Made by a program: the position numbers and the translations under genes. DNA of 58,830 nt, counting the filler, from Dugesia japonica (taxonomy: Eukaryota): assembly GCA_001938525.1 (NCBI GenBank). It is 5 parts of 5 records of this genome, joined end to end, with 100 filler letters (N's around TTAATTAATTAA, not from the genome) between each part and the next. Parts side by side here need not be neighbours in the genome. Positions count along the whole stretch, not along the records: positions 10,205 to 27,971 come from MQRL01595632.1; positions 28,072 to 38,781 come from MQRL01620310.1; 3 more parts are not named here. One strand, given 5' to 3'. Position 1 is the stretch's first letter. The number at the start of each line of letters is the position of its first letter. Positions 1-58,830 of this stretch are shown piece by piece. The notes beneath the pieces are model-generated. The model made no database searches. It was given only the letters and a program-made list of their open reading frames with translations, and was not told the origin of the DNA.

Positions 1-1529
1 TAGTTTATTTTGAATAGTTGAGAAATTAAATATTTTAGTTTGGCTTTAATGGATAAAGGTTATTCATAATAAATAATTTAATAACTAAACATTAGATAAT
101 TAAATAATAAATTAACAATTTTAATTTTGTTTTAATGAATAAAATAAATTTTAAAAAAATTATTTGTTGATTGGTATAAATATCAACATAATTATTTAGA
201 TTTCACACAAATAAGAATTTATTTTTAGAATTGAGAAATTAATCGAATAGGAATTTTTGAAGGAATCATTATTGATTAGGGATTATTGATATTAAAATAA
301 TAAGTTAGTTGATTATTATTTTTTATTATTGTTATTAAAATAATAATTTGGTTTAATTATTGATTTCTATTATTGACCTTTAAACAATAATTTGGTTTTA
401 TTACTAATTTCTATTATTGAAATTGAAGTCTGTTAAAGACTTGATTATAATTTATTCAAATAAATTGANNNNNNNNNNNNNNNNNNNNNNNNNNNNNNNN
501 NNNNNNNNNNNNNNNNNNNNNNNNNNNNNNNNNNNNNNNNNNNNNNNNNNNNNNNNNNNAGACTAGATACATATTAAATTAATTTTAAATTGTTAAACTA
601 TTGTAAGTCTAGCCAAATTAATTTAATAGAACGATATTAATTTTAAAATTTAGTTACTGACTAGAAAAGTACAAAATTAGTTAAAATATTATTTAAAGGA
701 TACTGAAAGCAGATATCTTATACTACCTAAAATTTGGATTCTCCTAATATTCTATTTATTCAATTCTTTGTAAAATTATTAATAGTTAAATAAAATTTTA
801 AATCAAAAGTGTTATTTAATTGATCTATCTTTANNNNNNNNNNNNNNNNNNATAATAAATAAAGAAATAACCTACACGCCTATTAATTTAATTTATCTTT
901 GGAGTCAATTAATTTCTTGTTAGGCACCTACACCCACTAGAATCTAACAAATATATTTTTGAATACTATTGATCTAAAGTTTGAAAATAATATGGAATAA
1001 GATTTTAAAAACCAAAAATTTTGACAATTTAATTTTCAGTCTCAACGATAATATGGAATGTCTTAAATTAAAAATTTTGAACTTTAAATTATCACTGGCT
1101 AATAAAATTATTGACATATTAATTAAAAATAAGATTTTAAAAACAAAAAATTTTGACAATTTAATTTTCAGTATCAACGATTCAGATATTATATATATCA
1201 ATAGATTTTTAAAAAAATTCAAAACTATTAAAAACAGTATAAACTCCAAAAAAGCTAATAAAATAGAATATAATGAAGTTACATCATCTGGAAAAGAAAG
1301 AAATAAGTCAACCAAATAATAATTATAATGAAGCTGTAATGACCTTTTGAATAAAAACTTAATTAAAAAATCTATTTCTGAAATAATATTGAAGATAACA
1401 GGCAGCCAAATATTATTAATTCATAAGATAAAATTCAAAAGGCTTTTTTGAATAAAAAAATTAATGAAAGAATGAAAATGAATGAAAAAAAAATTAATGA
1501 ATGCTGAATTAAGAAATCTGGAAATTTCC

Positions 1530-1900
1530 AGTTTCTTCAAAGCAAGGCCAAATTTCTGGAGCGAATAATTCATAGAGGTTATCAGAACAGACTCTTTCAA
1601 AGTTTGATTATTTAATACATTTAAAACATTTGAAAAACTTGAATGCGCCTTGTAGTCACGAAGTGGTTTTTAAAATTAGCAAATACTACCGAAATTTCAT
1701 AGAAACCTATGCAAGGAAATACAGGATCTTCGAAACAGTTATGTAGCAGACTGAGCAATAAGATATTAGAATGAACAGCTGAAGTGTACGACATATTAGA
1801 GTGTTTAAAGACAACTCTTCTGATTGCTCCCATGTGTCTTACTTACATAAACAGAGAGCTTATATTAGATATTGACGCCAATTTTGATATAATTGGGACA
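1530..1900 (+). pseudogene. Ty3/Gypsy pol relic (RT thumb / RT-RNase H linker)
   Basis: Broken frames read KYYRNFIETYARK and LKTTLLIAPMC...LILDIDANFDIIG, matching the Gypsy YYRRFI..YA and LK.AL..APIL...F.LDTDAS motifs; multiple stops. Confidence 0.65.
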
Positions 1901-1909
1901 ATTTTTATA

Positions 1910-2118
1910 AACTTTTTCTGGAACTGTCATAGGAAGAATTTCATTTTCATGCTGATTAATCGTATATAATCGATAGCACATTCCAGGACCTGTTCTTCCT
2001 GCTCGACCAGCTCTTGGATTAGCGCTAGCTTGACTGATTGAATATACTTGAAGAGAATCCATTCCAACTCGAGAATTATATACTATCATTTTACAATAAC
2101 CATTGTCGATAACATACT
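1910..2118 (-). pseudogene. DHX38: Fragment of spliceosomal DEAH-box helicase, PRP16/DHX38-like
   Basis: YVIDNGYCKMIVYNSRVGMDSLQVYSISQASANPRAGRAGRTGPGMCYRLYT...PMTVPE spans motifs V-VI; the Gln of QRxGRAGR is replaced by Pro; no neighbouring exons seen. Confidence 0.75.
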
Positions 2119-2265
2119 TTTTTCAGTAGTTCCTTTTACAACACATTTGTATGATCCTAGATTCTCGATTTTCTAATTGTCAAATAGGATTGTATCTTCA
2201 TTGCTTTATAATTGGCCATTTTTGTACCATGTATATTTAACATTGTTCAATTCTGGAACAACTTG

Positions 2266-2535
2266 ACATTTATAATTACAATTATTGTGAGAATAATTGT
2301 TGGACTTAACCATTGATCGGATTTGAGATTTCATTAAAANNNNNNNNNNNNNNNNNNNNNNNNNNNNNNNNNNNNNNNNNNNNNNNNNNGCTTCGATCAA
2401 AACAAAACAAAATTTATTTGTAAAAAAAGTTCAAATTTTCGACAATAGTCTTCTTCCTATTGTAAAAATTTGAACTTTTTTTACAAATAAATTTTGTTTT
2501 CTTTTGATCGAAGCCTTATATTATTTTAATGAAAA
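2266..2535. repeat. Foldback (palindromic) dispersed repeat, longest copy in window
   Basis: gcttcgatcaaaacaaaacaaaatttatttgtaaaaaaagttcaaatttt pairs with its near-perfect reverse complement at ~2465-2514; the left arm matches 19100-19174 in reverse. Confidence 0.8.
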
Positions 2536-3597
2536 CTTGACATTTCATTGAGAATCTTTCACCGATAACAAATCTTTGTGGAGTTGAAACGATTGAGATT
2601 TTATAAGAAGTATTTCTTTTCTTATTTACGATATTTCTATCACTTTTATTAAAATTTTAAAACAATAGATAAAATTGATTTTAAAGAAATTACTTCATCT
2701 GAAATTTCTAAGATTCAAGATAACAGCCAACCAAATATTAATAATTCTAAAAATGAGACTCAAAAGAATTTTTTGAATAAAAATTTAATTAAAAAATTAA
2801 TTTCGGGAAATATCAATTTAAATATTGATAAAATGGCTAATAATACTCTTGTTTGTATTGACAATAAAATGTCACAAATTCTAATGAAAAAAAGTTTCGC
2901 ACAACGAAGGGTAGCGAAAATAAAACAGAGACGCTCGAACAAACCAGCTAAGCTGGTTTGTTCGCATCNNNNNNNNNNTCTAAAATCTCTCAAAAACATA
3001 TGCCTCAAATTTCTAATTAGGACTTTCTATTCTATGACTTAATATCTCCCAAAAATATTAGCTACTTCTACAAATTAAAAATGATCTCAAGAAGTCCCTC
3101 CTCTGCAGCTACCTTGATAACAATACTTTTGAAAAATTCCTCTACGAATATATTTTTACTAAAATTTTATCAATAGCAGAAGAAAAAATCTCGCATTTTT
3201 CGCCCCTCCTAACGAATGTTGCTTGCTCTCTTAATATGAACCCCTTAAACTTCATCAAGTATCAAAATTAGTATCGACTCAAACCTGGGAGATCACTATT
3301 CTTGATCACTTATTGGATATAAACCACCTTCTTGATTTTGGTAAATTTGATAGTGCTAGACCCTCATTTGTTCGAAGGGTGGCCTCTAAAATTAAATCGA
3401 ATGACTTCAAGACCGCATCATCCGAAATCGAAATCAAATCCAAAATTTTTAAACTCGCAGTAGAATAAAAGCAAATATACTCTCAATAAAGGTAATCTAA
3501 TTACTGAAAAATACAATATTAAAACATTATTGAGAGAATCCAAAGATGCTCAAATGACCTTGCATCTTTCGCCAAACTTCAACTTGACTCAGTCAAC

Positions 3598-5200
3598 TTG
3601 AATATCAATAAGCATGCTTCGATGTCAGAGAAAGCTGAAATTAATGGACAATTTTTCACTTTCCTTAATCAGCTGGAAAGTATTGAAAGACTCAAGAATA
3701 TGTCAAAAGATAACATCAACTTTATTAGAGACCAATGTCTTTTATACTCAATATACATAAGGAAAAAGGCTATTAGAAAAATTATCATTGGCACTAGAGA
3801 TGGGGACCAATCCGTCGATGAAGAGTCTGATAATCCTTCCTCAGTAGAATCTACAAAAAACAACAACCGATTCCAACTACTAAACGAAATAACGTACATT
3901 GACGATGCTCAAATTTCGTCAGATTGTATGGATCTAGACATCGCAAAATCTCTACACCAAACTTCACCAGCNNNNNNNNNNNNNNNNNNNNNNNNNNNNN
4001 NNNNNNNNNNNNNNNNNCTCATAACTCCATAAATGAGATTGGTAATCAATCTATCTTTAACCTGTCCACTGAAAGCGTTACTGAAATAAAAAATTCCCTA
4101 CTCAAATGACATTAAAAATCTCAAAAACACTCATCTCAAGAACAATAAAAACAGACTTCATCCTGCTTAAGTTATACTCAAGATGACTGTCTCTATGATG
4201 GTCTTTTCAGGTCTGTAATCAAGAACCTTAGCTCTCCGAAACATCTTGAAAGTAGCGGTAGTGATATCTTCTCTGATTCTAACTCCAGTGACCTATCAAT
4301 TCTGGATCAAAACACTCCTATCAAGACCGACAAACTTAAACAGCTCAAACTTTTACTGGTGACTAATATGAAACAATCTGCTGTCATAGCAAACCTTGAA
4401 GATCATCCTGATCCTAAGAAAATCAGCAGACAATATCCAGATCAAGACTTTCTAGAGAAAAACCTAGCTATTACTGATGCTCTTCAAAAAATCATGTTCA
4501 TTGACGAAACTAATCATACTAAATAACTTACTGAAACAGGTCCAAAACATACGGAAAAATTAACTCCAATAAAAGTCAAGAAGCCCACTACACATGATGT
4601 CAAAGCTTTTAAGTCAATCTACCCTCACAACTTCATTGCCTATCACTTCAATGTGGAAAACAACATAAGTTCACTCACTCGGCTTCTTGTGGAATTGGTA
4701 AGAAAAAATCATATGTGATGAATAGCAAATATCTCTTTGATCAATACTCTATTGATCATAAAATAAAAGAAGACTTCATTATACAATATGATCTTTGTCC
4801 CATTGCTAATGGTCATAAGAAAAACCTCTACTTTTCTGACCTTAAATCTCATGTTTCCTTTCCCAGCTCCACACTTTCTAAATTGCAAATCAGGAATGAC
4901 AACGTCAAAAGAAGAGCATTTAATGGATCGGACAAGAACAGTCACTTTCTTTTTGAAATAGACTGCGTGGCTAACCATGCAACCTGCAAATTTTCCTCTA
5001 AAAAAGTTGTGGAACTAAGTTTGACAACTTAGAAAATCTTACTAAATTAAGAAATCACCTCAATATACACCAGCAAAATGAAATTGCAAAAACTGAAACT
5101 GTCATTCTCTGCAAATTTGGAAGTAGCGCAAACTTTGATAATTTCAGGATACACATAAAATCTTGAACCACCTGTGAAAAATCTATCTAACACCGCTGAC
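3598..5200 (+). pseudogene. Decayed long coding region of unknown, probably mobile, origin
   Basis: Coding-like composition over >1.5 kb in broken frames; a degenerate C2H2-like segment (CGTKFDNLENLTKLRNHLNIH) near 5005-5070. Family not recognised. Confidence 0.3.
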
Positions 5201-5967
5201 TAAGCATCATTTCATTGAGGCTTATCTCAAAANNNNNNNNNNNNNNNNNNNCTCTCTTTTTATCGATCCCTACGTCAGTATTGCCCTTATGCATAACTGG
5301 GACGAATATTACGGCAAATTTCCTTTCAACTCAAGGGCTTCTAGCTAGTTCACTATGAGTTTCTGACCTCACCAACAAATTTCTGAAAAATATAAACATT
5401 TCTGAGAGATTACCTCAGAACTAACTTTAATCCATACAGGCTGAAAATGAACATGCTCTCTCACTCTCGTCAATGTGGGACTCATGAGGAAACTCAGACC
5501 CACATTTTCAATCATTGCCCAACAATAAAAAATCAAAAGTATAGTAAGCACAATAGAATCATGGAAAAGCTACTTCTATCTTCAAAATATTTTACAAAAT
5601 TACTATTTAACTAGTTTTTTTATTTGGATTTTTATTCGATTTAGAAATTTTAAAAATTAACAAAAAAGATGTTGAATTTTAATAATTTCTAGTATTTGAA
5701 TAATTTAATTTTATATTTAAAATTTCTTTGGTTCAGTCAGAGTAAAAGCTGGAACCGTTGGATTATATTATTTTTGAATATTTGTTTAAATTATTTAACA
5801 GTTTTCGCTGCTAAGAGATTTACGCAGAGGTACAACTTTATATTAAAGTAAAATTAGCGATTCACAAAAATTAACATAATGTGCTCTCATAAATAGATCG
5901 GTGAGTCGATATTGCTTAAGGCAGTAAGTAAAGCAGTATCTTTAAAGTAAAATCATATATCAACGTT

Positions 5968-6603
5968 TGCTCAGTGTGGACCAAAATCTAAACCCGAATG
6001 TTCGTTTTATATTTGGATATAGTGCAGATTTTTTTATACCCAATAAAACTTCCAATAAAAAGTTTACGTGTTTTGTTCATTAATTANNNNNNNNNNNNNN
6101 NNNNNNNNNNNNNNNNNNNNNNNNNNNNNNNNNNNNNNNNNNNTGAGTAATCCTTGTTAGATATGTTCGCACAGGTTAATCTAACAGTTACATTACATAC
6201 ATACGTTTAAGGTTTTATAAAAATAATCAATGTATTTTTTATTTATATAATAGTTTAAGCATAGTTATACATATACCCATGCCCACTAGATGTCTTGCGT
6301 CACAGTATTATTCAATCAATCAAAACTTTGTGGAAATTAACAGAAAACGATGCAAATATGAACACACATGAAAAGCACACAACTATGAAAAACCTTTAGT
6401 TTATATGGAATGTGATAGAAAAGATTAAAATGGGACATCGAGCATAAAAGTAATGGCAAATGAAATTGCACACCCCATCAATTGAAACCCCAACGACATA
6501 AATCAATCAAATGTGCAAATTACATCAATTGCATGACAAATTTTCGATTACATAACCAATTAAGTAATAATTTCGGGTTTATATGTTTCGATCCCACTGT
6601 GCA
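5968..6603. mobile_element. Non-autonomous TIR element (Tc1-like MITE)
   Basis: Left cagtgtggaccaaaatctaaacccgaa versus reverse complement of right end cagtgggatcgaaacatataaacccgaa; no ORF inside. Confidence 0.6.
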
Positions 6604-6659
6604 CAATTTAAATAAAACCAACATAAAATCGGTAAATAAACTTTCTCATAATTAATATG

Positions 6660-7200
6660 TTGAAGATGGAAGTTGATAAGATGCATATTCACATTGAATG
6701 ATATTCAAAGCAAAACAGTCGATGAAGCTATCGAAACCAATGTCGTAGAAGAAAAATAGATGAAAGTTCATATTGTAAGTGATTAGGGGCGTTTAAAAGT
6801 GACTACATTGATTTGGAAGAAAAGCATCAAGCTGGGCGGCCACTTGATGAACTCATACCATTTCGGAGAGTTATTGAACGAAGATTCAAATTCAACAAGT
6901 GCAGAACTGACGAGAATCAGAACATCAGTTAGTAGAAATTTTGAAATGGTTCCTTTTTGAATTAGGCCATGGCCACTTGACTCACCATTTGAAATTTGCT
7001 GCTCAAGACACAAAAGCAAATCATTTTGTATAGAATAGTGATCAGAAACAAAAAATGGATATATTGTAATCTCAATTGCAATGGGTCTTGAAAAAATTCA
7101 GGAGAACCAACTACATCATAGCTGAAACGATGTAATCATGGTTACAAGGTCCTTCTGTCTATCCGGTACGACATACAAGAACAAATGTCATATGACGGCG
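6660..7200 (+). pseudogene. Mariner transposase relic
   Basis: Across frameshifts: SRHKSKSF-LYRIVIRNKKWIYCN...SGEPTTS...HGYKVLLSIRYD, a decayed version of the Mos1-type SFLHRIVTGDEKWI...GKK.MLCVWWD segment. Confidence 0.75.
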
Positions 7201-8099
7201 TTATTTTTTGCAAATGTCTGAACTTAACAGTGATGGAAATTGGCGATTGGATTTTGTTAAAATTATTAATTAGCAATATTTCAGTCTTTTAAATTTAAAA
7301 ATTCGTTTTGGAGACGAAAATTATGGATTATTTGATTTCCTAGAAGAATATCAAATAAAGAAATCGACTCATTCTCAACAATTGCGANNNNNNNNNNNNN
7401 NNNNNNNNNNNNNNNNNNNNNNNNNNNNNNNNNNNNNNNNNNNNNNNNNNNNNNNNNNNNNNNNNNNNNNNNNNNNNNNNNNNNNNNNNNNNNNNNNNNN
7501 NNNNNNNNNNNNNNNNNNNNNNNNNNNNNNNNNNNNNNNNNNNNNNNNNNNNNNNNNNNNNNNNNNNNNNNNNNNNNNNNNATCTGGGAAACCTTAGAGG
7601 AATTATAAAGATAAGTTCTACCACACCCAGCATATTTTTCACATATTGTCACTTCATATTTTTACTTATTTCTTTCAATTCAACACGATTTCTCAGTGTT
7701 GAATAAGTGCAGAAATTCACTGATAACTTCCTTTAATTTAAAAGGAGACTTATTTTAAACAGGGTTTCCATTTCTAGTCTGAAAGATGGTAAAATTTTAT
7801 AATGTATGTTGGAATAAATTGGATTGAATTTATTGATATTCAACGGAAACTTTTGCATACTTCTAATATTATATTGATTTATCTTTATCACAGTTAATAT
7901 TTATTATATATTATTATTATTATTACTGTTATTTTTATTATCATTGTTATGAATATATTAAGAATACTGTTAAATCAAATTTATTGATAAAATAAATTTA
8001 CAAAGTTTGTTTTTACATCCTTCCTAAACAAGTGTCAAGTGCACCTGGGTGCCCCCGTTCTACTATTAATTACAGGACCATTTTGAAAAATTTCGAATA

Positions 8100-8500
8100 T
8101 ACAATAGGATTTCTTTAAGTTTAAATTAAAAATTTTAAAAGACTTTGGAAGAAGCATCACTATACAGGATTTTCTAATCATTCATAAAAGTATAAATTGT
8201 ACACCAGTGGAAATAATATTTGGCTAAAGAATAATGAAAAATTTAATAATATTGCTATAATAAGGATATAACAATGTATATAAAAAAAGATTTAAGAAAC
8301 GAAAAAATAAAAAATTATCAATACTAAGATAAGAATTTTATAACACTAATTATTTAAGATTGGTATTTGTGTTGATTAAAATGGATGTCAAAAAAACAGA
8401 TAATAGATTTAATGGTCCATTTATAGTTATTAAGAAATAATAGAGTTCATTGACGAAAATGAAGCTAAAGATGTAAGTCACGTAAAATGGCTAAAGAGGA
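8100..8500 (+). pseudogene. Gypsy integrase C-terminal relic
   Basis: HKSINCTPVEIIFG and KKTDNRFNGPFIVIK (GPF/Y motif) in broken frames. Confidence 0.5.
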
Positions 8501-10148
8501 ATATTATAAATTAATAATTAAATATCCCGGATTTCATACATAATGAGGAAGATTTTTATGGATGTTTAAAATTTTAAGTTAAAATTATGTGCGGTAGATT
8601 TGAATTTAGTGTGGATAATAAAACGAAATAGTTGATTTAAAAAGTGAGTTGGAAATTTTGGATATACTAGTTAAACAATTCATATGTATACCGTTGGAAT
8701 TATTAATCATGTATTCTTAATATCGATATACATCTCGTTATAGGATAATTTAAGTTAATCAATTTTGTAAATAATTTTAAATAAATCTTGGAAAAAAACT
8801 ATTTGAATTTGTTATGCCAATTCATGATGAAAATATTATGTATGTCTCACGTATAATATCAATAAACTTATGATATGTAGAAAACGAAAGTAAATAATTG
8901 AGTAATATATTAATTGAAACGTATATGTTTGTATTTGTAAATGTTTATTAAATTGATGTCGGTTGATTGATTATGTCCTCCATTACGAAATCACTGAAAA
9001 TTAACTCAACATAAAAGAGAAAGCTTATGTTCATAAATATAATTTTTAGTATCACTATTTTGTCTTCCAAAGTATACACTAATGAAACTAAGAAATATGT
9101 AAACTTTATGCAAATTGATAAATTTCATAAGTATATACTAAATTCATTTACTTTCATTTACATTTACTTTGTTATATTGGTAGTTGCATATTGAACATAA
9201 AATATTTTTCTACAGACGTATTACTTTTCCAAGCGTTACATTACTAAAGAAATGACTAACAAATTTATTATAAAAAAGGATTCAAAAATTGCAAATGTTA
9301 ATAAACAGAAAAGAAATTAGATTTTAAATGTAAAGGAGATAAAATATTTCTATGAACATGCGAATACGTTTTATGTGGAACAACCACAAGACTAAGACCG
9401 AAATTGTTGAAACATTGAAAATGTTGGAATACATTTGAAATAGGGGGTGTGAAAAAGTTTAGTTTTTTTATTGATTATATTATTTTTGATTTTTAAAAAA
9501 TTTAGAAAATATTTTGTAAATCTAAATGTTTGTTTAAATTTTTTTAAATACTGTTTTAAATTAATTTGATTAATTATTAATTTTTGGATAAGATAAATTT
9601 TTGAATCTTGATTTTCATAAATTTAAAATAATTTGTTTAAACTATTTTTAATGGATGTAAATTTGCAAAAGATGTAAAAAAGATGTAATTTGAAAGTTTC
9701 GACAATAAAACATTCAAAAATGTAAATTAGAATATTTAGGGAAATTTTATCAAGAGTGAATTTTTCTTAGCAGTGTATGGAATCAATTACTGTAATGAGT
9801 AATTCAAAAGCTATAACAAATCCATGTAGAATCTAAAGGCTTACCATATATCAAAAACTTATAACGAACATTATGATGATTAAAAAAATTATCGTGCATC
9901 TAATTAAATAAGATTACTATAAATTAAATTATTGTTTAGAAATAATAACTTTATGAAATTACAATACATAAAACATATGTATTGATGTAAAGGAACTACA
10001 AAATGTACATTAATAAATAATATGAAATCTCAAGGCATCCAAAAATAAGACTGAAGCCAATGATGCGATTGAAAATCGAATGTCAAGACAAAAATGAATA
10101 TGAANNNNNNNNNNNNNNNNNNNNNNNNNNNNNNNNNNNNNNNNNNNN

Positions 10149-10160
10149 TTAATTAATTAA
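10149..10160. other. Artificial contig linker TTAATTAATTAA
   Basis: Six-frame-stop 12-mer flanked by ~44 N each side; identical at four sites. Confidence 0.95.
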
Positions 10161-10204
10161 NNNNNNNNNNNNNNNNNNNNNNNNNNNNNNNNNNNNNNNN
10201 NNNN

Positions 10205-11327
10205 TTTATTCAACCTCACCGAATAAATTGTGGACAAAAACCACTTAAAACCAATAAAAAATTGACCTCATTCGACCTACCGAATAAATTCTCAACTAAA
10301 AAGCCTCAAAAATATTGCTGCCTAAAAAGCCTGAAAAATTTTCCCAAATAAATAAACAGGAAAAAAGTAACACCACTTATGTAATAATTCTCGCGAGAAG
10401 ATTAATTACATTATTTAACGCACACAAATGTGTGCCGCCGCCTATTTACATTAGAAAAATTTAAAAACAGTTATGTGTTAATCCGATTACGTATAGGGTT
10501 GGGTGTGCGGGGGGGTCTACTGAATGTGTGTGGTGCTGACCACTACTATCTATCTACTATTACTAATTACGATGCTTCGGATAACGGGTGCGCGATAACT
10601 GGTTGTATCTTGATTTTTTAGTAAATATTGACAAATTTGCAGTCAAAATTTCTTCAGATATAAAGATAAAACTTTTGTGTATTTCTCTAAATTCTGCGGT
10701 CCTTTTATAGGATTTTCTGATGCAACCCGGCATCGTTCTTATTGGATGGTATTTTTATTTCAAAATTTTAGCGTTTTATTTGTGCTAGTGCCATAATTCT
10801 GGAATTTTCATAGAGTATTAGAACTCTGATTGGTGAGTATTTTTAGAGGGCCATGTGATGGTTCTTTCTTTGTTTTATTTTTATTTTTAGGTCTCCTATT
10901 GGTTCAATCTTGTGGAACCTGCAGCAGCCCTCTGGAATATGGTAAATTTTCCTTCTTGATAGATCTTATGACCCTTGTTGTTCTCTTCTTGAATTTTCTT
11001 AACCGGATTCTCTCTGACTTTCCTGAACGGAGTTATTTGCACAAAACAGATTTTGGTTCAATTTTAATTAATTTTCCCGTTTAAATTAATTGTTATTTTT
11101 CGTATTTCTTTCTTCTTCTGTTACTTATTTTCTTTAATAATTTTATTAATTTTGCGATTAGTATAATTAATCGCATTTAATTTGATCTTCAGCGTTTTCG
11201 CTCAATATTATTGTCTGGATTTTCCATACTTGCTTTTCTTACCATGTTCCCTCTCGTAATTTCTATGTTGATATTGGGCTGTTCATGACCACTTGATTTT
11301 CATTCCTCTGGGTGTTTCGCCCCAACA
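10205..11327 (-). mobile_element. Partial, diverged copy of the TG...CA element at 13287-17766
   Basis: Ends in gggtgtttcgccccaaca (reverse complement tgttggggcgaaacaccc, versus tgttggggtgaaacactc at 13287); 10690-11080 aligns in reverse to ~13590-13960. Truncated by the contig end. Confidence 0.75.
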
Positions 11328-12859
11328 TTAATGAAGATTTACAACGTAATAAATAATTATTTTTCATTATTGAAATTAAACTGATTTACAATAACCATTA
11401 CGAAAATTCAAAATGCGATTCTTTGAAACTTTGTTCAAAGCTTACTTTGATTGAATTTTTACAATTTATAATTTTGTATTGTTCAAAAATATTCGAATAT
11501 TTTTTCCAAATATTTGAATATCAAATAGTCAATTAAAACACGAATATATTCGAATATCAAGTATTCGAATAGTCAGTTTGAAATCTTTAAGTCGCATCAA
11601 AAAATGAAATTTTTTTTCATACGCCGAAGGGGGGGGCGAGCGTTAACCCCTAAACTCCCCTTGGGTACGCCCCTGCGTGTAACATTAACTTCAAAAGTAT
11701 ATACCGATAGTATCCACTTCACGATGTTTGTTTTATCGCAGTTTTAAATCAACCAAATAAAATAGATAATAAAAAAAATTTGTAAATTAAAATTTTGTTT
11801 AAAAATTTAAAATCTAATCTTTTACAGAATTTTAGATTTTACAAATAATTATATAATCAATGCTCAAGAATAAAATAAAACATATTACTAACAAAGAAAA
11901 GGCTTCGTGATGATAGTCGAAATCAGAAGCTCGAAATTAAAAGTAATCGGTCGTGCTCATTGAGAAATATGATGACTAACAGTTATAATAATCAAGATTT
12001 TTTTAAATATAAATATAATCAGATGGAAATTATAATTTTGAATATACCATCAAAAAATTGAAAATAGCTTTAACAGTTATTGATTTAGAACAAGGGTTCC
12101 CCGTCTATTTTGACTTGAGTACAAATTTTCTTTCCTCTATAATCCATCGTACCGTCGTAGCTCAATAAATAAGAAAAATCAAGAACAAATTGAAAACGTT
12201 ATTAAATTTCAATGGGAAACTTGTGGCTGCCTTTTACTGTACAACAGTATAATATTTGACATAATTTTTGAAAACTAAAAGCGAATATTCAACCTTCATC
12301 TGTATTTGTTTTTGATAAATCAGTGTGGAGAGCCCACTTTCACACAAAAACAAACGGTATAAAGAAAATTACTGCTTTCTTAAAGAAAGAAGAGGATAGG
12401 TTAAAATTTAAATTAAAAACTTTTTTTTTAAATTTAAAAATTGTTCATCGTAATCACAATCGTGTACCACTTCTTACTTCATCACATACCACCGCGTTGG
12501 AACAGCTGTTTTAAAAAAGTCTTCAAACAAGTAGACAAATAATCAATAATTAATGTATTTTAAAAGTTTTGGAAAATTGTTTAAAAAATACAGTTAAAAT
12601 TTAAAACAATTTCCACTGAAAACAAATTTTGACTTTTAAAATTTAAATTGAAATTATTATTCATTTCCGATTGTTTTTAATGCAAACTTAAATACTTTAT
12701 CTAAATATTAATTCTATTTCATGTCTTCGATTTGTAATTCTATAACACGTAAGTATATAGATATAACGGAACTTAAGCCTTTTTATTTTTCTACCCTTTT
12801 TTTAAAAAATTTTCGATTTTTCATAATTTAGAAAAATCAAAAAAAATATGCCATTTTAC

Positions 12860-13286
12860 AAATTATGAAAAATGTAAAATTTGAAAATTTGCTATTTTCT
12901 ATAAAAAATTCGAAATTTGAAAATGTGCTATTTTCTATGAAAAATTCGAAATTTGAAAATTTACCATTTTCGATAAAAAAATTCGAAATTTGTGAAACTC
13001 TGGGAAATNNNNNNNNNNNNNNNNNNNNNNNNNNNNNNNNNNNNNNNNNNNNNNNNNNNNNNNNNNNNNNNNNNNNNNNNNNNNNNNNNNNTATGAAAAA
13101 TGTAAAATCGAAAATATACCATTTTCTATGAAAAATGTAAAATCGAAAATATACCATTTTCTATGAAAAATGTAAAATCGAAAATATACCATTTTCTATG
13201 AAAAATGTAAAATCGAAAATATGAAAAATGTAAAATCGAAAATATGAAAAATGTAAAATCGAAAATATACCATTTTCTATGAAAAA
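12860..13286 (+). repeat. 35-36 bp tandem array, probable subterminal repeat of Polinton A
   Basis: Unit atgaaaaatgtaaaatcgaaaatataccattttct repeated with variants; resumes at 17767. Confidence 0.9.
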
Positions 13287-13935
13287 TGTTGGGGTGAAAC
13301 ACTCATTAACCGGGAATAAGGCCGGAAAACCAAAGCAACGGCAAAGAATAGCAGAACCACTGTCATTATCAATAATGAAATATAAAACATGTAATCATCC
13401 TTAGAAGAAAACGAATTAAAATCCAAGATGAATATGCAGAACAGGGTAACATAGAAGCAATTTACATTTGGAAATTAAGAAAAATTAATTAATTAATAAA
13501 AAACAACAAGGNNNNNNNNNNNNNNNNNNNNNNNNNNNNNNNNNNNNNNNNNNNNNNNNNNATTAATTTTAAAATAAAAAAGAAGCGAAATTAGTGGAAA
13601 ATCTGTTTTATCTAGATAACTTCGCCCAAGGAAGTCAGAAAAAAACCGGATAAGAAAAAATGCAAAGAAAACAACAAGATGCATTAGAATTGCGAAGAAA
13701 GGAAAACTTACCACCTTCCAGAATGTCGTTGTAGGGTTTCCAAGATCCGGCCAATAAGAACCCTAAAAATAAAAATATAACAAAGAACAAAAACTCACCT
13801 GACACTCTAAAAATAACCACCAACAGAATCTCAGAAAAGTCTGCAAAATTCGAGAAAAGTGGTACCAACACCAATAGAATCAGGTTATTTTAAATTAAAA
13901 ATAACCAGCAAATCTGGAACAAGTCTCAGAAATCA

Positions 13936-13950
13936 TATAAAAGGAACCCC
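13936..13950 (+). promoter_or_regulatory. Candidate TATA box of the TG...CA element
   Basis: atataaaaggaaccc; the equivalent ctataaaaggacc is on the minus strand of the second copy at ~10698-10710. Confidence 0.4.
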
Positions 13951-15710
13951 CGATTTTAGATAAAACACAATTTTTCAAACAAAAATCAAAGTCTTGAAAT
14001 CACCACAACCAATTAATTTGTAATTTTAACCATAACGAGAAATTCGATAAAAGGAATCCCAGCCAGAAATCATTTTCAATCAAGCTCAAATAGCCAACAT
14101 TATACATTTTAAATTAGTAAGGTCGAAATTACTATTAAATTGATTAATCAAACTCCTTGATAGAATTAACAAGAAGATTATTTTCAAGCTTATAAAAAGA
14201 TTAAATCGAACCCTCAGTCTGTGTTGGAAATTCGCTCTAGTAATTAACCCGTTGCAGAAACCGTCTGATTAATAATTAAGTAAGGATATGGTTATTTAAT
14301 TGGAATGATATTCAAATGCTTTTAACTATTGTAATAAATAAAAACTCTCAACTTCTAGAAATGATTATTTAATCTAATATATTTATCATTTAAATTTCAG
14401 AAAATAATCACCATTCTTAACAATATTTATTTTGAAATTATTAGATATACTATTTTAATGTAAGCTGATGAAAATAATATGAATAAACCAAACAATCCTC
14501 AAATCTATTTTTAGAAAATAACTATCTGAATTTAATCCATGATGTTACTATTTATAATTACCGTGATATCAGGGCATTAATTAATCATGTTGTGATAAAT
14601 TAATATAGTAGGTGTGTTTTTCTGTTAGTAATTTTAACATTTACAACCATGAGGGAGTTTAATCTAACGTGTTAATAAACAAAGATGTTGATCATTATAT
14701 TTTTCATTATCTTAAGAAGTTGTTATCCATAGTAAAGTACATTATGCAATATGCGATCAATAGTTAATACATCTTGATTAGAAACGCCCAACTGATCCAG
14801 TCAATAGGCATGATTGGAATTATCACAATCAACTGGCAGTGAAATGATTATATCCGCACTAGACACATACATTAGTTCTTATCCAGTTAGCATGCGCAGT
14901 GATCATTCACACGCCTACAATTATTATTTCACATCTCAGCAAGATTAAAACCATGTATGATTTCATCACCTTGGATTGTTGCCAATGGTAACACAAACAA
15001 TTAATTTTCAAATACTCTTATTTTGAGTTAGTTATTGATTAATTATTTCAATTCATTTATTTATATATCTAAATAGTCGGCTGTAAATTAAGCCTAGTTT
15101 AATGGTCAAGAATAAATTCTTGCGTAAGGTAGATGTCAAACGGACAAAATTTGAATTATCCGACACATCCAAAATTATTTCCTTTTTGATTCACTCACCA
15201 ATTCCCNNNNNNNNNNNNNNNNNNNNNNNNNNNNNNNNNNNNNNNNNNNNNNNNNNNNNNNNNNNNNNNNNNNNNNNNNNNNAAAATTATAACTATAATG
15301 ATTAAAGTTTAATAATATTGTATTTAGCAAAATGCGACCAACTATGTTTAGATTTTTCGCCGCCGTAGTAATCAAGCTTACACCAATATGATTCGTAAAA
15401 AGCAGTAATACCCAAAATAAAATTTTTAATTGCATAAACGCGTAGAAATAGAAATGATATTTTTCAATCAGTAAAGGGTAATTTCAGATCACCAGTGAAT
15501 TTGTAGAACTATCGTTAACTTCCATTTACGCAAAAAGACCCGGTCAATTGGAAAATTTAGTTCTATTGAGTTTTTACTATGCATACCTCGATTAACTGCT
15601 GACTCTAGACCCCAGAAAGTTTTAATATAATAAGCAAAATACTACTAAATTATTACATATTTTTTGATGTTAACCAAAGCAGACTTTGTTTTGATAGATA
15701 CTCTGGACTC

Positions 15711-15893
15711 ATGGCCGACCAGTTTTCAAAAATATTGAAATTGATTCGATTTAAAAGGCGTAAATTGTGGAGGCAACAACTATTGATGCATATACTATCG
15801 CATGGTGTGATCGAACATCCCGACGAAACCGATCTCCACTGTTTCGCCGAGATGTTCACATTCCCAAACCGAGTTGATTTAGATGAAGAATAA
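15711..15893 (+). CDS. Small orphan ORF, cassette 1 of the insertion
   Basis: 60 aa, basic N-terminus and acidic C-terminus; preceded by ttttgatag, followed by AATAAA at ~15946. Confidence 0.4.
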   Translation: MADQFSKILKLIRFKRRKLWRQQLLMHILSHGVIEHPDETDLHCFAEMFTFPNRVDLDEE

Positions 15894-16055
15894 TGAATCG
15901 TTTATCCTCTTTAAAAATAATTCCCTATCGTGTTATCTTATATGAAATAAACCATTTGTCTAATTTTAATTACAAATTGTCTGTTCGGATAAAATATTGT
16001 TTAATTTTTAATCACATCTTTAGCTAACCGTAATATTACAAACTGTTAATTGTAG

Positions 16056-16485
16056 AGTGGAATACAAATGGGAAGTGTGTCTAGATATCCATTCAGGCCG
16101 AACGACATTTAAAAGATATCGGAATCCGTAAAATCGAGATGCTGGAGTTCTGGTCGACCACTCCAATTTATCCCCCGAACATGCAGCCGATGAAAGAGAG
16201 TGGGACGCGACAGAACGGGCTGCCTATTATAGTTGGTGTGGTCCGAGAAGAGATAGGGTCGCCATCCCACATGCACCACTTTCGTTTGAACGATCGGCCG
16301 AGACGACACAGATAGAACGCGTATGGCATAACGGCTCTTCGTTAGTGGGGCTCACCGCAAACCTCTTGCCCCCTACATCACAGTTGTCTTCTTTCATACA
16401 AAATAATCTATGGAGTGCGAGAAATGCGTTGATCAGCAATAACAACGAAAATGCAACGGAAGAACACACTGATGTGCTCGTATGA
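16056..16485 (+). pseudogene. Exon-like cassette 2 (one in-frame stop)
   Basis: GC-rich island after gctaac...ttgtag; reads VEYKWEVCLDIHSGRTTFKRYRNP*NRDAGVLVDH...EEHTDVLV*; AATAAA at ~16499. Confidence 0.45.
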
Positions 16486-16626
16486 ACTCCATACTGGCAA
16501 ATAAAATCTTAATAAAAAATTTGTTTTCTCTGTTTTATTGGAGTTAGATAATGATTGTCTCTTTCTGCTTTGCATTGTTTTCAAGTTATACCCCATCTTA
16601 ATTAAAATTCGGTAACTTTACTCTAG

Positions 16627-16944
16627 TTATATTTCAGTGCACTCGTCTTTGAACCGATCGCCCCGACTAAAAAATTACGCGAAGATAATGAAGATAAGGA
16701 GATCACCTGGGACTTATACAAACTGGCTAAGAGGCGATGGGAAGCAGAGATCGCTACGGCCAATGCTAAGGTGAAAANGTATGAAACTAAATGCACGAAT
16801 GTCCGTGAAGAGATGAAAGTTGTACAGGACCAAGAGAGAGTGTGGAAGTCACAGGTGGAATCATTCGCCGAAATTATCCGGTTCAGCCATGACCGCGAGA
16901 ATAAACTGGTCAAAGATATCCTTCTGCTTAAAACTAAATCATAA
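16627..16944 (+). CDS. Exon-like cassette 3, coiled-coil protein without its own ATG
   Basis: After ctctag/tttcag the frame is open: LVFEPIAPTKKLRED...WDLYKLAKRRWEAEIATANAKVK...KDILLLKTKS*; AATAAA at ~17017. Confidence 0.5.
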   Translation, partial: LYFSALVFEPIAPTKKLREDNEDKEITWDLYKLAKRRWEAEIATANAKVKXYETKCTNVREEMKVVQDQERVWKSQVESFAEIIRFSHDRENKLVKDILLLKTKS

Positions 16945-17108
16945 TTAGAACCTCTGATGATTGATAAGAGCACCCAGACGAAATCCAACCCCCATGTTTA
17001 ACTCTATATCTTAAAAAATAAAATTTTGTACATCTTAATCTTGACCTCCGCTTTTACATTATTGAATATATAATAAATTCGATTATAATAGCATTCATTG
17101 TTTCTCTG

Positions 17109-17510
17109 TTGATGTTTATTCATTTAGTGCCTCGCATTGTGTTTCCCACAAGTCTCCGCAGGTACCACCGCATAATGCGCCGCCTGCTGGTAGAGCGACA
17201 TTTGAAACGAAAAACAAACCAGGCTCTATTACGACACCTAACTCAACGAGATAGGTTAATTAAGAAAATGGGCATAATAATAAAGAAACAAAACGATCTT
17301 GCAATTCAAACAAAGGCCTTAGAAAACGAAAACAAGCAGCTATGGTTAAGGAAGGTCGAGTTCTTGAAACAATATATTGCTGATTTATCTCGACGAATAG
17401 GCAACACAAATATAACACAATGGGACGACGATGACGACATAGCAGCCTTCAACTTTTTGGTGACTGAACCAGACCAGTGGTTAGATCCAGGGGCACTGGA
17501 CTTACTTTAA
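17109..17510 (+). CDS. Cassette 4, basic/coiled-coil protein with acidic tail
   Basis: 133-aa ORF; acceptor-like catttag at 17121-17127; AATAAA at ~17526. Confidence 0.5.
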   Translation: MMFIHLVPRIVFPTSLRRYHRIMRRLLVERHLKRKTNQALLRHLTQRDRLIKKMGIIIKKQNDLAIQTKALENENKQLWLRKVEFLKQYIADLSRRIGNTNITQWDDDDDIAAFNFLVTEPDQWLDPGALDLL

Positions 17511-17766
17511 AAAATTTCTTTGTAAAATAAAATATATGAAATCAAAATTGTACTTTCTTTCTTTCGTTAATAATGATAGGGAAAATAATGAACCCGAATA
17601 TAAAGGTTTGTAGGTGTGTACCTCCCATTAAGAGAAGGGGTCAACCGCTATAAACTGAAAATCTATCACATGAACGATAGGTCAAATTCTTGAACGGGTC
17701 TCCCTGAGGGCTGTTTTTCTCCAGCCACCAACTTTTTTGTCACTCAACTCAGGTGAGATCCCAACA

Positions 17767-17860
17767 AAAATATAAAATCGAAAATATACCATTTTCTATG
17801 AAAAATGTAAAATTCAAAATTTATGAAAAAACTTTCGAATGCGGCATTTTCTATGAAAAA
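17767..17860 (+). repeat. Continuation of the 35-bp tandem array
   Basis: aaaatcgaaaatataccattttctatgaaaaatgtaaaat, identical to units at 13093-13286. Confidence 0.85.
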
Positions 17861-17977
17861 ATTAAATCACAAAAAAAATTAACCTTTTAAAGAGGACCCC
17901 CATTTTTTATTTTTTTCAAGGCTAAAAAAAGATGGCTTAAAAATTTTATTTATATGATAAAAATTTATATTTAATAA

Positions 17978-20900
17978 ATGGAACCAACAACATATCAATG
18001 TATCAAATGTAATAAAAGATTTTTAAGTAGATCGGGTTTTGTAACCCAAATGAAAACATGTGGTAAAAAAAATTATAAATTTGTGTGTCGAAAATGTAAG
18101 GATCGATTTAAAACACAACAGGCGCTAAATCATCATTTAAATTTAAATGTTTGTGTGCCACTATATTGCATCGCATGTAAAAAAAAAATTACCAATCAAA
18201 CAAGTGCGAAAAAACACTATCAAAAAAGATCACATAGAATAATTGAAGAGGATCTTACAGTTGATTTATTTGATGAACTTCCTGGAGAAAGAGTAGATGA
18301 AAAAATTATTACAAAATTGTTTATTGGTCCCGATTATGCTGATTTTATTATTTATTATTTAGATGATTGTGGAATTGAATTAAAAAAATTTATTGATGTT
18401 ATAAAAAGTACAGAATTTTATTATCAAGATGAGATTGAAAAAATTATTACAAAATATTTTAAATTTGGAAAAATATTTCATGTTAATGTTTCGGTGGAGA
18501 CAAAATATTCAAAAAATACAAATAATGTCAAAGAGGAAAGAAATTATAGATCTAATTCCTCCAATAAAAGAATAACAGTAGAAGAAAAAATTCCTGAGAT
18601 CACCCAAACACTATTAACAGATTTATTAACACAAATTAATGGGGATAAAAGTGAAAGCAGTTGGACATTAGATTATGTGGTTTATTATAAAATAAGACTT
18701 GGTCTTTATAAATCAAGGGCGGGCGGAACATATGTAAAATTACCATTTATTAAAAGAGGAATTATCAACATTGAAAACAAGGATAACAAATGTTTTCTCT
18801 ATTCAATTCTAGCACAAATATACATATGAACACCCAACACGAGTAAGCCACTATAAAAAACATTTAAATGAATTTGATTTAACAGGTGAAAATTTTCCAG
18901 TGGCAAATAAAAATATAAAAACATTTGAAAAAAATAATAATTGACAAATTAATGTTTTTGAGATTGAAAACCCAAATAAAATTCCAGAATCAACTCACAT
19001 TTCTCATTTTCTTTCTAAACCACCACAAAATGAAAATAAATGTAATTTCATTAAAATAAGATAAGGCTTCGATCAAAACAAAACAGGAAGCCTTATCTTA
19101 TTTTAATGAAATCTCAAATCCGATCAATGGTTAAGTCCAACAATTATTCTCACAATAATTGTAATTATAAATGTAATTTGTTACTTTATAAAAATTTCTT
19201 TGTGCTATGTAAAAACTTAAATACATATATTAGTCGACACGGAATGGAAAATTATTTATGTATAAATTGTATGAATGCATATTCCTCACAAGAAATAGTT
19301 GATAAACATCAAGAAAAGTGTGTTCATCAAAAACCAACAAAAATTAAATTTGAAAAAAAAAGAATTTCATGAGTTTTCAGATTTTAATTTTATGATAAAA
19401 CTTCCATTTGTTGTATATGGTGATTTTGATGCATGGACTGACATAAATAATAATAAGCAAAAACCAATTTCACTCGGCATTTATCTTGTAAGTAATCAAA
19501 AGCAATTAATAAAAACTGAATATATAAAATTCACAGGTGAAAATGTGATAAAAAAATTTTTTAGTATACCTAGAAAATTTAAATGAAAAAGTAGATGAGC
19601 TTATGGGGACAAATTTTATTAAACAACAACCAAGGATTTTAAATGATGAATGTTTTTACTGTAAGAAAACACTTGGGGAAAATCCAGAAGAAGTTTATAA
19701 CTTTTTTAGTGGAGAATTTATTGGACCAGCACATGAATTTTGTAATGAAAAATATAAAAAAATTAATAAAAATTTCTTTGTTCCATTCTACTTTCATAAC
19801 GCATCTGGTTATGATAATAATTTATTTTTTCGAGAACTTTTAGAAAAACACCAAGATGATATAAAAGGAATTATACCACACACAGACGAAGAATATATTT
19901 CATTTTCCTTTAAAAGAATTAGGTTTCTTGATTCATATAGAATGTGCGCCCCAGGTACATCAATTGAAAAAATAGGTGAAATTTTAAATAAAAATGATAA
20001 ATACCCACATTTAAAATTATTCAATTTAACAGCAAAAAAAATTGCATTTCCTTACGAATATTTAAAAGGAAATACTGTGGAAGAAGTTGAGCAATTATTA
20101 AAAAGTAATAAAATACCCACAAAGGAAGATTTTTTCAGCGCATTAAAACAAAAACATATAACTTTCAGAGAATATAAGAAATTTTTAAAAGAATTTTCTT
20201 AATTAAAAAATATGTGGGAACACAAGCTTCATTATTTAAAACTCGACGTTTTAATTCTTGTAGATTTTATGGAAAATCTTCGAGAAATTTGTATGAATTA
20301 TTACGAAATCGATCCATGTTATTGTTTCTCAGCTCCANNNNNNNNNNNNNNNNNNNNNATGAAATTTACAGGAGTAAAGTTAAGATATCCAAAACAAAAA
20401 AGTTATGAGTATTGTTTAAAAAATCAGCGAGGAAGTCGTGGTGGTGTATCCGCTGTTACGGGTGAAAGACAAGTTTTCCCATTTAATAAAAATATACTAA
20501 AGAGAAAATTTACTAAAGCACAAAAAGAAGATCTCTTAAAAATATTATAACGAGGAGAAGAAATTCCAAATAAATTTTTCGAGGAAACATTTTTAAAATA
20601 TTTGGATCAAAATTCTTTATATGCGGCATGTATGACAAAACCTCTTCCTACAGGGGATTATATTGAATGTGAGGATTTAACATATGAAAAAGCAACAGAT
20701 GAGTATAATTTCCTCTATGAGGTGGATTTAGATTATCCTCCTGAAATACACGAGAAAACAAGGTATTTTCCTCTTGCACCAGAGAAGTTAAATATTCAAA
20801 ATGAAATGTTACCTCCATATCAAGCCGATTTTCATAAAAAACTTCCACAGGATAATACAAAATTAACATTAAATCAATTTGATAAAAAAAATTATATAAT

Positions 20901-21904
20901 TCAAGGAAGCACTTTAGATTTATATCTTAAACTTGGAATGTTGTTGAAAAAAATTGTAAATATAAAATTAAAATTAAATATAAAATATAAATATAAAAAT
21001 TGTAAATATATATTGTAAATATAAAGTTCCAACAAGACCATGGTTGAGAGATAATATTCTCTTTAATATTGAAAAAAGAAATGGAGATGAGTTGGGTGAT
21101 TATTTTTTCAAGCTTTTAAATAATTCATTTTATGGAAAAAGTCTTGAAGATGTTTTTAAAAGACGGATTATTGAATTTGTTACATGTAATAAAGATTTTA
21201 AAAGAGTTTCAGCAAAATTATCATTTAGATATTTTAAAATATTTTCAAGAAAATTAGCAGCAATGCACATGCAAAAAAGTAATATTAAATATAATATATT
21301 TCTAATGATTGGTTTTGCTATTTTAGAATATGCGAAAGAGTTAATGTATAATTTTATATATAATCAAATGCAACCAATGATTGGAATAGAAAATTATAAA
21401 ATTCACTACACAGACACCGATTCATTATTTATAGAAATAATCGGGCAAGAAATTTTGGACAAGTTGTCAACATTATTTGGTAAAGAAATCTTTCAAATGA
21501 AAGATGAAATGCCAAACGCTGAAATTACACATGCAAATTTTATAAGGGCAAAATGTTATGCTTTTAATTATGTAGTAAATCTTTTAACTGAGTATTACAA
21601 TAGACACAAGGGTGGATCAAAATCCAACGACATACAAATGAAAGAGTATGACAAAATTTAAGAAAATGCCCAAGAAGTGATTTCTGGAATGAATTATACT
21701 TTAAAATCAAATAAGCATGAAATAGAATTAACTTCTCAAACAAAAATAATAATGAGTGCCTATAATGATAAAGTTTTGATTGAAATAAATGGAATTATAA
21801 CTTGGCCACATGGAAATCAATTTTATTGTGAGAGATGCGAAACATGGCACTTTAGATTAGATTTTTTATGGGAAATTTTAAATTGTCAAAATTGTGAAAA
21901 TTAA
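17978..21904 (+). pseudogene. Protein-primed family B DNA polymerase (element A), disrupted; N-terminal zinc fingers
   Basis: Three C2H2/C2HC fingers, INIENKDNKCFLYSILA, FHNASGYD, RFLDS, FPYEY, YLDQNSLY, KLLNNSFYGK, YTDTDS; split into ~8 pieces by stops, frameshifts, a 131-bp insertion and an AT expansion at ~20955-21020. Confidence 0.95.
19049..19179 (+). repeat. 131-bp hairpin repeat inserted in PolB
   Basis: 26-bp perfect inverted repeat (19045-19070 / 19087-19112); flanked by duplicated ataaatgtaattt; removal restores NENKCNLLLYKN. Confidence 0.85.
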
Positions 21905-22485
21905 ACTTTTAATTTACTTAACTCAAATTTAGGACTTTCAGCTTTAGATTTTAAAATTATTTCTTGAACTTCACGAATCATAGATTTACTTGTAGAAATT
22001 TCCTCATCTGTTAAAATATTATTATTCAAGGCCTTTTGTTGAAATATAAAATGTTTATTTTTAACCGCCTCTAATTTTACAATTAAATTACTATACTTCT
22101 TTTTCTTCTTTTGAATTAAAGATGAATTCAATGCACCGGTAATTGNNNNNNNNNNNNNNNNNNNNNNNNNNNNAGGAAGACCAATTGTAGTAATTCCTAT
22201 TCCTATAGGAGTTGCAAAAATTACACTAACTATGGCCACGCCGGTTCCAATTATAATTTGAGCCACTTTTATTCCATCATCGGTAGCGGCATATTTTGCA
22301 TAAAATTTTCGATAGTGTTTTATTTTATCATTTATAAAATATAAGTCATTTTCAAAATCTTTAATTNNNNNNNNNNNNNNNNNNNNNNNNNNNNNNNNNN
22401 NNNNNNNNNNNNNNNNTTCAAGTGTATTGGAATTTATTTCTTGCTGATAATTTTTTAAATCTGGATATAATGTTTCGTCTGCCAT
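21901..22485 (-). CDS. Polinton membrane protein with N-terminal LYPDL
   Basis: Homologue of 35164-35775; central Gly/Ile-rich hydrophobic hairpin; start placed at MADETLYPDL by alignment. Confidence 0.8.
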   Translation of the reverse strand: MADETLYPDLKNYQQEINSNTLEXXXXXXXXXXXXXXXXXIKDFENDLYFINDKIKHYRKFYAKYAATDDGIKVAQIIIGTGVAIVSVIFATPIGIGITTIGLPXXXXXXXXXXITGALNSSLIQKKKKKYSNLIVKLEAVKNKHFIFQQKALNNNILTDEEISTSKSMIREVQEIILKSKAESPKFELSKLKV

Positions 22486-22509
22486 TTTATATAGAAAATT
22501 TTTCATAGT

Positions 22510-23568
22510 TCATTTAATATTTTTTCTCTTTGATGAAAACTACACCTTTGAATAATAATAAGATTATTAATATAAATATTACCCGGCAAAATTAAATAAA
22601 ATTTTTTATGTCTTCCAACCCACCATTTTTTAAATTTTTACTATTTATTATTAATTTAAATTTTCCAAGTTTTTCAAAAATAAAATCTATAATTTCATCA
22701 GAACCAAAAATATTAACAATAATACTAATTCTACTTATTTTTGTATATCCACCAACAAAAATACACATTGGGGGAATATCATTTATAACTTTAAAATAAA
22801 GTTTAAAAGGATTAGTAAGAAAAAAAATCTTTTTCATTAAGATATTCCCAACCACCCTTTATTGTTACTTTTTCTAAAATTATAAATGATGATGTGAACT
22901 CGGAATAATATGGAAATCTATTTTCATTTTTTCGAAAAAATGCATTTTAAAAATCGCATATCCATCCTCATAAAGACTAATACCTTTATATAGTAAATAA
23001 TTATTAATTTATTCTTTTATTTTTTCTAATAGGTAGAGGGATTTATTTGTTTTATACATTTCTAAATCTTCATGAATTTTTTTACATATCGTGGGTGAAG
23101 AAGATTTTTTATTTTATTTATTTCCACCACCAAAAGAAATAAAAGATCATTTTGTTTTAAAATAGAAACTACTTTTTTTTAAAACTTCAACCTCATCTTT
23201 TATTTGGTAAAAAAANNNNNNNNNNNNNNNNNNNNNNNNNNNNNNNNNNNNNNNNNNNNNNNNNNNNNNNNNNNNNNNNNNNNNNNNNNNAATGGTTTTA
23301 AATTTACTTTCAATTTCTTCATCTTTGGTTTTTAATTTACTTTTTAATTTATTAAAAAATTTTGAATTTGCCACATCACGAATATTTAATTTACTGCATC
23401 AAGTTCATGTTTGGGTGGATCAATAATTTTTAAGGATTTAATAGTGTCACCAGTTTCGTTTACAAATCTTTTTTCATTGCTTGCATCTTGTATTCTTAAT
23501 TTAGCATAAAGAGCATTAATAATTTTTCTTTCATTCCTCGCCTGTGAACTGCGTCCATATGCGTTCAT
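22510..23568 (-). pseudogene. Fibre-like gene of element A, fragmented
   Basis: N-terminus NEKRFVNETGDTIKSLKIIDPPKHELDAVN matches 32843 ORF (NENKYVNETGDIISCLKIIEDPLDLHDAVN); same gene neighbours; stops and frameshifts downstream. Confidence 0.65.
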
Positions 23569-23989
23569 TTATTTCAGAAATAATTTCATCAAAAGATTTT
23601 TCTGGAAAGCTATACAGAAAATAAATACAAAGCACACCACAAATTTTTGTTTCAAAAGATTGAACCTGTTTTTCATTAAATTTTATAATGTGCTTCTCAA
23701 GATCTTCATGAAAAGGTTTTAAACCAAAAGAGTCAAAATAATGTTTATTTTTCGTAGCAACCCAATGAGCTCCTTTTTGATTTGAATTTTGATAATTAAA
23801 AATATAATTCATGTCATTTTCAAAATTTTTAGGTAACTCATTTTTCATGTNNNNNNNNNNNNNNNNNNNNNNNNNNNAAATTTCTAATGGAAATTTTAAA
23901 AAATTTGCAATGGAATAAAGATCAAAATTTTTAGTTGTTGTAATTCCAAATGTATTTAGAAAATCTAAAATTTTGGCATTATAAAGCAT
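23531..23989 (-). CDS. Adenain-like cysteine protease
   Basis: GAHWVA...YFDSFGLKP...QVQ...ICGVLCIYFL gives the His-Asp-Gln-Cys catalytic set. Confidence 0.92.
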   Translation of the reverse strand: MLYNAKILDFLNTFGITTTKNFDLYSIANFLKFPLEIXXXXXXXXXXMKNELPKNFENDMNYIFNYQNSNQKGAHWVATKNKHYFDSFGLKPFHEDLEKHIIKFNEKQVQSFETKICGVLCIYFLYSFPEKSFDEIISEINERIWTQFTGEE

Positions 23990-24625
23990 TTTCTTAAATG
24001 AATAATTAATGATATTGTTTCATTATTAAAACCAATAGGTTTTAAATTTTCATCAACAACTTCAAATCTTAGGGCATCAATTTAACTAGAAGATATTCTT
24101 GAGCAAATAGATCGTGATGGTCTTTCAATAATTTTATATCCAAAGCTTACAGTGTTTGTTGGAAATGAATATAATAAATTAGTTTCTTTATTATTTACAT
24201 AATTTCCCTTAACTAAAAGTCAAGTAATGTTAATTATATTTTTTCATCAGAATAATATTTTCCTGTGGTGTACTCTTTTGGTTTAAAACCTAAAAGTTTA
24301 CAAAAGAAAGATTTTTCATCAAATTTTAAAATTTTATTTTCGGGGATAATAAGTAAAGATTTAGCGGTTGATGTGTCTAAAGTTATTTCCATTCCAAAGT
24401 CTTTTAATTTCTCTGAAATTTCTTCAACCTTATAAGCACCAGGATGAATTTTTCTTTTTTCCCATTAAATGTAAAATATACATCTTCTCGTTCTACATTA
24501 AAAATTGTATTATAAACAGAAAGACAAATTAAAACAACTTCATATTCATCTTTCAAATCTAATGGTCTTTTTAAATTAACTTCTAATTTTGATCCTTTAC
24601 CAGTAACTAAAAACTTATGAGACAA
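23985..24625 (-). pseudogene. Minor capsid protein (penton-like), frameshifted
   Basis: PLDLKDEYEVVLICLSVYNTIFNV, LLYSFPTNTVSFGYKIIERPS, TISLIIHLRK; homologous to 31664-32342. Confidence 0.8.
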
Positions 24626-25452
24626 ATGTTTTTAAAATATTTTTGATATTTTTTATATTTCTCTTTTGAAATTAATTTTTCATTTTTTAATTTTTTACAA
24701 ACCGATTTTATTTCTGGGCCAACATTTTCATGACCAGCTTTTTTAGCAGAAAGTAAAACTACTAATTTTTCAAATAAATCTATTGGGAGTGCAGTACCTT
24801 CAATTGGTTCAATTTTTCTTCTTTTTCTTGCTTGTAATATTTTTTGTGGGAGTTTATCTTTAATCGTTTTATAATATTCACTTTTATAACCATGAGTAAT
24901 TTTTAATTTGTTGTAATAAATATCTACATCTTGCGAGTTTACATCATTAATTTCTTTTACATTTCCATGAATTAAATTCATTACTCCATCTGAATAAGGA
25001 ACAAGTGTATTTGGAATGATAAAAAAATATGGAATTTCATTTTGTTTAACTAAATATATTTCTTTTTCTTTAATTTTTATTTTTATATAAATTTTATCAC
25101 TAACAGTTTCATAATCGAGTTGAGGAAGTGTTGCTGCTGTAAAAAAATTTTTATTTACATTCATTTCTACATCTATTGAAGTAAATGGACTTTTATTTTC
25201 AAATGGATTTGTTGGTAATTTTATTTCTGGATTTGGAATTGGATTTATTGGATTTATTAGTAAACTGATTGGTTGTGCAGATTGTTGTAAAGCGGAAATT
25301 AGTGGAGATTGTGAAAAAGCAAGAGAAGAAAGAAGAATTTTAGATTGAAGAACGTTACTAGAAAAATATTCATTATATTTTTCTTCCTTTTCAATTATTT
25401 CTTTTAATTCTTTAATTCTTGATTCTAATAAAACATGAGTATTAATGACCAT
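24607..25452 (-). CDS. Conserved Polinton protein (probable core protein)
   Basis: 281 aa; C-terminal LFEKLVVLLSAKKAGH...EIKSVCKKLK shared with 30782-31651. Confidence 0.8.
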   Translation of the reverse strand: MVINTHVLLESRIKELKEIIEKEEKYNEYFSSNVLQSKILLSSLAFSQSPLISALQQSAQPISLLINPINPIPNPEIKLPTNPFENKSPFTSIDVEMNVNKNFFTAATLPQLDYETVSDKIYIKIKIKEKEIYLVKQNEIPYFFIIPNTLVPYSDGVMNLIHGNVKEINDVNSQDVDIYYNKLKITHGYKSEYYKTIKDKLPQKILQARKRRKIEPIEGTALPIDLFEKLVVLLSAKKAGHENVGPEIKSVCKKLKNEKLISKEKYKKYQKYFKNICLISF

Positions 25453-26026
25453 TTTTATAAGGTTTTAAATAAATTCCATCACCATCTTCACTATATGATT
25501 TTAAATATAATCCACCACCCTTTTTTAAATGTTTTGATGGTTTTAAATTTTGATTTTTTAAATATTTATAAATCGCTTTACCTTGTATTTCACTTATATA
25601 TTCTACTTCATTTTTATTTGTAGTAGGAATAGTAGGAGTAGTAGGAGTAGTAGAAGCAGTAGGATTTGGGATATTAGTATTAGTATTAGCATTAAGAGCA
25701 AGTTGTTTTTCTCGTTCCAACTTTTCATTTTCAAGTTTCTTGTTATAAGCCTCTCGCGATTTTGTAACGACGGATGCAACTGTACCAGTGACAGCTGCAA
25801 CTTTACCAACACCATCAAGAAAAGAAAGTAATGTAGGTATTAAAGCCAACAGTGGAATAAAAGCACCTTCTTTTTCTTGATGTTTTTTAATTTCTTCTTT
25901 TGCTTTTTTACCAATCCAATAATTTTTACCATTAATTTTAACTGTTTTACTAAGATTGGAATTTACTAATTTTCTTAATTCTTCTTCTGTAATATTCTCA
26001 CCCATTTTTCTAAGAAAAAAGATCAT
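25442..26026 (-). CDS. Adenovirus pX-like core protein precursor
   Basis: KEGAFIPLLALIPTLL...; GGGLYLKSY and GDGIYLKPY repeats; PT-rich linker; homologue of 30299-30772. Confidence 0.8.
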   Translation of the reverse strand: MIFFLRKMGENITEEELRKLVNSNLSKTVKINGKNYWIGKKAKEEIKKHQEKEGAFIPLLALIPTLLSFLDGVGKVAAVTGTVASVVTKSREAYNKKLENEKLEREKQLALNANTNTNIPNPTASTTPTTPTIPTTNKNEVEYISEIQGKAIYKYLKNQNLKPSKHLKKGGGLYLKSYSEDGDGIYLKPYKNGH

Positions 26027-26762
26027 TTGTCATTTCATTTGTTAATTGATTTAAATATAAATATGTGTATGGTCGTTTCCAAGTGTGATTTGTTTCATAG
26101 TCATAATCATTTTTATTATTAAATGCAGAAAAAAATAAATCACTATAAAAACTATCACGATCTCTTTTATTTAATCTAAAAAATATAAAACAGTTGCGGT
26201 TATTTCTTATTGAATTTTTATCAAGGTGAAAATATGTTTGGGAAATATAAATCACATTACAATTTGAATGACGACCTCGAGTGAAATAACTTTTTTGGGT
26301 TTCTTGCTTTTCATTTACCACATCATCAAAAATTACAAGATTTTTTTTATTCCTTTTTAATTTATCACAGCGTGTGATGTCTAATGGATTACTACTTAGA
26401 ATTACTTCTATTGATTGTGGTTTTTTTATTACAAATTTCTTTTGAATGAAAAAATCTACAATCTCTTTTGGAGTGTCACAGGAATTAGGAGCGATCGCTT
26501 GCTTCTTAAACATTAATAAAATTTCTTCTTTTGTTAATCCATTTAAAAATCCCTCTTTTAATAATTGCACTTCAAATTGTTTAATTGTAGTTGAATAAAT
26601 TAATAGATTATTATAATCAAGAAAACCGGGTGTAAGTAACATTTGTGTCAAGAGAAAATTTTTTCCACATCCAGAAGACCCAATTATCAACAATCGAAAA
26701 TTACTAGGAAAAAGTTTATTTTTAAAAATTACCTGGTCTTTTTTCCAAACAAAATTACTCAT
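26010..26762 (-). CDS. A32/FtsK-like DNA packaging ATPase
   Basis: GSSGCGKN, LVIFDD, FTRGRH, YISQ; start set at MSNFVW by alignment with element B (the upstream ATG overlaps the integrase). Confidence 0.93.
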   Translation of the reverse strand: MSNFVWKKDQVIFKNKLFPSNFRLLIIGSSGCGKNFLLTQMLLTPGFLDYNNLLIYSTTIKQFEVQLLKEGFLNGLTKEEILLMFKKQAIAPNSCDTPKEIVDFFIQKKFVIKKPQSIEVILSSNPLDITRCDKLKRNKKNLVIFDDVVNEKQETQKSYFTRGRHSNCNVIYISQTYFHLDKNSIRNNRNCFIFFRLNKRDRDSFYSDLFFSAFNNKNDYDYETNHTWKRPYTYLYLNQLTNEMTNDLFS

Positions 26763-26769
26763 CCTTTTT

Positions 26770-27971
26770 TTATAGAGAGGTTTTTTGTAACTCATTCTCA
26801 TAAAATCTTCCAAGAATTCTTTTCCCATTAAAATCTAAAATTTGAAATGTTGGTGGAATTGTTGTATAAATTTTTGTCACAGTATAAATTTTAACAGTCC
26901 ATTTAAATCTATATGGTTTTGCAAATGTTTTTTTAGTAAGAAATACTCTAACGCAATCTCCTATTTTTAATTTTGGTTTTTTATATATTTTATTTTGAAC
27001 TTGTTCTTTTGTTTTACCAGTTTTATATGCTTCTGTTTGAGTTGTTCCAATTGAAGAATGAATTGTGTTGTTGTAGTCATCTACTATTTTCTGTAATAAC
27101 TCAGGGGTGATTTGTTGATTTCCAACGGCAGTAAAATGTTTAAAGAGCTTCTTTTTAAATGTTCTATTAAATCTTTTAGTCTATTAAATCCCTCATTAAA
27201 AGTAGAATAACGGTTAATATTATTTTCTTCACAAAAATCAGTAAATGATGAATTGTAAAATTCTTTATCTTTATCAACCCATAAATTATTTGGTGTTCGA
27301 ATATTTTTATCTAGAATTTCTTCAAATGCATCAGCAACCACTGGACCGGTTTTATTTTTACAAAGTTCAACAAAAGCAAATCTTGAATAAAGATCAATCA
27401 CAGTTAGTATTACTCGTTTATTATGAAATGTTAAATCTGCTGACCAAGTTTCATCGGGTTCACTTACTGTTACTTTTAGAAATTTTCTCGGTTTTTTATA
27501 ATCGCGATGAAGCTTATCAGCCATTTCATTCGTTTCTGTCTCACTCGTTTGTCCTTTATGGTTCACTTCGTTCGTATTTTCTTCTAATTTTTTTATTTGC
27601 TTTAATTTACTCTGTCCTCGTAGACTTTGACCGATCATTAATTTTCCCTTCATTGCTAATTTTACGAGCATGCCTTGAAATCTTTCAGCTAATGTAGGAT
27701 CTTCAATTTCATTAATATCATGAATTAAATGTAAATCTGCAACGTGTTGATCTTTAAGATCTTTTGAATAATAAGCAAGATCGTGTTTCAGTGCTGCTGT
27801 GTCAATTCGATTAACTGGTTCTTCTCCTGGTAATGGGTTATTATTTTCATCAAGTCTAATATCTAATCGAGTTCCCGGTCCTGTATAATTATGTCCTAAT
27901 AAATGTCGTTCACCCGGATATTTTTCCCAAGTAATTGGTTTTAAAATATTACTAACAAAACTTGATTTTTG
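26770..27971 (-). pseudogene. PLA2-integrase fusion, 5'-truncated, one frameshift near 27185
   Basis: Manual translation is open from 27971: GHNYTGPGT...PVNRIDTAALKHDLAY, then in frame WSADL...VIDLYSR...WVD; after the frameshift IERFNRT...GRFYENELQKTSL*. Confidence 0.9.
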
Positions 27972-28015
27972 NNNNNNNNNNNNNNNNNNNNNNNNNNNNN
28001 NNNNNNNNNNNNNNN

Positions 28016-28027
28016 TTAATTAATTAA
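28016..28027. other. Artificial contig linker
   Basis: N-TTAATTAATTAA-N separating elements A and B. Confidence 0.95.
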
Positions 28028-28072
28028 NNNNNNNNNNNNNNNNNNNNNNNNNNNNNNNNNNNNNNNNNNNNT

Positions 28073-30286
28073 GATTTAATAATTGAAGATCCAGTTATAG
28101 ATCATAATCATTTTAATGGTGAATTTAGAGGTTATTCATGTAACACCTGTAATGTTAATGATCTTTCTATTAAAAATTTATTTATACCATTTTATTTTCA
28201 TAATGCATCAGGTTATGACAATCATTTATTCTTTAGAGAATTAATAACTAAATTTCCAAATAAAATAAAAAAGATAATACCACACTCATCTGATAATTAT
28301 ATTTCATTTCAATTTAAAAATATTAAATTCTTAGACTCAGCTAGACTACTTCCATTTACATCTGTAGAAGTAATGGGTAAATTATTAACATCTTCTAATA
28401 ATTATCCAGTATTAAAATCTTTCAATCTAAAACCTAAAAAAGTAATATTTCCATATGAATATGTAAAAGGTAATACTATCACTGAAGTAACTCAATTATT
28501 ACAATCAAGTCGAATACCAAAAAGAAAAGATTTCTTTAATACATTAACTCAAAAAGAAATATCTAAAACTGAATATTTTGAATTTTTAATTGATCTAACT
28601 AAATTTGAAAATTTATGGAATTACATGTTACACTATATGAAATTAGATGTTATAATTTTAACTGACTTCTTAGAAAATTTTAGAAATTCATGTTTAAATA
28701 ATATCCTAAAACTAGATCCATGTTATTCTTATTCAGCTCCAGGTTATGCATGGGAAACTGGAATGTTAAATGCAAATGTAAAACTTAAATATGCTAAATC
28801 TGAAACTTATAATATTTTCTTAACACTAGAAGAAGGAATNCGTGGTGGTTATTCTGGTGTATGTGGTGAACGTCAAGTATTTTCACATAATAAAATTAAA
28901 AATCCACATTCAAGACAATTGAACAAATCACAATATGAAGATCTAATTAAAATGATGAACACTCATGAATTTATTCCAGAGGATTATATTAATAATTTAA
29001 TGGAAGATACATTTATAAAATATTTAGATGAAAATTCTTTATATGCATCATGTATGACAAAACCATTACCAACAGGTGAAATGATTGAATCCAATGGTTT
29101 AATATATGAACCATCAAATGATAATAATAATTTTATATATGAAGTTGACTTAGAATATCCTAAAGAAATACATGATAAAACTAAATACTTTCCATTAGCA
29201 CCAGACAGAATAAATATTAGACCTGAGATGTTAAGTAAATACCAATTAGGTTTTAATAAGAAAATAACAAAAGATAATACTAAATTAACACTTAATCAAT
29301 ATGACAAGAAAAATTATGTATGTCTAGGTTCAACATTAGATCTATATTTAAAACTTGGTATGAAACTAATAAAAGTTCATAAGAAAATTAAAATGAATAC
29401 ATCATCATGGTTTAAAAATCATGTACACAAATTAATAACCTTAAGAAAAGAATCTAAAAGAATAAATGATGTATTTGGTGATTACATTTATAAACTTATG
29501 TTAAATGCATTCTATGGTAAAACACTTGAAAATATTAGAAATAGATGTAACATTGAAATTGTAGATAATGACAAAGATTATCAAAAGTTTGCGGCTAAAG
29601 TTAATTTTAAATCAATAAAAATCTTTACATTAAATGATTCAAATGAAGGTCATATAGCAGCAATGAATATGATAAAAGGAAAACTAAAATATAACAAATT
29701 TCCATATATAGGTTTCACTATACTTGAACATGCAAAATATGTAATGTATGATTTTATATACAATCAAATGAATCCATTAATATCTCAAGATAATTATAAA
29801 ATTCACTACAGCGACACGGATTCCATCTTTGTAGAAATAAAACATAAAGACAATCTTGATAAATTAAATACTTTACTTGGAAATGATTTATTTCAAATGA
29901 AAGATGAATTACCTAATAATGAAATAAATCAATGTAATTTTATAAAAGCAAAATCTTATGCTTACAGTTATGATACCCAAGGTTATGATTCTAGAAATAA
30001 AGGTGTAAAGAAAAATAATAAATTATTAATGAAAGATTTTAATTCAGTATTAGATGATTCTAAGAAAATAATTCATGGTACAAACTATTCATTAAAATCT
30101 GATTGTCATAATATTGAATTAGTAGAACAAAAGAAAATAGCTCTAATGGCATATGATGATAAGCGAATTATAGAAGATAACGGAACGGTAACATGGCCAC
30201 ATGGTAATCAATATTTTTGTGAAAGATGTAACATTTGGCATTTAAGATTAGACTTGATAAATAGGCAAAACCTAAATTGTTTATAA
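28073..30286 (+). CDS. Protein-primed PolB (element B), 5'-truncated
   Basis: Frame open from the contig start: VIDHNHFNGEFRGYSCNTCN, FHNASGYD, KFLDS, YLDENSLY, KLMLNAFYGK, YSDTDS, YDDKR. Confidence 0.97.
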   Translation, partial: DLIIEDPVIDHNHFNGEFRGYSCNTCNVNDLSIKNLFIPFYFHNASGYDNHLFFRELITKFPNKIKKIIPHSSDNYISFQFKNIKFLDSARLLPFTSVEVMGKLLTSSNNYPVLKSFNLKPKKVIFPYEYVKGNTITEVTQLLQSSRIPKRKDFFNTLTQKEISKTEYFEFLIDLTKFENLWNYMLHYMKLDVIILTDFLENFRNSCLNNILKLDPCYSYSAPGYAWETGMLNANVKLKYAKSETYNIFLTLEEGXRGGYSGVCGERQVFSHNKIKNPHSRQLNKSQYEDLIKMMNTHEFIPEDYINNLMEDTFIKYLDENSLYASCMTKPLPTGEMIESNGLIYEPSNDNNNFIYEVDLEYPKEIHDKTKYFPLAPDRINIRPEMLSKYQLGFNKKITKDNTKLTLNQYDKKNYVCLGSTLDLYLKLGMKLIKVHKKIKMNTSSWFKNHVHKLITLRKESKRINDVFGDYIYKLMLNAFYGKTLENIRNRCNIEIVDNDKDYQKFAAKVNFKSIKIFTLNDSNEGHIAAMNMIKGKLKYNKFPYIGFTILEHAKYVMYDFIYNQMNPLISQDNYKIHYSDTDSIFVEIKHKDNLDKLNTLLGNDLFQMKDELPNNEINQCNFIKAKSYAYSYDTQGYDSRNKGVKKNNKLLMKDFNSVLDDSKKIIHGTNYSLKSDCHNIELVEQKKIALMAYDDKRIIEDNGTVTWPHGNQYFCERCNIWHLRLDLINRQNLNCL

Positions 30287-30298
30287 TTAAAATAGCGA

Positions 30299-30772
30299 AT
30301 GAATCCAACAGAAGAAGAATTAGAATCTATAGTTAATTCTAAAAAATGTAAATCTGTAAAGATCAATGGTAAAAATTATTATATTTCTAAAAAAGTTAAA
30401 GATGAACTTAAAAAACAATCGCATAAAGGTGGATTTGCATTTCTAGCAGCAATACCAGCAATTATAACTGCATTAGCAGGAACTGCAGGTATTGCATCTG
30501 GTATTGCAAGTACAGTTGCAAATTCTAGAGATGTAATTAAAAAACAAAAAGAGATTGATATATTAAGTGCTAAACCTGAAACTAAAAATGAAGGTAAAGG
30601 TTTATATCTTAATCCTTATCAAGGTAATGCATTACACAAATATTTTAAAAATATTAATCCAGAGATGAAAGATCTAACAAGAAACTTTAAAGATGGAATA
30701 CAAATAACTAAAAGTGGAAATGGTTTATATTTAAATCCATATAATCCTAATAAAGAAAATAGAGAAGAATAG
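30299..30772 (+). CDS. Adenovirus pX-like core protein precursor
   Basis: HKGGFAFLAAIPAIITALAGTAGIAS resembles the pX C-terminal GG|ILPLLIPLIAAAIGA.PGIAS segment; GxGLYLNPY twice. Confidence 0.82.
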   Translation: MNPTEEELESIVNSKKCKSVKINGKNYYISKKVKDELKKQSHKGGFAFLAAIPAIITALAGTAGIASGIASTVANSRDVIKKQKEIDILSAKPETKNEGKGLYLNPYQGNALHKYFKNINPEMKDLTRNFKDGIQITKSGNGLYLNPYNPNKENREE

Positions 30773-30781
30773 CCTACAGAC

Positions 30782-31651
30782 ATGAACACTGAACAAGTTA
30801 ATAAAAGAATTGAAGAATTAAAAGCTTTAATTAAAGCTCAAGAAAAATATAATAACTTTTTCTGTGGAAATGTAATTGATTCACGAAATATGCAAAGTAC
30901 TTTATCTGTANNNCAAAAACCAACAATTACAGCTATAGAAAAAAGTCAAATTATTAAACCAATAGAAAAATCATTAGATTCAACTAATCTAACAAAATTC
31001 TTATCTAATGAAAATGTAATACCTTTTATTCCAGAATATTCAATTGAAGATGTTAATGCAACTGCAGATTTAACTCAATCAATTATTCCTAAGTTTTCTG
31101 AATTAAAAATTACTGGTGTTGATATCATAAAAAGTTTTATGGAAATAAGTTTAAAAGATAATAATATTTATTTATTTTTTCAGGATGATATTAATTACTT
31201 TTTATTTAAATCTGAAGTTATTCCATATTCTGATGGAATATTTAGAATGATAATAGGAAATTTAGATGGAAAAGAAACACCTGAAGAAATTGAGATATAT
31301 TTAAAATTTATATCTCCAATACCAACTAATTGTAGTTATGTTACTAAATTAAAAAATAAATTTAGAAAAGTAGAAATTATAAAACCTAAAAGAACAACAA
31401 CAAGAAAAGTTAAACCTAAACTAGAATTTGAAACAGAAAAATCAGAATCAGAATATTTAACAGAAAAAGAAGGACAATCACTCAATCCTATTGCATTATT
31501 TGAAAAGTTAACATTATTAATTTCAGCTGTAAAATCTGGACATGATAATCTTAATGAAGATATTAAAACAGTATGTAAAAAACTAAAGACTCTAGCTTTA
31601 ATATCTAACATAATTTATGATAAATATAAAGCTAAATATTTTCGTAAATAA
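30782..31651 (+). CDS. Conserved Polinton protein (probable core protein)
   Basis: 289 aa; homologous to 24607-25452 at N-terminus, PYSDG and C-terminus. Confidence 0.8.
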   Translation: MNTEQVNKRIEELKALIKAQEKYNNFFCGNVIDSRNMQSTLSVXQKPTITAIEKSQIIKPIEKSLDSTNLTKFLSNENVIPFIPEYSIEDVNATADLTQSIIPKFSELKITGVDIIKSFMEISLKDNNIYLFFQDDINYFLFKSEVIPYSDGIFRMIIGNLDGKETPEEIEIYLKFISPIPTNCSYVTKLKNKFRKVEIIKPKRTTTRKVKPKLEFETEKSESEYLTEKEGQSLNPIALFEKLTLLISAVKSGHDNLNEDIKTVCKKLKTLALISNIIYDKYKAKYFRK

Positions 31652-31663
31652 ATATCTAAGGAC

Positions 31664-32342
31664 ATGTCTCATCAATTCTTAATAGTTGGTAAAGAACATG
31701 AATTAATTATGGATTTAAAATATCCTATAGAATTAGATTCAGAATATGAACTTGGATTNNNNNNNNNNNNNNNNNNNNNNNNNNNNNNNNNNNNNNNNNN
31801 NNNNNNNNNNNNNNNNNNNNNNNNNNNNNNNNNNNNNNNNNNNNNNNNNNNNNNNAATAAAAGAAATATCAGATAAATTAAAAACTAAACATGAAATAGA
31901 AGTCATTCCAGATACATCAACAATAAAGTGTAATTTAATAATCCTTAAAGAAGATTTAACTTTTGATGATAAATCTTTCTTCTATAAGATCTTAGGTTTT
32001 AAACCTGGAACATATAAAGTAGGAAAGTATTATTCAGATAATAAAATTNNNNNNTCAAATATTAACATGATAAATGTAACATGTAATATTGTTAAAGGTA
32101 ATTATGTTAAATCTGATAAAAATGAAACAGAACAAATAAATCTTTTATATTCATTTCCTATAAATTCAGTTCCATTTGGTTATAAAATATTAGAAAGACC
32201 ATCTACTTGTATTTATTCTAAAATTAATACAAATTACATATCAAGATTGAAATTTAATGTCATGGATGAAAACTTTAACACTATAGATTTTAAAAATGAA
32301 ACTATTTCAATATTAGTACATCTAAGAAAATATAGACATTAG
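31664..32342 (+). CDS. Minor capsid protein (penton-like), spans an N gap
   Basis: YPIELDSEYELG...ILGF...INVTCNIVKG...LYSFP...GYKILERP...DENFNTIDFKNETISILVHLRK. Confidence 0.85.
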
Positions 32343-32345
32343 AAT

Positions 32346-32398
32346 GGTGCCTTTTATATTTCCAAGGCACTGGTGCCTTTCTAAGGTCCGGTGCCTTT
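32346..32398 (+). promoter_or_regulatory. Triple GGTGCCTTT motif with an inverted copy
   Basis: GGTGCCTTT at 32346, 32372, 32390 and AAGGCAC at 32364 in the penton-protease spacer. Function inferred only. Confidence 0.4.
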
Positions 32399-32439
32399 TT
32401 AAATATTATTATTTTAGATTTTACATAATAAAAATAGCA

Positions 32440-32850
32440 ATGTATAATTTATTAGACTTTTTAAAAACATTTGGAATTAACACAACTACAAATTTTGATT
32501 TATATTCAATTGCTAACTTTTTAGAATTACCTTTAGATATTTATATGAAAAATGAAATCCCTGACAAATTAGATAATAATATTATTTTTAATTATCAAAA
32601 TGAAAATCAAAATGGAACACATTGGACATGTTACAGTAATAATTATTATTTTGATTCTTTTGGTTTAAAACCTTTAGATAAAATATCTGAACATGTAAAA
32701 CTTTATAATGAAATTCAAGTTCAACATTATGGAACTAAAATATGTGGTGTATTATGTATTTACTTTTTATATTCTATTCAACATGAAACATTTGATAATA
32801 TTATATCTGAGATGTTAACACTTTATAATTCATTATTAGAAAATGAATAA
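32440..32850 (+). CDS. Adenain-like cysteine protease
   Basis: GTHWTC...YFDSFGLKP...QVQ...ICGVLCIYFL; start at MYNLLDF by alignment to element A. Confidence 0.92.
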   Translation: MYNLLDFLKTFGINTTTNFDLYSIANFLELPLDIYMKNEIPDKLDNNIIFNYQNENQNGTHWTCYSNNYYFDSFGLKPLDKISEHVKLYNEIQVQHYGTKICGVLCIYFLYSIQHETFDNIISEMLTLYNSLLENE

Positions 32851-35160
32851 GTTTGGTGAAAGTTTAAATATATTAAATACTACACAAATATTAAAAAAGG
32901 TAGATGCTAAATTTAGAACTACAGATGCAACAAATGAAAATAAATATGTAAATGAAACAGGTGACATAATTTCATGTTTAAAAATAATTGAAGATCCTTT
33001 AGACCTCCATGATGCAGTTAATTTAAAATATATTAAAACTCTAGAAGATAAATTAAAGACTCATGAATTAGTTTTTACAAAATTACTAAAACTAGACAAA
33101 ACTGAAATTAACAAATTATATTTAACATATAAAGCTGATCGTTTAAATAATCCAGTGTTAAATGATAAAATTAAAAATCTTACAAATAAATGTTCAGTAA
33201 CGAAATATACAGATATTACAACTGAAATCTCAAGATTAATATCTGAAATATTTCCATTAAAAAAATGTGATCTAATTGATAAATTTAAAACTATAACTCG
33301 AAATGATCTAAATAAAAAATTAACTAAAGATGTTAACATGTTACATGATAAACTTTATAATTTACATGATAATATAACTAAGAAAACATTTGATGAAAAT
33401 ATGAATCTTATTAATATACTTAAATCAGAAGTGGAAAAGTTTAATCTAAATATGAATATTATAAAAAATGAAATTAAAAAAATAAAACCTAAATTACACA
33501 AAATACAAATTAAGAGAATTAATGAATTATATGAAAACTATAAAGAAACACTTGATATAAAAAATATAAAATATTTCATTGATAATTATTTACAGTATCA
33601 TAATAATGATAATTTTTTTGAATATGATTATTATATATTTGAATTTGTTTATAGGGGGGATTTTATTCCATATATTAATATTAATGATAAAACTACTTAT
33701 ATAGAGAATATAGAATTTGAAAGAGGTAATTTTTTTTATAAAAATTCAGATTTTTTTTATAATGAAAAAAACTTTAGTATTTTTTTATATACAAAGATAA
33801 ATGATGAAGTTTTTATAAAGTTATATGTAACTCTTTCTTATAACTTTTCTATTAAAATTAATAATATCAGAAAGACATTTAAAAAAGATAGTAATGAAAA
33901 TAAAGTCATTAATGATAGCTCTGAATTCACGAAAGATAAAAATATAAATTATATTGAAATTGTTTTCTTTAAAGGAACTGGATTTAGGAATTCAATTATT
34001 ATTCCAAAAAAAGATTATTATTTTAGTAAAATGAATAATTTGTTTAAAGATATAAAAAAAGAACTTCATAAATTAGATTTTGATAAATTTAATGGTCTAT
34101 TAAAAAAATATAAAGAAAAATTTGAATATGATACATTTAAAGCTTTTTTTAAATTGTGTGATATTTTTTTTTTTATAAAAAAAATGAAAACCCCGATATA
34201 TTATTTAAAATTAAATGGTATCAAGAAGCTTTTCTTGTAATTCCTTATTTTAGTTATAATGATAAATATATTTACAAATTTGATTTAAAAAGAAAGAAAA
34301 GTAATGTTATAAATATTGCTTTACATACCATAATTAAAAGAAGAGTCAGTATAAATATAGATGGCGCCTGTAGGATAGAAAAATTTACATATACCATTAA
34401 AATAAATATTATTGCTGTAGCATTTTTATGTATTCCAAAAAAAATCACTATGGCTGACTATGTAGATACTATATATAACACTTATATAAATAATGGTAAT
34501 AAATTTAACATTTATAGAGAAACTGAAGAAAAAAATATAAAATATATTGAAATGGTTTTTCCAGAAGAAGTTGAGATAATAAATTTAAATATTAAATTTG
34601 CTGAATATAAAATTCCAGATGAATTAAATAAAGAATATGAAAGAATAAAACCAAAACTTCACAGGATTCAAATAATAAGAATTGATCTTTTAATAAAAAC
34701 TTATTCTGAAAATGAGAATGAGTTCGTTCTTAAAAATATAAAAGATTTAATTGATAATTACTTACCATTTAAAAATGAAAAAGTTTCTAATTTGTTTCAT
34801 CTAATTATCACAGATGAAAATCTTCCGTGTTATTATATTAATGAAAAAGTTGAAAGTATAAATTTTAAAAGAAATGGTGTAATAAATAAAGATTATATAC
34901 TTCCATATTTTTATCTTAAAGAACCATTTATTATTTCTATAAAAACATATTTACCATATAAAAATATATATATTTTAATAACATGTCACACTGGTGATTT
35001 TAAATATAGTATTAAAATAAATAACACTTTACATGAATATGTTGATAAAACATCTCAGTTTTTAAAATCATTTAGTGGAAATATAAACTTTATAGAAATA
35101 ACATTTCCTAAAGGAATTCTTCTTTATAAAATTTTAATTTTAGATAAAATTTCTACATAG
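32843..35160 (+). CDS. Fibre-like protein with three repeated domains; one -1 frameshift at ~34170
   Basis: ORFs 32843-34240 and 34450-35160 join because the second frame is open back to ~34175; repeated KPKLH.IQI.RI...IDNYL...SIKINN...NINYIEI.F.KG domains. Confidence 0.7.
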
Positions 35161-35163
35161 AAA

Positions 35164-35775
35164 ATGGACACTGAAAGTATTTATCCTAATTTGTCCAATG
35201 ATAGAAATGAAAACTTTACAATATTAGATTTAAAAAATAAACTTGCATTATCTAGAATTAGAGATTTTGAAAATGACTTGTACTTTATTAAAGATAAAAT
35301 TAAACATTATAAGAAAATACATAAAAGATGGAACATGATAGATACAAATATAAAATATACACAAATAGGTGTTAGTGTTGGAATTGGAATTACAGGAATT
35401 ATATTAATTACTCCAGTTGGAATTGCAATAACGGCTGTTGGTATACCAGTGATTACAGGTGCAATTTCCATGTTACCTGTAATTGGAACATTAAATACTT
35501 CACTTGTTAAATCTAGAAAAGAAAAGTATGAAAAGTTAATTAAGAAATTAGAATGTGTTAAAAATAAATTATTCTTATTTCAACAGAAAGCAGTACACGA
35601 TGAAATATTAACTGATGAAGAATTAATGATCAGTAAAAATATGGTTAATGAAGTTCATGAGTTGATATCTGGACATAAAAAAGAAAAGTCTAAATCTGAT
35701 GAAAAAGATTTTAAATTATTAATTGAAAATCAAAATAGAATAATTAATGAAATGCGCCTTAAGCTTGGAATGTAA
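35164..35775 (+). CDS. Polinton membrane protein with N-terminal IYPNL
   Basis: 203 aa; long hydrophobic hairpin; C-terminal QQKAVHDEILTDEE shared with element A. Confidence 0.85.
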   Translation: MDTESIYPNLSNDRNENFTILDLKNKLALSRIRDFENDLYFIKDKIKHYKKIHKRWNMIDTNIKYTQIGVSVGIGITGIILITPVGIAITAVGIPVITGAISMLPVIGTLNTSLVKSRKEKYEKLIKKLECVKNKLFLFQQKAVHDEILTDEELMISKNMVNEVHELISGHKKEKSKSDEKDFKLLIENQNRIINEMRLKLGM

Positions 35776-35799
35776 TTACAAATGAAATTAAAATTAGGT

Positions 35800-35863
35800 A
35801 TGTAAAATATTAGATGTAAAATATTAGATGTAAAATGTTAGATGTAAAATGTTCGCATGCGAA
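35800..35863 (+). repeat. Short tandem repeat (atgtaaaatattag x4) and palindrome ttcgcatgcgaa
   Basis: Seen directly in the intergenic spacer. Confidence 0.75.
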
Positions 35864-35906
35864 CAAAAAAAGGTTAATAGGATTAAATTAATTCTTTATA
35901 AAAAAG

Positions 35907-36488
35907 ATGTCATCAACAAGTGAAAGTAGTGAAACTGATTATGATGAAAAAAAAGAAAATTTAAGAAATAATAAATCATATTATAATTTATTTAATCAAG
36001 TTAAAAAACTATTTATAACAAAAGAAAAAAAAGATGAAATTTTACATATTAAATTAAATAATGGAAATTTAATATTTAAAAGTAAACCATTAAAAGAAGA
36101 TTTGTTATATTTAAAACAAATAGGAAATGAAAATAAAAAAGAAAGAAAAAATAAAAAAGAAATTAGAAAAAAAATACGTAAGTTAAAAAGAGAGAATAAA
36201 GATATTAAATTTATTACAAAAGTTTTTTATCCTAATTCTGAAGGCTTAAGAAATTATTTTGAAAATGAAAAATGTAATCATAATACTAATAATTTATTTA
36301 AAATAAATATAGGTGAAACATTTTTCATTTGTTGTAAAAATTGTAAACTTAATTTTGAAAATATATTACGTGAAAAATTTCCTAAACTTTATATTAGTCT
36401 TAATGAATATGTTAAAAATAAAGAAATAGAAATGAAGATTTTAAATAATGAAATACTTTGTATATTTGATGAAGAAACATCTGAAGAT

Positions 36489-36521
<33 letters not shown>

Positions 36522-37322
36522 CAAAATAAAGAAATACAAAATAAAATACAAATTAAAATACAAAATAAAGAAATAGAAAATAAAATACAAAATAAAGAAA
36601 TAGAAAATAAAATAGAAAATAATAAAATACAAAATAAAGAAGAAAATAATACATCTGAAGATGAAATATCTGAAATTAAATTAGATTCTATAAAAGAAAC
36701 AACTGATTATGATACATCTCAAGATAAAAATGTTTCAACTGAAGATGAAATATATGCTGATAAAATATTAATTAAATATAAACGTTTAATAAAATATTCT
36801 CGAACAGATGAAAAATTTTATATTAAATTTTATAAATCACTAGTAAATAATATTAGTAAGGAATCATTTAATATTTATGATTCATTAATGATACCAGAAC
36901 AAAAACTTGAAGGTGAAGATGAAACAGTAGAAAATTTAACTATAAATATTAAATGTTGGTATAATAATTTAAATATAGGAAAAAGAATATCATTAATAAG
37001 TATTTATAAATTAGGTTATTTATTTGAAATATTAAAAACTAAATATTCTTGTAATTTTGATATGTTAGAAGATTTACATAAAATTGGAATTAACTATAAA
37101 ATTAATTATATTAACAAAATAATAAAATTTTATAAATTTGCTTATCAATATCCAGAATTATTAAAATGTAATTGGTCATTTAGAACAATTGAACAAGAAA
37201 TAAAAAGAATTAAAATATACTTCATTGAAAATATATATGAACAACTAAAATTAAATCAAACGTTAGAAGAATATAATAATAATAGTATGTACACCATTGG
37301 TAAACCGGGGATCTTACACTAG
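35907..37322 (+). CDS. Accessory Lys/Glu/Asn-rich protein, element B only
   Basis: Intact 471-aa ORF; CNH...CCKNCK, NKEIENKIQ repeats, TSEDEI repeats, helical C-terminal domain. Confidence 0.8.
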
Positions 37323-37361
37323 GGGCATAAAGTTAAAATAGACCAACGGATTAACATAAAG

Positions 37362-38177
37362 TTAAAATAGATCATCTAACATCTCATCAGTTTCTTTATT
37401 TAAATAAAAATAGTTATATTTAGTTTTCCAATGTAAATTAACTTCATAATCATAATCTAACTTGTTATTAAAAATATTAGAAAATAATTCATGATAAACA
37501 TTATCTCTATCAGTTTTATTTAATTTAAAGAAAATGTAACAATTAGAATTATTTCTTATAGAGTTTTTATCGAGATGGTAATATGTTTGTGAAATATAAA
37601 TTACATTACAATTTGAATGTCTTCCCCGGGTGAAATAACTTTTTTGTACTTCTTGATTCTTTTCATTAACTACATCATCAAATATTATTAAATTCTTTTT
37701 NNNNNNNNNNNNNNNNNNNNNNNNNNNNNNNNNNNNNNNNNNNNNNNNNNTAATTAAGTTTTTCTTTTGTTTTGAAAGTTTATCACAAGAAACTATTTCA
37801 TTAGGTTTATTACTTAATGTAACAAAAATACTTATAGATTTTTTAGTTAATAATTTTTTATGTAAGAAATATTTAATAACTTCATTTGGAGATGTTAAAT
37901 GTTTAGGTATAATATTTTGCTTGTCAAACATTAAAGTAATTTCTTCTTTAGATAATCCATTTTCAAAACCTAAGTATAACAATTGAATTTCAAATTGAGA
38001 TATTGTTGTAGAGTAAATTATTAAATTGTCATAATCTAAAAATTCAGGTGTCAATAACATTTTCATTAATAATACATTTTTACCACAACCAGAAGATCCA
38101 ATCATTAATAGTCTAAAATTATTAGGTAATACTTTATTGTTAAAATGTGTAATGTTATTGTTCCAAATGTACGTCAT
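37362..38177 (-). CDS. A32/FtsK-like DNA packaging ATPase
   Basis: GSSGCGKN, LIIFDD, FTRGRH, YISQ. Confidence 0.94.
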   Translation of the reverse strand: MTYIWNNNITHFNNKVLPNNFRLLMIGSSGCGKNVLLMKMLLTPEFLDYDNLIIYSTTISQFEIQLLYLGFENGLSKEEITLMFDKQNIIPKHLTSPNEVIKYFLHKKLLTKKSISIFVTLSNKPNEIVSCDKLSKQKKNLIXXXXXXXXXXXXXXXXXKKNLIIFDDVVNEKNQEVQKSYFTRGRHSNCNVIYISQTYYHLDKNSIRNNSNCYIFFKLNKTDRDNVYHELFSNIFNNKLDYDYEVNLHWKTKYNYFYLNKETDEMLDDLF

Positions 38178-38206
38178 TTTGTCCGTAGGTCAAGCTTTGC
38201 TATTTT

Positions 38207-38392
38207 CTATAAGTTAAATTTTATCATTAAATCATTTATTAATTTTGTTAAAGGATAATCATTATTTAATTGATAACTTATTTCTTCATAATAATTTTCA
38301 ATATGATAAAATACAATTTTAAAATCATTTTCAATATCATGAATAACTAAATCTTTTTGAGTTTTATTAGTAGTATCAAAAAATGCATACAT
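38207..38392 (-). CDS. Small hypothetical protein
   Basis: 61 aa, packed co-directionally between integrase and ATPase. Confidence 0.5.
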   Translation of the reverse strand: MYAFFDTTNKTQKDLVIHDIENDFKIVFYHIENYYEEISYQLNNDYPLTKLINDLMIKFNL

Positions 38393-38645
38393 TGTGATTT
38401 CTTTTTTCCATATCCATTATTTTAGTCTTTCTTTCATATTCATCATCAGTAATAGCAATTATTTCTGATAATTCTTTAATGTAATTATCTACTGTTATTA
38501 AATAATTTATTCTTTTTGTTAACTTATCTAGTTTTTGTTGTACTGTTTTTATTTCTGATAATTCTTTAATGAAATTATCTAATATTTGTTGTACTGTTTT
38601 TATTTCTTTACATAAATCTTTTATTTCCATATCTCTAGTAGTCAT
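38376..38645 (-). CDS. Small coiled-coil protein
   Basis: 89 aa with repeated IKEL.EIKTVQQ.LD units. Confidence 0.6.
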   Translation of the reverse strand: MTTRDMEIKDLCKEIKTVQQILDNFIKELSEIKTVQQKLDKLTKRINYLITVDNYIKELSEIIAITDDEYERKTKIMDMEKRNHNVCIF

Positions 38646-38665
38646 TTCTTATATTTTAATTTTGA

Positions 38666-38781
38666 TCATAAAGATGTTTTTTGTAATTCATTAGAATAAA
38701 ATCTACAAAGTATTTTGTTACCGTTAAGATTTGATATTCTAAATGTTATAGGTGATTCATGAAATATTTCAGTAATTATAT
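38666..38781 (-). CDS. Integrase C-terminus (element B), truncated
   Basis: IITEIFHESPITFRISNLNGNKILCRFYSNELQKTSL*, matching the element A integrase tail. Confidence 0.85.
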
Positions 38782-38825
38782 NNNNNNNNNNNNNNNNNNN
38801 NNNNNNNNNNNNNNNNNNNNNNNNN

Positions 38826-38837
38826 TTAATTAATTAA
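38826..38837. other. Artificial contig linker
   Basis: N-TTAATTAATTAA-N. Confidence 0.95.
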
Positions 38838-38881
38838 NNNNNNNNNNNNNNNNNNNNNNNNNNNNNNNNNNNNNNNNNNNN

Positions 38882-40550
38882 TATCTAGGCTACTAAGAAA
38901 ATTCATCCAAGTCTGAAATTGCGGAGTAATTGGCTTGTTTGTCTTTTTCATAAATTCTATCGCCTTGTGATCTGTTCTCATGAAAAATCTTTTTCCATAC
39001 AAATAATGTTTAAATGGTTACAAAAATAGTAATTAACCAATAATCCTTGACTTGTTATACAATATCCTTTTTCATGAGCTGACATTGCATGTGATCCATA
39101 TGCAATGACCTTTTCATCTATTTGCGATAAACTTGCTTCGATGGCATCAAAACTCGCATCTGTATCTAGTACAAACATCTTTTTGATATCTGGAAAACTC
39201 AATATTGGTGATTCTGATAATGCCTCTTTCATCTCATTAAAAGCTTTGTCACAGCTTTCAGACCACAAGTTTTGTATTATTACTTCCACATATATCTTCC
39301 AAACTTCTAACTTTCTTTGAGTAATCATTGATAAACCGTCTATAGTAATTGAATATTCCCAAAAAGCTTCTTAAGTTCTTCACACATTTAGGTCTTCCGA
39401 ATTTTTTATCGCTTCAATTTTTGTTGGATCAGTTTGAAATCCATTCTTGTCTATGACAAGTCAAATGACATAGCAAATTTGACTTCAGCTCCCAATAAAT
39501 GACATTCTTTTGGATTAATTCTCAATCTTGATTCTTCAATTATTTGAAATACTTGGTAAAAAAGTCTATAGTATTGCTCTAAATTTTCTGAAAATATCAA
39601 TATATCATCCATGTATACCATCGTTCCACTCAATCTTCCTAAAAATTTTGTCATTTATTCTTAAAACGTTCCAGGTGCTGCAGCTATATGCAAAGGCATT
39701 CTTGTGAAACAATACATTCCATTTTTCGTCGAAACTGCTGTTGATAATTTCATGTTACTAGAAGAAAAATGTTTTCGAAAAATTTTATTTTTGAAAAATA
39801 ATTCATATCGAATTTTGCATCGATTGATATAAATTTCTCGATAAAAAATTTATTGTAAACTTTTTCTTTTACATCATTGTACTCATCTGCTCGTTTAACT
39901 TTGTTTCTTTTATTTATATGATTATTTATACTACTTCTACTATAACTAACAATACTGAGATTTTTTAATGATACTTTATTCAACGCTCTGACAATCTCGA
40001 CTTCGGTTGGAGCTTGGCCCTTTGGGTATTCATCTTGATAAATATTTGATCCTTCATTACAATAGTGGCTTTTGTTTTCTCTACATGCACTCTTTTTTAT
40101 CATTTTCGTCAATTGAATTAACGTGACTTCCATTCCTTCTTAGTAATTATTCGTATTATTTGAATAATATCTTTGTTTGCCATTTCTGAATACCTTTCTG
40201 GTCTGTTCACTTTTATTCTGATAACTAAACTGTCTGTTCATAGTTATGTAACAATCCTTTGTGTGGTGTAATTTCTTGTTGCACCTTGAACAACTAACTT
40301 TGGTGCAGTCTTTTCTTAAGTGTTGTTCAGATCCACAAGCATAGTACTTTTTTTCATTCTTGGCAATTTCTGCTTACATGACCTATTTTGTTACAGGTCC
40401 AACACGTGATTTCTCGTCTTTTCTTGTTTCTGTTCTGTTGTATTTCTTCGTTATGATTTGTGTTAAAATTTCTTTGTTCTGGTGTGAGAAATCTTTTTTT
40501 GGAACTCATAAAGCATGACATATCGTAAGTGTTGTCTTCTGGTAGCCATT
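38882..40550 (-). mobile_element. Degenerate Ty3/Gypsy retrotransposon (gag knuckles, RT, RNase H)
   Basis: Decayed zinc knuckles at ~40300-40405, FTRMP, VYMDDILIFS, PILSFPD...VLDTDAS...VIAYGS; many stops. Confidence 0.9.
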
Positions 40551-41204
40551 TTTTTACTACAATAAATAATAATTTTAATAAGGTTTTTGGTTAATGAACA
40601 ATCTCTTACATAAATCGTATATAATCAATTTCTAATTGACCATATTTAAAATATTTAACTTTGAATTTAACTATATTGAAATCGGCAAAGATTTTTGAGT
40701 TTTCCTAATGTGTTATCTTGACATTTAATTATTTAGAAATGAATCGGAACACATTTCTGCAAATAATCCTGAGTAATCTTGAAATTATTTATTAATAATA
40801 TTTTTATTGAAAATATTAAGAACTATAGAGGTGCCATTATCTGAAACTGTATTGTCGGGGTAAACATGAAATTTTTTGTGTTTATTTGTATATTAAATTT
40901 TAAGATTATTTTATTATCGGGATTCATCAAGTGGCAGTAGAAATGAAAGTGATGAAACACATGCCTTAATTGAGAAAATATAAATACATTTTATTCTTTT
41001 AATAATTATTTATATTAAGAAAATTATTCTTCAGAAGTCAGTATATCTGTGTAAGTACAATTTTTTAAAATTATAATAATACTTTTTACAATTTTTAAAC
41101 TAGATTTTTCACATCATTTTAAACGAGGTTATTTATTATATAAGCACATAATAAGGTCTAGGATTACTATGACCCTAAAAACTTTTTAAGTAATTTTATA
41201 CTTA

Positions 41205-41783
41205 CTCCATCACATAAAAAAGTGGATTTAATGAATTTAATTCCCATTTAGATAAATTGTTTTATTTCTAATTGATATTTGTTTTAATTAACTATTTTTA
41301 AATTCTTTTTGAAAACTTTTGAAGTTAAAATGGTAAATCTTTCGGACCAAAAATTATTGCTTCTATTACATTATGAAAGATTGTGGGTCAAAATGGGAAT
41401 TGTGGAACCGAATATGGTTATGTCAAGCTTTCAAATTAAATGAAAATAAATTTTAGAAAATTGTGGTGCATGTTTTTTGAACGTAACACATTTGATAGCA
41501 ATCAGAGTTACGTAAGACCTTATTTTGAAAAAGTTTTGTGTAACGACTTGGATGTATTGTGGACAAATTTAGAAGCCGAATTTTGGTATCCTAATGAAGA
41601 AATAATAACTTTTCTCTTCGAGACAAAAAACTCGATTCGTTAACTATATTATTGCTTTAAGAGGAGCGGTTGTCAATATTACTCATAAATGATTAATATT
41701 AACATTTTATCTCGTATATATTTGAAAATTACAAATTTTCTTGGTTTTTAATTTTTTAAAAATCAAATTTTTATGTGATGGAG
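41205..41783. mobile_element. Tc1/mariner-type MITE
   Basis: 19-bp perfect inverted repeat ttactccatcacataaaaa (41202-41220 / 41768-41786) including flanking TA. Confidence 0.75.
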
Positions 41784-44700
41784 TAAAATTCTATTGATAA
41801 TTGACATTTTTAATCATCACATTTAAATAATTTTTGTTAATCTTTGTTATCAAAATTTCTTTCTTTCTTGTCGTTCAATTGTTTAGTTATCTGTTTCAGT
41901 AATTCTTACATATTTTTTTTAATATCAGTTGGTCCTAAAATTCTTTGTTTGATTAAATTACGGTTGAGCACCATTTGTTTTAATATTTTAATTTAAGGTT
42001 AAATATCATTTATAATTTATTTAACCTCAAATTTTAATAATATCTAATTGAATAAATTGTAGTTTCCAGTTAATTCAAAATAAATGATAAAGCTGGAAAT
42101 CTTAATTTCAGCGATTTCCGATACAAATATTTTAGTTAAAATAAAATAAAATAATCAAATAAATTTAATAGTTTATTACAATATTAAAAGACCCGAGTAT
42201 TTATGAAAATATGTCCCTAAAGAATTCTTCACAATTGCTAATAATCAATAGTCTTGAACTTATGTCTAGCAGCTCAAATAAAGATTGTTCATTTTAATAT
42301 TTTTCTTCTATTTGTTTAACGTTGTTTTCTATGGGGTTTAGAGATGGTGAATATGGAAGTTAATGATGATTTAGTATTTTGCACAAATCTCTGTATTTCT
42401 TTGCATTTATGGAATTTCACATTGCCCATTTTAAAAGCAGTTTCATGAATGTTAGACCTCTGAGAAAAAAATTCTGTTGTCATTTTTACAATATTTTTGT
42501 GTGGAGTTTCGCAAATCCACAAATATGACACTACTAAAAATTCATTTGCCGATTGTCAAGGGCCATATTTCGGAAAATGATAGTTTCCTTCTGGTACATT
42601 TTCATGTAACATATATAATATAGATTTTGTATGATTTTATTTTAATATTTATTGCAACTACTTGGCCGTATTCACAAATTGTGTTATGTAGTTATCGATT
42701 TTTCAATAATGTAGTATATAGCATTTTCTTCGGCTGAAAAATATTCATCATATCTAATAATTTTGAAATTGATAAACTCATATTTCTAAAATTAAATATT
42801 ATGTCATTTATAATAATTTCTTTAGGCATCATATTGTTTTATTGTTATAAAATCAATCAATACATTATTTATGCCTTATTACAAATATTTTTTCAAATAC
42901 AGTCGAACCTCAATAACTTTAAACCCAAAATTAACAATAAAACAGCACATAAGTCCTTGGTGACCGTATGTACTCATCCAGTACGTGCAATTGTCTGCTC
43001 GTTGGAATGAAACTGATGATTCACAAGCTTAATTCTTTATATTTTCAAATGGTAAAGGCATGCAGTGATCGTAGCCATGTTGAACCAAGATTCTTACGTT
43101 TCTCTTACAATTGTTCATATATTTCATAGCTACTTTCATAGTAATTTTTGAATCATATGGACCTTTTACTTCGATGGCAATATGTCTTCATTAATGGATT
43201 TATTATTTGAATGTCCGGATACAGATGATGGTCAAACAAGGCCAAGATTTCTTCTCTTATTATCGTCATATCTTTTTCTATCTTCATTTAATCCCCATAT
43301 AATATATCCAAAATCTTGTCAGGTCTTTAAATAACTAATTTTATAATCTTAGAACAGCAGCACAGATCATCTGATGTTATTAATATTTCTATTTCTTCCC
43401 CGAAGTACAAAATTTCTGATCCTTTCTGAAACATTTCACTATTGTCGGCAAATCACTTGTTTTCAACTTCTTTATAAAACGACTATTATACGTTATGTTG
43501 TTCTCAAGATTGTCAACAACTTTATTAAATTTTGATTTGGTTAATCCTGAATAGCATGGTTGTATTACAGGGAGGCTTTGTAAACTGTTACAATAAAACT
43601 GTTATGCATAATTTTTTTGTTGTGCATTTTATCTAAAATAAAATTGATTTTCGCAATTATTTAAATTATTATATTTTATTTGGATAAATTTCAATGTTAT
43701 TGATTAAAAATATTATTTATTTTTTTTAATTAATAGAAAGGAGTGCGAAAACTGACGTTTCATTTATGATTTTATGCATCTTGTAATTTTAAATAAAATC
43801 AGTTTTTTGTCATTTTATTTAAAACTAAGATTTTTTTAAAAATTATTTAAATAGTTTAATTTTGATAAATATTATTATTAAAAATATTATTAATTTGTTT
43901 TAAATAATATAAAGAATGAAAAAGTTAAATTATTTCTACAACTGTTTGTTATTCATCATGATACTTGTACGTTTTTAAAATCCTTCTGAATTATATTAAA
44001 TGTTGTAAATGTATTTTATTAATAAATCAGGAGTTGGGATTGTTATATTTATGGCTAACGAGCGTAAATAAAATATCTAATAAAAAATGAAAAGCGTTAA
44101 AAAGTTTATTTTGTATATAACTCTTTATTTTAGTGAAATCAAATAAAGAGTACTCAAAAATAAAATAAAGTAAATAAAATATAATATAATACAAATGCAC
44201 ACACAGGTAATAGATCACTACATAAAATTTTTCAATCAATGGGATTAGTCAATGGGATTACATATATTAAAAATAAGTTTTATTTTCATTGAACTACTGT
44301 GTATTCGAGTCGGCTTGCATTTTTAAGGTTCCTTTTTGCTTCAGGATTTCTGCACGTCAGACATCACAGAGTTAATAAATTTATTCATTAGTAGATAGAC
44401 CGGATAGGATAAGACTGAATGGTATAAATGTCAACGACATACAAATATTTAAAATTATATACGTTTTAATGAAATTATTGTATACCTTATTGATTTTTCT
44501 ACATATGTATTGTTTTATATGTCTTAAGGAAAATTTGTACATATATTATTACAATTTAAACCTAGCTTATCACAATCCGTACATGGTTTAATGTAATTTA
44601 CAACTAGTCTATAAATTTCTAAATTTTTATATGAATGATTAAACTTGATGTATGTTACATTGATAATTGTATGATTTAAGGAGATTGTTATGTAAATTAA

Positions 44701-45029
44701 TGAGATTTGTACATGTTTAATGAAATGTATATATGTGATAATGAAATTAGACTATGTTTTCATATAAATTTATTTTTAAATGGATGAAGTTATTGTAATT
44801 GTCTTGTTGAATTAAGTAAATGACTTAATAAATAACTACGTAAATTGATTTTATTAGATAAACCGTATCATTATTTGCAGAACGAAATTGATTATGATGG
44901 TAGACTATAAAATCATGTTTATTCCCGGTAATCATTATGTATAATTATCAATAAATTGCTATTTACTTTATTGAAATTGTATATATTTATATGATTATAT
45001 TGAATATAGATTTTTATTCTGATTCGAAT

Positions 45030-45329
45030 CAGTGGTGTAACTAGATTTCTTAGGCTCATTAAGAAATTTTAACTATGGGGCGCCTACTAACATTTTTTTA
45101 TTTATTCAGAAACCAATAGATGTCATTACGTAGATGATGGTTTAATAATGTTGTTTTGTAGTTACAATTTAATTTTAAATAAATAAATGTATTTGATATT
45201 TTAATATTTATAAACAAAAAATAGTTAATTAATTATATTATTTTTTATATATAAATAATAAATAAATGTTTAATGGGGACCCCTAAAGCTGGAACCCAAA
45301 AGCGTTGCTTCCCTGTAGCTACGCCACTG
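45030..45329. mobile_element. hAT-type MITE, 300 bp
   Basis: TIRs CAGTGGYGTARCTA and a perfect 8-bp target duplication attcgaat (45022-45029, 45330-45337). Confidence 0.9.
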
Positions 45330-47323
45330 ATTCGAATGGTATCAAAATATTTGAAAAATTATTATTTATAATAATAATTTATAATATAATTATATATTAA
45401 TTCCTGAACTAAAAATTTTTCGATGAGTCTAGTAATACCAAATTTATCACCATACGATCATTATTGACTGAGAAAACTATAAAACAAAGTTCAAGTGTTC
45501 CTGTGCTGACCTACACCTTCCAATGAGAACCAAGCATTATTCGATTACTACAAATTTTAATTCTGAGTCAAACGATACCAAATTTGAAACCACATGCCCA
45601 TTTTGACAGAAACATTTCAAACTAAATTTTGAAATTCTCGAGGAAATATTCGACCAATGACTTTCGAAATTGAAAACCTTTACTAACCAAAATGTCGACC
45701 AATCAAAATCCTAAAACACTAAAATCGCAAAAGTTTTCTCGAACACTGCTAACGTATATATCTCTGAATTACACCATAAAATAATAAAAAATCTATTTTG
45801 TTGACAACTGTTTATTTTACTGAAATCACATAATGGTTACCAAAGTATATAAATGGCAAGAGACAGCTAAACAAAATCTCAAAAAAGAGCAAAATTTGAT
45901 GACAAATTAATACAAATAAAGTGCATTTAATCAAATTAATATTAAAAATAAATCGAAACAGTATTTCCAAGATAAATTATAAAAATATAAACATCACAAA
46001 ACATAAGCATCACTAAAAAATTTTTTTTGATCGAAGCTTTTATTTTAAATGAATCACAATTTAACAAAATTAGTGTAGACTATTAAACGCAAAATTCATT
46101 AATGACTGGTGTAAACTTGTGAATCTAAATTATAATAAAACTGAAAAATTATATAACAAAACATTAATCAATCATTTTTTGTCCTGTTTTGCCCCATTTA
46201 CACTATTTAAGTCTATTTGCCCTGATTTTCTCATATTTTACCGGATTTACCCATCGTTTGCTCAATTTCTAAATATTTTGCCAAATTTTCCTATTTTTCT
46301 TTATATTTATGTATTATGTTTCAAATAATAATAATGATTCATGGTTTACTTTATTGGATAAAGGATTAATTCTATTAGAATTTGAGTTCAATATAGGTTT
46401 CAACATGAAATTAATAAGTTTATTTTGTGAAATATAGGCATTCCATTCTATAAAATTGTTCACTATTTGATTGCCTCACATCTGAGCCCTATTTCTTTGC
46501 TTGCTCTTTGGTTTTCATGGGTTTATGTTTATTTAAATACCGTATTATCAGTGACAGTTTCATTAAAATCAAACTTTAGACTATAACGTAAACATTATTA
46601 TATGGTTTTGATATGAAAAATATGAGTTTCATCATAGAAAATATAAATTTTACCATTAGAAAATTTGAGTTTGGACATAGAAAATATCTAATAGAGTAAA
46701 TCTAGTCACTAATTATACTGCATTTATTCTATACATAGTCATTTAAAATGCTTAATTTGTCTACTTTTATCAATTTTGACTTTTTTTCCCCAACCATTTC
46801 CTATACTTAAGTAATTTTCGAACATTTATCCTATATTTTCTTGATTTACCCCTATTTAGCTATATTTACCTTTCTTTTTATATTTCCCCTTATTTTCCAC
46901 AATTTTCCATTATTTTCTACTATTTAGCTATAGTTAACGATATTTTCAGTTTTTCCCATTTGGTTTAAATGTATATTTTCATAGACCTCACTTCAATAAT
47001 CATTAATAAGTGTCATATATTAATAAAAGAAGACAAAAAAACTGAGTGAGACCTAGTATGATATGCTTTTTATTTAAAATAATATAACTATTTCAGTATA
47101 TATTAGTAGGGGGATAGTGGCGCACGTGGACACTTTTTGTTTTGCAGTTACCGAGGGAGGACCCCCCCGGGGGTCTCAGAATCACATTACTCTTGAGCTA
47201 CGTTTTTTTAACCATGATTTTTGTGTTGGTTTTTTTCCCTAAGATTTTTGGGATCAAAATATTTTTGATCGGATAAATTNNNNNNNNNNNNNNNNNNNNN
47301 NNNNNNNNNNNNNNNNNNNNNNN

Positions 47324-47335
47324 TTAATTAATTAA
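47324..47335. other. Artificial contig linker
   Basis: N-TTAATTAATTAA-N. Confidence 0.95.
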
Positions 47336-49390
47336 NNNNNNNNNNNNNNNNNNNNNNNNNNNNNNNNNNNNNNNNNNNNTAAATTATTATACCCCTACTC
47401 TTAATGTTTAAAAATAAGAATATAAAAACATCATGTTACTAATTATATTCCAATATATAATCTTTGATTTATGACATAACACGTAAAATGATAACGCATC
47501 TTCTATACATTCATTACCAAACTTGTCGAAATAATCCGTTAGAAAAATAAAATAAAAATAAAAATTATTGAGTGGCAAAGTAATTTTTTTATAACATAAT
47601 ATTTTATAATATTTTTTAAATAAAAAGTAAAAAACATGAAATGGTGGTAAATTTAATATTTAATTTAAAATGAAATGATTTTTATAATTAATATTATTTA
47701 TTTATTCTCAAAAAATAAATATTTAATGAAATAATTAAAAAAGACTTTTGTTCAAATAGTTTCATGTCATAATTATTGATGCCAAATCAATACATTTGTA
47801 TAATGTCAATAATAAATTAGTGTAATTTTTCTTTTTCTGTATTTATTAACGTTTAAAAGTAATTTATTTTATTTAATAATAATACTATTATCGAAATTTT
47901 CAGAAGAAACAACTTGTTTATCAATATAAAATTAGTTAATCAGTAGTATTTATTAAAATAAAAATGAATATCAGTCAGTATTGATTGCTAATCAAAATCA
48001 GGTTAAAGTTTGAAAAATTAAAATGGTAATCGCTTTAGATCAGATAAATAAAATATAAAATTAATGAACATAAATCAAATTTTGCAAATTACTATTATTA
48101 TTAGAATAATTATTTTTCGTGTTTATGAAGTTTAAATAAATTAAAAATCTTAGATACAAAAATAGAATTTCTTGGATATCCAATTTTTTGACAATAATCT
48201 TCTTCAGTGATTTTCTACTTCACTTTTAAAAGAGATAAATTAAATTAACAGTATCGAATATTTTAAGAATTTATTTTCACTGTAAATAATATGAAAATTA
48301 ATCAAAATGTCTTTCAGTAATTTACAAGACTTTTATTTCTTCTAAAAATGACCAAATTATATTTCAGATAAATCATAAATTGTATAAATAAATACAGAAT
48401 TCCATTGCAAAAGATATGTATTTAGTGTAACACGTTATCAACAGATAAACTATTATCTTCAAACGACATATTAAAACTCTAAGTAATGTACTTTATACCA
48501 CATACCAGTATGTATATATATACGTCGTTAAGAAGTATGGGATGACGCAAAATCGTGTTGATAATTTTTTTTAATTCCAAATAATTATTTTGCCCTTAAT
48601 TAAAGAAACTATAAAATTTTTATGGCCAGAAAAACAGACAAGCCATTTTTACATCATCCTTTACGCTATTCATGACATATTGCCTCGCAAAATCATCTAG
48701 TCTTATCATCTTACACACAGTTCACCACATCTACTCAACACTCCTTTCAGCCATCATCTCAGCATATCGTTTCAGCCCATCGTCTTACCACATCGTCGGT
48801 GCATATCATCTCAGCACACTGCTCTTCACCTTGACCCACTAAAGATGACTGAATACTTAGCTGACTTTTCAGCATGTGTATATTGAATTGGTTGATTTGA
48901 AAGAATGACTGGATTTATGCAGTGGAGGACAACTTGCACTGATATATAATAGGAATCAGATTTGAGTAGTTTATTTGTATATTTAAGACAGTTTTATCAC
49001 AATATAATAAACTCATGTTATGTTAAGAGATGTGTTTATATAATTCTGTTCGTTTTAATTTTTGACGTAAAATCGAACGGAATTTTCATATTTTATTTAA
49101 ATTAAAAATNNNNNTGACGTAAAATCGAAATTTACTTCTATATATAATTTTTTACGTCTGTTTGTATGTGGATTTGTCTACAACGCTCGAGTTATAAAGA
49201 GTAATAGAAATAATTTTAAAAAGTTTAATAGAAAAATAAAAGTTATTTCAATAATAATAATATAAAAGCTTCTATCAAAATCTTTTTGGATTTTGATAAT
49301 AATTCTAATTTTCGACTTTGTCTTCAAAGGAAAAAGTCAATTCCTGACGAAAACAAAGTCGAAAATGAGAATTATTACCGAAAACCAAAA

Positions 49391-49482
49391 AATTTGATCG
49401 AAGCTTTTATTTTAATGAATTCTGAAAAAACAATCAATGGTTACGTCCAACAATTATTCACGCAATAATTGTAATTGTAAAA
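49391..49482 (+). repeat. Diverged arm of the foldback repeat family
   Basis: tttgatcgaagc...ttttaatgaa...atcaatggttacgtccaacaattatt...caataattgtaattgtaaa. Confidence 0.75.
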
Positions 49483-52400
49483 TAAAATAATAATAATGAT
49501 TATTATTATCAATATTATAAAAACTTCATTAAAAATATTTCAAATTATGCATATTTTAAAAATAAATTTGAAAATATCGGAAATAATTTTAAAACTATAA
49601 TAGGCAAATAACAATTTGGTTTTGAAGTTCAATAATAATGACAAAAAATATTTTAATTTTTGTAATAGTGAAAGTTCAAAAATNTTNCAAAAATCTGTAT
49701 TTGAACTAATTTAAATTAGCCACAAAGTTAAACAATCAACAAAATCTAGAAAAACTTAAAAATAATCGAGAAATAAATCGAGAAATACATCTTTACGCTT
49801 GTGAATTTGTCTGTAACTCTCAAGTTATAAAGGTTATATAAATCATTACAGAATCATACTAGTTATAGAAGTATAATTTTAAAGTTTAATTGATTCTTAA
49901 TTTCATGCAAATTTTATTTTATATAAAAAATTAATGTAATTAAACATTTTGAAGATATTACAGAGTGACATAAAGTAAATTAAATTTAAATTGATCGCTA
50001 TTTTTATAAAAAAAATATGTAAGAATAAAGTTTTGAATCGAATTATAAAAAAATTATGAAAGTGTAACAATAAAACTTTTTAAAATTAAACGAACTTTNA
50101 AAAAAAAGAAACGGTACCTTGCAAAAATTGTAAACTAACATCACTTTTGTGTAAAATAAACGTTAGTATTTTTAAAAAATGTTCAGAGACGATCATTTAC
50201 CAGAACTCATTATTTAATTAAAATGTTATGAATCAATATTTAATATAAATAAAAATCACATTGATATATAATACCATGTTCTTTTTTTCAAATAAAAAAT
50301 AGCAGTTATTCGATAATACTGTATTTATTGGATAGTAAAGTGTTATTTAATTATATTTGAATACTTGTTAAATTATTATTCCCAATGTTTTGAAGAAATA
50401 AATTATTCTTTGTTAATGAAATATTTGGATCGTTTTTGTTACTAATATATATCTTGGTTTATCGGCCAAATTACGAATCTTTAAAGTATAATGAGTTCCA
50501 ATTTCCATAGTAATTACTGGTGTTATTCTAATTAAATAACTGACTAATATTAGTTTGTTAGAAGACATTCTTTCGAAATATGATCATTCCATTCTGGCAT
50601 TGCATATTCATTTTGGTATATGTAATTCTAAAATTAATTGAGTTAATTTATTTTTTTTGTGTTTCCTGCTGATCCAAAGTAAAATCATGTATCATTTATT
50701 TGTCTTTTACAAATTAATTCTATAAAAACATAATTATCTATTATAATTTTGCATAAATCCCAATATATTTTTTATTCTAAATATCCTTCAAATTTCTTTA
50801 GTCTATTATACTTTCTTTTCTTTTATGAAACTCATGTTAGCATCCATCCATATTTATCTAAATCAGCTTTATTATCATCCAACCTGTTAAGTGTCCATAT
50901 TCTCTTTTAAAAATTTCGTAAGTTAATTTAAAATTTAACATCGACATCTGTTAATTCTATTGATACTCTTTAATAAAGTTAGCATTATAAATATCCAATC
51001 GATTTGAAAATTGCTTTCATTAAATGAAATATTGTTACTGAAGATGGTGATATTTTAATTAAATCATTTTTAAAGATTGAATGACTAAAATCAAAGTTAT
51101 TATCAAGATCTAATTTTGAAATTTTATTATAAATTATTTTTATTGTAACTTTCCTTTTATTTTCTTTAAATTTTCAATAATTAATTTATTTTCCGTTTCT
51201 TTTCAGGATTTATGTTATTTATTAGTTTATTAGTTTAATATTTGTTTAATATTAGTTTAAATATTTTTGGGTTTGCTTAAAATTCTATTTTATTTACACT
51301 TCTAGTTTTGATTCTAATTTTACATTTAATTTTTGGTTCTAAGAAATTTATATTAATTAGCTGTTTCATTTAATTTGACTCAAAAAATATCGGATCGACG
51401 GTTCCTTTGTATTTTCCATCTATTTTTAGTTTTGTTTTCCTTTTTCTTTCTAATTTGTTGTATGTTATAATAATTTAAATACTTTCTTACCGTTTCACTT
51501 GTTATGCCTATATTTCATTTATTTTTCTGTACAATTTACTGTACTGTTTATATTATAGCTTACTAAATAACATAAAATTATCATTTTTCTTGAAAAATCG
51601 TATTTTTAATGACTTTTCATGTTTTGGTGAGAAATATCTCCTTAAAGAGACATCTTTTATGTGTACTGGGAAGGAGTTTTGCTTGTTTCAAGGGTACCCA
51701 AATTTTAAAATTACTACACCATTGAAAGTTTAGTAAGTTCAAAATTGCAATTTAATACTAAACTGGTCATAATTTATTTGAATATGATTGGTTACTTATA
51801 ATTTAACAAAAATCATGTAAAACTTGTTAGATGAGTTTTGAGGAACTCGGATTATCAACATCAAAATTCAACTACATAAAATTTATTTCAAAATAAAAAC
51901 TATAACCATCATTATTTGTTTATTCAAACAAATTAAAACTTCATGCTCTAATTGGAAATTATTTTTCAAAAATTTAAAAATTTAGATTTAAAACTTGATT
52001 TAAATTAATTTGAAAATTTACAGAAAAATAATTATTTTTAATAACATATCATTTAAAAGTTTCACAAAAACTTTCATAAAATTTTCAAAACAAAGTCACT
52101 TGCTATTAAATTATCATTTTAAAATCTTCTGAACTTTCAAAACAAAATTGTCATTTCCAAAAATTTTAATTTCTTAATTAATTTGTTATTTTGATTTTTT
52201 TTAAAAAAGATTTTTTAAAAACACAATTTCTACCCAGAGCACAAACCTTTTAACTCGCTTCTAAACCACTCATTAAAAGTTTACTAAGTTCTTATATTAT
52301 AGAAAAAGGTTAGAAATAATAATACACAACAGACACGCACATTTAATAAATACACACAAATTTTTATTAACGATTTTTTATTAACTTTTAACGGTGTATT

Positions 52401-53309
52401 ATAATTAATAAAGTTTTATTTAAGATTTTTAAAATATACCTTTAACAAATAAAATTGATTCTCACTTAATTTGTTAAATATTTTTAAAAGTTTTTAAATA
52501 AAATTTTACATAAAAATATTTAAAAAAAATTAAAAGTTCGGACTATAAATCGATATTTCTTTTTTGAGAAATCAAACAATTTTTCATCAAACTAAAATTG
52601 AATTTAAAATTAAACTTGTTAACATATGATTTTCTTTACTATTTTCAATAAAATTATTTAATTTATTTCACTGTAATTAAAACTGAAAATAAAACAAAGT
52701 AGAAATCTTTTTTTTTCTTATTCATTTTTTTACCGACAATTTCAGGATTGACTAATATAATCAATTATAATGCTTTGATTTCATTTTGTTTTCTGTTGTA
52801 TTTAAATTATTTATAAATTCATTAGTTCGGATAAACAAACTGAGATCAGTAGGAATTAATTAGCAAATTAACAAATCAATTATTTTATTAAACTAAATGT
52901 GTTTTTTTTTGTATTAATGAAAATAGACCGATGGAATTGCCGATTTTTATTCAGTCTTCTATTTCGTTTTAACATCATCATTACTGTTAATCTTTGCTCA
53001 TTTATTGTCAGTAATAATAACAAAATCAGTTTTGATCTTATTTCTTTACGAATTTTATTTATTTCTTTATTTATCGACTGTTTTAAATAATTTTTCTTTT
53101 TAATAAATTAATTCTTATAAAGTCAAAATAAAATTAATTAGAGTTGGATAAGTAAATCGTTGTGATTAACAACACTTTTTTATTATTAACTAATTGATGT
53201 ATGATTCATAAAGATAATTGGTTCAGTTTTAATTTTTACTTTAATAGATGACACAGTTTTTTATATTCAATTTCTTAGAAGGTTCTTAGTTATGAAGCGG
53301 TGAAAATTA

Positions 53310-53313
53310 AATT

Positions 53314-53381
<68 letters not shown>

Positions 53382-53431
53382 NNNNNNNNNNNNNNNNNNN
53401 NNNNNNNNNNNNNNNNNNNNNNNNNNNNNNN

Positions 53432-53500
<69 letters not shown>
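53310..53500. repeat. (ATT)n microsatellite
   Basis: Long ATT run interrupted by an N gap. Confidence 0.97.
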
Positions 53501-53502
<2 letters not shown>

Positions 53503-53754
53503 TGTGTTATTTGAGTTATGTTTCAATAGAAATTTTAAATTCTACTTTTCACATAATTGAAAATTCATAAAAAATTTGTTCTTTTGGCATTGTTAATTTA
53601 AATATGTTAGAATAATATGTTAACAGATTTTAAATTGTAATCAACAATGGTTTTCATTCAAATAAGTAAAATTTGCAATTTCAAATGCTTTTATTCCCGG
53701 AAATTGGAGTTTTTTAGTAAAAATATTATGATGAATAATAGTTTTCATTTGACA

Positions 53755-53757
53755 TTA

Positions 53758-53823
<66 letters not shown>

Positions 53824-53873
53824 NNNNNNNNNNNNNNNNNNNNNNNNNNNNNNNNNNNNNNNNNNNNNNNNNN

Positions 53874-53936
<63 letters not shown>
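53755..53936. repeat. (ATT)n microsatellite
   Basis: Long ATT run interrupted by an N gap. Confidence 0.97.
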
Positions 53937-53938
<2 letters not shown>

Positions 53939-55984
53939 AAAACAAATAACGCCATTTAAAATAAAATTTCACTGTTATATATTCTGACGGATCAACTGTT
54001 ATCATCAGACAAACATGAGTTTATTCAGTCTATATTATTTAAACAAAGATTCAAGCAATTATACTGAATATAAGATGTCTATATTCATAATTCTTAATTT
54101 TTTAAATTTTATCAAGTTTTCAATAAACATTTATTTATATGCTAGTAAAATTTTTCTTTAATAATATTTCATTAAAATTACTATTTTAAACAAATAAAAA
54201 TTAATAAAATCAAAAACTTTTTTCAAATGTATTATAAAATTTTAAAAGTAAAATAATAAAATTGAAAATTATTTTGCAAATTTAAAATACATAACCTATA
54301 AAAACCTATAAAAAACAAAAATATATTAAAATTTCAAAAATTAAAAAAAATTTTATATCTAAAAATTTTTAATCAATTTAGACGAGAGAGGTGTCTGGAA
54401 ATTAATGCTTGGATTATGAAATCTGATGATTGACAACTCATTCAACACTCTCTCCCAATAATTTTTACATTGCTTTAACAACATTTTAAAAGTTGAAATT
54501 TCAACATTCGCTTTACAATTACTTTTATTTTAATTTTTATGCTCAGCAATATTACTACCACCACTAAAACTATTATGCTCTTGAACCCTTGTACAGAGAT
54601 GACAGGCAGTCTTTCCGATGTATGTGGCATCACATACATTACATTTAAATTGATAAACAAGATTAGAAGACTAACCAATTGGTGTCTGGGATTTACTAAC
54701 AAAGCTATTAACAATCTTATGTGAATGTTGGGTTTACACAACATGCATTACAATAATCAAGCAGTCACAAGCAATCATCCAAACATAAGAATCTCCACCA
54801 AACACATAACATAAACATAACAATAAAGTATTTCCAATCCAAAGCAATCACGATCCCAACAGTAAATAACCAGAACAGATTCAAATCAAACCAGAAAATC
54901 AATCTACTAATTTCCTATATCCGGACTATATTAAACAATTGAAAGTGTTAATCCTCCTCATATGAAAATCTCGTATTTGATAAACTATCTTTGTGCAATA
55001 TCCTAGTTTATGTTCAACTATATTATAACTATGTGATTTGTGTATTATTGAACTATGTGATTTGTATATTCATTCTAATTACTTAACTTTACATATTTGT
55101 ATTTTATCTTGCGTGTATAAACCAAATGTATTATTTTTATTATTTTATAAAAAATTTGAAATAAAGTGTTTTTATGTAATTAAATAAAATGGAACATTTA
55201 AACAAATTATAATATTATAAGTTTTATTGAATTGAAATTTTTGTAAATATTCTTGTAAAAATTTAATTATCAAAAATATAATTTAGAAAATTATTATTAT
55301 ATTAATGTTATTTTTCTTAATAAAAATTCTTAAAAAACAAAAAAATACTATATTTATTTGTAAATTTTATTTTTCTTTATAGAAAATAATTTATGATGTT
55401 GTTTTCCTGTCAATTGTAGCGTTACGGTATTTTATCCTGGTATAAATACCGATAAAAATTCAGTCGAAATTGCTCTTTCATTCTAATCGATTTTTGATCG
55501 ATTTGATCGTGTCGTCTGAAAAAGCTATAACTGAATATTCTGTCATTGCGACTTGTTTATTCTTTTATTAAAATTCACTATTGAATTTTAACTTTTTATC
55601 TCAATAAATTTTATCAAGTAAATATTACTTTCATTTAATATAGCAAAGTTATATCAATTATTTGCAACTATATAATCTATATATAAAAGTATCTAAAATC
55701 AATAAAAATATTTCTGATCCGTTTAGGAAAAGTCATATTTACAGCGAAGTCAATTAATACTATAATAATTAACTTAGCTCTATATTAAGTTTATTGTCAT
55801 TGTGACGATCTACTTAATATATTATTAGAGCCCTTAATCTGCTGGTTGGAAGCCTTAACATGAAATAGAAACAATTTTCAATAAAGGAAGATCCTTGGCA
55901 GCTTTCAGTATCAAATTCTTTAACTTTTTAAAACCTTCAGAATATGAGCAAAACTAGAATATGTAATCGCACATAAATTTTACT

Positions 55985-56175
55985 CGCCGTCTAAAAAGCT
56001 TGAAAATTTCTAAATCACTTATGTACTAATATCCCTGGCGAAGTTAATCCAATTATTTAATGCACACGACTGTGTGCCGCCACTTAAAAAGCTTGAAAAA
56101 TTCTAAATCACTAGCGTAATCATCTTCTTAAGTCAACGGGGGAGGTGATCCAGTGCGCCACTATCTACCTACATG
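55985..56175 (+). repeat. Repeat fragment similar to 10320-10560
   Basis: Shared ctaaaaagc.tgaaaa, cacttatgta, attatttaa.gcacac...tgtgtgccgcc and ccacta..tcta blocks. Confidence 0.55.
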
Positions 56176-56533
56176 ATATGACGTTACTTTGTTAGCTAAT
56201 TCGAGAAGTAGTTACCTACAACGTTGTCAATTATTGATTCACAACAATTATAAATACAGAGGCAACTTTCAAGAAAATCAATAAACAAAAATCTTGAGTA
56301 AAGAGACTTTACTTTAACTTAAAACTTAAAAGGCAAATAATATTACTCCTTCAGAGTGAATATCTCTGCGAGATTCAAAGTGATAAAAATCTTATATGGG
56401 TAAGAATACTACTGAATAGGAGAAGAGAATATATGTTCCTTAATTAAATGAATGAATTACACTTGTATTATATAAAGGAACATAGACATCATTTAGAGGA
56501 ATAAATAAATGAATATCCATAAAATAACAATTT

Positions 56534-56625
56534 AATTTGATCGAAACTATTTTTTCAATGAAATCTCAAATGCGATCAATGGTTAAATCCAACAATTATT
56601 CTCGCAATAACTGTAATTGTAAAAT
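56534..56625 (+). repeat. Arm of the foldback repeat family
   Basis: aatgaaatctcaaatgcgatcaatggttaaatccaacaattattctcgcaataactgtaattg, close to 19105-19167; weaker copies at ~46025 and ~58357. Confidence 0.8.
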
Positions 56626-58830
56626 ATTCTTCAGTTTAACGATGATTATGCTCCAGATCTAATATGCTTTATTAGCAATTAGTTTTCGAGCATTGTATCA
56701 ATAAAACAAAGTTACTCAATTAGATACGGAAGAATATTTCTCACCGTAACGATGGAGAGAAATAAAGCGGCAAGTATCATATGATTTAAAGGGCGACAAC
56801 GACAACATACATAGCAAAAAACAATGTTTTCTAAAGAATTTACTGAAATGATAAAAAGAAAAGCTCAATAGCTAAATAATGACTGACTCAGGGAGAAAGA
56901 ATTTGAAGAAAATACGGAAAAGAACAGTTTCTACCAAAAGCTTTTAGTACCTGCAAAGAATATTTAAAAAAATACTAGGTTAATGTGCCCTAGATTATTG
57001 TAGCCCTTTCAAAATCGAAAAGTATTTTATATTCTAAAGCCAGATGAATCATTTGTTTAACTCTACTTATAATGTGATCATAACAGAATGTGTTTCTTTA
57101 GTACCTGGCCGTAAATTTCAGTAGGAGTTATACACAAACAAGTTTAACATGTACGGTATCCAGTTAAAAAATATAGAAGGCACTACTTAGAAAGTTTTTG
57201 AATAAATTGATAATGTGCATTGATGCTTATTTCATTCCATTTTATTTATTGGTGATTAATTACAAGGTGATTAACAGACGAGTGATTTACTTTTGAGTGT
57301 TTAAATGTCAGATGATTAAATCCATCATGCCAGTGATTAAATGTCACCAAACCAACTTGTAATATTATGGTTTTATCTTTCTCTTTTGAATAGTGGACTT
57401 TTGTAACTAAACTTACACAGATCGTTTTATTCAAAAGAAAATACTTGTTATTAATATCTAATGTTTCTTGTTGTAAATCATCTAATCTTGCTAACATTAA
57501 TTATTGTACGTTTCTTGTTAATTCCACTTTACTTGCTTTAAAATATTCAATGTTATGATTTCGGTATTCCCTAAGTAATTTATCCAAACACTTTTCATGA
57601 TAGCCTATTGACAATTGTCGAAGCCATTCATCAAGCAATTTTTTGNCGTTTTTGCCTGAATTTTGATAAATTATTTTCGTAACTGGTACTCATATAATCA
57701 GATAAAGTATGGTTCTTCTTTTTAAAGTGATCATCACAAATTTCAAAATGTAGGCTTACATTTTCATTTCCACCACAAATAGTTGATTATTTGTGAAAAA
57801 GACCTTTTCACTTTTGAAAAATTTTCTACATATTTTACACTTGAATTTACATTGGTTTTTCACACATGTTTTTTTTGAACATGTAATCCAAGACCCGCTT
57901 TATTTTAAAAAACATTTTCATAATTATTGCACATTAGTTAAATCTTTATTAAAAAACCTAGTCTAATTATAAAAAACTTTTTGTTTTCTTCTAACGTCAG
58001 TTTCAAAACTTCTGAAATCAGCTTTGCCACTCCTAAGGTCATTGGTCAGTATGAAAAATTCTGACTGCATATTTTATGAGTGGCAAAACTAAACATTACA
58101 AATTTTAAAATGGTAGTTTTAATGGTAGGGCTCAAACGTCTTGAATTAAAAACACCATTTTATTACAACTATCAATAAACTTTTATCATGTTGGCAAAAA
58201 TGCAGGGATTCCAATGGTGTTTATTTTTAAATAAAATTTCTGTAATGAACTTAGTTATGACAGTTTAAAATTTGGTTTCAAAATATTAACTTGGAAGCAA
58301 TCAATTGTTTTGATGTTATTATTCATTACTTTTTAAATCAATATTAAACATGAAAATTTTGATCGAAGCTTGTATTTTAATGAAATCTTAAATGATAGAT
58401 GATTACGTCCAACAATTATAAAGCATAAAAACTAAAAATACATATAGGGAATCTATTTAAATTGCAGGTGTAAAAATACATAAATAAAATATTTGAATTA
58501 CAATTTACTTGAAAATTCTAAAATAACAATTTGTTTATATATATATATATATATATAATAAATAAGTTTAAGTCGATTATCATATTCAGAATAGATATTC
58601 CTCAAATCCACAAATTATTGAAGCTGTTATTCTACAATCGGATAGCGAGTCTGACAAAGACTACATTGTTTCTAGTAGAAGCATTGAAAATAAACTCAAT
58701 CGTCCTAATAGCCATTTTACAATTCGAGCGAATTTATCATCTAAGTCGAAATCAGTCACAAATGATGTTAGTTTTATATTTAATGTATTTTGTGATATTT
58801 AATATAATATAAATATTATTATTATTATTA

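Follow-up and report, generated by a model that had tools for sequence, protein, structure and literature searches.

The locus examined here raises the question of how four short and mutually unrelated coding islands could be expressed from within a mobile insertion. A first-pass annotation of the window (the whole stretch of Dugesia japonica DNA analysed, 58,830 nucleotides including filler) had suggested that these islands form a gene battery, spliced to one shared leader or resolved by trans-splicing. The observation is confirmed by the present analysis, and the interpretation is partly supported.

The insertion and its relatives

The islands lie in a 4,480-nt insertion that splits a 35-nt tandem array, its target, upstream of the zinc-finger/PolB region of a Maverick (Polinton), which is separate from the four-cassette battery. 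The features concerned are:

13287..17766, no strand assigned: the insertion, likely a solo LTR, 4,480 nt, starting TGTTGGG and ending CCCAACA
13287..13975, plus strand: left block, which is conserved in the window's other family copy (70.5%, 387 columns, E 3e-37)
13706..13714, minus strand: consensus-like 5' splice site, G/GTAAGT at 13711
17550..17766, no strand assigned: right end block, common to many family members according to contig depth tables
10600..11327, minus strand: second family member, inverted and truncated, sharing terminus and promoter block with the insertion
17978..21661, plus strand: Maverick (Polinton) zinc-finger/PolB region

The termini are of the TG...CA form and TGTTGGG/CCCAACA constitutes a 7-nt inverted repeat, fitting the TGTNR-type terminus pattern as described in one source (PMC2836005). 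The target duplication, AAAA at 13283-13286 and 17767-17770, is an A-run, so that its length could be 4 or 5 nt. As candidate insertion ends, the inverted repeats at 2266-2339 and 19101-19174 were rejected, as they are part of a dispersed hairpin element. The inverted paralogue ends at 11327 with the same terminus as the insertion, and the family as a whole is high-copy and dispersed, with 148-833 contigs placed per contig run.

The left block holds CCAAT at 13751 and 13871 and a TATA box, TATAAAAGG, at 13936, and both CCAAT and TATA are retained by the paralogue at approximately 70% identity. The minus-strand donor at 13711, whose counterpart in the paralogue is G/GTAAAT, is also conserved and bears on the orientation of the LTR; with CCAAT, TATA and many AATAAA on the plus strand and this donor on the minus strand, no single U3-R-U5 order is clean. 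Neither a PBS nor a PPT was seen with the 4,480-nt element, nor was gag-pol or a paired LTR; no related loci were found in metagenome or viral contigs, and Rfam gave no match across 10200-18000. The insertion is most likely, we infer, the solo LTR of a Ty3/gypsy element.

Anatomy, conservation and predicted products of the four cassettes

15698..15951, plus strand: cassette 1, acceptor 15697, ATG 15711, 60-aa ORF to 15893, AATAAA 15946; intact
16056..16516, plus strand: cassette 2, acceptor 16055/16057, ~142-codon frame to 16485, AATAAA 16500 and 16511; broken
16638..17022, plus strand: cassette 3, acceptor 16637 then TG, coiled-coil-like frame to 16944, AATAAA 17017; frameshifted
17128..17531, plus strand: cassette 4, acceptor 17127 then in-frame TG, 127 codons to 17510, AATAAA 17526; intact

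As originally described, the islands are co-oriented on the plus strand and richer in GC (0.41, 0.48, 0.44 and 0.42) than the three spacers (0.24-0.29), and each follows an acceptor-like AG, ending at 15697 (placed at ~15699 in the first-pass annotation), 16055/16057, 16626/16637 and 17127. Every one of the stops (15893, 16485, 16944 and 17510) is followed by AATAAA, 52, 14, 72 and 15 nt downstream respectively; this hexamer occurs by chance in an 80-nt stretch of the window with probability 0.25, giving ~0.004 for four out of four, and the plus strand holds 14 copies against 6.6 in shuffles (P ~0.01). The spacers measure 150-185 nt and each contains a poly(A) signal, with 109, 126-137 and 110 nt between a hexamer and the next acceptor and a T content of 41-54%. 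In cassettes 2, 3 and 4 the GC step coincides with the acceptor (16070, 16635 and 17127), whereas in cassette 1 it lies off the acceptor, at 15799 (interval 15754-15820). The longest frames exceed those of same-segment shuffles (P 0.035, 0.014, 0.007 and 0.001 in 1000 shuffles of segments chosen post hoc). The cassettes are unrelated, as had been claimed, with no mutual tblastn match at E up to 1. The stretch 13950-15700 yielded no additional cassette, whether by tblastn or in a search for similarly arranged ATG-led frames of 35 codons.

The high copy number of the family, a homologue of cassette 1 (P0001) and an excess of synonymous change among copies all support the proposal that a mobile element carries an orphan gene battery. 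Among the differences listed, which are linked sites on few contigs, 17 of 34 are synonymous against an expected 0.22-0.28 (P 2e-4 to 5e-3) and none creates a stop; the other five frames give 4-14 synonymous for the same differences. Cassette 2 contributes 10/17, while cassettes 1 (3/8) and 3 (1/3) are weak alone, and the third-position excess by itself is non-significant (15/34, P 0.13). From these comparisons, the four frames look conserved as proteins among element copies.

This copy is itself decaying, with cassettes 2 and 3 both broken. Two lesions had been overlooked: the frame of cassette 2, besides having a damaged start, is interrupted after 24 codons by a TAA at 16129-16131, and cassette 3, when compared with related copies, shows a frameshift near 16660, an indel at 16659 being listed in 5/5 contig runs. 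The reported absence of a starting ATG from both cassettes is thus partly a matter of damage. In cassette 2 it looks like damage to this copy and not design, whereas in cassette 3, where the first in-frame Met is residue 52 of 94, it appears to reflect a split start codon together with the frameshift.

The description of cassettes 1 and 4 as having a basic N-terminus and an acidic tail is accurate, with 8 and 12 K+R in the first 40 residues and 9 and 9 D+E in the last 35. Structure prediction returned helices for both. The cassette 1 model has helices at 2-29 and 37-48 (pLDDT 79, pTM 0.49) but no fold that names a function, and sequence and fold searches of the PDB gave no match at E 0.001. 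P0001 aligns with cassette 1 over the full 60 aa, from first Met to last residue, at 43% and without gaps; it was found by a full protein scan, the word-indexed protein set having given cassette 1 no match, and a search with the two-row profile of cassette 1 and P0001 returned P0001 only. An LxCxE-type pocket-protein motif was considered in cassette 1 and rejected, as its Glu is out of position and P0001 does not keep its Cys.

Cassette 4 combines a basic N-half, a long heptad helix and an acidic aromatic tail, and is modelled as one long helix (7-92) with hydrophobic heptad columns at 6/8 and 6/7; the columns of cassette 3 are 8/10 and 6/10. Cassettes 3 and 4 are likely coiled-coil proteins, and in cassette 4 a basic region and an acidic tail of activator-like character would be added. 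Against Pfam, cassette 4 gave no bZIP match at E 0.01, having only a basic region and heptads, and the sub-cut-off matches of cassettes 3 and 4 look like coiled-coil noise. A protein search with cassette 4 found no match, for cassettes 1 and 4 the ESM Atlas gave no usable result, and searches of Pfam and the window with cassettes 2 and 3 found no homologue naming a function. No homologue or fold found names the function of the products, which probably serve the element as accessory regulators; to judge from composition and predicted helices, those of cassettes 1 and 4 may be transcription regulators.

A proposed shared leader and its competitors

The favoured reading, to which a probability of about 0.45 is attached, is that the cassettes are conserved frames in a likely solo Ty3/gypsy LTR, used as alternative last exons on one short, non-coding leader. 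Two modules could supply it:

13936..14122, plus strand: candidate promoter/leader 1, with a TATA box and then a stretch free of ATG up to the donor A/GTAAGG at 14116/14117
14191..14285, plus strand: candidate promoter/leader 2, with a TATA box and then a stretch free of ATG up to the donor A/GTAAGG at 14279/14280

Transcription by Pol II would start ~30 nt after the TATA box at 13936 (or 14191), the leader donor would be joined to one of the four acceptors, and AATAAA behind the chosen cassette would end the message. Cassette 1 and, in relatives, cassette 2 would supply their own start, while the final A of the leader would complete A/UG for cassettes 3 and 4.

The heptamer AGTAAGG occurs three times on the 57-kb plus strand, and two of the three lie 181 and 89 nt 3' of the only two plus-strand TATA matches in the element, with no ATG between either TATA and its AGTAAGG. 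Donors and acceptors are frame-compatible: the ATG-free leaders end in A, and the TG after the acceptor matches the reading frame of cassette 4 and, as the 16659 indel indicates, that of cassette 3 in relatives. Both 16637 and 17127 are YAG followed by TG, an arrangement found at 50 of 1048 sites in the window in what was a post hoc test, and the pyrimidine content 5' of their AGs (0.72 and 0.67) is the highest among 14 such AG/TG sites.

The shared spliced leader is plausible and has candidate promoters and donors, but the check proposed at the outset, junctions from a common upstream exon to the acceptors, revealed none: no joint from 14116 or 14279 to any acceptor is among those listed in 8 runs (9 joints in one set of runs and 15 of 16 in the other). 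Raw RNA amounted to 3, 42 and 7 reads in three runs, with one read at least 95% alike. Contig and read cover of the leader region is low and diverged, and the X11 and X14 contigs keep the sequence on both sides of 13963/14113 with a different middle; the little cover of 14300-15700 was not taken as evidence. Contigs continue without splicing through acceptors, poly(A) sites and donor 1, as at 15831-16115, 16344-16687 and 14008-14237.

Every contig seen runs unspliced over the spacers, as it would if the cassettes were unspliced genes with weak starts of their own, cassettes 3 and 4 beginning at internal AUGs or at the in-frame GUG that AG followed by TG also creates. Full-length element RNA or DNA would likewise give unspliced contigs, however, and this arrangement is quite unlikely given that the spacers are merely 150-185 nt long, contain a poly(A) signal and hold no plus-strand TATA match, and that the pyrimidine content leading up to the acceptors of cassettes 3 and 4 is the highest among the AG/TG sites. 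The main rival, itself unlikely, is an operon whose single pre-mRNA would be cleaved at every poly(A) site, each following cassette receiving its cap through spliced-leader (SL) trans-splicing, the second route suggested in the first-pass annotation. The T-rich hexamer-to-acceptor gaps suit short intercistronic spacing: SL trans-splicing is described in S. mediterranea, candidate flatworm operons have gaps of up to 300 bp, and the median intercistronic distance in S. mansoni is given as 99 bp (PMC12582326). One X10 contig terminates exactly at 16637, as expected from a leader ending in G, and the stop of the short SL-frame ORF in cassette 4 overlaps the internal ATG at 17175 as TAATG. The spacing of ~110 nt therefore fits, but the reading frames do not. 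Flatworm SLs are reported to end in AUG (PMC12582326), which would be out of frame at 15697, 16055, 16057, 16637 and 17127 and in frame at 16626 only, solely in the shifted frame of this copy, and for this reason trans-splicing is the less well supported; cassette 3 would then lack a start before residue 52, the TG after two acceptors and the A/GT donors would be unexplained, and a single contig end counts for little. Among the loose ends listed, a selection that omits 251 and 387 rows in the two sets of runs, none lies at an acceptor.

The leader may instead lie outside this LTR copy, a 5'-end or internal donor of the full-length element being joined to the cassettes of the 3' LTR in the manner of retroviral accessory genes, in which case a solo LTR would be silent. 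The location of nef and sag in U3 (PMC2664473) and a donor-like CAG/GTGAGA at 17753, 13 nt inside the right end, agree with such an arrangement, which is nevertheless hardly likely: the 17753 donor ends in G and would create GUG in place of AUG, no back-joint from 17752 is among the joints listed, and the TATA-leader-donor modules within the element would be unexplained. It is very improbable that the insertion is a non-autonomous, Ginger-like DNA transposon with cargo genes, or that the islands are captured non-functional fragments. TGT ends and 4-nt duplications are described for Ginger elements (PMC2836005) and no gag-pol link was seen here, but the TIRs given there span ~40-270 nt against the 7-nt inverted repeat of the insertion, in which a transposase frame is absent; non-functional fragments are opposed by the synonymous excess and by P0001.

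Comparison with known accessory genes

In the adenovirus major late unit, one promoter and leader serve alternative acceptors and poly(A) sites, which select the product. That unit belongs to a DNA virus, encodes structural genes and has families of acceptors per poly(A) site, and is a working analogy only for the four cassettes. Extending the shared-leader reading in this direction, an invertebrate LTR may tentatively be viewed as a self-contained unit in which a single internal promoter and leader serve four microprotein genes, each polyadenylated on its own. Two of their start codons would come into being through splicing, and full-length element RNA would then be unable to translate the two genes concerned. 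LTRs are usually seen as cis-acting ends. If the extended reading is true, each solo LTR would be a mobile regulatory gene battery that may go on making proteins once gag-pol is gone, and a Ty3/gypsy element would possess multi-gene, splicing-gated regulation in the style of complex retroviruses. Planarian LTR elements are described as having tissue-specific, PIWI-controlled expression (PMC8532177), so that, should the host be a planarian, available knockdown RNA data could put the prediction to the test.

In the likely host group, large Ty3/gypsy elements that carry accessory ORFs include the giant Gypsy-like Burro/GYPSM1 elements of planarians (PMC6431247) and the GAG-ENV-POL errantiviruses of S. 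mediterranea (PMC13524379), likened here by their descriptions, in which the accessory ORFs or domains are internal or in the polyprotein and not in the LTR. All six S. mediterranea errantivirus rows given lack an LTR or PBS entry, the search having been limited to 3 kb flanks (PMC13524379), so very long LTRs are still possible. Closer in position are MMTV sag, lentiviral nef and HML LTR ORFs, which are in or driven from the LTR (PMC2664473), and the antisense, LTR-associated HTLV-1 HBZ (PMC10186651). As described, those LTRs measure at most ~1.3 kb and have one established accessory gene at most, whereas four unrelated cassettes occupy 4.5 kb here, each with its own acceptor and poly(A) signal. 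A splicing-assembled start codon has a precedent in the env of springer-subclade errantiviruses (10.1101/2023.08.03.551782), where the leader is described as giving AU to one internal env gene, as opposed to A for two small LTR-borne ORFs. Conserved orphan ORFs, some antisense, are also reported from most copies of the plant LTR elements Grande, RIRE2 and Retand (PMC7264820), but these are single, larger and located between pol and the 3' LTR.

Coding evidence and decay in the four cassettes

Sequence measurements confirmed what the first-pass annotation had described in the 4,480-nt insertion at 13287-17766, namely four + strand cassettes (15698..15951, 16056..16516, 16638..17022 and 17128..17531, numbered 1 to 4) with raised GC, acceptors, stops and AATAAA. 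GC rises right at the acceptor in cassettes 2-4; in cassette 1 the step comes some 100 nt into the ORF. We consider the cassettes to be coding (probability about 0.9) and regard them as conserved micro-genes, orphans carried by what is likely a giant LTR.

The comparison covered eight of 24 candidate runs, three of raw RNA and five contig runs (three guessed to be RNA, two of unspecified kind). Between 148 and 833 contigs per contig run match the element, mostly 86-95% alike, at both ends and in the four cassettes. The differences examined were the 80 listed of 80 + 241 + 400, on which the figures below rest. Among them, 35 distinct sites lie within the four frames; 34 of these were scored, the remaining one being in a codon that contains N. 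Synonymous changes account for 17 of the 34 listed sites, against an expected fraction of 0.22-0.28 (P 2e-4 to 5e-3, values that are optimistic because the sites are linked), and for 4-14 of the same sites in the other five frames. By cassette, the listed synonymous sites are 3/8, 10/17, 1/3 and 3/6 for cassettes 1 to 4, and none of the 34 differences creates a stop. The excess at third positions by itself (15/34 listed sites) is not significant. Leaving aside those at 16057 and 16659, most of the indels listed inside the frames preserve the reading frame (3 nt at 16441, 9 nt at 16681 and a +1/-1 pair at 15835-15839); one contig, however, lacks 2 nt at 16833. A scan of 1.84 billion proteins returned one homologue of cassette 1, the unnamed protein P0001 from a single 1,041-nt Logan contig, which aligns without gaps over 60 aa at 43% identity (E 4e-5), with first Met and end coinciding.

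Cassettes 2 and 3 had been reported to lack an ATG, and the two cases have different causes. Cassette 2 contains an in-frame stop at 16129-16131 and differs by an indel at 16057 in all three contig runs covering that site (X9, X11 and X13), in which the start codon at this place appears to be complete, so that the missing ATG of cassette 2 looks like damage. Cassette 3, in which the first in-frame Met comes only at residue 52 of 94, owes its missing ATG to something else; it also has a frameshifting indel relative to its relatives at 16659, seen in 5/5 contig runs. The stop and start damage in cassette 2 and the frameshift in cassette 3 indicate that the copy in the window is decaying.

Identity and orientation of the element

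The insertion begins with TGTTGGG, ends with CCCAACA and is flanked on both sides by AAAA. It interrupts an array of 35-nt tandem units that lies upstream of Maverick zinc-finger/PolB genes. A second family member at 10600..11327 (-) is inverted and truncated; it shares the element's terminus, at 11327, and reaches 70.5% identity across 387 aligned columns. The TG...CA-type ends, the AAAA duplication and the paralogue with its matching terminus are LTR hallmarks, and we infer that the insertion is probably a solo LTR. Ginger transposons share such ends and a 4-nt duplication, but their terminal inverted repeats measure 40-270 nt, compared with 7 nt in the element (PMC2836005). A 136-nt stretch at 54726-54861, with TGTTGGG...CCCAACA ends and flanks GTGAA and GTAAA, is perhaps a small solo LTR; its last 10 nt are identical to the right end of the insertion.

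The + strand of the left block (13287..13975) is A-rich with CCAAT and TATA, features that look like U3, which would place the battery in a 3.8-kb R/U5. Against this order, AATAAA occurs upstream of the U3-like TATA three times in the element and five times in the paralogue. Near-consensus 5' splice sites on the minus strand at 13711 and 13798 face the left end, only the former being well kept in the paralogue; it would suit an R/U5 on the minus strand and a U3 carrying the battery in antisense. No poly(A) hexamer lies on the minus strand of this left block.

No multi-gene battery in an invertebrate LTR was described in the titles and abstract openings searched. Among the sources consulted, the closest systems are the Burro accessory ORFs (PMC6431247), sag, nef and the HML LTR ORFs (PMC2664473), HBZ (PMC10186651) and the additional ORFs of plant LTR elements (PMC7264820). 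Errantiviruses of S. mediterranea are candidate parents (PMC13524379); all six of their rows in supplementary file 1 are without LTR and PBS entries, the search having used 3-kb flanks.

Predicted leader, splice sites and products

TATA matches occur twice on the + strand of the element, at 13936 (with CCAAT boxes upstream, a module kept in the paralogue) and at 14191, each followed by an ATG-free stretch and then A/GTAAGG, at 14116/14117 and 14279/14280; AGTAAGG occurs only three times on the entire + strand of the window. Cassettes 3 and 4 open with YAG/TG, whereas TG follows YAG in 50 of 1048 cases in the window, and this TG is in frame as the second and third letters of a codon in cassette 4 and, among relatives, also in cassette 3. 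A predicted leader ending in A, joined to the TG of either cassette, would create AUG. In the springer subclade, the env start codon is reportedly also built by splicing, with the leader supplying AU rather than A (10.1101/2023.08.03.551782). A shared cis-leader with a split start is a candidate mechanism, at somewhat less than even odds.

Processing as a spliced-leader trans-spliced operon is unlikely. The distances from hexamer to next acceptor (109, 126-137 and 110 nt) agree with the spacing of flatworm operons, but flatworm spliced leaders terminate in AUG (both from PMC12582326). This AUG would be in frame at 16626 only, and there just in the shifted frame of this copy, whereas the other acceptors would put it out of frame; cassette 3, moreover, lacks a Met before residue 52.

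Among the junctions listed for the eight runs (9 in one set, 15 of 16 in the other), none joins a predicted donor to a cassette acceptor. Contigs run unspliced across the spacers and the first donor, as expected from full-length element RNA or DNA, and so neither show nor exclude spliced messages. One 2,829-nt contig of run X14 joins the left block to cassette 4 via a different middle, and two X11 contigs have about 240-250 unplaced letters directly before cassettes 1 and 2, which could be diverged spacers or leaders. The three raw RNA runs contributed 3, 42 and 7 reads, almost all of them less than 95% alike.

The cassette 1 product was modelled from a two-row alignment as two helices (pLDDT 79, pTM 0.49), for which a fold search found no match, and that of cassette 4 from a single sequence as one helix (7-92). 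Heptads are present in cassettes 3 and 4; in cassette 4 the N-half is basic and the tail acidic and aromatic. From the parallel with accessory proteins of retroviruses, we infer that the products may regulate the element's transcription or silencing. An internal ATG of cassette 4 forms a TAATG stop-start overlap at 17173-17177, in the frame that a spliced-leader AUG would open.

Setting in the window

The window is AT-rich eukaryotic DNA, with spacers between joined contigs at 10105, 27972, 38782 and 47280. Other features are:

17978-27971 and 28028-38200: two related Maverick/Polinton copies, each with PolB and A32 ATPase (Pfam)
12864-13286 and 17767-17860: tandem array of 35-36-nt units at the Maverick upstream end, split by the insertion
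2266-2534, 19046-19174, 49283-49481, 56531-56623 and 58353-58392: dispersed hairpin (MITE-like) element
38978-39700, minus strand: decayed reverse transcriptase/RNase H fragment (Pfam)

The first Maverick copy additionally has integrase and phospholipase A2 domains (Pfam), and none of the 34 frames scanned was identified by Pfam as a major capsid. One hairpin copy interrupts the PolB region of the first Maverick. The truncated paralogue adjoins, at about 10570, an ACT-repeat-rich end (10380-10570), which we take to resemble a Maverick terminus.

Follow-up and report, generated by a model that had tools for sequence, protein, structure and literature searches.

Two truncated Polinton/Maverick copies with a GKN packaging ATPase, from an apparently uncatalogued, high-copy sub-branch

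The window, by which we mean the whole stretch of DNA analysed (58,830 nucleotides in five joined parts), contains two Polinton/Maverick copies, namely element A (17978-27971) and element B (28072-38781), both truncated by contig ends. Four spacers are present in the window, one of them between A and B and another truncating B at 38782. Because the spacer at 27972-28071 joins separate contigs, the neighbourhood of A and B is not real and reduces to 100 artificial bases; the long "inverted repeats" around the two elements were likewise rejected as spacer artefacts. The features of the two elements and the spacer are as follows.

17978-21904, plus strand: A protein-primed PolB in ~8 broken frames, with N-terminal C2H2 fingers and a Cys/His tail
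19040-19171, no strand: very high-copy host repeat inserted within A PolB (depth spike, bin 18816-19169)
21901-22506, minus strand: A YPxL membrane-hairpin protein, LYPDL, 49% identical to B
23389-23568, minus strand: A fibre-like gene N-terminus, followed by 880 bases without assignment (22510-23388)
23531-23989, minus strand: A adenain-type cysteine protease (PF00770, weak at E 0.012), 65% identical to B
23990-24631, minus strand: A penton (minor capsid), in pieces, the best penton-profile match (E 7e-4)
24607-25452, minus strand: A 281-aa conserved ORF, 39% identical to the B 289-aa ORF
25442-26026, minus strand: A pX-like ORF, in which a GG/GA site precedes a hydrophobic segment
26010-26828, minus strand: A packaging ATPase of A32-like type, with GSSGCGKN as its Walker A (PF04665, E 8e-11)
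26770-27971, minus strand: A in-frame fusion of a parvovirus-type PLA2 with an rve integrase (PF08398, E 1e-9; PF00665, E 5e-9)
27972-28071, no strand: contig-joining spacer N44-TTAATTAATTAA-N44, artificial and not biological
28072-30286, plus strand: B PolB, 5' part missing, 737 codons open, with a Cys/His tail (PF03175, E 2e-13)
30299-30772, plus strand: B pX-like ORF
30782-31651, plus strand: B 289-aa conserved ORF
31655-32342, plus strand: B penton, with assembly N gaps (penton profile, E 2e-3)
32440-32850, plus strand: B adenain-type protease, H/D/Q/C motifs present
32843-35160, plus strand: B fibre-like region, containing a domain duplication and split over two overlapping frames of 465 and 332 codons
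35164-35775, plus strand: B YPxL membrane-hairpin protein, IYPNL
35907-37322, plus strand: B 471-aa low-complexity accessory ORF, rare in family copies
37362-38177, minus strand: B A32-like ATPase, GSSGCGKN, with an N gap at 37701-37750 (PF04665)
38207-38648, minus strand: two small B ORFs (69 and 90 codons)
38665-38781, minus strand: B integrase, last 37 codons, the remainder lost to the spacer at 38782

Nine genes are common to A and B, with amino-acid identities of 39-67%: PolB, the pX-like ORF, the 281/289-aa ORF, the penton, the protease, the fibre-like N-terminus, the YPxL protein, the ATPase, and the integrase C-terminus. This bears out the proposal, made in an earlier sequence-only reading, of two diverged elements with at least eight genes in common; across the nine, pN was 0.30 vs a pS of 0.56, both uncorrected. 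Six of the genes (pX, 281/289-aa, penton, protease, fibre, and YPxL) form a block that is inverted in A relative to B. The two pX-like ORFs are so labelled by motif resemblance, and BLAST of the B ORF against its look-alike at locus L002 was not significant (E ~5). The proteases matched those of loci L002 and L014 with E-values of 4e-12 and 7e-12, respectively. Both pentons ranked as the top two among 1,067 frames with a penton profile built from only three sequences. For the fibre-like ORF, the Atlas matches, which serve as leads only, reached 0.82 at best, with tail-fibre clusters at 0.76-0.77.

Protein-primed PolB is present in both elements (PF03175), and the closest of 729 PolB matches in our search were just 36-45% identical. 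The PolB clade has an SH-aLRT of 100, and the PolB sequences of A and B share a CERC-x2-WH tail, a Cys/His feature seen in this genome only. In the ATPase tree, the GKN-bearing sequences form a clade with an SH-aLRT of 98, which also has members outside this genome; the branch lengths of B and A are 0.19 and 0.50. These clades and the low PolB identities uphold the suggestion of a distinct Polinton/adintovirus-like lineage. As for its supposedly unusual traits, GKN stands as a clade marker and the PolB tail as local to the genome, but the YPxL protein is widespread, with 151 relatives, and is not limited to the A/B lineage. A metagenome scan yielded 12 loci, whose best segments were 34-42% identical, and GKN was absent from the ATPase frames among those listed. 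ATPase searches of genome contigs (by alignment) and of phages gave no match; scans of viral contigs returned zero loci for the PolB, ATPase, and PLA2-integrase queries alike; Rfam gave no matches; and a PHROGs comparison of 13 proteins gave one weak match.

The gene content of A and B is otherwise that of Polintons/Mavericks, which are the adintoviruses of the class Polintoviricetes (PMC4028283; PMC8502044; 10.64898/2026.06.19.733378). In common with these are the pPolB, the rve integrase, the A32 ATPase, the adenain protease, and the penton, as well as PLA2, the pX-like hydrophobic domain, and the fibre-like gene. A and B differ from them by the GKN Walker A and the PolB Cys/His tail, with the capsid gene, the terminal inverted repeats, and the 6-bp target duplication out of view at the contig breaks. 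Genes for PLA2, pX-like domains, fibre, and protease have already been described from adintoviruses (PMC8502044). An OTU domain in the PolB N-terminus is a further adintovirus trait (PMC8502044), and our Pfam scan found no OTU match. PLA2 is seen in A only; B is truncated before the corresponding position. Alpha-module adintoviruses have PLA2X, in which a pX-like domain forms the C-terminus of PLA2 (PMC8502044); in A, by contrast, the pX-like ORF stands apart and PLA2 is joined to the integrase. We considered this fusion as a novelty and rejected it, given its presence in 69 of the 120 matches listed. The A integrase frame is broken near the third catalytic residue, and its 5' end is lost at the contig end.

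We compared A and B with catalogued Polintons by eye. The ATPases of Polinton-1_HM (Hydra) and Polinton-1_CB and -2_CB (Caenorhabditis; PMC3671162, supplement 3) have the A/B motif type (G-x-S-G-C-G-K, IFDD, and RGRH-x-N) but, as compared by reading only, carry GKT where A and B carry GKN. Polinton1_SM, Polinton-1_SM, and Polinton-2_SM of Schmidtea mediterranea, probably from the same host group, contain the same broad class of PolB; their ATPases, however, have GPSxxGKT without RGRH, which by eye assigns them to another subfamily, and POLB-1_SM and -2_SM differ by eye from the A/B PolB throughout. That A and B are ordinary copies of a catalogued planarian family, of which Repbase has four from Schmidtea, is therefore unlikely. 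The high-identity match to a described family that would have argued against a separate lineage was absent by eye for three of these four (2013 alignment, which does not include Polinton2_SM). Hence A and B apparently belong to an uncatalogued, high-copy Polinton sub-branch, set apart by eye from three of the four Schmidtea families, for which the GKN Walker A is a handy marker.

Each element is part of a large, diverged, high-copy chromosomal family. Among the contig records of run X1, 31,144 aligned to A and 41,836 to B, about 1 in 10 of them at least 99% alike, and exactly matching contigs had depths of 4-17 in runs from two studies. Transcription was absent in three RNA runs (X18 and X22 for B; X19 for A), with 6-25% of each run covered; RNA reads lay only on a host repeat or continued into unrelated sequence, and the sequencing-run search listed no RNA runs among its matches. 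Taken together, A and B, on separate contigs and both truncated, are probably chromosomal copies from related families of Polintons/Mavericks. These families would likely have spread via integrase-mediated insertion and protein-primed copying. Planarian Polintons are silenced by piRNA, according to the part of the source available to us (PMC8532177).

We also weighed the reading that the virus is active and has an extracellular stage, with B as a recent integrant. The frames of B are mostly unbroken, whereas A is decayed, and the B ATPase branch is the shorter of the two. Further, the fibre region varies between family copies (summed depth of 373-1,390 vs 22,000-72,000 for the core genes), and late-domain-like motifs are enriched in the YPxL family. 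Against this reading stand the zero transcripts in the above runs, a capsid gene that is out of view, and sites such as 29497, at which B differs from nearly all of its relatives. We consider such a virus, which the earlier reading suggested, improbable; the copies behave as high-copy chromosomal repeats. The near-intact frames reported for B do hold, but B is recent only in a relative sense, being less decayed than A.

A "full entry-and-exit gene set" had also been proposed, which is at odds with the absence of a major capsid gene (double jelly roll) from the recovered stretches of A and B, both ending at the integrase. The B 471-aa ORF is rare among family copies, which argues against capsid identity, and its single-sequence model (pLDDT 40) was uninformative. 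A Pfam capsid scan of 34 and 92 frames was blank; this is a weak test, because Pfam also missed all three presumed capsid ORFs in loci L013 and L014. Locus L014 has a comparable gene inventory plus a capsid-sized ORF, and the capsid gene is intact or split in 59 of 72 Repbase Polintons (PMC4028283). Going by the family, the major capsid gene of A and B probably lies outside the contig breaks, past the integrase. Least probable of all is loss of the major capsid gene from a lineage that keeps the penton, the protease, and an altered GKN ATPase and moves intracellularly or in borrowed capsids: the PolB-to-integrase span is complete in A and B, with unassigned gaps of at most 880 and 132 bases that leave no room, a capsid profile found nothing in stretches where the penton profile matched both pentons, and the Polinton2_SM capsid cell is blank in Table S1 of PMC4028283, but both contigs stop at the integrase with ~10-11 kb recovered of a typical 15-20 kb, the penton, protease, and ATPase are still conserved, and GKN occurs naturally in viral helicase-type P-loops in the portion of the source available.

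Returning to A and B as chromosomal copies, their active ancestors, judged from the family, would have packaged DNA by the ATPase, matured particles by the protease, used the fibre for attachment, and relied on PLA2 together with the pX-like peptide to get across endosomal membranes. Exit may have involved the YPxL protein. Retroviruses use the late domains YPxL (ALIX) and P[TS]AP (TSG101), and late-domain-like motifs of both types are strongly enriched at the N-terminus of this protein family-wide, which suggests a putative ESCRT-assisted exit; YPxL is close to the N-terminus in A and B alike, and in the model of the B protein it falls within the first 15 residues, an exposed, non-helical segment. 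The hairpin protein is predicted to recruit ALIX/ESCRT, whereby particles would leave in membrane. We tentatively propose, from these motifs, that animal Polintons might encode a dedicated exit protein, a hairpin with YPxL and P[TS]AP, and that their particles might depart in host membrane. To our knowledge, animal Polinton particles have never been observed; a membrane-wrapped ESCRT exit, if true, could explain why naked particles go unseen. The high-copy GKN lineage of a probable model flatworm is a possible test system for this reading.

A PDB search with the YPxL fold model gave zero matches at an E-value of 0.001 or better, and matches of the model to viral SLATT proteins (Foldseek) were weak, with E-values of 0.03 or worse. 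Of the 35 Pfam families matched by 111 YPxL-family members, 25 were listed, and SLATT was not one of these. The modelled fold had its best matches among uncharacterised proteins of iridoviruses, with E-values of 5e-5 to 8e-4. In the portions of the sources available to us, the YPxL protein has a helical hairpin and hydrophobic turn in common with the SLATT-like 2TM proteins that adintoviruses and PLVs encode (PMC8502044; PMC12220804), and the YPxL and P[TS]AP motif types in common with tiger frog virus late-domain proteins (PMC4880917).

The sequence-only reading took elements A and B, two Polinton/Maverick-type elements on separate contigs, for a distinct Polinton/adintovirus-like lineage. 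The window has ~25% GC, ATT microsatellites, and numerous N runs, and the two elements occupy these positions:

17978-27971, element A, gene-dense
28072-38781, element B, gene-dense

By Pfam, each element carries pPolB (PF03175) together with an A32 ATPase (PF04665), and a single frame of A contains both PLA2 (PF08398) and an rve integrase (PF00665). Nine genes are common to the two.

Identity between A and B, counted over aligned residues
ATPase: 67%
protease: 65%
PolB pieces: 48-63%
integrase end: 58% over 36 aa
YPxL protein: 49%
fibre N-terminus: 48% over 60 aa
pX-like: 44%
281/289-aa ORF: 39%
penton pieces: 47-58%

The uncorrected pN (0.30) and pS (0.56) of the shared genes point to purifying selection since the A/B split. 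Between PolB and the ATPase, a six-gene block (pX-289-penton-protease-fibre-YPxL) has opposite orientations in B and A. PolB, penton, and integrase of A are broken, with a host repeat inside its PolB. The description of B as near-intact and possibly recent holds insofar as B is less decayed than A, yet is weakened by sites at which B is unlike nearly all its relatives. The adjacency of A and B is an artefact of the 100-base spacer N44-TTAATTAATTAA-N44 at 27972, which, like those at 38782, 10105, and 47280, joins separate contigs.

Walker A was visible in 34 of 42 ATPase matches (8 GKN, 24 GKT, and 2 GKS), and the GKN proteins, at 48-58% identity, occupied ranks 1-8 of the 42. When both elements were placed in a tree with 35 of these matches (short ones excluded), they grouped with all 8 GKN proteins plus a single truncated one in a clade supported at SH-aLRT 98; the branch of A measured 0.50 and that of B 0.19. 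A PolB search gave 729 matches, the best seven 34-45% identical, and in a 44-row tree A paired with B (98) within a clade of 10 rows (100), separate from insect and mollusc-linked rows. Among the 42 of 132 PolB relatives with a readable tail, any CxxC occurred in one, differing from the A/B tail. The lineage is thus a distinct one, in agreement with the sequence-only reading, and it extends beyond this genome. As for the unusual traits it listed, GKN marks the clade and the PolB tail is unlike those readable in relatives, whereas the YPxL protein (a membrane-hairpin ORF) has 151 relatives. Since GKN is retained throughout the clade, in which Walker B and RGRH do not vary, and viral helicase-type proteins with GKN loops occur in the PMC3671162 alignment, the ATPase need not be dead and may be active.

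Four Schmidtea Polintons are catalogued in PMC4028283 (Table S1), and our comparison, made by eye, covers three of them, with Polinton2_SM and later Repbase entries outside it. The three ATPases belong to a subfamily other than that of A/B, as do POLB-1_SM and POLB-2_SM for PolB (PMC3671162 supplement), whereas Hydra and Caenorhabditis ATPases share the A/B motif type but with GKT. Within that coverage, the high-identity match to a described Polinton family that would refute the sequence-only reading was not found, and literature searches on Polinton/Maverick in Schmidtea or planarians listed no published description of the lineage. A and B are real elements of a known kind, in a probably uncatalogued sub-branch. 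Mavericks, Polintons, and adintoviruses are treated as synonyms, and their virions have not been observed (10.64898/2026.06.19.733378); three further sources give background only (10.1101/2023.08.22.554363, 10.1101/2025.02.07.637071, and PMC6431247).

A full entry-and-exit gene set had also been claimed, but the set in view is incomplete: a ~1.2 kb capsid gene would not fit in the recovered stretches, where unassigned sequence runs to at most 880 bases in A and 132 bases in B. Pfam detected no capsid in 34 + 92 frames, a weak blank, since it likewise missed 3/3 presumed capsid ORFs of L013 and L014, contigs carrying Polinton gene sets; we assume these ORFs to be capsids from size, position, and resemblance rather than fold. 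A profile of these three gave no hit in the 1,067 frames of the window (lowest E 0.1), whereas a penton profile built likewise had the penton of A as its top match (E 7e-4) and that of B next (E 2e-3). Gap sizes and profiles thus indicate that any capsid gene would be outside the recovered stretches. Because A and B both stop at integrase and a capsid gene, whole or split, is retained by 59/72 Repbase Polintons (PMC4028283, including Table S1), we infer that it lies beyond the contig breaks. These breaks truncate A inside the PLA2 5' region and B in both PolB and the integrase (37 codons in); neither paired terminal repeats nor a target duplication was seen for either element, both being cut by contig ends.

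Near the start of A's contig, an AGTAG-type Polinton-terminus-like motif (10543-10558, minus strand; 3 mismatches, chance level not negligible) would, judging by orientation, be the end of another element rather than A's left end. A 35-36-base tandem array (12804-13303), matching 17762-17822 just upstream of A's PolB at 89%, possibly represents sub-terminal repeats of a related element. GC-richer small ORFs at 15609-17510, also upstream of that PolB, gave no Pfam match above noise; one of them encodes an LxCxE-like motif and then an acidic tail, and its place presumably corresponds to that of adintovirus 'Oncoid' genes.

The PLA2-integrase fusion was ruled out as a special trait, being present in 69 of the 120 matches listed and in L014. 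Genes already described for adintoviruses (PMC8502044) include PLA2, pX-like domains, fibre, adenain, and SLATT. In two soil-type metagenome loci (L004:1012-2652 and L007:1986-3707), the PLA2 ORF stop is followed directly by integrase in the same frame with no starting Met, which hints at putative read-through yielding the fusion. L013, with a protease-integrase fusion ORF at 9527-10936, and L014 are filed under bacterial MAGs, likely as eukaryotic contamination.

Element DNA is present in many sequencing runs of one organism (8 studies). In run X1, 31,144 contig records align to A and 41,836 to B, about one-tenth at least 99% alike and most 85-95%; A and B belong to large, diverged repeat families. 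Summed depth on B, which is not copy number, was 22,000-72,000 over core genes, 54-377 across most of the 471-aa ORF, and 373-1,390 over the distal fibre region, the last supporting the proposed fibre variability among copies. With 6-25% of each RNA run read, X19 gave 1,891 reads on A, nearly all at the host repeat, and X18 and X22 gave 160 and 290 on B, 97-99% of which continue into unrelated sequence. These reads, and the lack of a capsid gene in view, do not bear out a real virus with an extracellular stage. The very high-copy, hairpin-type host repeat lies at 19040-19171 (in A's PolB), 2266-2514, 49283-49481, 56531-56623, and 58353-58392. Planarian Polintons are silenced by piRNA, according to PMC8532177.

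The interest of A and B rests mostly on the YPxL protein, which has 151 relatives at E ≤ 0.001 in a set of representatives clustered at 50% identity; late-domain motifs were counted in the 131 of the 150 listed that have at least 160 residues. Within the first 60 residues, YPxL occurred in 52/131 (shuffle mean 1.2, maximum 6), YPx[LIVM] in 95 (mean 3.1), P[TS]AP in 21 (mean 0.06), and both kinds in 16; beyond residue 60, YPxL never occurred in these 131. Because the query itself carried the YPxL motif, the search was biased towards YP; no such bias applies to P[TS]AP, which B does not have. In the predicted structure (pLDDT 88), an unstructured N-terminus precedes a long helical hairpin whose turn, at ~67-110, is hydrophobic. 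Uncharacterised iridovirus proteins match this fold best (E 5e-5 to 8e-4), SLATT rows are weak, and PDB gave no match. A role that would rival ESCRT exit, pore formation for entry, has been proposed for SLATT proteins of PLVs (PMC12220804). The late domains for ALIX and TSG101 are YPXnL and P(T/S)AP, respectively, and an iridovirus uses them too (PMC4880917). Family-wide enrichment, the hairpin, and these known motif types suggest ESCRT recruitment as a predicted trait, better supported than the sequence-only reading could know, although it is not specific to A/B. A literature search linking Polinton to ESCRT listed no publication that, by its listing, was on topic.

Elsewhere in the window, the contig after B carries zinc knuckles and RT/RNase H-like frames (38882-40600, minus strand), which we take from these motifs to be a degraded Ty3/Gypsy-like remnant, and 1868-2122 (minus strand) is presumably an isolated fragment resembling a DEAH-box splicing helicase.

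Follow-up and report, generated by a model that had tools for sequence, protein, structure and literature searches.

A family of small, predicted hairpin membrane proteins, two of them encoded by Polinton-like elements, carries a conserved YPx[LI] motif in the variable leader that precedes its core, joined in part of the family by P[ST]AP, and we consider it probable, judging from these sequences, that the leader recruits ESCRT by binding the V domain of ALIX, the UEV domain of TSG101 or both. The family-wide feature would make the protein a late-domain membrane adaptor in a group in which we found none described. Two members were found in the window, by which we mean the whole stretch of 58,830 nucleotides of joined Dugesia japonica records that was analysed, and a six-frame scan of the window gave these two as its sole members of the family.

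The first, ORF A (21901..22485, minus strand), encodes a hairpin membrane protein of 194 amino acids in Polinton copy A and contains two N runs that are read as X; the second, ORF B (35164..35775, plus strand), is a complete homologue of 203 amino acids, free of N, in copy B. Translation gives MADETLYPDL as the start of ORF A, with the LYPDL motif (residues 6-10; 22456..22470, minus strand) clear of both N runs, and MDTESIYPNL as the start of ORF B, with IYPNL at the same residues (6-10; 35179..35193, plus strand). The two proteins are homologous, with 44% of residues identical in an alignment of 177 columns (E 7e-39), and in this alignment the sequences differ downstream of the motif while the core stays alike. 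Residues 65-115 of ORF B (35356..35508, plus strand) form the hydrophobic hairpin, which lacks Lys and Arg, reaches a Kyte-Doolittle peak of 2.43 and lies between long helices, with a net charge of +6 on each flank. The preliminary description had reported the shared motif, the divergence after it and the hairpin, and its observation on both ORFs is confirmed. A further in-frame ATG for ORF A lies 7 codons (21 nt) upstream, at 22506; the downstream ATG, which opens MADETLYPDL, has the better context and agrees with the starts of homologues. The chance of a YPxL in 15 random residues of the proteins' own composition is 0.001 for ORF A and 0.0006 for ORF B, with some background, since three of 43 ORFs in the window contain such a motif within their 40 N-terminal residues, namely ORF A, ORF B and an internal-Met fragment of PolB. 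No P[ST]AP occurs in ORF B or in the readable part of ORF A. Because ORF A and ORF B are not independent, the family is the real test of the motif.

Both ORFs lie inside Polinton-like copies that encode a protein-primed PolB, a packaging ATPase, an rve integrase and a protease, as assigned by Pfam, the protease weakly. These divergent copies, at 17978-28019 and 28028-38833, adjoin in a window made of joined records; they have at least eight homologous genes in common, in partly inverted order, and their best-matched genes are 44-66% identical at the protein level. In copy A, PolB is spread over several pieces (17978..21901, plus strand; PF03175, E 2e-5 on one piece), and it is followed on the minus strand by an adenain-like protease (23531..23989; PF00770, a weak E of 0.036) that is 58% identical to its copy B counterpart, an A32-like packaging ATPase (26010..26828; PF04665, E 8e-11) and a region with the rve integrase and a PLA2-like domain (26770..28019; PF00665, E 6e-9; PF08398, E 1e-9). 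In copy B we found PolB, whose 5' end is outside the assembly (28028..30286, plus strand; PF03175, E 6e-17), a protease homologue (32344..32850, plus strand) that matches the copy A gene at E 3e-49 and has no Pfam match of its own, and an A32-like packaging ATPase (37362..38177, minus strand; PF04665, E 2e-9). The region at 31652-32342 is one that we take to be a minor capsid gene. A major capsid gene gave no match in the 94 frames scanned (22, and 72 second-round frames picked out of 107 unscanned ones), and as both copies end in N gaps this does not amount to its absence. Of 195 inverted pairs, the 25 longest included no repeats that were recognised as bounding an element.

Several other features of the two copies were recorded. 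Copy A is decayed, with its PolB in pieces and a fragmented putative minor capsid gene (23968-24631), and ORF A is open wherever it can be read despite this decay. Its PolB has an insert near 19046-19174 with inverted matches at 2266-2534, and a family of 35-36 nt tandem repeats occurs at 12864-13303 and at 17762-17860, with copies just upstream of this PolB. At 27084-28019 (minus strand), the PLA2-like domain (PF08398) lies upstream of the rve integrase core in one frame; PLA2X has been described as PLA2 with a pX-like tail in the part of PMC8502044 available to us. Directly upstream of ORF B, the adjacent unannotated genes at 32843-34240 and 34450-35160 are paralogous (33% identity, 218 aa) and are possibly a fibre or receptor-binding pair. 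Downstream of ORF B, an unannotated ORF of 471 amino acids (35907-37322) has an internal tract of 12-15 nt repeats and Cys pairs, and a remnant of an LTR retrotransposon, with pieces of RT, RNase H and a CCHC zinc knuckle, occupies 38829-40590 (minus strand). Three RNA runs, of which 6-25% each was read, gave 24, 39 and 33 reads over 32100-37600, every one a partial match; no fully matching read was found in these portions, a result that is uninformative on active elements. In a contig run of uncertain type, summed depth was highest over ORF B, the protease and the ATPase, which we do not take as a measure of copy number.

Exhaustive phmmer comparison with representatives at 50% identity yielded 151 matches at E<=0.001, of which the 150 listed were used, and a profile built from 137 representatives recognised 2420 proteins among 8000 candidates. 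No informative protein name occurs among the profile-matched relatives. Pfam gave no match for ORF A or ORF B and no family common to more than five of the 137 members, a word-index search with ORF B alone gave no match, the best PDB match by sequence had an E of 0.03 and Foldseek against the PDB returned none at E<=0.001. Phage records contained no match to the family, and scans of viral contigs (also by way of the ATPase), a metagenome and genomes returned no homologue loci. The ESM Atlas offered two leads, both from queries that scored below its level of recognition: a cluster (0.94 to one family member) that is 58% viral, with Preplasmiviricota the commonest phylum (phylum known for 12), which is an indirect sign of a Polinton setting for homologues, and, near ORF B, clusters that are eukaryotic. 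A BAR-like role was rejected, as the best VIA-align Z of 9.7 to F-BAR domains lies within the range of generic helical bundles.

The leader was defined as everything N-terminal of the core, with the core placed by a core-only profile, and 129 of the 150 representatives were tested after the removal of 21 with leaders shorter than 15 amino acids. YP occurs in 115 of the 129 leaders, YPxL in 54, YPx[LI] in 91 and YPx[LIVM] in 100; the corresponding means over 1000 within-leader shuffles are 12.4, 1.1, 1.9 and 3.0, and the maxima 22, 5, 9 and 9. Outside the leader, YPx[LI] is present in only one of the 129 proteins. When the search bias was controlled by considering only phmmer matches whose best stretch begins no earlier than query residue 12 (93 matches, 72 with leaders), YP remained in 59 of 72 leaders and YPx[LI] in 41 (shuffle mean 1.1 for the latter). 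By column conservation in ORF B numbering, P8 ranks second and Y7 seventh of 203, while residues 9 and 11-15 have less than 0.5 bits each against a median of 0.95, which makes the motif a conserved island within variable linker sequence. The distance from the Tyr to the core ranges from 10 to 53 residues (n=98). Island conservation together with this flexible spacing fits the behaviour of a short linear docking motif. At position +3, Ile is found in 36 of the 115 leaders with YP and Val in 9, and at position -1 Ile is commoner than Leu; YPxI is bound by ALIX-type proteins, as in the PalA/PacC system. Two other patterns were rejected as family motifs, YPx3L (13/129 leaders) and PPxY (0/129). 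The conservation of YPxL on which the preliminary description had staked its proposal therefore holds in the broader form YPx[LI], among distant homologues whose median pairwise core identity is 25%.

The recurrence of P[ST]AP was unforeseen by the preliminary description and is new here. It is present in 23 of the 129 leaders (shuffle mean 0.10, maximum 2), in 18 of the 72 leaders of the bias-controlled set (shuffle mean 0.08) and in the C-tail of five more proteins, and both YPx[LI] and P[ST]AP are absent from 28 of the 129 leaders. Among the 25 carriers on a core tree (FastTree, 126 rows), P[ST]AP follows YP in 11, three of them from one clade, precedes it in 6, is fused with it as YP[ST]AP in 6 and stands alone in 2. 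The P[ST]AP label requires 16 changes on this tree, compared with a mean of 23.1 and a minimum of 18 over 300 label shuffles, which indicates some clustering of the carriers on a tree that is too poorly resolved to separate gains from losses. The top 120 profile matches form a single clade (58-69% identity among 12 aligned members) in which 118 have both motifs; being one clade, they are not 120 independent cases. In this dual-motif clade the variable site of PxAP is T in 80 proteins and S in 39, with no other residue, while flanking sites vary, and elsewhere in the family S or T occupies the site in 36 of 39 PxAP. A further 116 matches, mostly of the same clade, comprise 87 with both motifs, 19 with YPx[LI] only, 3 with P[ST]AP only and 7 with neither. 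Such T/S degeneracy is known for the TSG101 motif (PMC8402826, in part). With P[ST]AP recurring in the YPx[LI] leader, ESCRT recruitment is the best reading of the leader, and the strongest argument for it is that two unrelated motifs are aimed at one pathway.

For recruitment of cytosolic partners, the side of the membrane on which the leader lies matters. An uncharged stretch of at least 35 residues is present in 120 of 131 full-length relatives, and both flanks are net positive in 119 of the 131. By the positive-inside rule, according to which positively charged flanks stay in the cytosol, both tails are predicted to be cytosolic, and charge and hydropathy thus predict a motif on the cytosolic and not the luminal side, as the preliminary description needed it to be. 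AlphaFold2 models of ORF B (mean pLDDT 87.3; helices 16-82, 87-101, 104-146 and 151-200) and of a distant dual-motif member (mean pLDDT 89.0) agree in a non-helical segment of residues 1-15, followed by a long helix that leads into the hairpin, a helix that returns from it and a last helix at the C-terminus. The core is predicted to be a two-helix membrane hairpin of SLATT-like helical form. The leader has a pLDDT of 71-79 in these models, above that typical of disorder, and self-docking of the motif onto the core of the protein is possible. With both models, the best Foldseek matches are three invertebrate iridovirus proteins, S6DF61, A0A5B8RH66 and A0A068QKD3 (E 9e-5 to 2e-4 with the ORF B model; E 2e-7 to 4e-7 and 25-28% identity with the dual-motif model), which are probably homologous to the family. 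SLATT-named NCLDV proteins make up 8 of the best 50 rows with the dual-motif model (E 0.03-0.16). In Pfam, SLATT_1 had no match at threshold, its best E being 0.1 in one of 15 members, and SLATT is not among the 25 families listed of the 43 that match the 137 members. Ranid herpesvirus 2 ORF97 and several pithovirus proteins are weak Foldseek matches (E 0.02-0.1) and are possibly more viral SLATT-like proteins.

The layout of the family parallels that of bluetongue virus NS3, the non-lytic egress protein of a non-enveloped orbivirus. According to the available portions of the relevant papers, NS3 has 228 amino acids, two transmembrane segments, cytoplasmic ends, PSAP and PPRY, and a C-terminus that binds the outer capsid (PMC4452911); a size of about 200-230 amino acids, two transmembrane segments and cytoplasmic ends, both predicted here, and late motifs are common to both (PMC4452911; PMC13285319). 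In contrast to the PSAP and PPRY of NS3, the family is characterised by YPx[LI], accompanied in some members by P[ST]AP, and lacks PPxY in its leaders, and whereas capsid binding has been shown for NS3, the family is known here from sequence and models. In Foldseek, an orbivirus NS3 ranks 42nd with the ORF B model (E 0.76, TM 0.28), and we treat it as an analogue only. The available parts of two papers state that P(T/S)AP binds TSG101 and YPXnL binds ALIX (PMC8402826, PMC7923801) and that YPDL is the ALIX-binding late domain of EIAV p9 (PMC8402826). The YPDL of ORF A is exactly that of EIAV p9, and relatives pair the two motif classes as HIV-1 p6 pairs PTAP and YPXnL. In retroviruses the motifs are in the soluble capsid polyprotein, whereas the family has them in a distinct protein that is predicted to be integral to the membrane and is encoded by a DNA element. 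Toxoplasma GRA14 likewise spans the membrane, exposes PTAP and YPX(n)L to the cytosol and recruits TSG101 (PMC8700025, in part), but it is a parasite protein with C-terminal motifs that serves uptake and not virus exit, and no homology is claimed. Late motifs can also be dispensable: in the accessible text, those of GRA14 support the release of virus-like particles but not ingestion (PMC8700025), and the YPX3L of BK polyomavirus is reported to serve assembly and to be dispensable for vesicle secretion (PMC11281352).

The helix-hairpin-helix layout, as predicted, also likens the family to SLATT proteins. On maps of adintoviruses, some genes, which may belong to this family, bear the label SLATT (PMC8502044, including its Fig. 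S2, in the part available). For polinton-like viruses, SLATT genes have been proposed to encode pores for endosomal escape (PMC12220804) or lytic egress (10.64898/2026.10.13.758929) and are also listed in 10.64898/2026.06.19.733378 and 10.1101/2025.10.09.676808, and the bacterial definition is given in 10.64898/2026.04.29.721553, all seen in excerpt. The SLATT passages available from PMC8502044, 10.64898/2026.06.19.733378, PMC12220804 and 10.64898/2026.10.13.758929 make no mention of late motifs or ESCRT. Budding of a frog iridovirus uses ALIX, Tsg101 and Nedd4 (PMC4880917, in part).

The preliminary description had gone further and proposed that the protein recruits ESCRT for non-lytic or membrane-cloaked egress, and this interpretation is partly supported. 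Egress and other roles for ESCRT are not distinguished by the data, and we regard the export of capsids wrapped in host membrane, which we propose by analogy, as a purpose that falls just short of an even chance. The lack of P[ST]AP in ORF A and ORF B, the 28 leaders devoid of both motifs, the Ile and Val at +3, the leader pLDDT, the precedents of dispensable late motifs and the want of a major capsid match in copies that end in N gaps weigh against the proposal. The alternative that best survives, although we think it unlikely, is that the motifs do recruit ALIX or TSG101 for a purpose other than capsid budding, such as the sorting of a pore or cargo to multivesicular bodies or extracellular vesicles, the restraint or removal of a pore so that lysis is delayed, the remodelling of the nuclear envelope, or the dispatch of host membrane proteins to lysosomes. 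Every piece of motif evidence fits this alternative equally well, the core resembles the viral SLATT proteins, proposed pores, that recur among the Foldseek matches, and yeast Sna3, with two transmembrane segments and cytoplasmic ends, sorts itself to multivesicular bodies through PPAY (PMC4452911, in part). What speaks for egress instead is that in both copies the gene shares its strand with the protease gene and putative virion genes and lies close to them, and that two classes of late domain side by side are typical of budding proteins, according to the part seen of PMC7923801.

It is improbable that the motif is no ALIX ligand at all and that YPx[LIV] is a tyrosine-based sorting signal of the YxxPhi type, read by clathrin adaptor complexes, or a latch within the molecule or oligomer. 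In favour of this reading, the pattern fits YxxPhi, EIAV YPDL is also reported to bind AP-2, I and V are tolerated at +3, and the leader has a pLDDT of 71-79. However, a YxxPhi signal does not require Pro at +1, although P8 comes second among all columns in conservation; the spacing to the core varies; and the P[ST]AP motifs would be left unexplained, as would the six leaders in which YP runs into [ST]AP. Least likely of all is that the protein acts chiefly as a SLATT-like pore, for escape from endosomes during entry or for lytic exit, and that the leader motifs are secondary. The SLATT-like fold rows and published hypotheses of endosomal escape (PMC12220804) and of lytic egress or abortive infection (10.64898/2026.10.13.758929), as far as their available text goes, are in its favour. 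However, an entry pore delivered by the virion and acting from inside the endosome would gain little from ESCRT tags that face the cytosol and persist at about 25% core identity; a PLA2-like domain, the usual candidate for entry (PMC8502044, in part), is encoded by copy A as well; and SLATT membership is not established by Pfam.

In the ESCRT-dependent egress that we favour, the protein would insert into the plasma, endosomal or nuclear membrane, the last being a possible site should capsids assemble in the nucleus, as those of adenoviruses do. The leader would bind the ALIX V domain and, in the relatives with P[ST]AP, probably the TSG101 UEV domain as well. Capsids might be tethered by the helical cytosolic arms or the C-tail, and the bud might finally be cut away from the cytosol by ESCRT-III. 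We tentatively suggest that a widespread viral SLATT-like branch common to animal Polintons and invertebrate iridoviruses may have been turned from a pore into an ESCRT-recruiting egress adaptor.

In the text available to us, the exit of Polintons from cells is called open, as is the envelopment of those outside nematodes (10.1101/2023.08.22.554363). Among the best-ranked matches of our literature search, which covered few subscription papers, none linked Polintons, Mavericks, adintoviruses or SLATT proteins to ESCRT or late domains, and the co-mentions of 'polinton' or 'mavericks' with 'ESCRT' were general articles only, to the extent that these were accessible. With a gene, a pair of motifs of four residues each and two candidate host partners named, the question of how Polintons exit is now testable. 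Our results also offer a function other than that of a pore for the SLATT-like genes of eukaryotic DNA viruses, and flag uncharacterised iridovirus proteins as candidate budding factors. If the proposed egress is true, the family would be an NS3 analogue for double-jelly-roll DNA viruses, and Polinton particles would be quasi-enveloped on leaving cells that stay alive; such quasi-envelopment could explain both the scarcity of free virions and the passage of these elements between soma, germline and species.

Follow-up and report, generated by a model that had tools for sequence, protein, structure and literature searches.

A parvovirus-type phospholipase A2 (PLA2) and the core of a DDE integrase share one open reading frame in a Polinton copy of Dugesia japonica, and in-frame PLA2-integrase fusions of this kind are almost certainly a conserved trait. 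Going beyond the sequence-only reading that preceded this analysis, we find that a -1 frameshift very probably yields the same fused product in relatives with a stop codon between the two domains. The element lies in an AT-rich stretch of 58,830 nucleotides (hereafter the window), which is a string of contigs with N44-TTAATTAATTAA-N44 linkers between them.

The frame occupies positions 27084-27971 on the minus strand and reads as a single ORF of 295 codons that holds PLA2 and the first part of the integrase together. The sequence-only reading had proposed profile searches for both domains, and in Pfam each scored above its cut-off in the one frame: PF08398 over amino acids 22-88 of the ORF (E = 1.2e-9, 38.8 bits, cut-off 23.9) and rve (PF00665) over amino acids 171-254 (E = 5e-9, 36.8 bits, cut-off 32.6). 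The first ATG is codon 101 (27669-27671), and the 100 codons before it are open and contain the NYTGPG and HD motifs, as had been claimed. The beginning of the ORF is lost, however: its 5' end coincides with the edge of the contig, so that the start codon lies outside the window, and the ORF start and everything upstream are missing at the scaffold linker (27972-28071).

The PLA2 domain covers amino acids 15-116 (27624-27929, minus strand), with a predicted Ca-binding loop, NYTGPG, at amino acids 28-33 (27873-27890), D57, and the predicted catalytic residues H63-D64 (the HD pair at 27780-27785), Y67 and D79 (27735-27785). Compared with solved structures, its profile gave VP1 of AAV and other parvoviruses as top matches (E = 9e-4), which bears out the proposed identity. 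The structure model of this part had a pLDDT of 91, and its top fold match was the rice sPLA2 2wg7, with a score that is modest for a helical domain (Z = 7.6, rmsd 3.7, 93 aligned residues). By its GPG loop and HD dyad the PLA2 is of the parvovirus type, and enzyme activity is predicted. The domain closes with a motif conserved among homologues, K-x-x-x-G-x-(G) (27624-27644, minus strand), a candidate protease site that reads G-Q-S in the window copy. The linker that follows (27525-27623, minus strand) is variable in alignments with homologues; 65 amino acids separate G114 from D179 in this copy, and an in-phase A-run heptamer is present at 27588-27594, possibly by chance. The N-terminal part of the integrase core continues in the PLA2 frame (27181-27524, minus strand), with Met150 (27522-27524) five residues ahead of the conserved His at the start of the integrase, DKLH at 152-155, and D179 and D233. 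Its fold matches are retroviral integrase cores, and a fold search with the whole ORF gave mostly integrases and one densovirus VP1 at rank 48.

The integrase itself is interrupted. Its frame shifts near position 27180: D179 and D233 are the catalytic aspartates in the PLA2 frame, with the third acidic residue of the catalytic set out of register. The remaining, C-terminal part lies in an ORF of its own in another frame (26770-27180, minus strand), which is 47% identical to amino acids 322-463 of a fused homologue (P0002) and has no Pfam match to the chromodomain PF00385; close fused homologues likewise lack a chromodomain. The open run into the DDE integrase described previously thus holds for the part of the core with D179 and D233, but the range given for it as one ORF, 26770-27971, was overstated. 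The window copy is broken and unable to make a whole integrase.

Sister copies of the element were viewed through contigs and reads of public runs. At 85% likeness, 6128 contigs of run X1 were placed on the 2.6 kb between 25400 and 27971, indicating very many sister copies in the same organism, and most of these contigs were 90-95% alike to the window, or less. At position 27180 the depth of X1 was 14 (bin mean about 83,000), while 17 X1 contigs diverge from the window letters at 27176; the break near 27180 therefore belongs to few copies. A second programmed frameshift at this position was rejected because the third catalytic motif is in the same frame in 61 of 69 fused homologues, because few copies show the break, and because no canonical heptamer was seen by eye. 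Seven joints in the linker region, among the sister contigs listed, were read by hand: four were in frame without a stop, one was in frame with a stop, and two were out of frame. The raw RNA run X15 yielded 34 reads, 27 of them less than 90% alike and 33 lying only partly on the stretch, and is uninformative on the expression of the window copy.

The element around the fusion is a Polinton (Maverick, adintovirus-like), present here as a broken and decayed genomic copy. On the minus strand are an A32-like packaging ATPase (26010-26834; PF04665, E = 8e-11), an ORF predicted to encode a core protein, putatively pX/cupiennin-like, that has a hydrophobic helix as well as GGGLYL and GDGIYL motifs (25442-26029), an adenain-type cysteine protease (23531-24019) and a broken penton-like gene (23989-24631). 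The match of the protease to PF00770 is weak and below the cut-off (E = 0.012); H-W, YFDSFG and CG motifs are visible, and it matches a related protease at 36% (E = 7e-19). Used as a scan query, the window protease gave no matches. The penton-like gene was located by a weak tblastn match (E = 2.7e-4) to an ORF of locus L077 assumed to be the penton. A protein-primed DNA polymerase B lies in several pieces on the plus strand (17978-21904; PF03175, E = 2.4e-5 at 20551-21015), and the polymerase of L077 matches this region by tblastn with E = 3e-63. The window contains several of the features by which Polintons are recognised: pPolB (in pieces), rve integrase (broken), A32 ATPase and adenain-type protease. 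Five queries for the major capsid gene, two of them Pfam-confirmed double jelly-roll (DJR) proteins, gave no tblastn match in the window at E = 0.01; the contig ends first, and L077 and L082 carry the major capsid gene upstream of PLA2, where the window contig ends. None of the 25 longest inverted repeats listed fits the element, one end of which lies beyond the contig edge. In the available sections of Buck et al. (2024 preprint, PMC11071296), the definition of adintoviruses includes an integrase with a C-terminal chromodomain and a PolB carrying an OTU-like domain at its N-terminus. The window element behaves like a group 2 Polinton and departs from the strict adintovirus definition in the chromodomain.

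Other mobile elements were seen in the window. The next contig (28072-38781) carries, on the minus strand, a second related Polinton-like element, about 72-75% identical in DNA wherever the two share sequence; it has PolB, core-like and penton-like ORFs, protease and ATPase, as well as three long ORFs without a Pfam match (32840-34240, 34162-35160 and 35892-37322), and its last piece, reaching the edge of the contig, is a C-terminal integrase fragment near 38669-38781. Pfam matches to RT and RNase H mark remnants of an LTR retrotransposon at 38978-40373 (minus strand). A small MITE-like repeat family with inverted arms of about 50 nt is present at 2266-2534, 19046-19174, 49283-49481, 56531-56623 and 58353-58419, one copy sitting within the PolB region of the element.

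Both Pfam domains, PLA2 and rve, were found in 69 of the 120 homologue clusters listed among 144 found, a proportion that is not a frequency since the protein rows were chosen for being fused. The PLA2 catalytic residues are nearly invariant in these 69 homologues (H and D each in 68, Y and D79 in all 69), as are G31 (68/69) and P32 (66/69) of the Ca-binding loop, while G33 is present in 60. The first two integrase aspartates are kept in 69/69 and 68/69. At the end of PLA2, K110 is conserved in 68, G114 in all 69 and the second glycine in 57, and the distance from G114 to D179 varies from 32 to 94 amino acids among homologues. An identical minimal short junction occurs in 10 of the 15 members listed of a cluster with 114 members (P0035).

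A quick tree built from 121 integrase rows placed the window within a starred set (SH-aLRT 95) of 58 rows, all fused, most of which had been picked for being fused, and with the window row filling 39% of the columns. The fused label changes 16 times on this tree, five of the changes being forced by starred branches, and where the tree holds chromodomain-bearing integrases, in-frame forms are intermingled with -1 forms. No relatives were found in prokaryote genomes or in the phage collection. The PLA2-integrase fusion is standard in the clade of the window copy, a case the sequence-only reading had allowed for, but it is absent from the literature that we searched.

We also examined the reading frames at the junctions of related loci. 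After nine re-fetches of the same contigs had been dropped from 110 fetched loci, 101 were scored together with the window; the metagenome scan contributed the best 80 of 468, so that the proportions among junctions are not frequencies. Adjacent PLA2 and integrase genes gave 58 scorable junctions, of which 34 were in frame (33 loci and the window), 21 were in the -1 frame, two were in the +1 frame and one was in the same frame with a stop. Both domains were present in 19 further loci for which the junction was unscorable, the genes being unlinked or decayed or the motif missed. The sequence-only reading had asked whether sister copies keep the fusion; relatives do so in these 33 loci and in the fused clusters.

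Decay does not account for the bias towards -1, because breaks inside the same domains of the same loci were split almost evenly (13 in -1 and 12 in +1, with seven in the same frame), a distribution that differs from the 21 versus 2 at the junctions (Fisher p = 0.004). Of the 21 -1 junctions, 16 had an in-phase heptamer of the type X_XXY_YYZ within the overlap, as compared to an expectation of 1.16 after shuffling; when the -1 loci were clustered at 75% identity, 11 of 15 clusters had it. Among the in-frame linkers of the other loci, which are longer, only 6 of 33 contained such a heptamer. The sequence AAAAAAC was in phase in 13 occurrences and off phase in two. Five -1 junctions had no canonical heptamer (L001, L002, L049, L093 and L094). 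In two of these loci (L093:3903-4005 and L094:1003-1024) the stop codon of PLA2 is immediately preceded by G_AAA_AAT, which may be a slip site of a non-canonical kind.

The sequences at these overlaps make it highly likely that the stop-bearing relatives produce PLA2-integrase by -1 ribosomal frameshifting at sites of the A_AAA_AAC type. A_AAA_AAC is also the gag-pro site of MMTV. Instead of the ribosome, the overlap could be bridged by splicing or by slippage of the polymerase when it transcribes the A run: runs of 7-10 A are found in several loci (L001, L055, L062, L082), and the hairpin signal is weak overall. Polymerase slippage should however be indifferent to phase, and the commonest site, which has just six A followed by C, is phase-locked (13 versus 2); moreover, a stem of 8-12 bp starts 5-7 nt past the slip site in five loci (L051, L074, L078, L081, L089). 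Slippage or splicing is accordingly an improbable route. A stimulatory RNA structure is expected 5-9 nt downstream of such a slip site. Hairpin folding there with z <= -2 was seen at 4 of 16 slip sites and in 1 of 32 controls, but the whole set did not differ from the control windows (p = 0.67), and only some loci have such a hairpin.

Another possibility is that the integrase is made alone from an internal start, at Met150 in the window or at a non-AUG codon, and that the open frame upstream is incidental. The position of Met150 just before the conserved His fits with this, but a methionine is present in the linker of only 4 of the 33 in-frame loci and 12 of the 69 fused proteins. Nor can the separate integrase ORFs start on an ATG of their own, because in 19 of the 21 that could be scored the first ATG lies downstream of the first catalytic Asp. 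Independent initiation is thus very unlikely. Integrases that are not linked to PLA2 in this way mostly have their own Met, and some have an extra N-terminal domain with an IYY.P motif. A third arrangement of PLA2 and integrase was noted in four loci (L026-L028 and L030) with stand-alone PLA2 genes, 51-60% identical to the window PLA2 and ending right past L/I-G-A-G-x; the next ORF has its own ATG and an IYY.P start, and it has an integrase match in L026, while the other three contigs end early.

The in-frame fusions might also be accidents that arose in elements of the frameshift type, where a single base changed in the A run or the run was wrongly assembled. This is likely for some cases outside the clade of the window. 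In one cluster of 13 members (P0104), a Lys run is followed by a stop in seven and continues into the integrase in six, the stop and fused forms differing in the length of the run, and loci L024 and L025 are in frame beside their -1 sisters L062 and L073; the A run in the linker of the window is also in phase. Against an accidental origin, 27 of the 33 in-frame linkers are without the heptamer, many of them being short and free of A runs, multi-member clusters retain the same junction, and the -1 form occurs in none of the seven DNA loci nearest to the fused family of the window (L016, L018-L021, L034 and L057). In addition, an X1 contig is identical to the window over 27466-27635, although X1 is possibly the source sample. 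For the clade as a whole the accident reading is contradicted, and as a general explanation we give it very little credence.

The end of PLA2 is marked by Gly-x-Gly in 20 of the 21 -1 junctions and in 27 of the 34 junctions in frame. In another lineage, an adenain protease and an integrase, or integrase-chromodomain, are joined in one ORF with a Gly motif between them (L072:7070-8925, L075:3982-5957 and L100:2740-4248, all on the plus strand), and rve is also present in 9 of the 15 matches to the protease region. In L072 and L075 the protease-integrase ORF is in the -1 frame relative to a core-like ORF upstream that it overlaps, with an in-phase A_AAA_AAG or A_AAA_AAA in the overlap, which gives a layout similar to Gag-Pro-Pol. 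Two different predicted virion proteins, PLA2 and the protease, thus bear the same integrase passenger.

In retroviral Gag-Pro-Pol and LTR-retrotransposon Gag-Pol, the integrase is a C-terminal extension of a particle protein, reached by -1 frameshifting or in frame depending on the lineage. The Polinton arrangement resembles these systems in both respects, and release by a protease is predicted here too. It differs in that the element is a linear dsDNA virus-like one, with a double jelly-roll capsid in relatives and no reverse transcriptase, and in that the carrier of the integrase is a phospholipase or an adenain-type protease. On balance, we favour an explanation in which the common frame of PLA2 and the integrase core makes the integrase the tail end of a virion protein; it would be packaged together with its carrier and cut free by the protease that the element itself encodes, with relatives arriving at the same product by frameshifting. 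Relatives with the -1 frameshift would make much PLA2 and little PLA2-integrase, as with retroviral Gag and Gag-Pol, whereas the in-frame form would fix the ratio at 1:1. The PLA2 part would carry the integrase into the particle, and the Gly-x-Gly motif may be where the protease frees it. When a particle enters a cell, PLA2 would open the endosome, leaving the integrase to act on the genome brought in.

Alternatively, the fusion may be real and remain uncut, PLA2-integrase being one working protein in which PLA2 replaces a missing N-terminal domain or ferries the complex across membranes; or the coupling may merely limit the amount of integrase. It is in line with this that the fused and -1 integrases start directly at the ELH motif, without the IYY.P domain of some independently started integrases, that some linkers are very short (32 amino acids from G114 to D179), and that the second Gly is absent in 12 of the 69 homologues. 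However, the Gly motif is retained whatever the length of the linker and also precedes the integrase in the protease-integrase fusions, and a fixed 1:1 fusion leaves no down-regulation by which the amount could be limited. We consider an uncut fusion unlikely, and retain packaging followed by release as the preferred reading.

Relevant data come from mavirus, for which the sections available of Born et al. (2018, PMC6048507) describe virions that contain an rve integrase and a lipase-like protein, and a clan CE protease that cuts GG|X and GX|G (see also PMC6428243). Unlike the fused proteins studied here, the mavirus integrase MV02 and hydrolase MV13 are, in the same sections, separate products, and MV13 is an alpha/beta hydrolase rather than a PLA2. 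The fusion is thus not required for packaging, because mavirus packages its integrase without one. The Polinton PLA2 is thought to be packaged, as far as the available part of PMC4642659 goes. Together with the Gly-x-Gly motif in most relatives and the protease-integrase fusions, the mavirus data lend support to the earlier proposal of packaging and protease separation, and we think it fairly probable that the integrase is packaged through its fusion to PLA2 and then released at Gly-x-Gly. In the window copy, the G-Q-S in place of G-x-G, the position of Met150 just ahead of the integrase and the broken integrase speak against it.

The window element, which combines pPolB, rve integrase, A32 ATPase and adenain with a PLA2 of the parvovirus type, has a gene set like that of alpha adintoviruses and group 2 Mavericks that bear PLA2X. 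A pX-like domain C-terminal to the PLA2 belongs to the definition of adintovirus PLA2X. In the accessible text of Starrett et al. (2021, PMC8502044), PLA2X of alpha adintoviruses and group 2 Maverick-Polintons is a stand-alone gene, and no use is made of the terms fused, fusion or slippery; the same type of gene is called CAP in the part available of Geisler (2018, PMC5803895). In contrast to the separate PLA2X and integrase genes of alpha adintoviruses, the two share a frame in the window and the integrase is without the C-terminal chromodomain. The PLA2 of the parvovirus VP1-unique region has the GPG loop and HD dyad in common with ours, but is joined to a capsid protein instead of an integrase. 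Programmed -1 frameshifts have been predicted in adintoviruses, at Penton C-termini and between Hexon and Adenain in the available sections of the preprint by Buck et al. (PMC11071296), that is in the same virus group but not between PLA2 and integrase or protease and integrase. The PLA2-integrase fusion is likewise unmentioned in the portions at hand of PMC3671162, PMC8097293, PMC11161782, PMC12567637 and 10.64898/2026.06.19.733378. Our literature search returned no report of it, although subscription papers, Repbase entries or supplementary maps might contain one.

These results have consequences for the annotation of Polintons. They mean that many integrases have been annotated from a wrong ATG, one that follows the first catalytic Asp, and -1 overlaps at PLA2-integrase junctions should not be counted as decay when the intactness of copies is judged. 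The conserved fusion to a predicted virion protein also bears on the possible transport of the integrase together with the Polinton genome; no Maverick-Polinton virion has been observed so far, according to the part available of 10.64898/2026.06.19.733378. We regard the chances as even that Polintons have converged on the logic of retroviral Gag-Pol, in which the integrase of several lineages, rather than being an independent gene, closes a virion polyprotein as its final domain (PLA2-integrase, or core protein-protease-integrase), reached by -1 frameshifting or in frame and released at a Gly motif. Should this convergence be true, it would provide genomic evidence that Polintons package their integrase and spread as particles.
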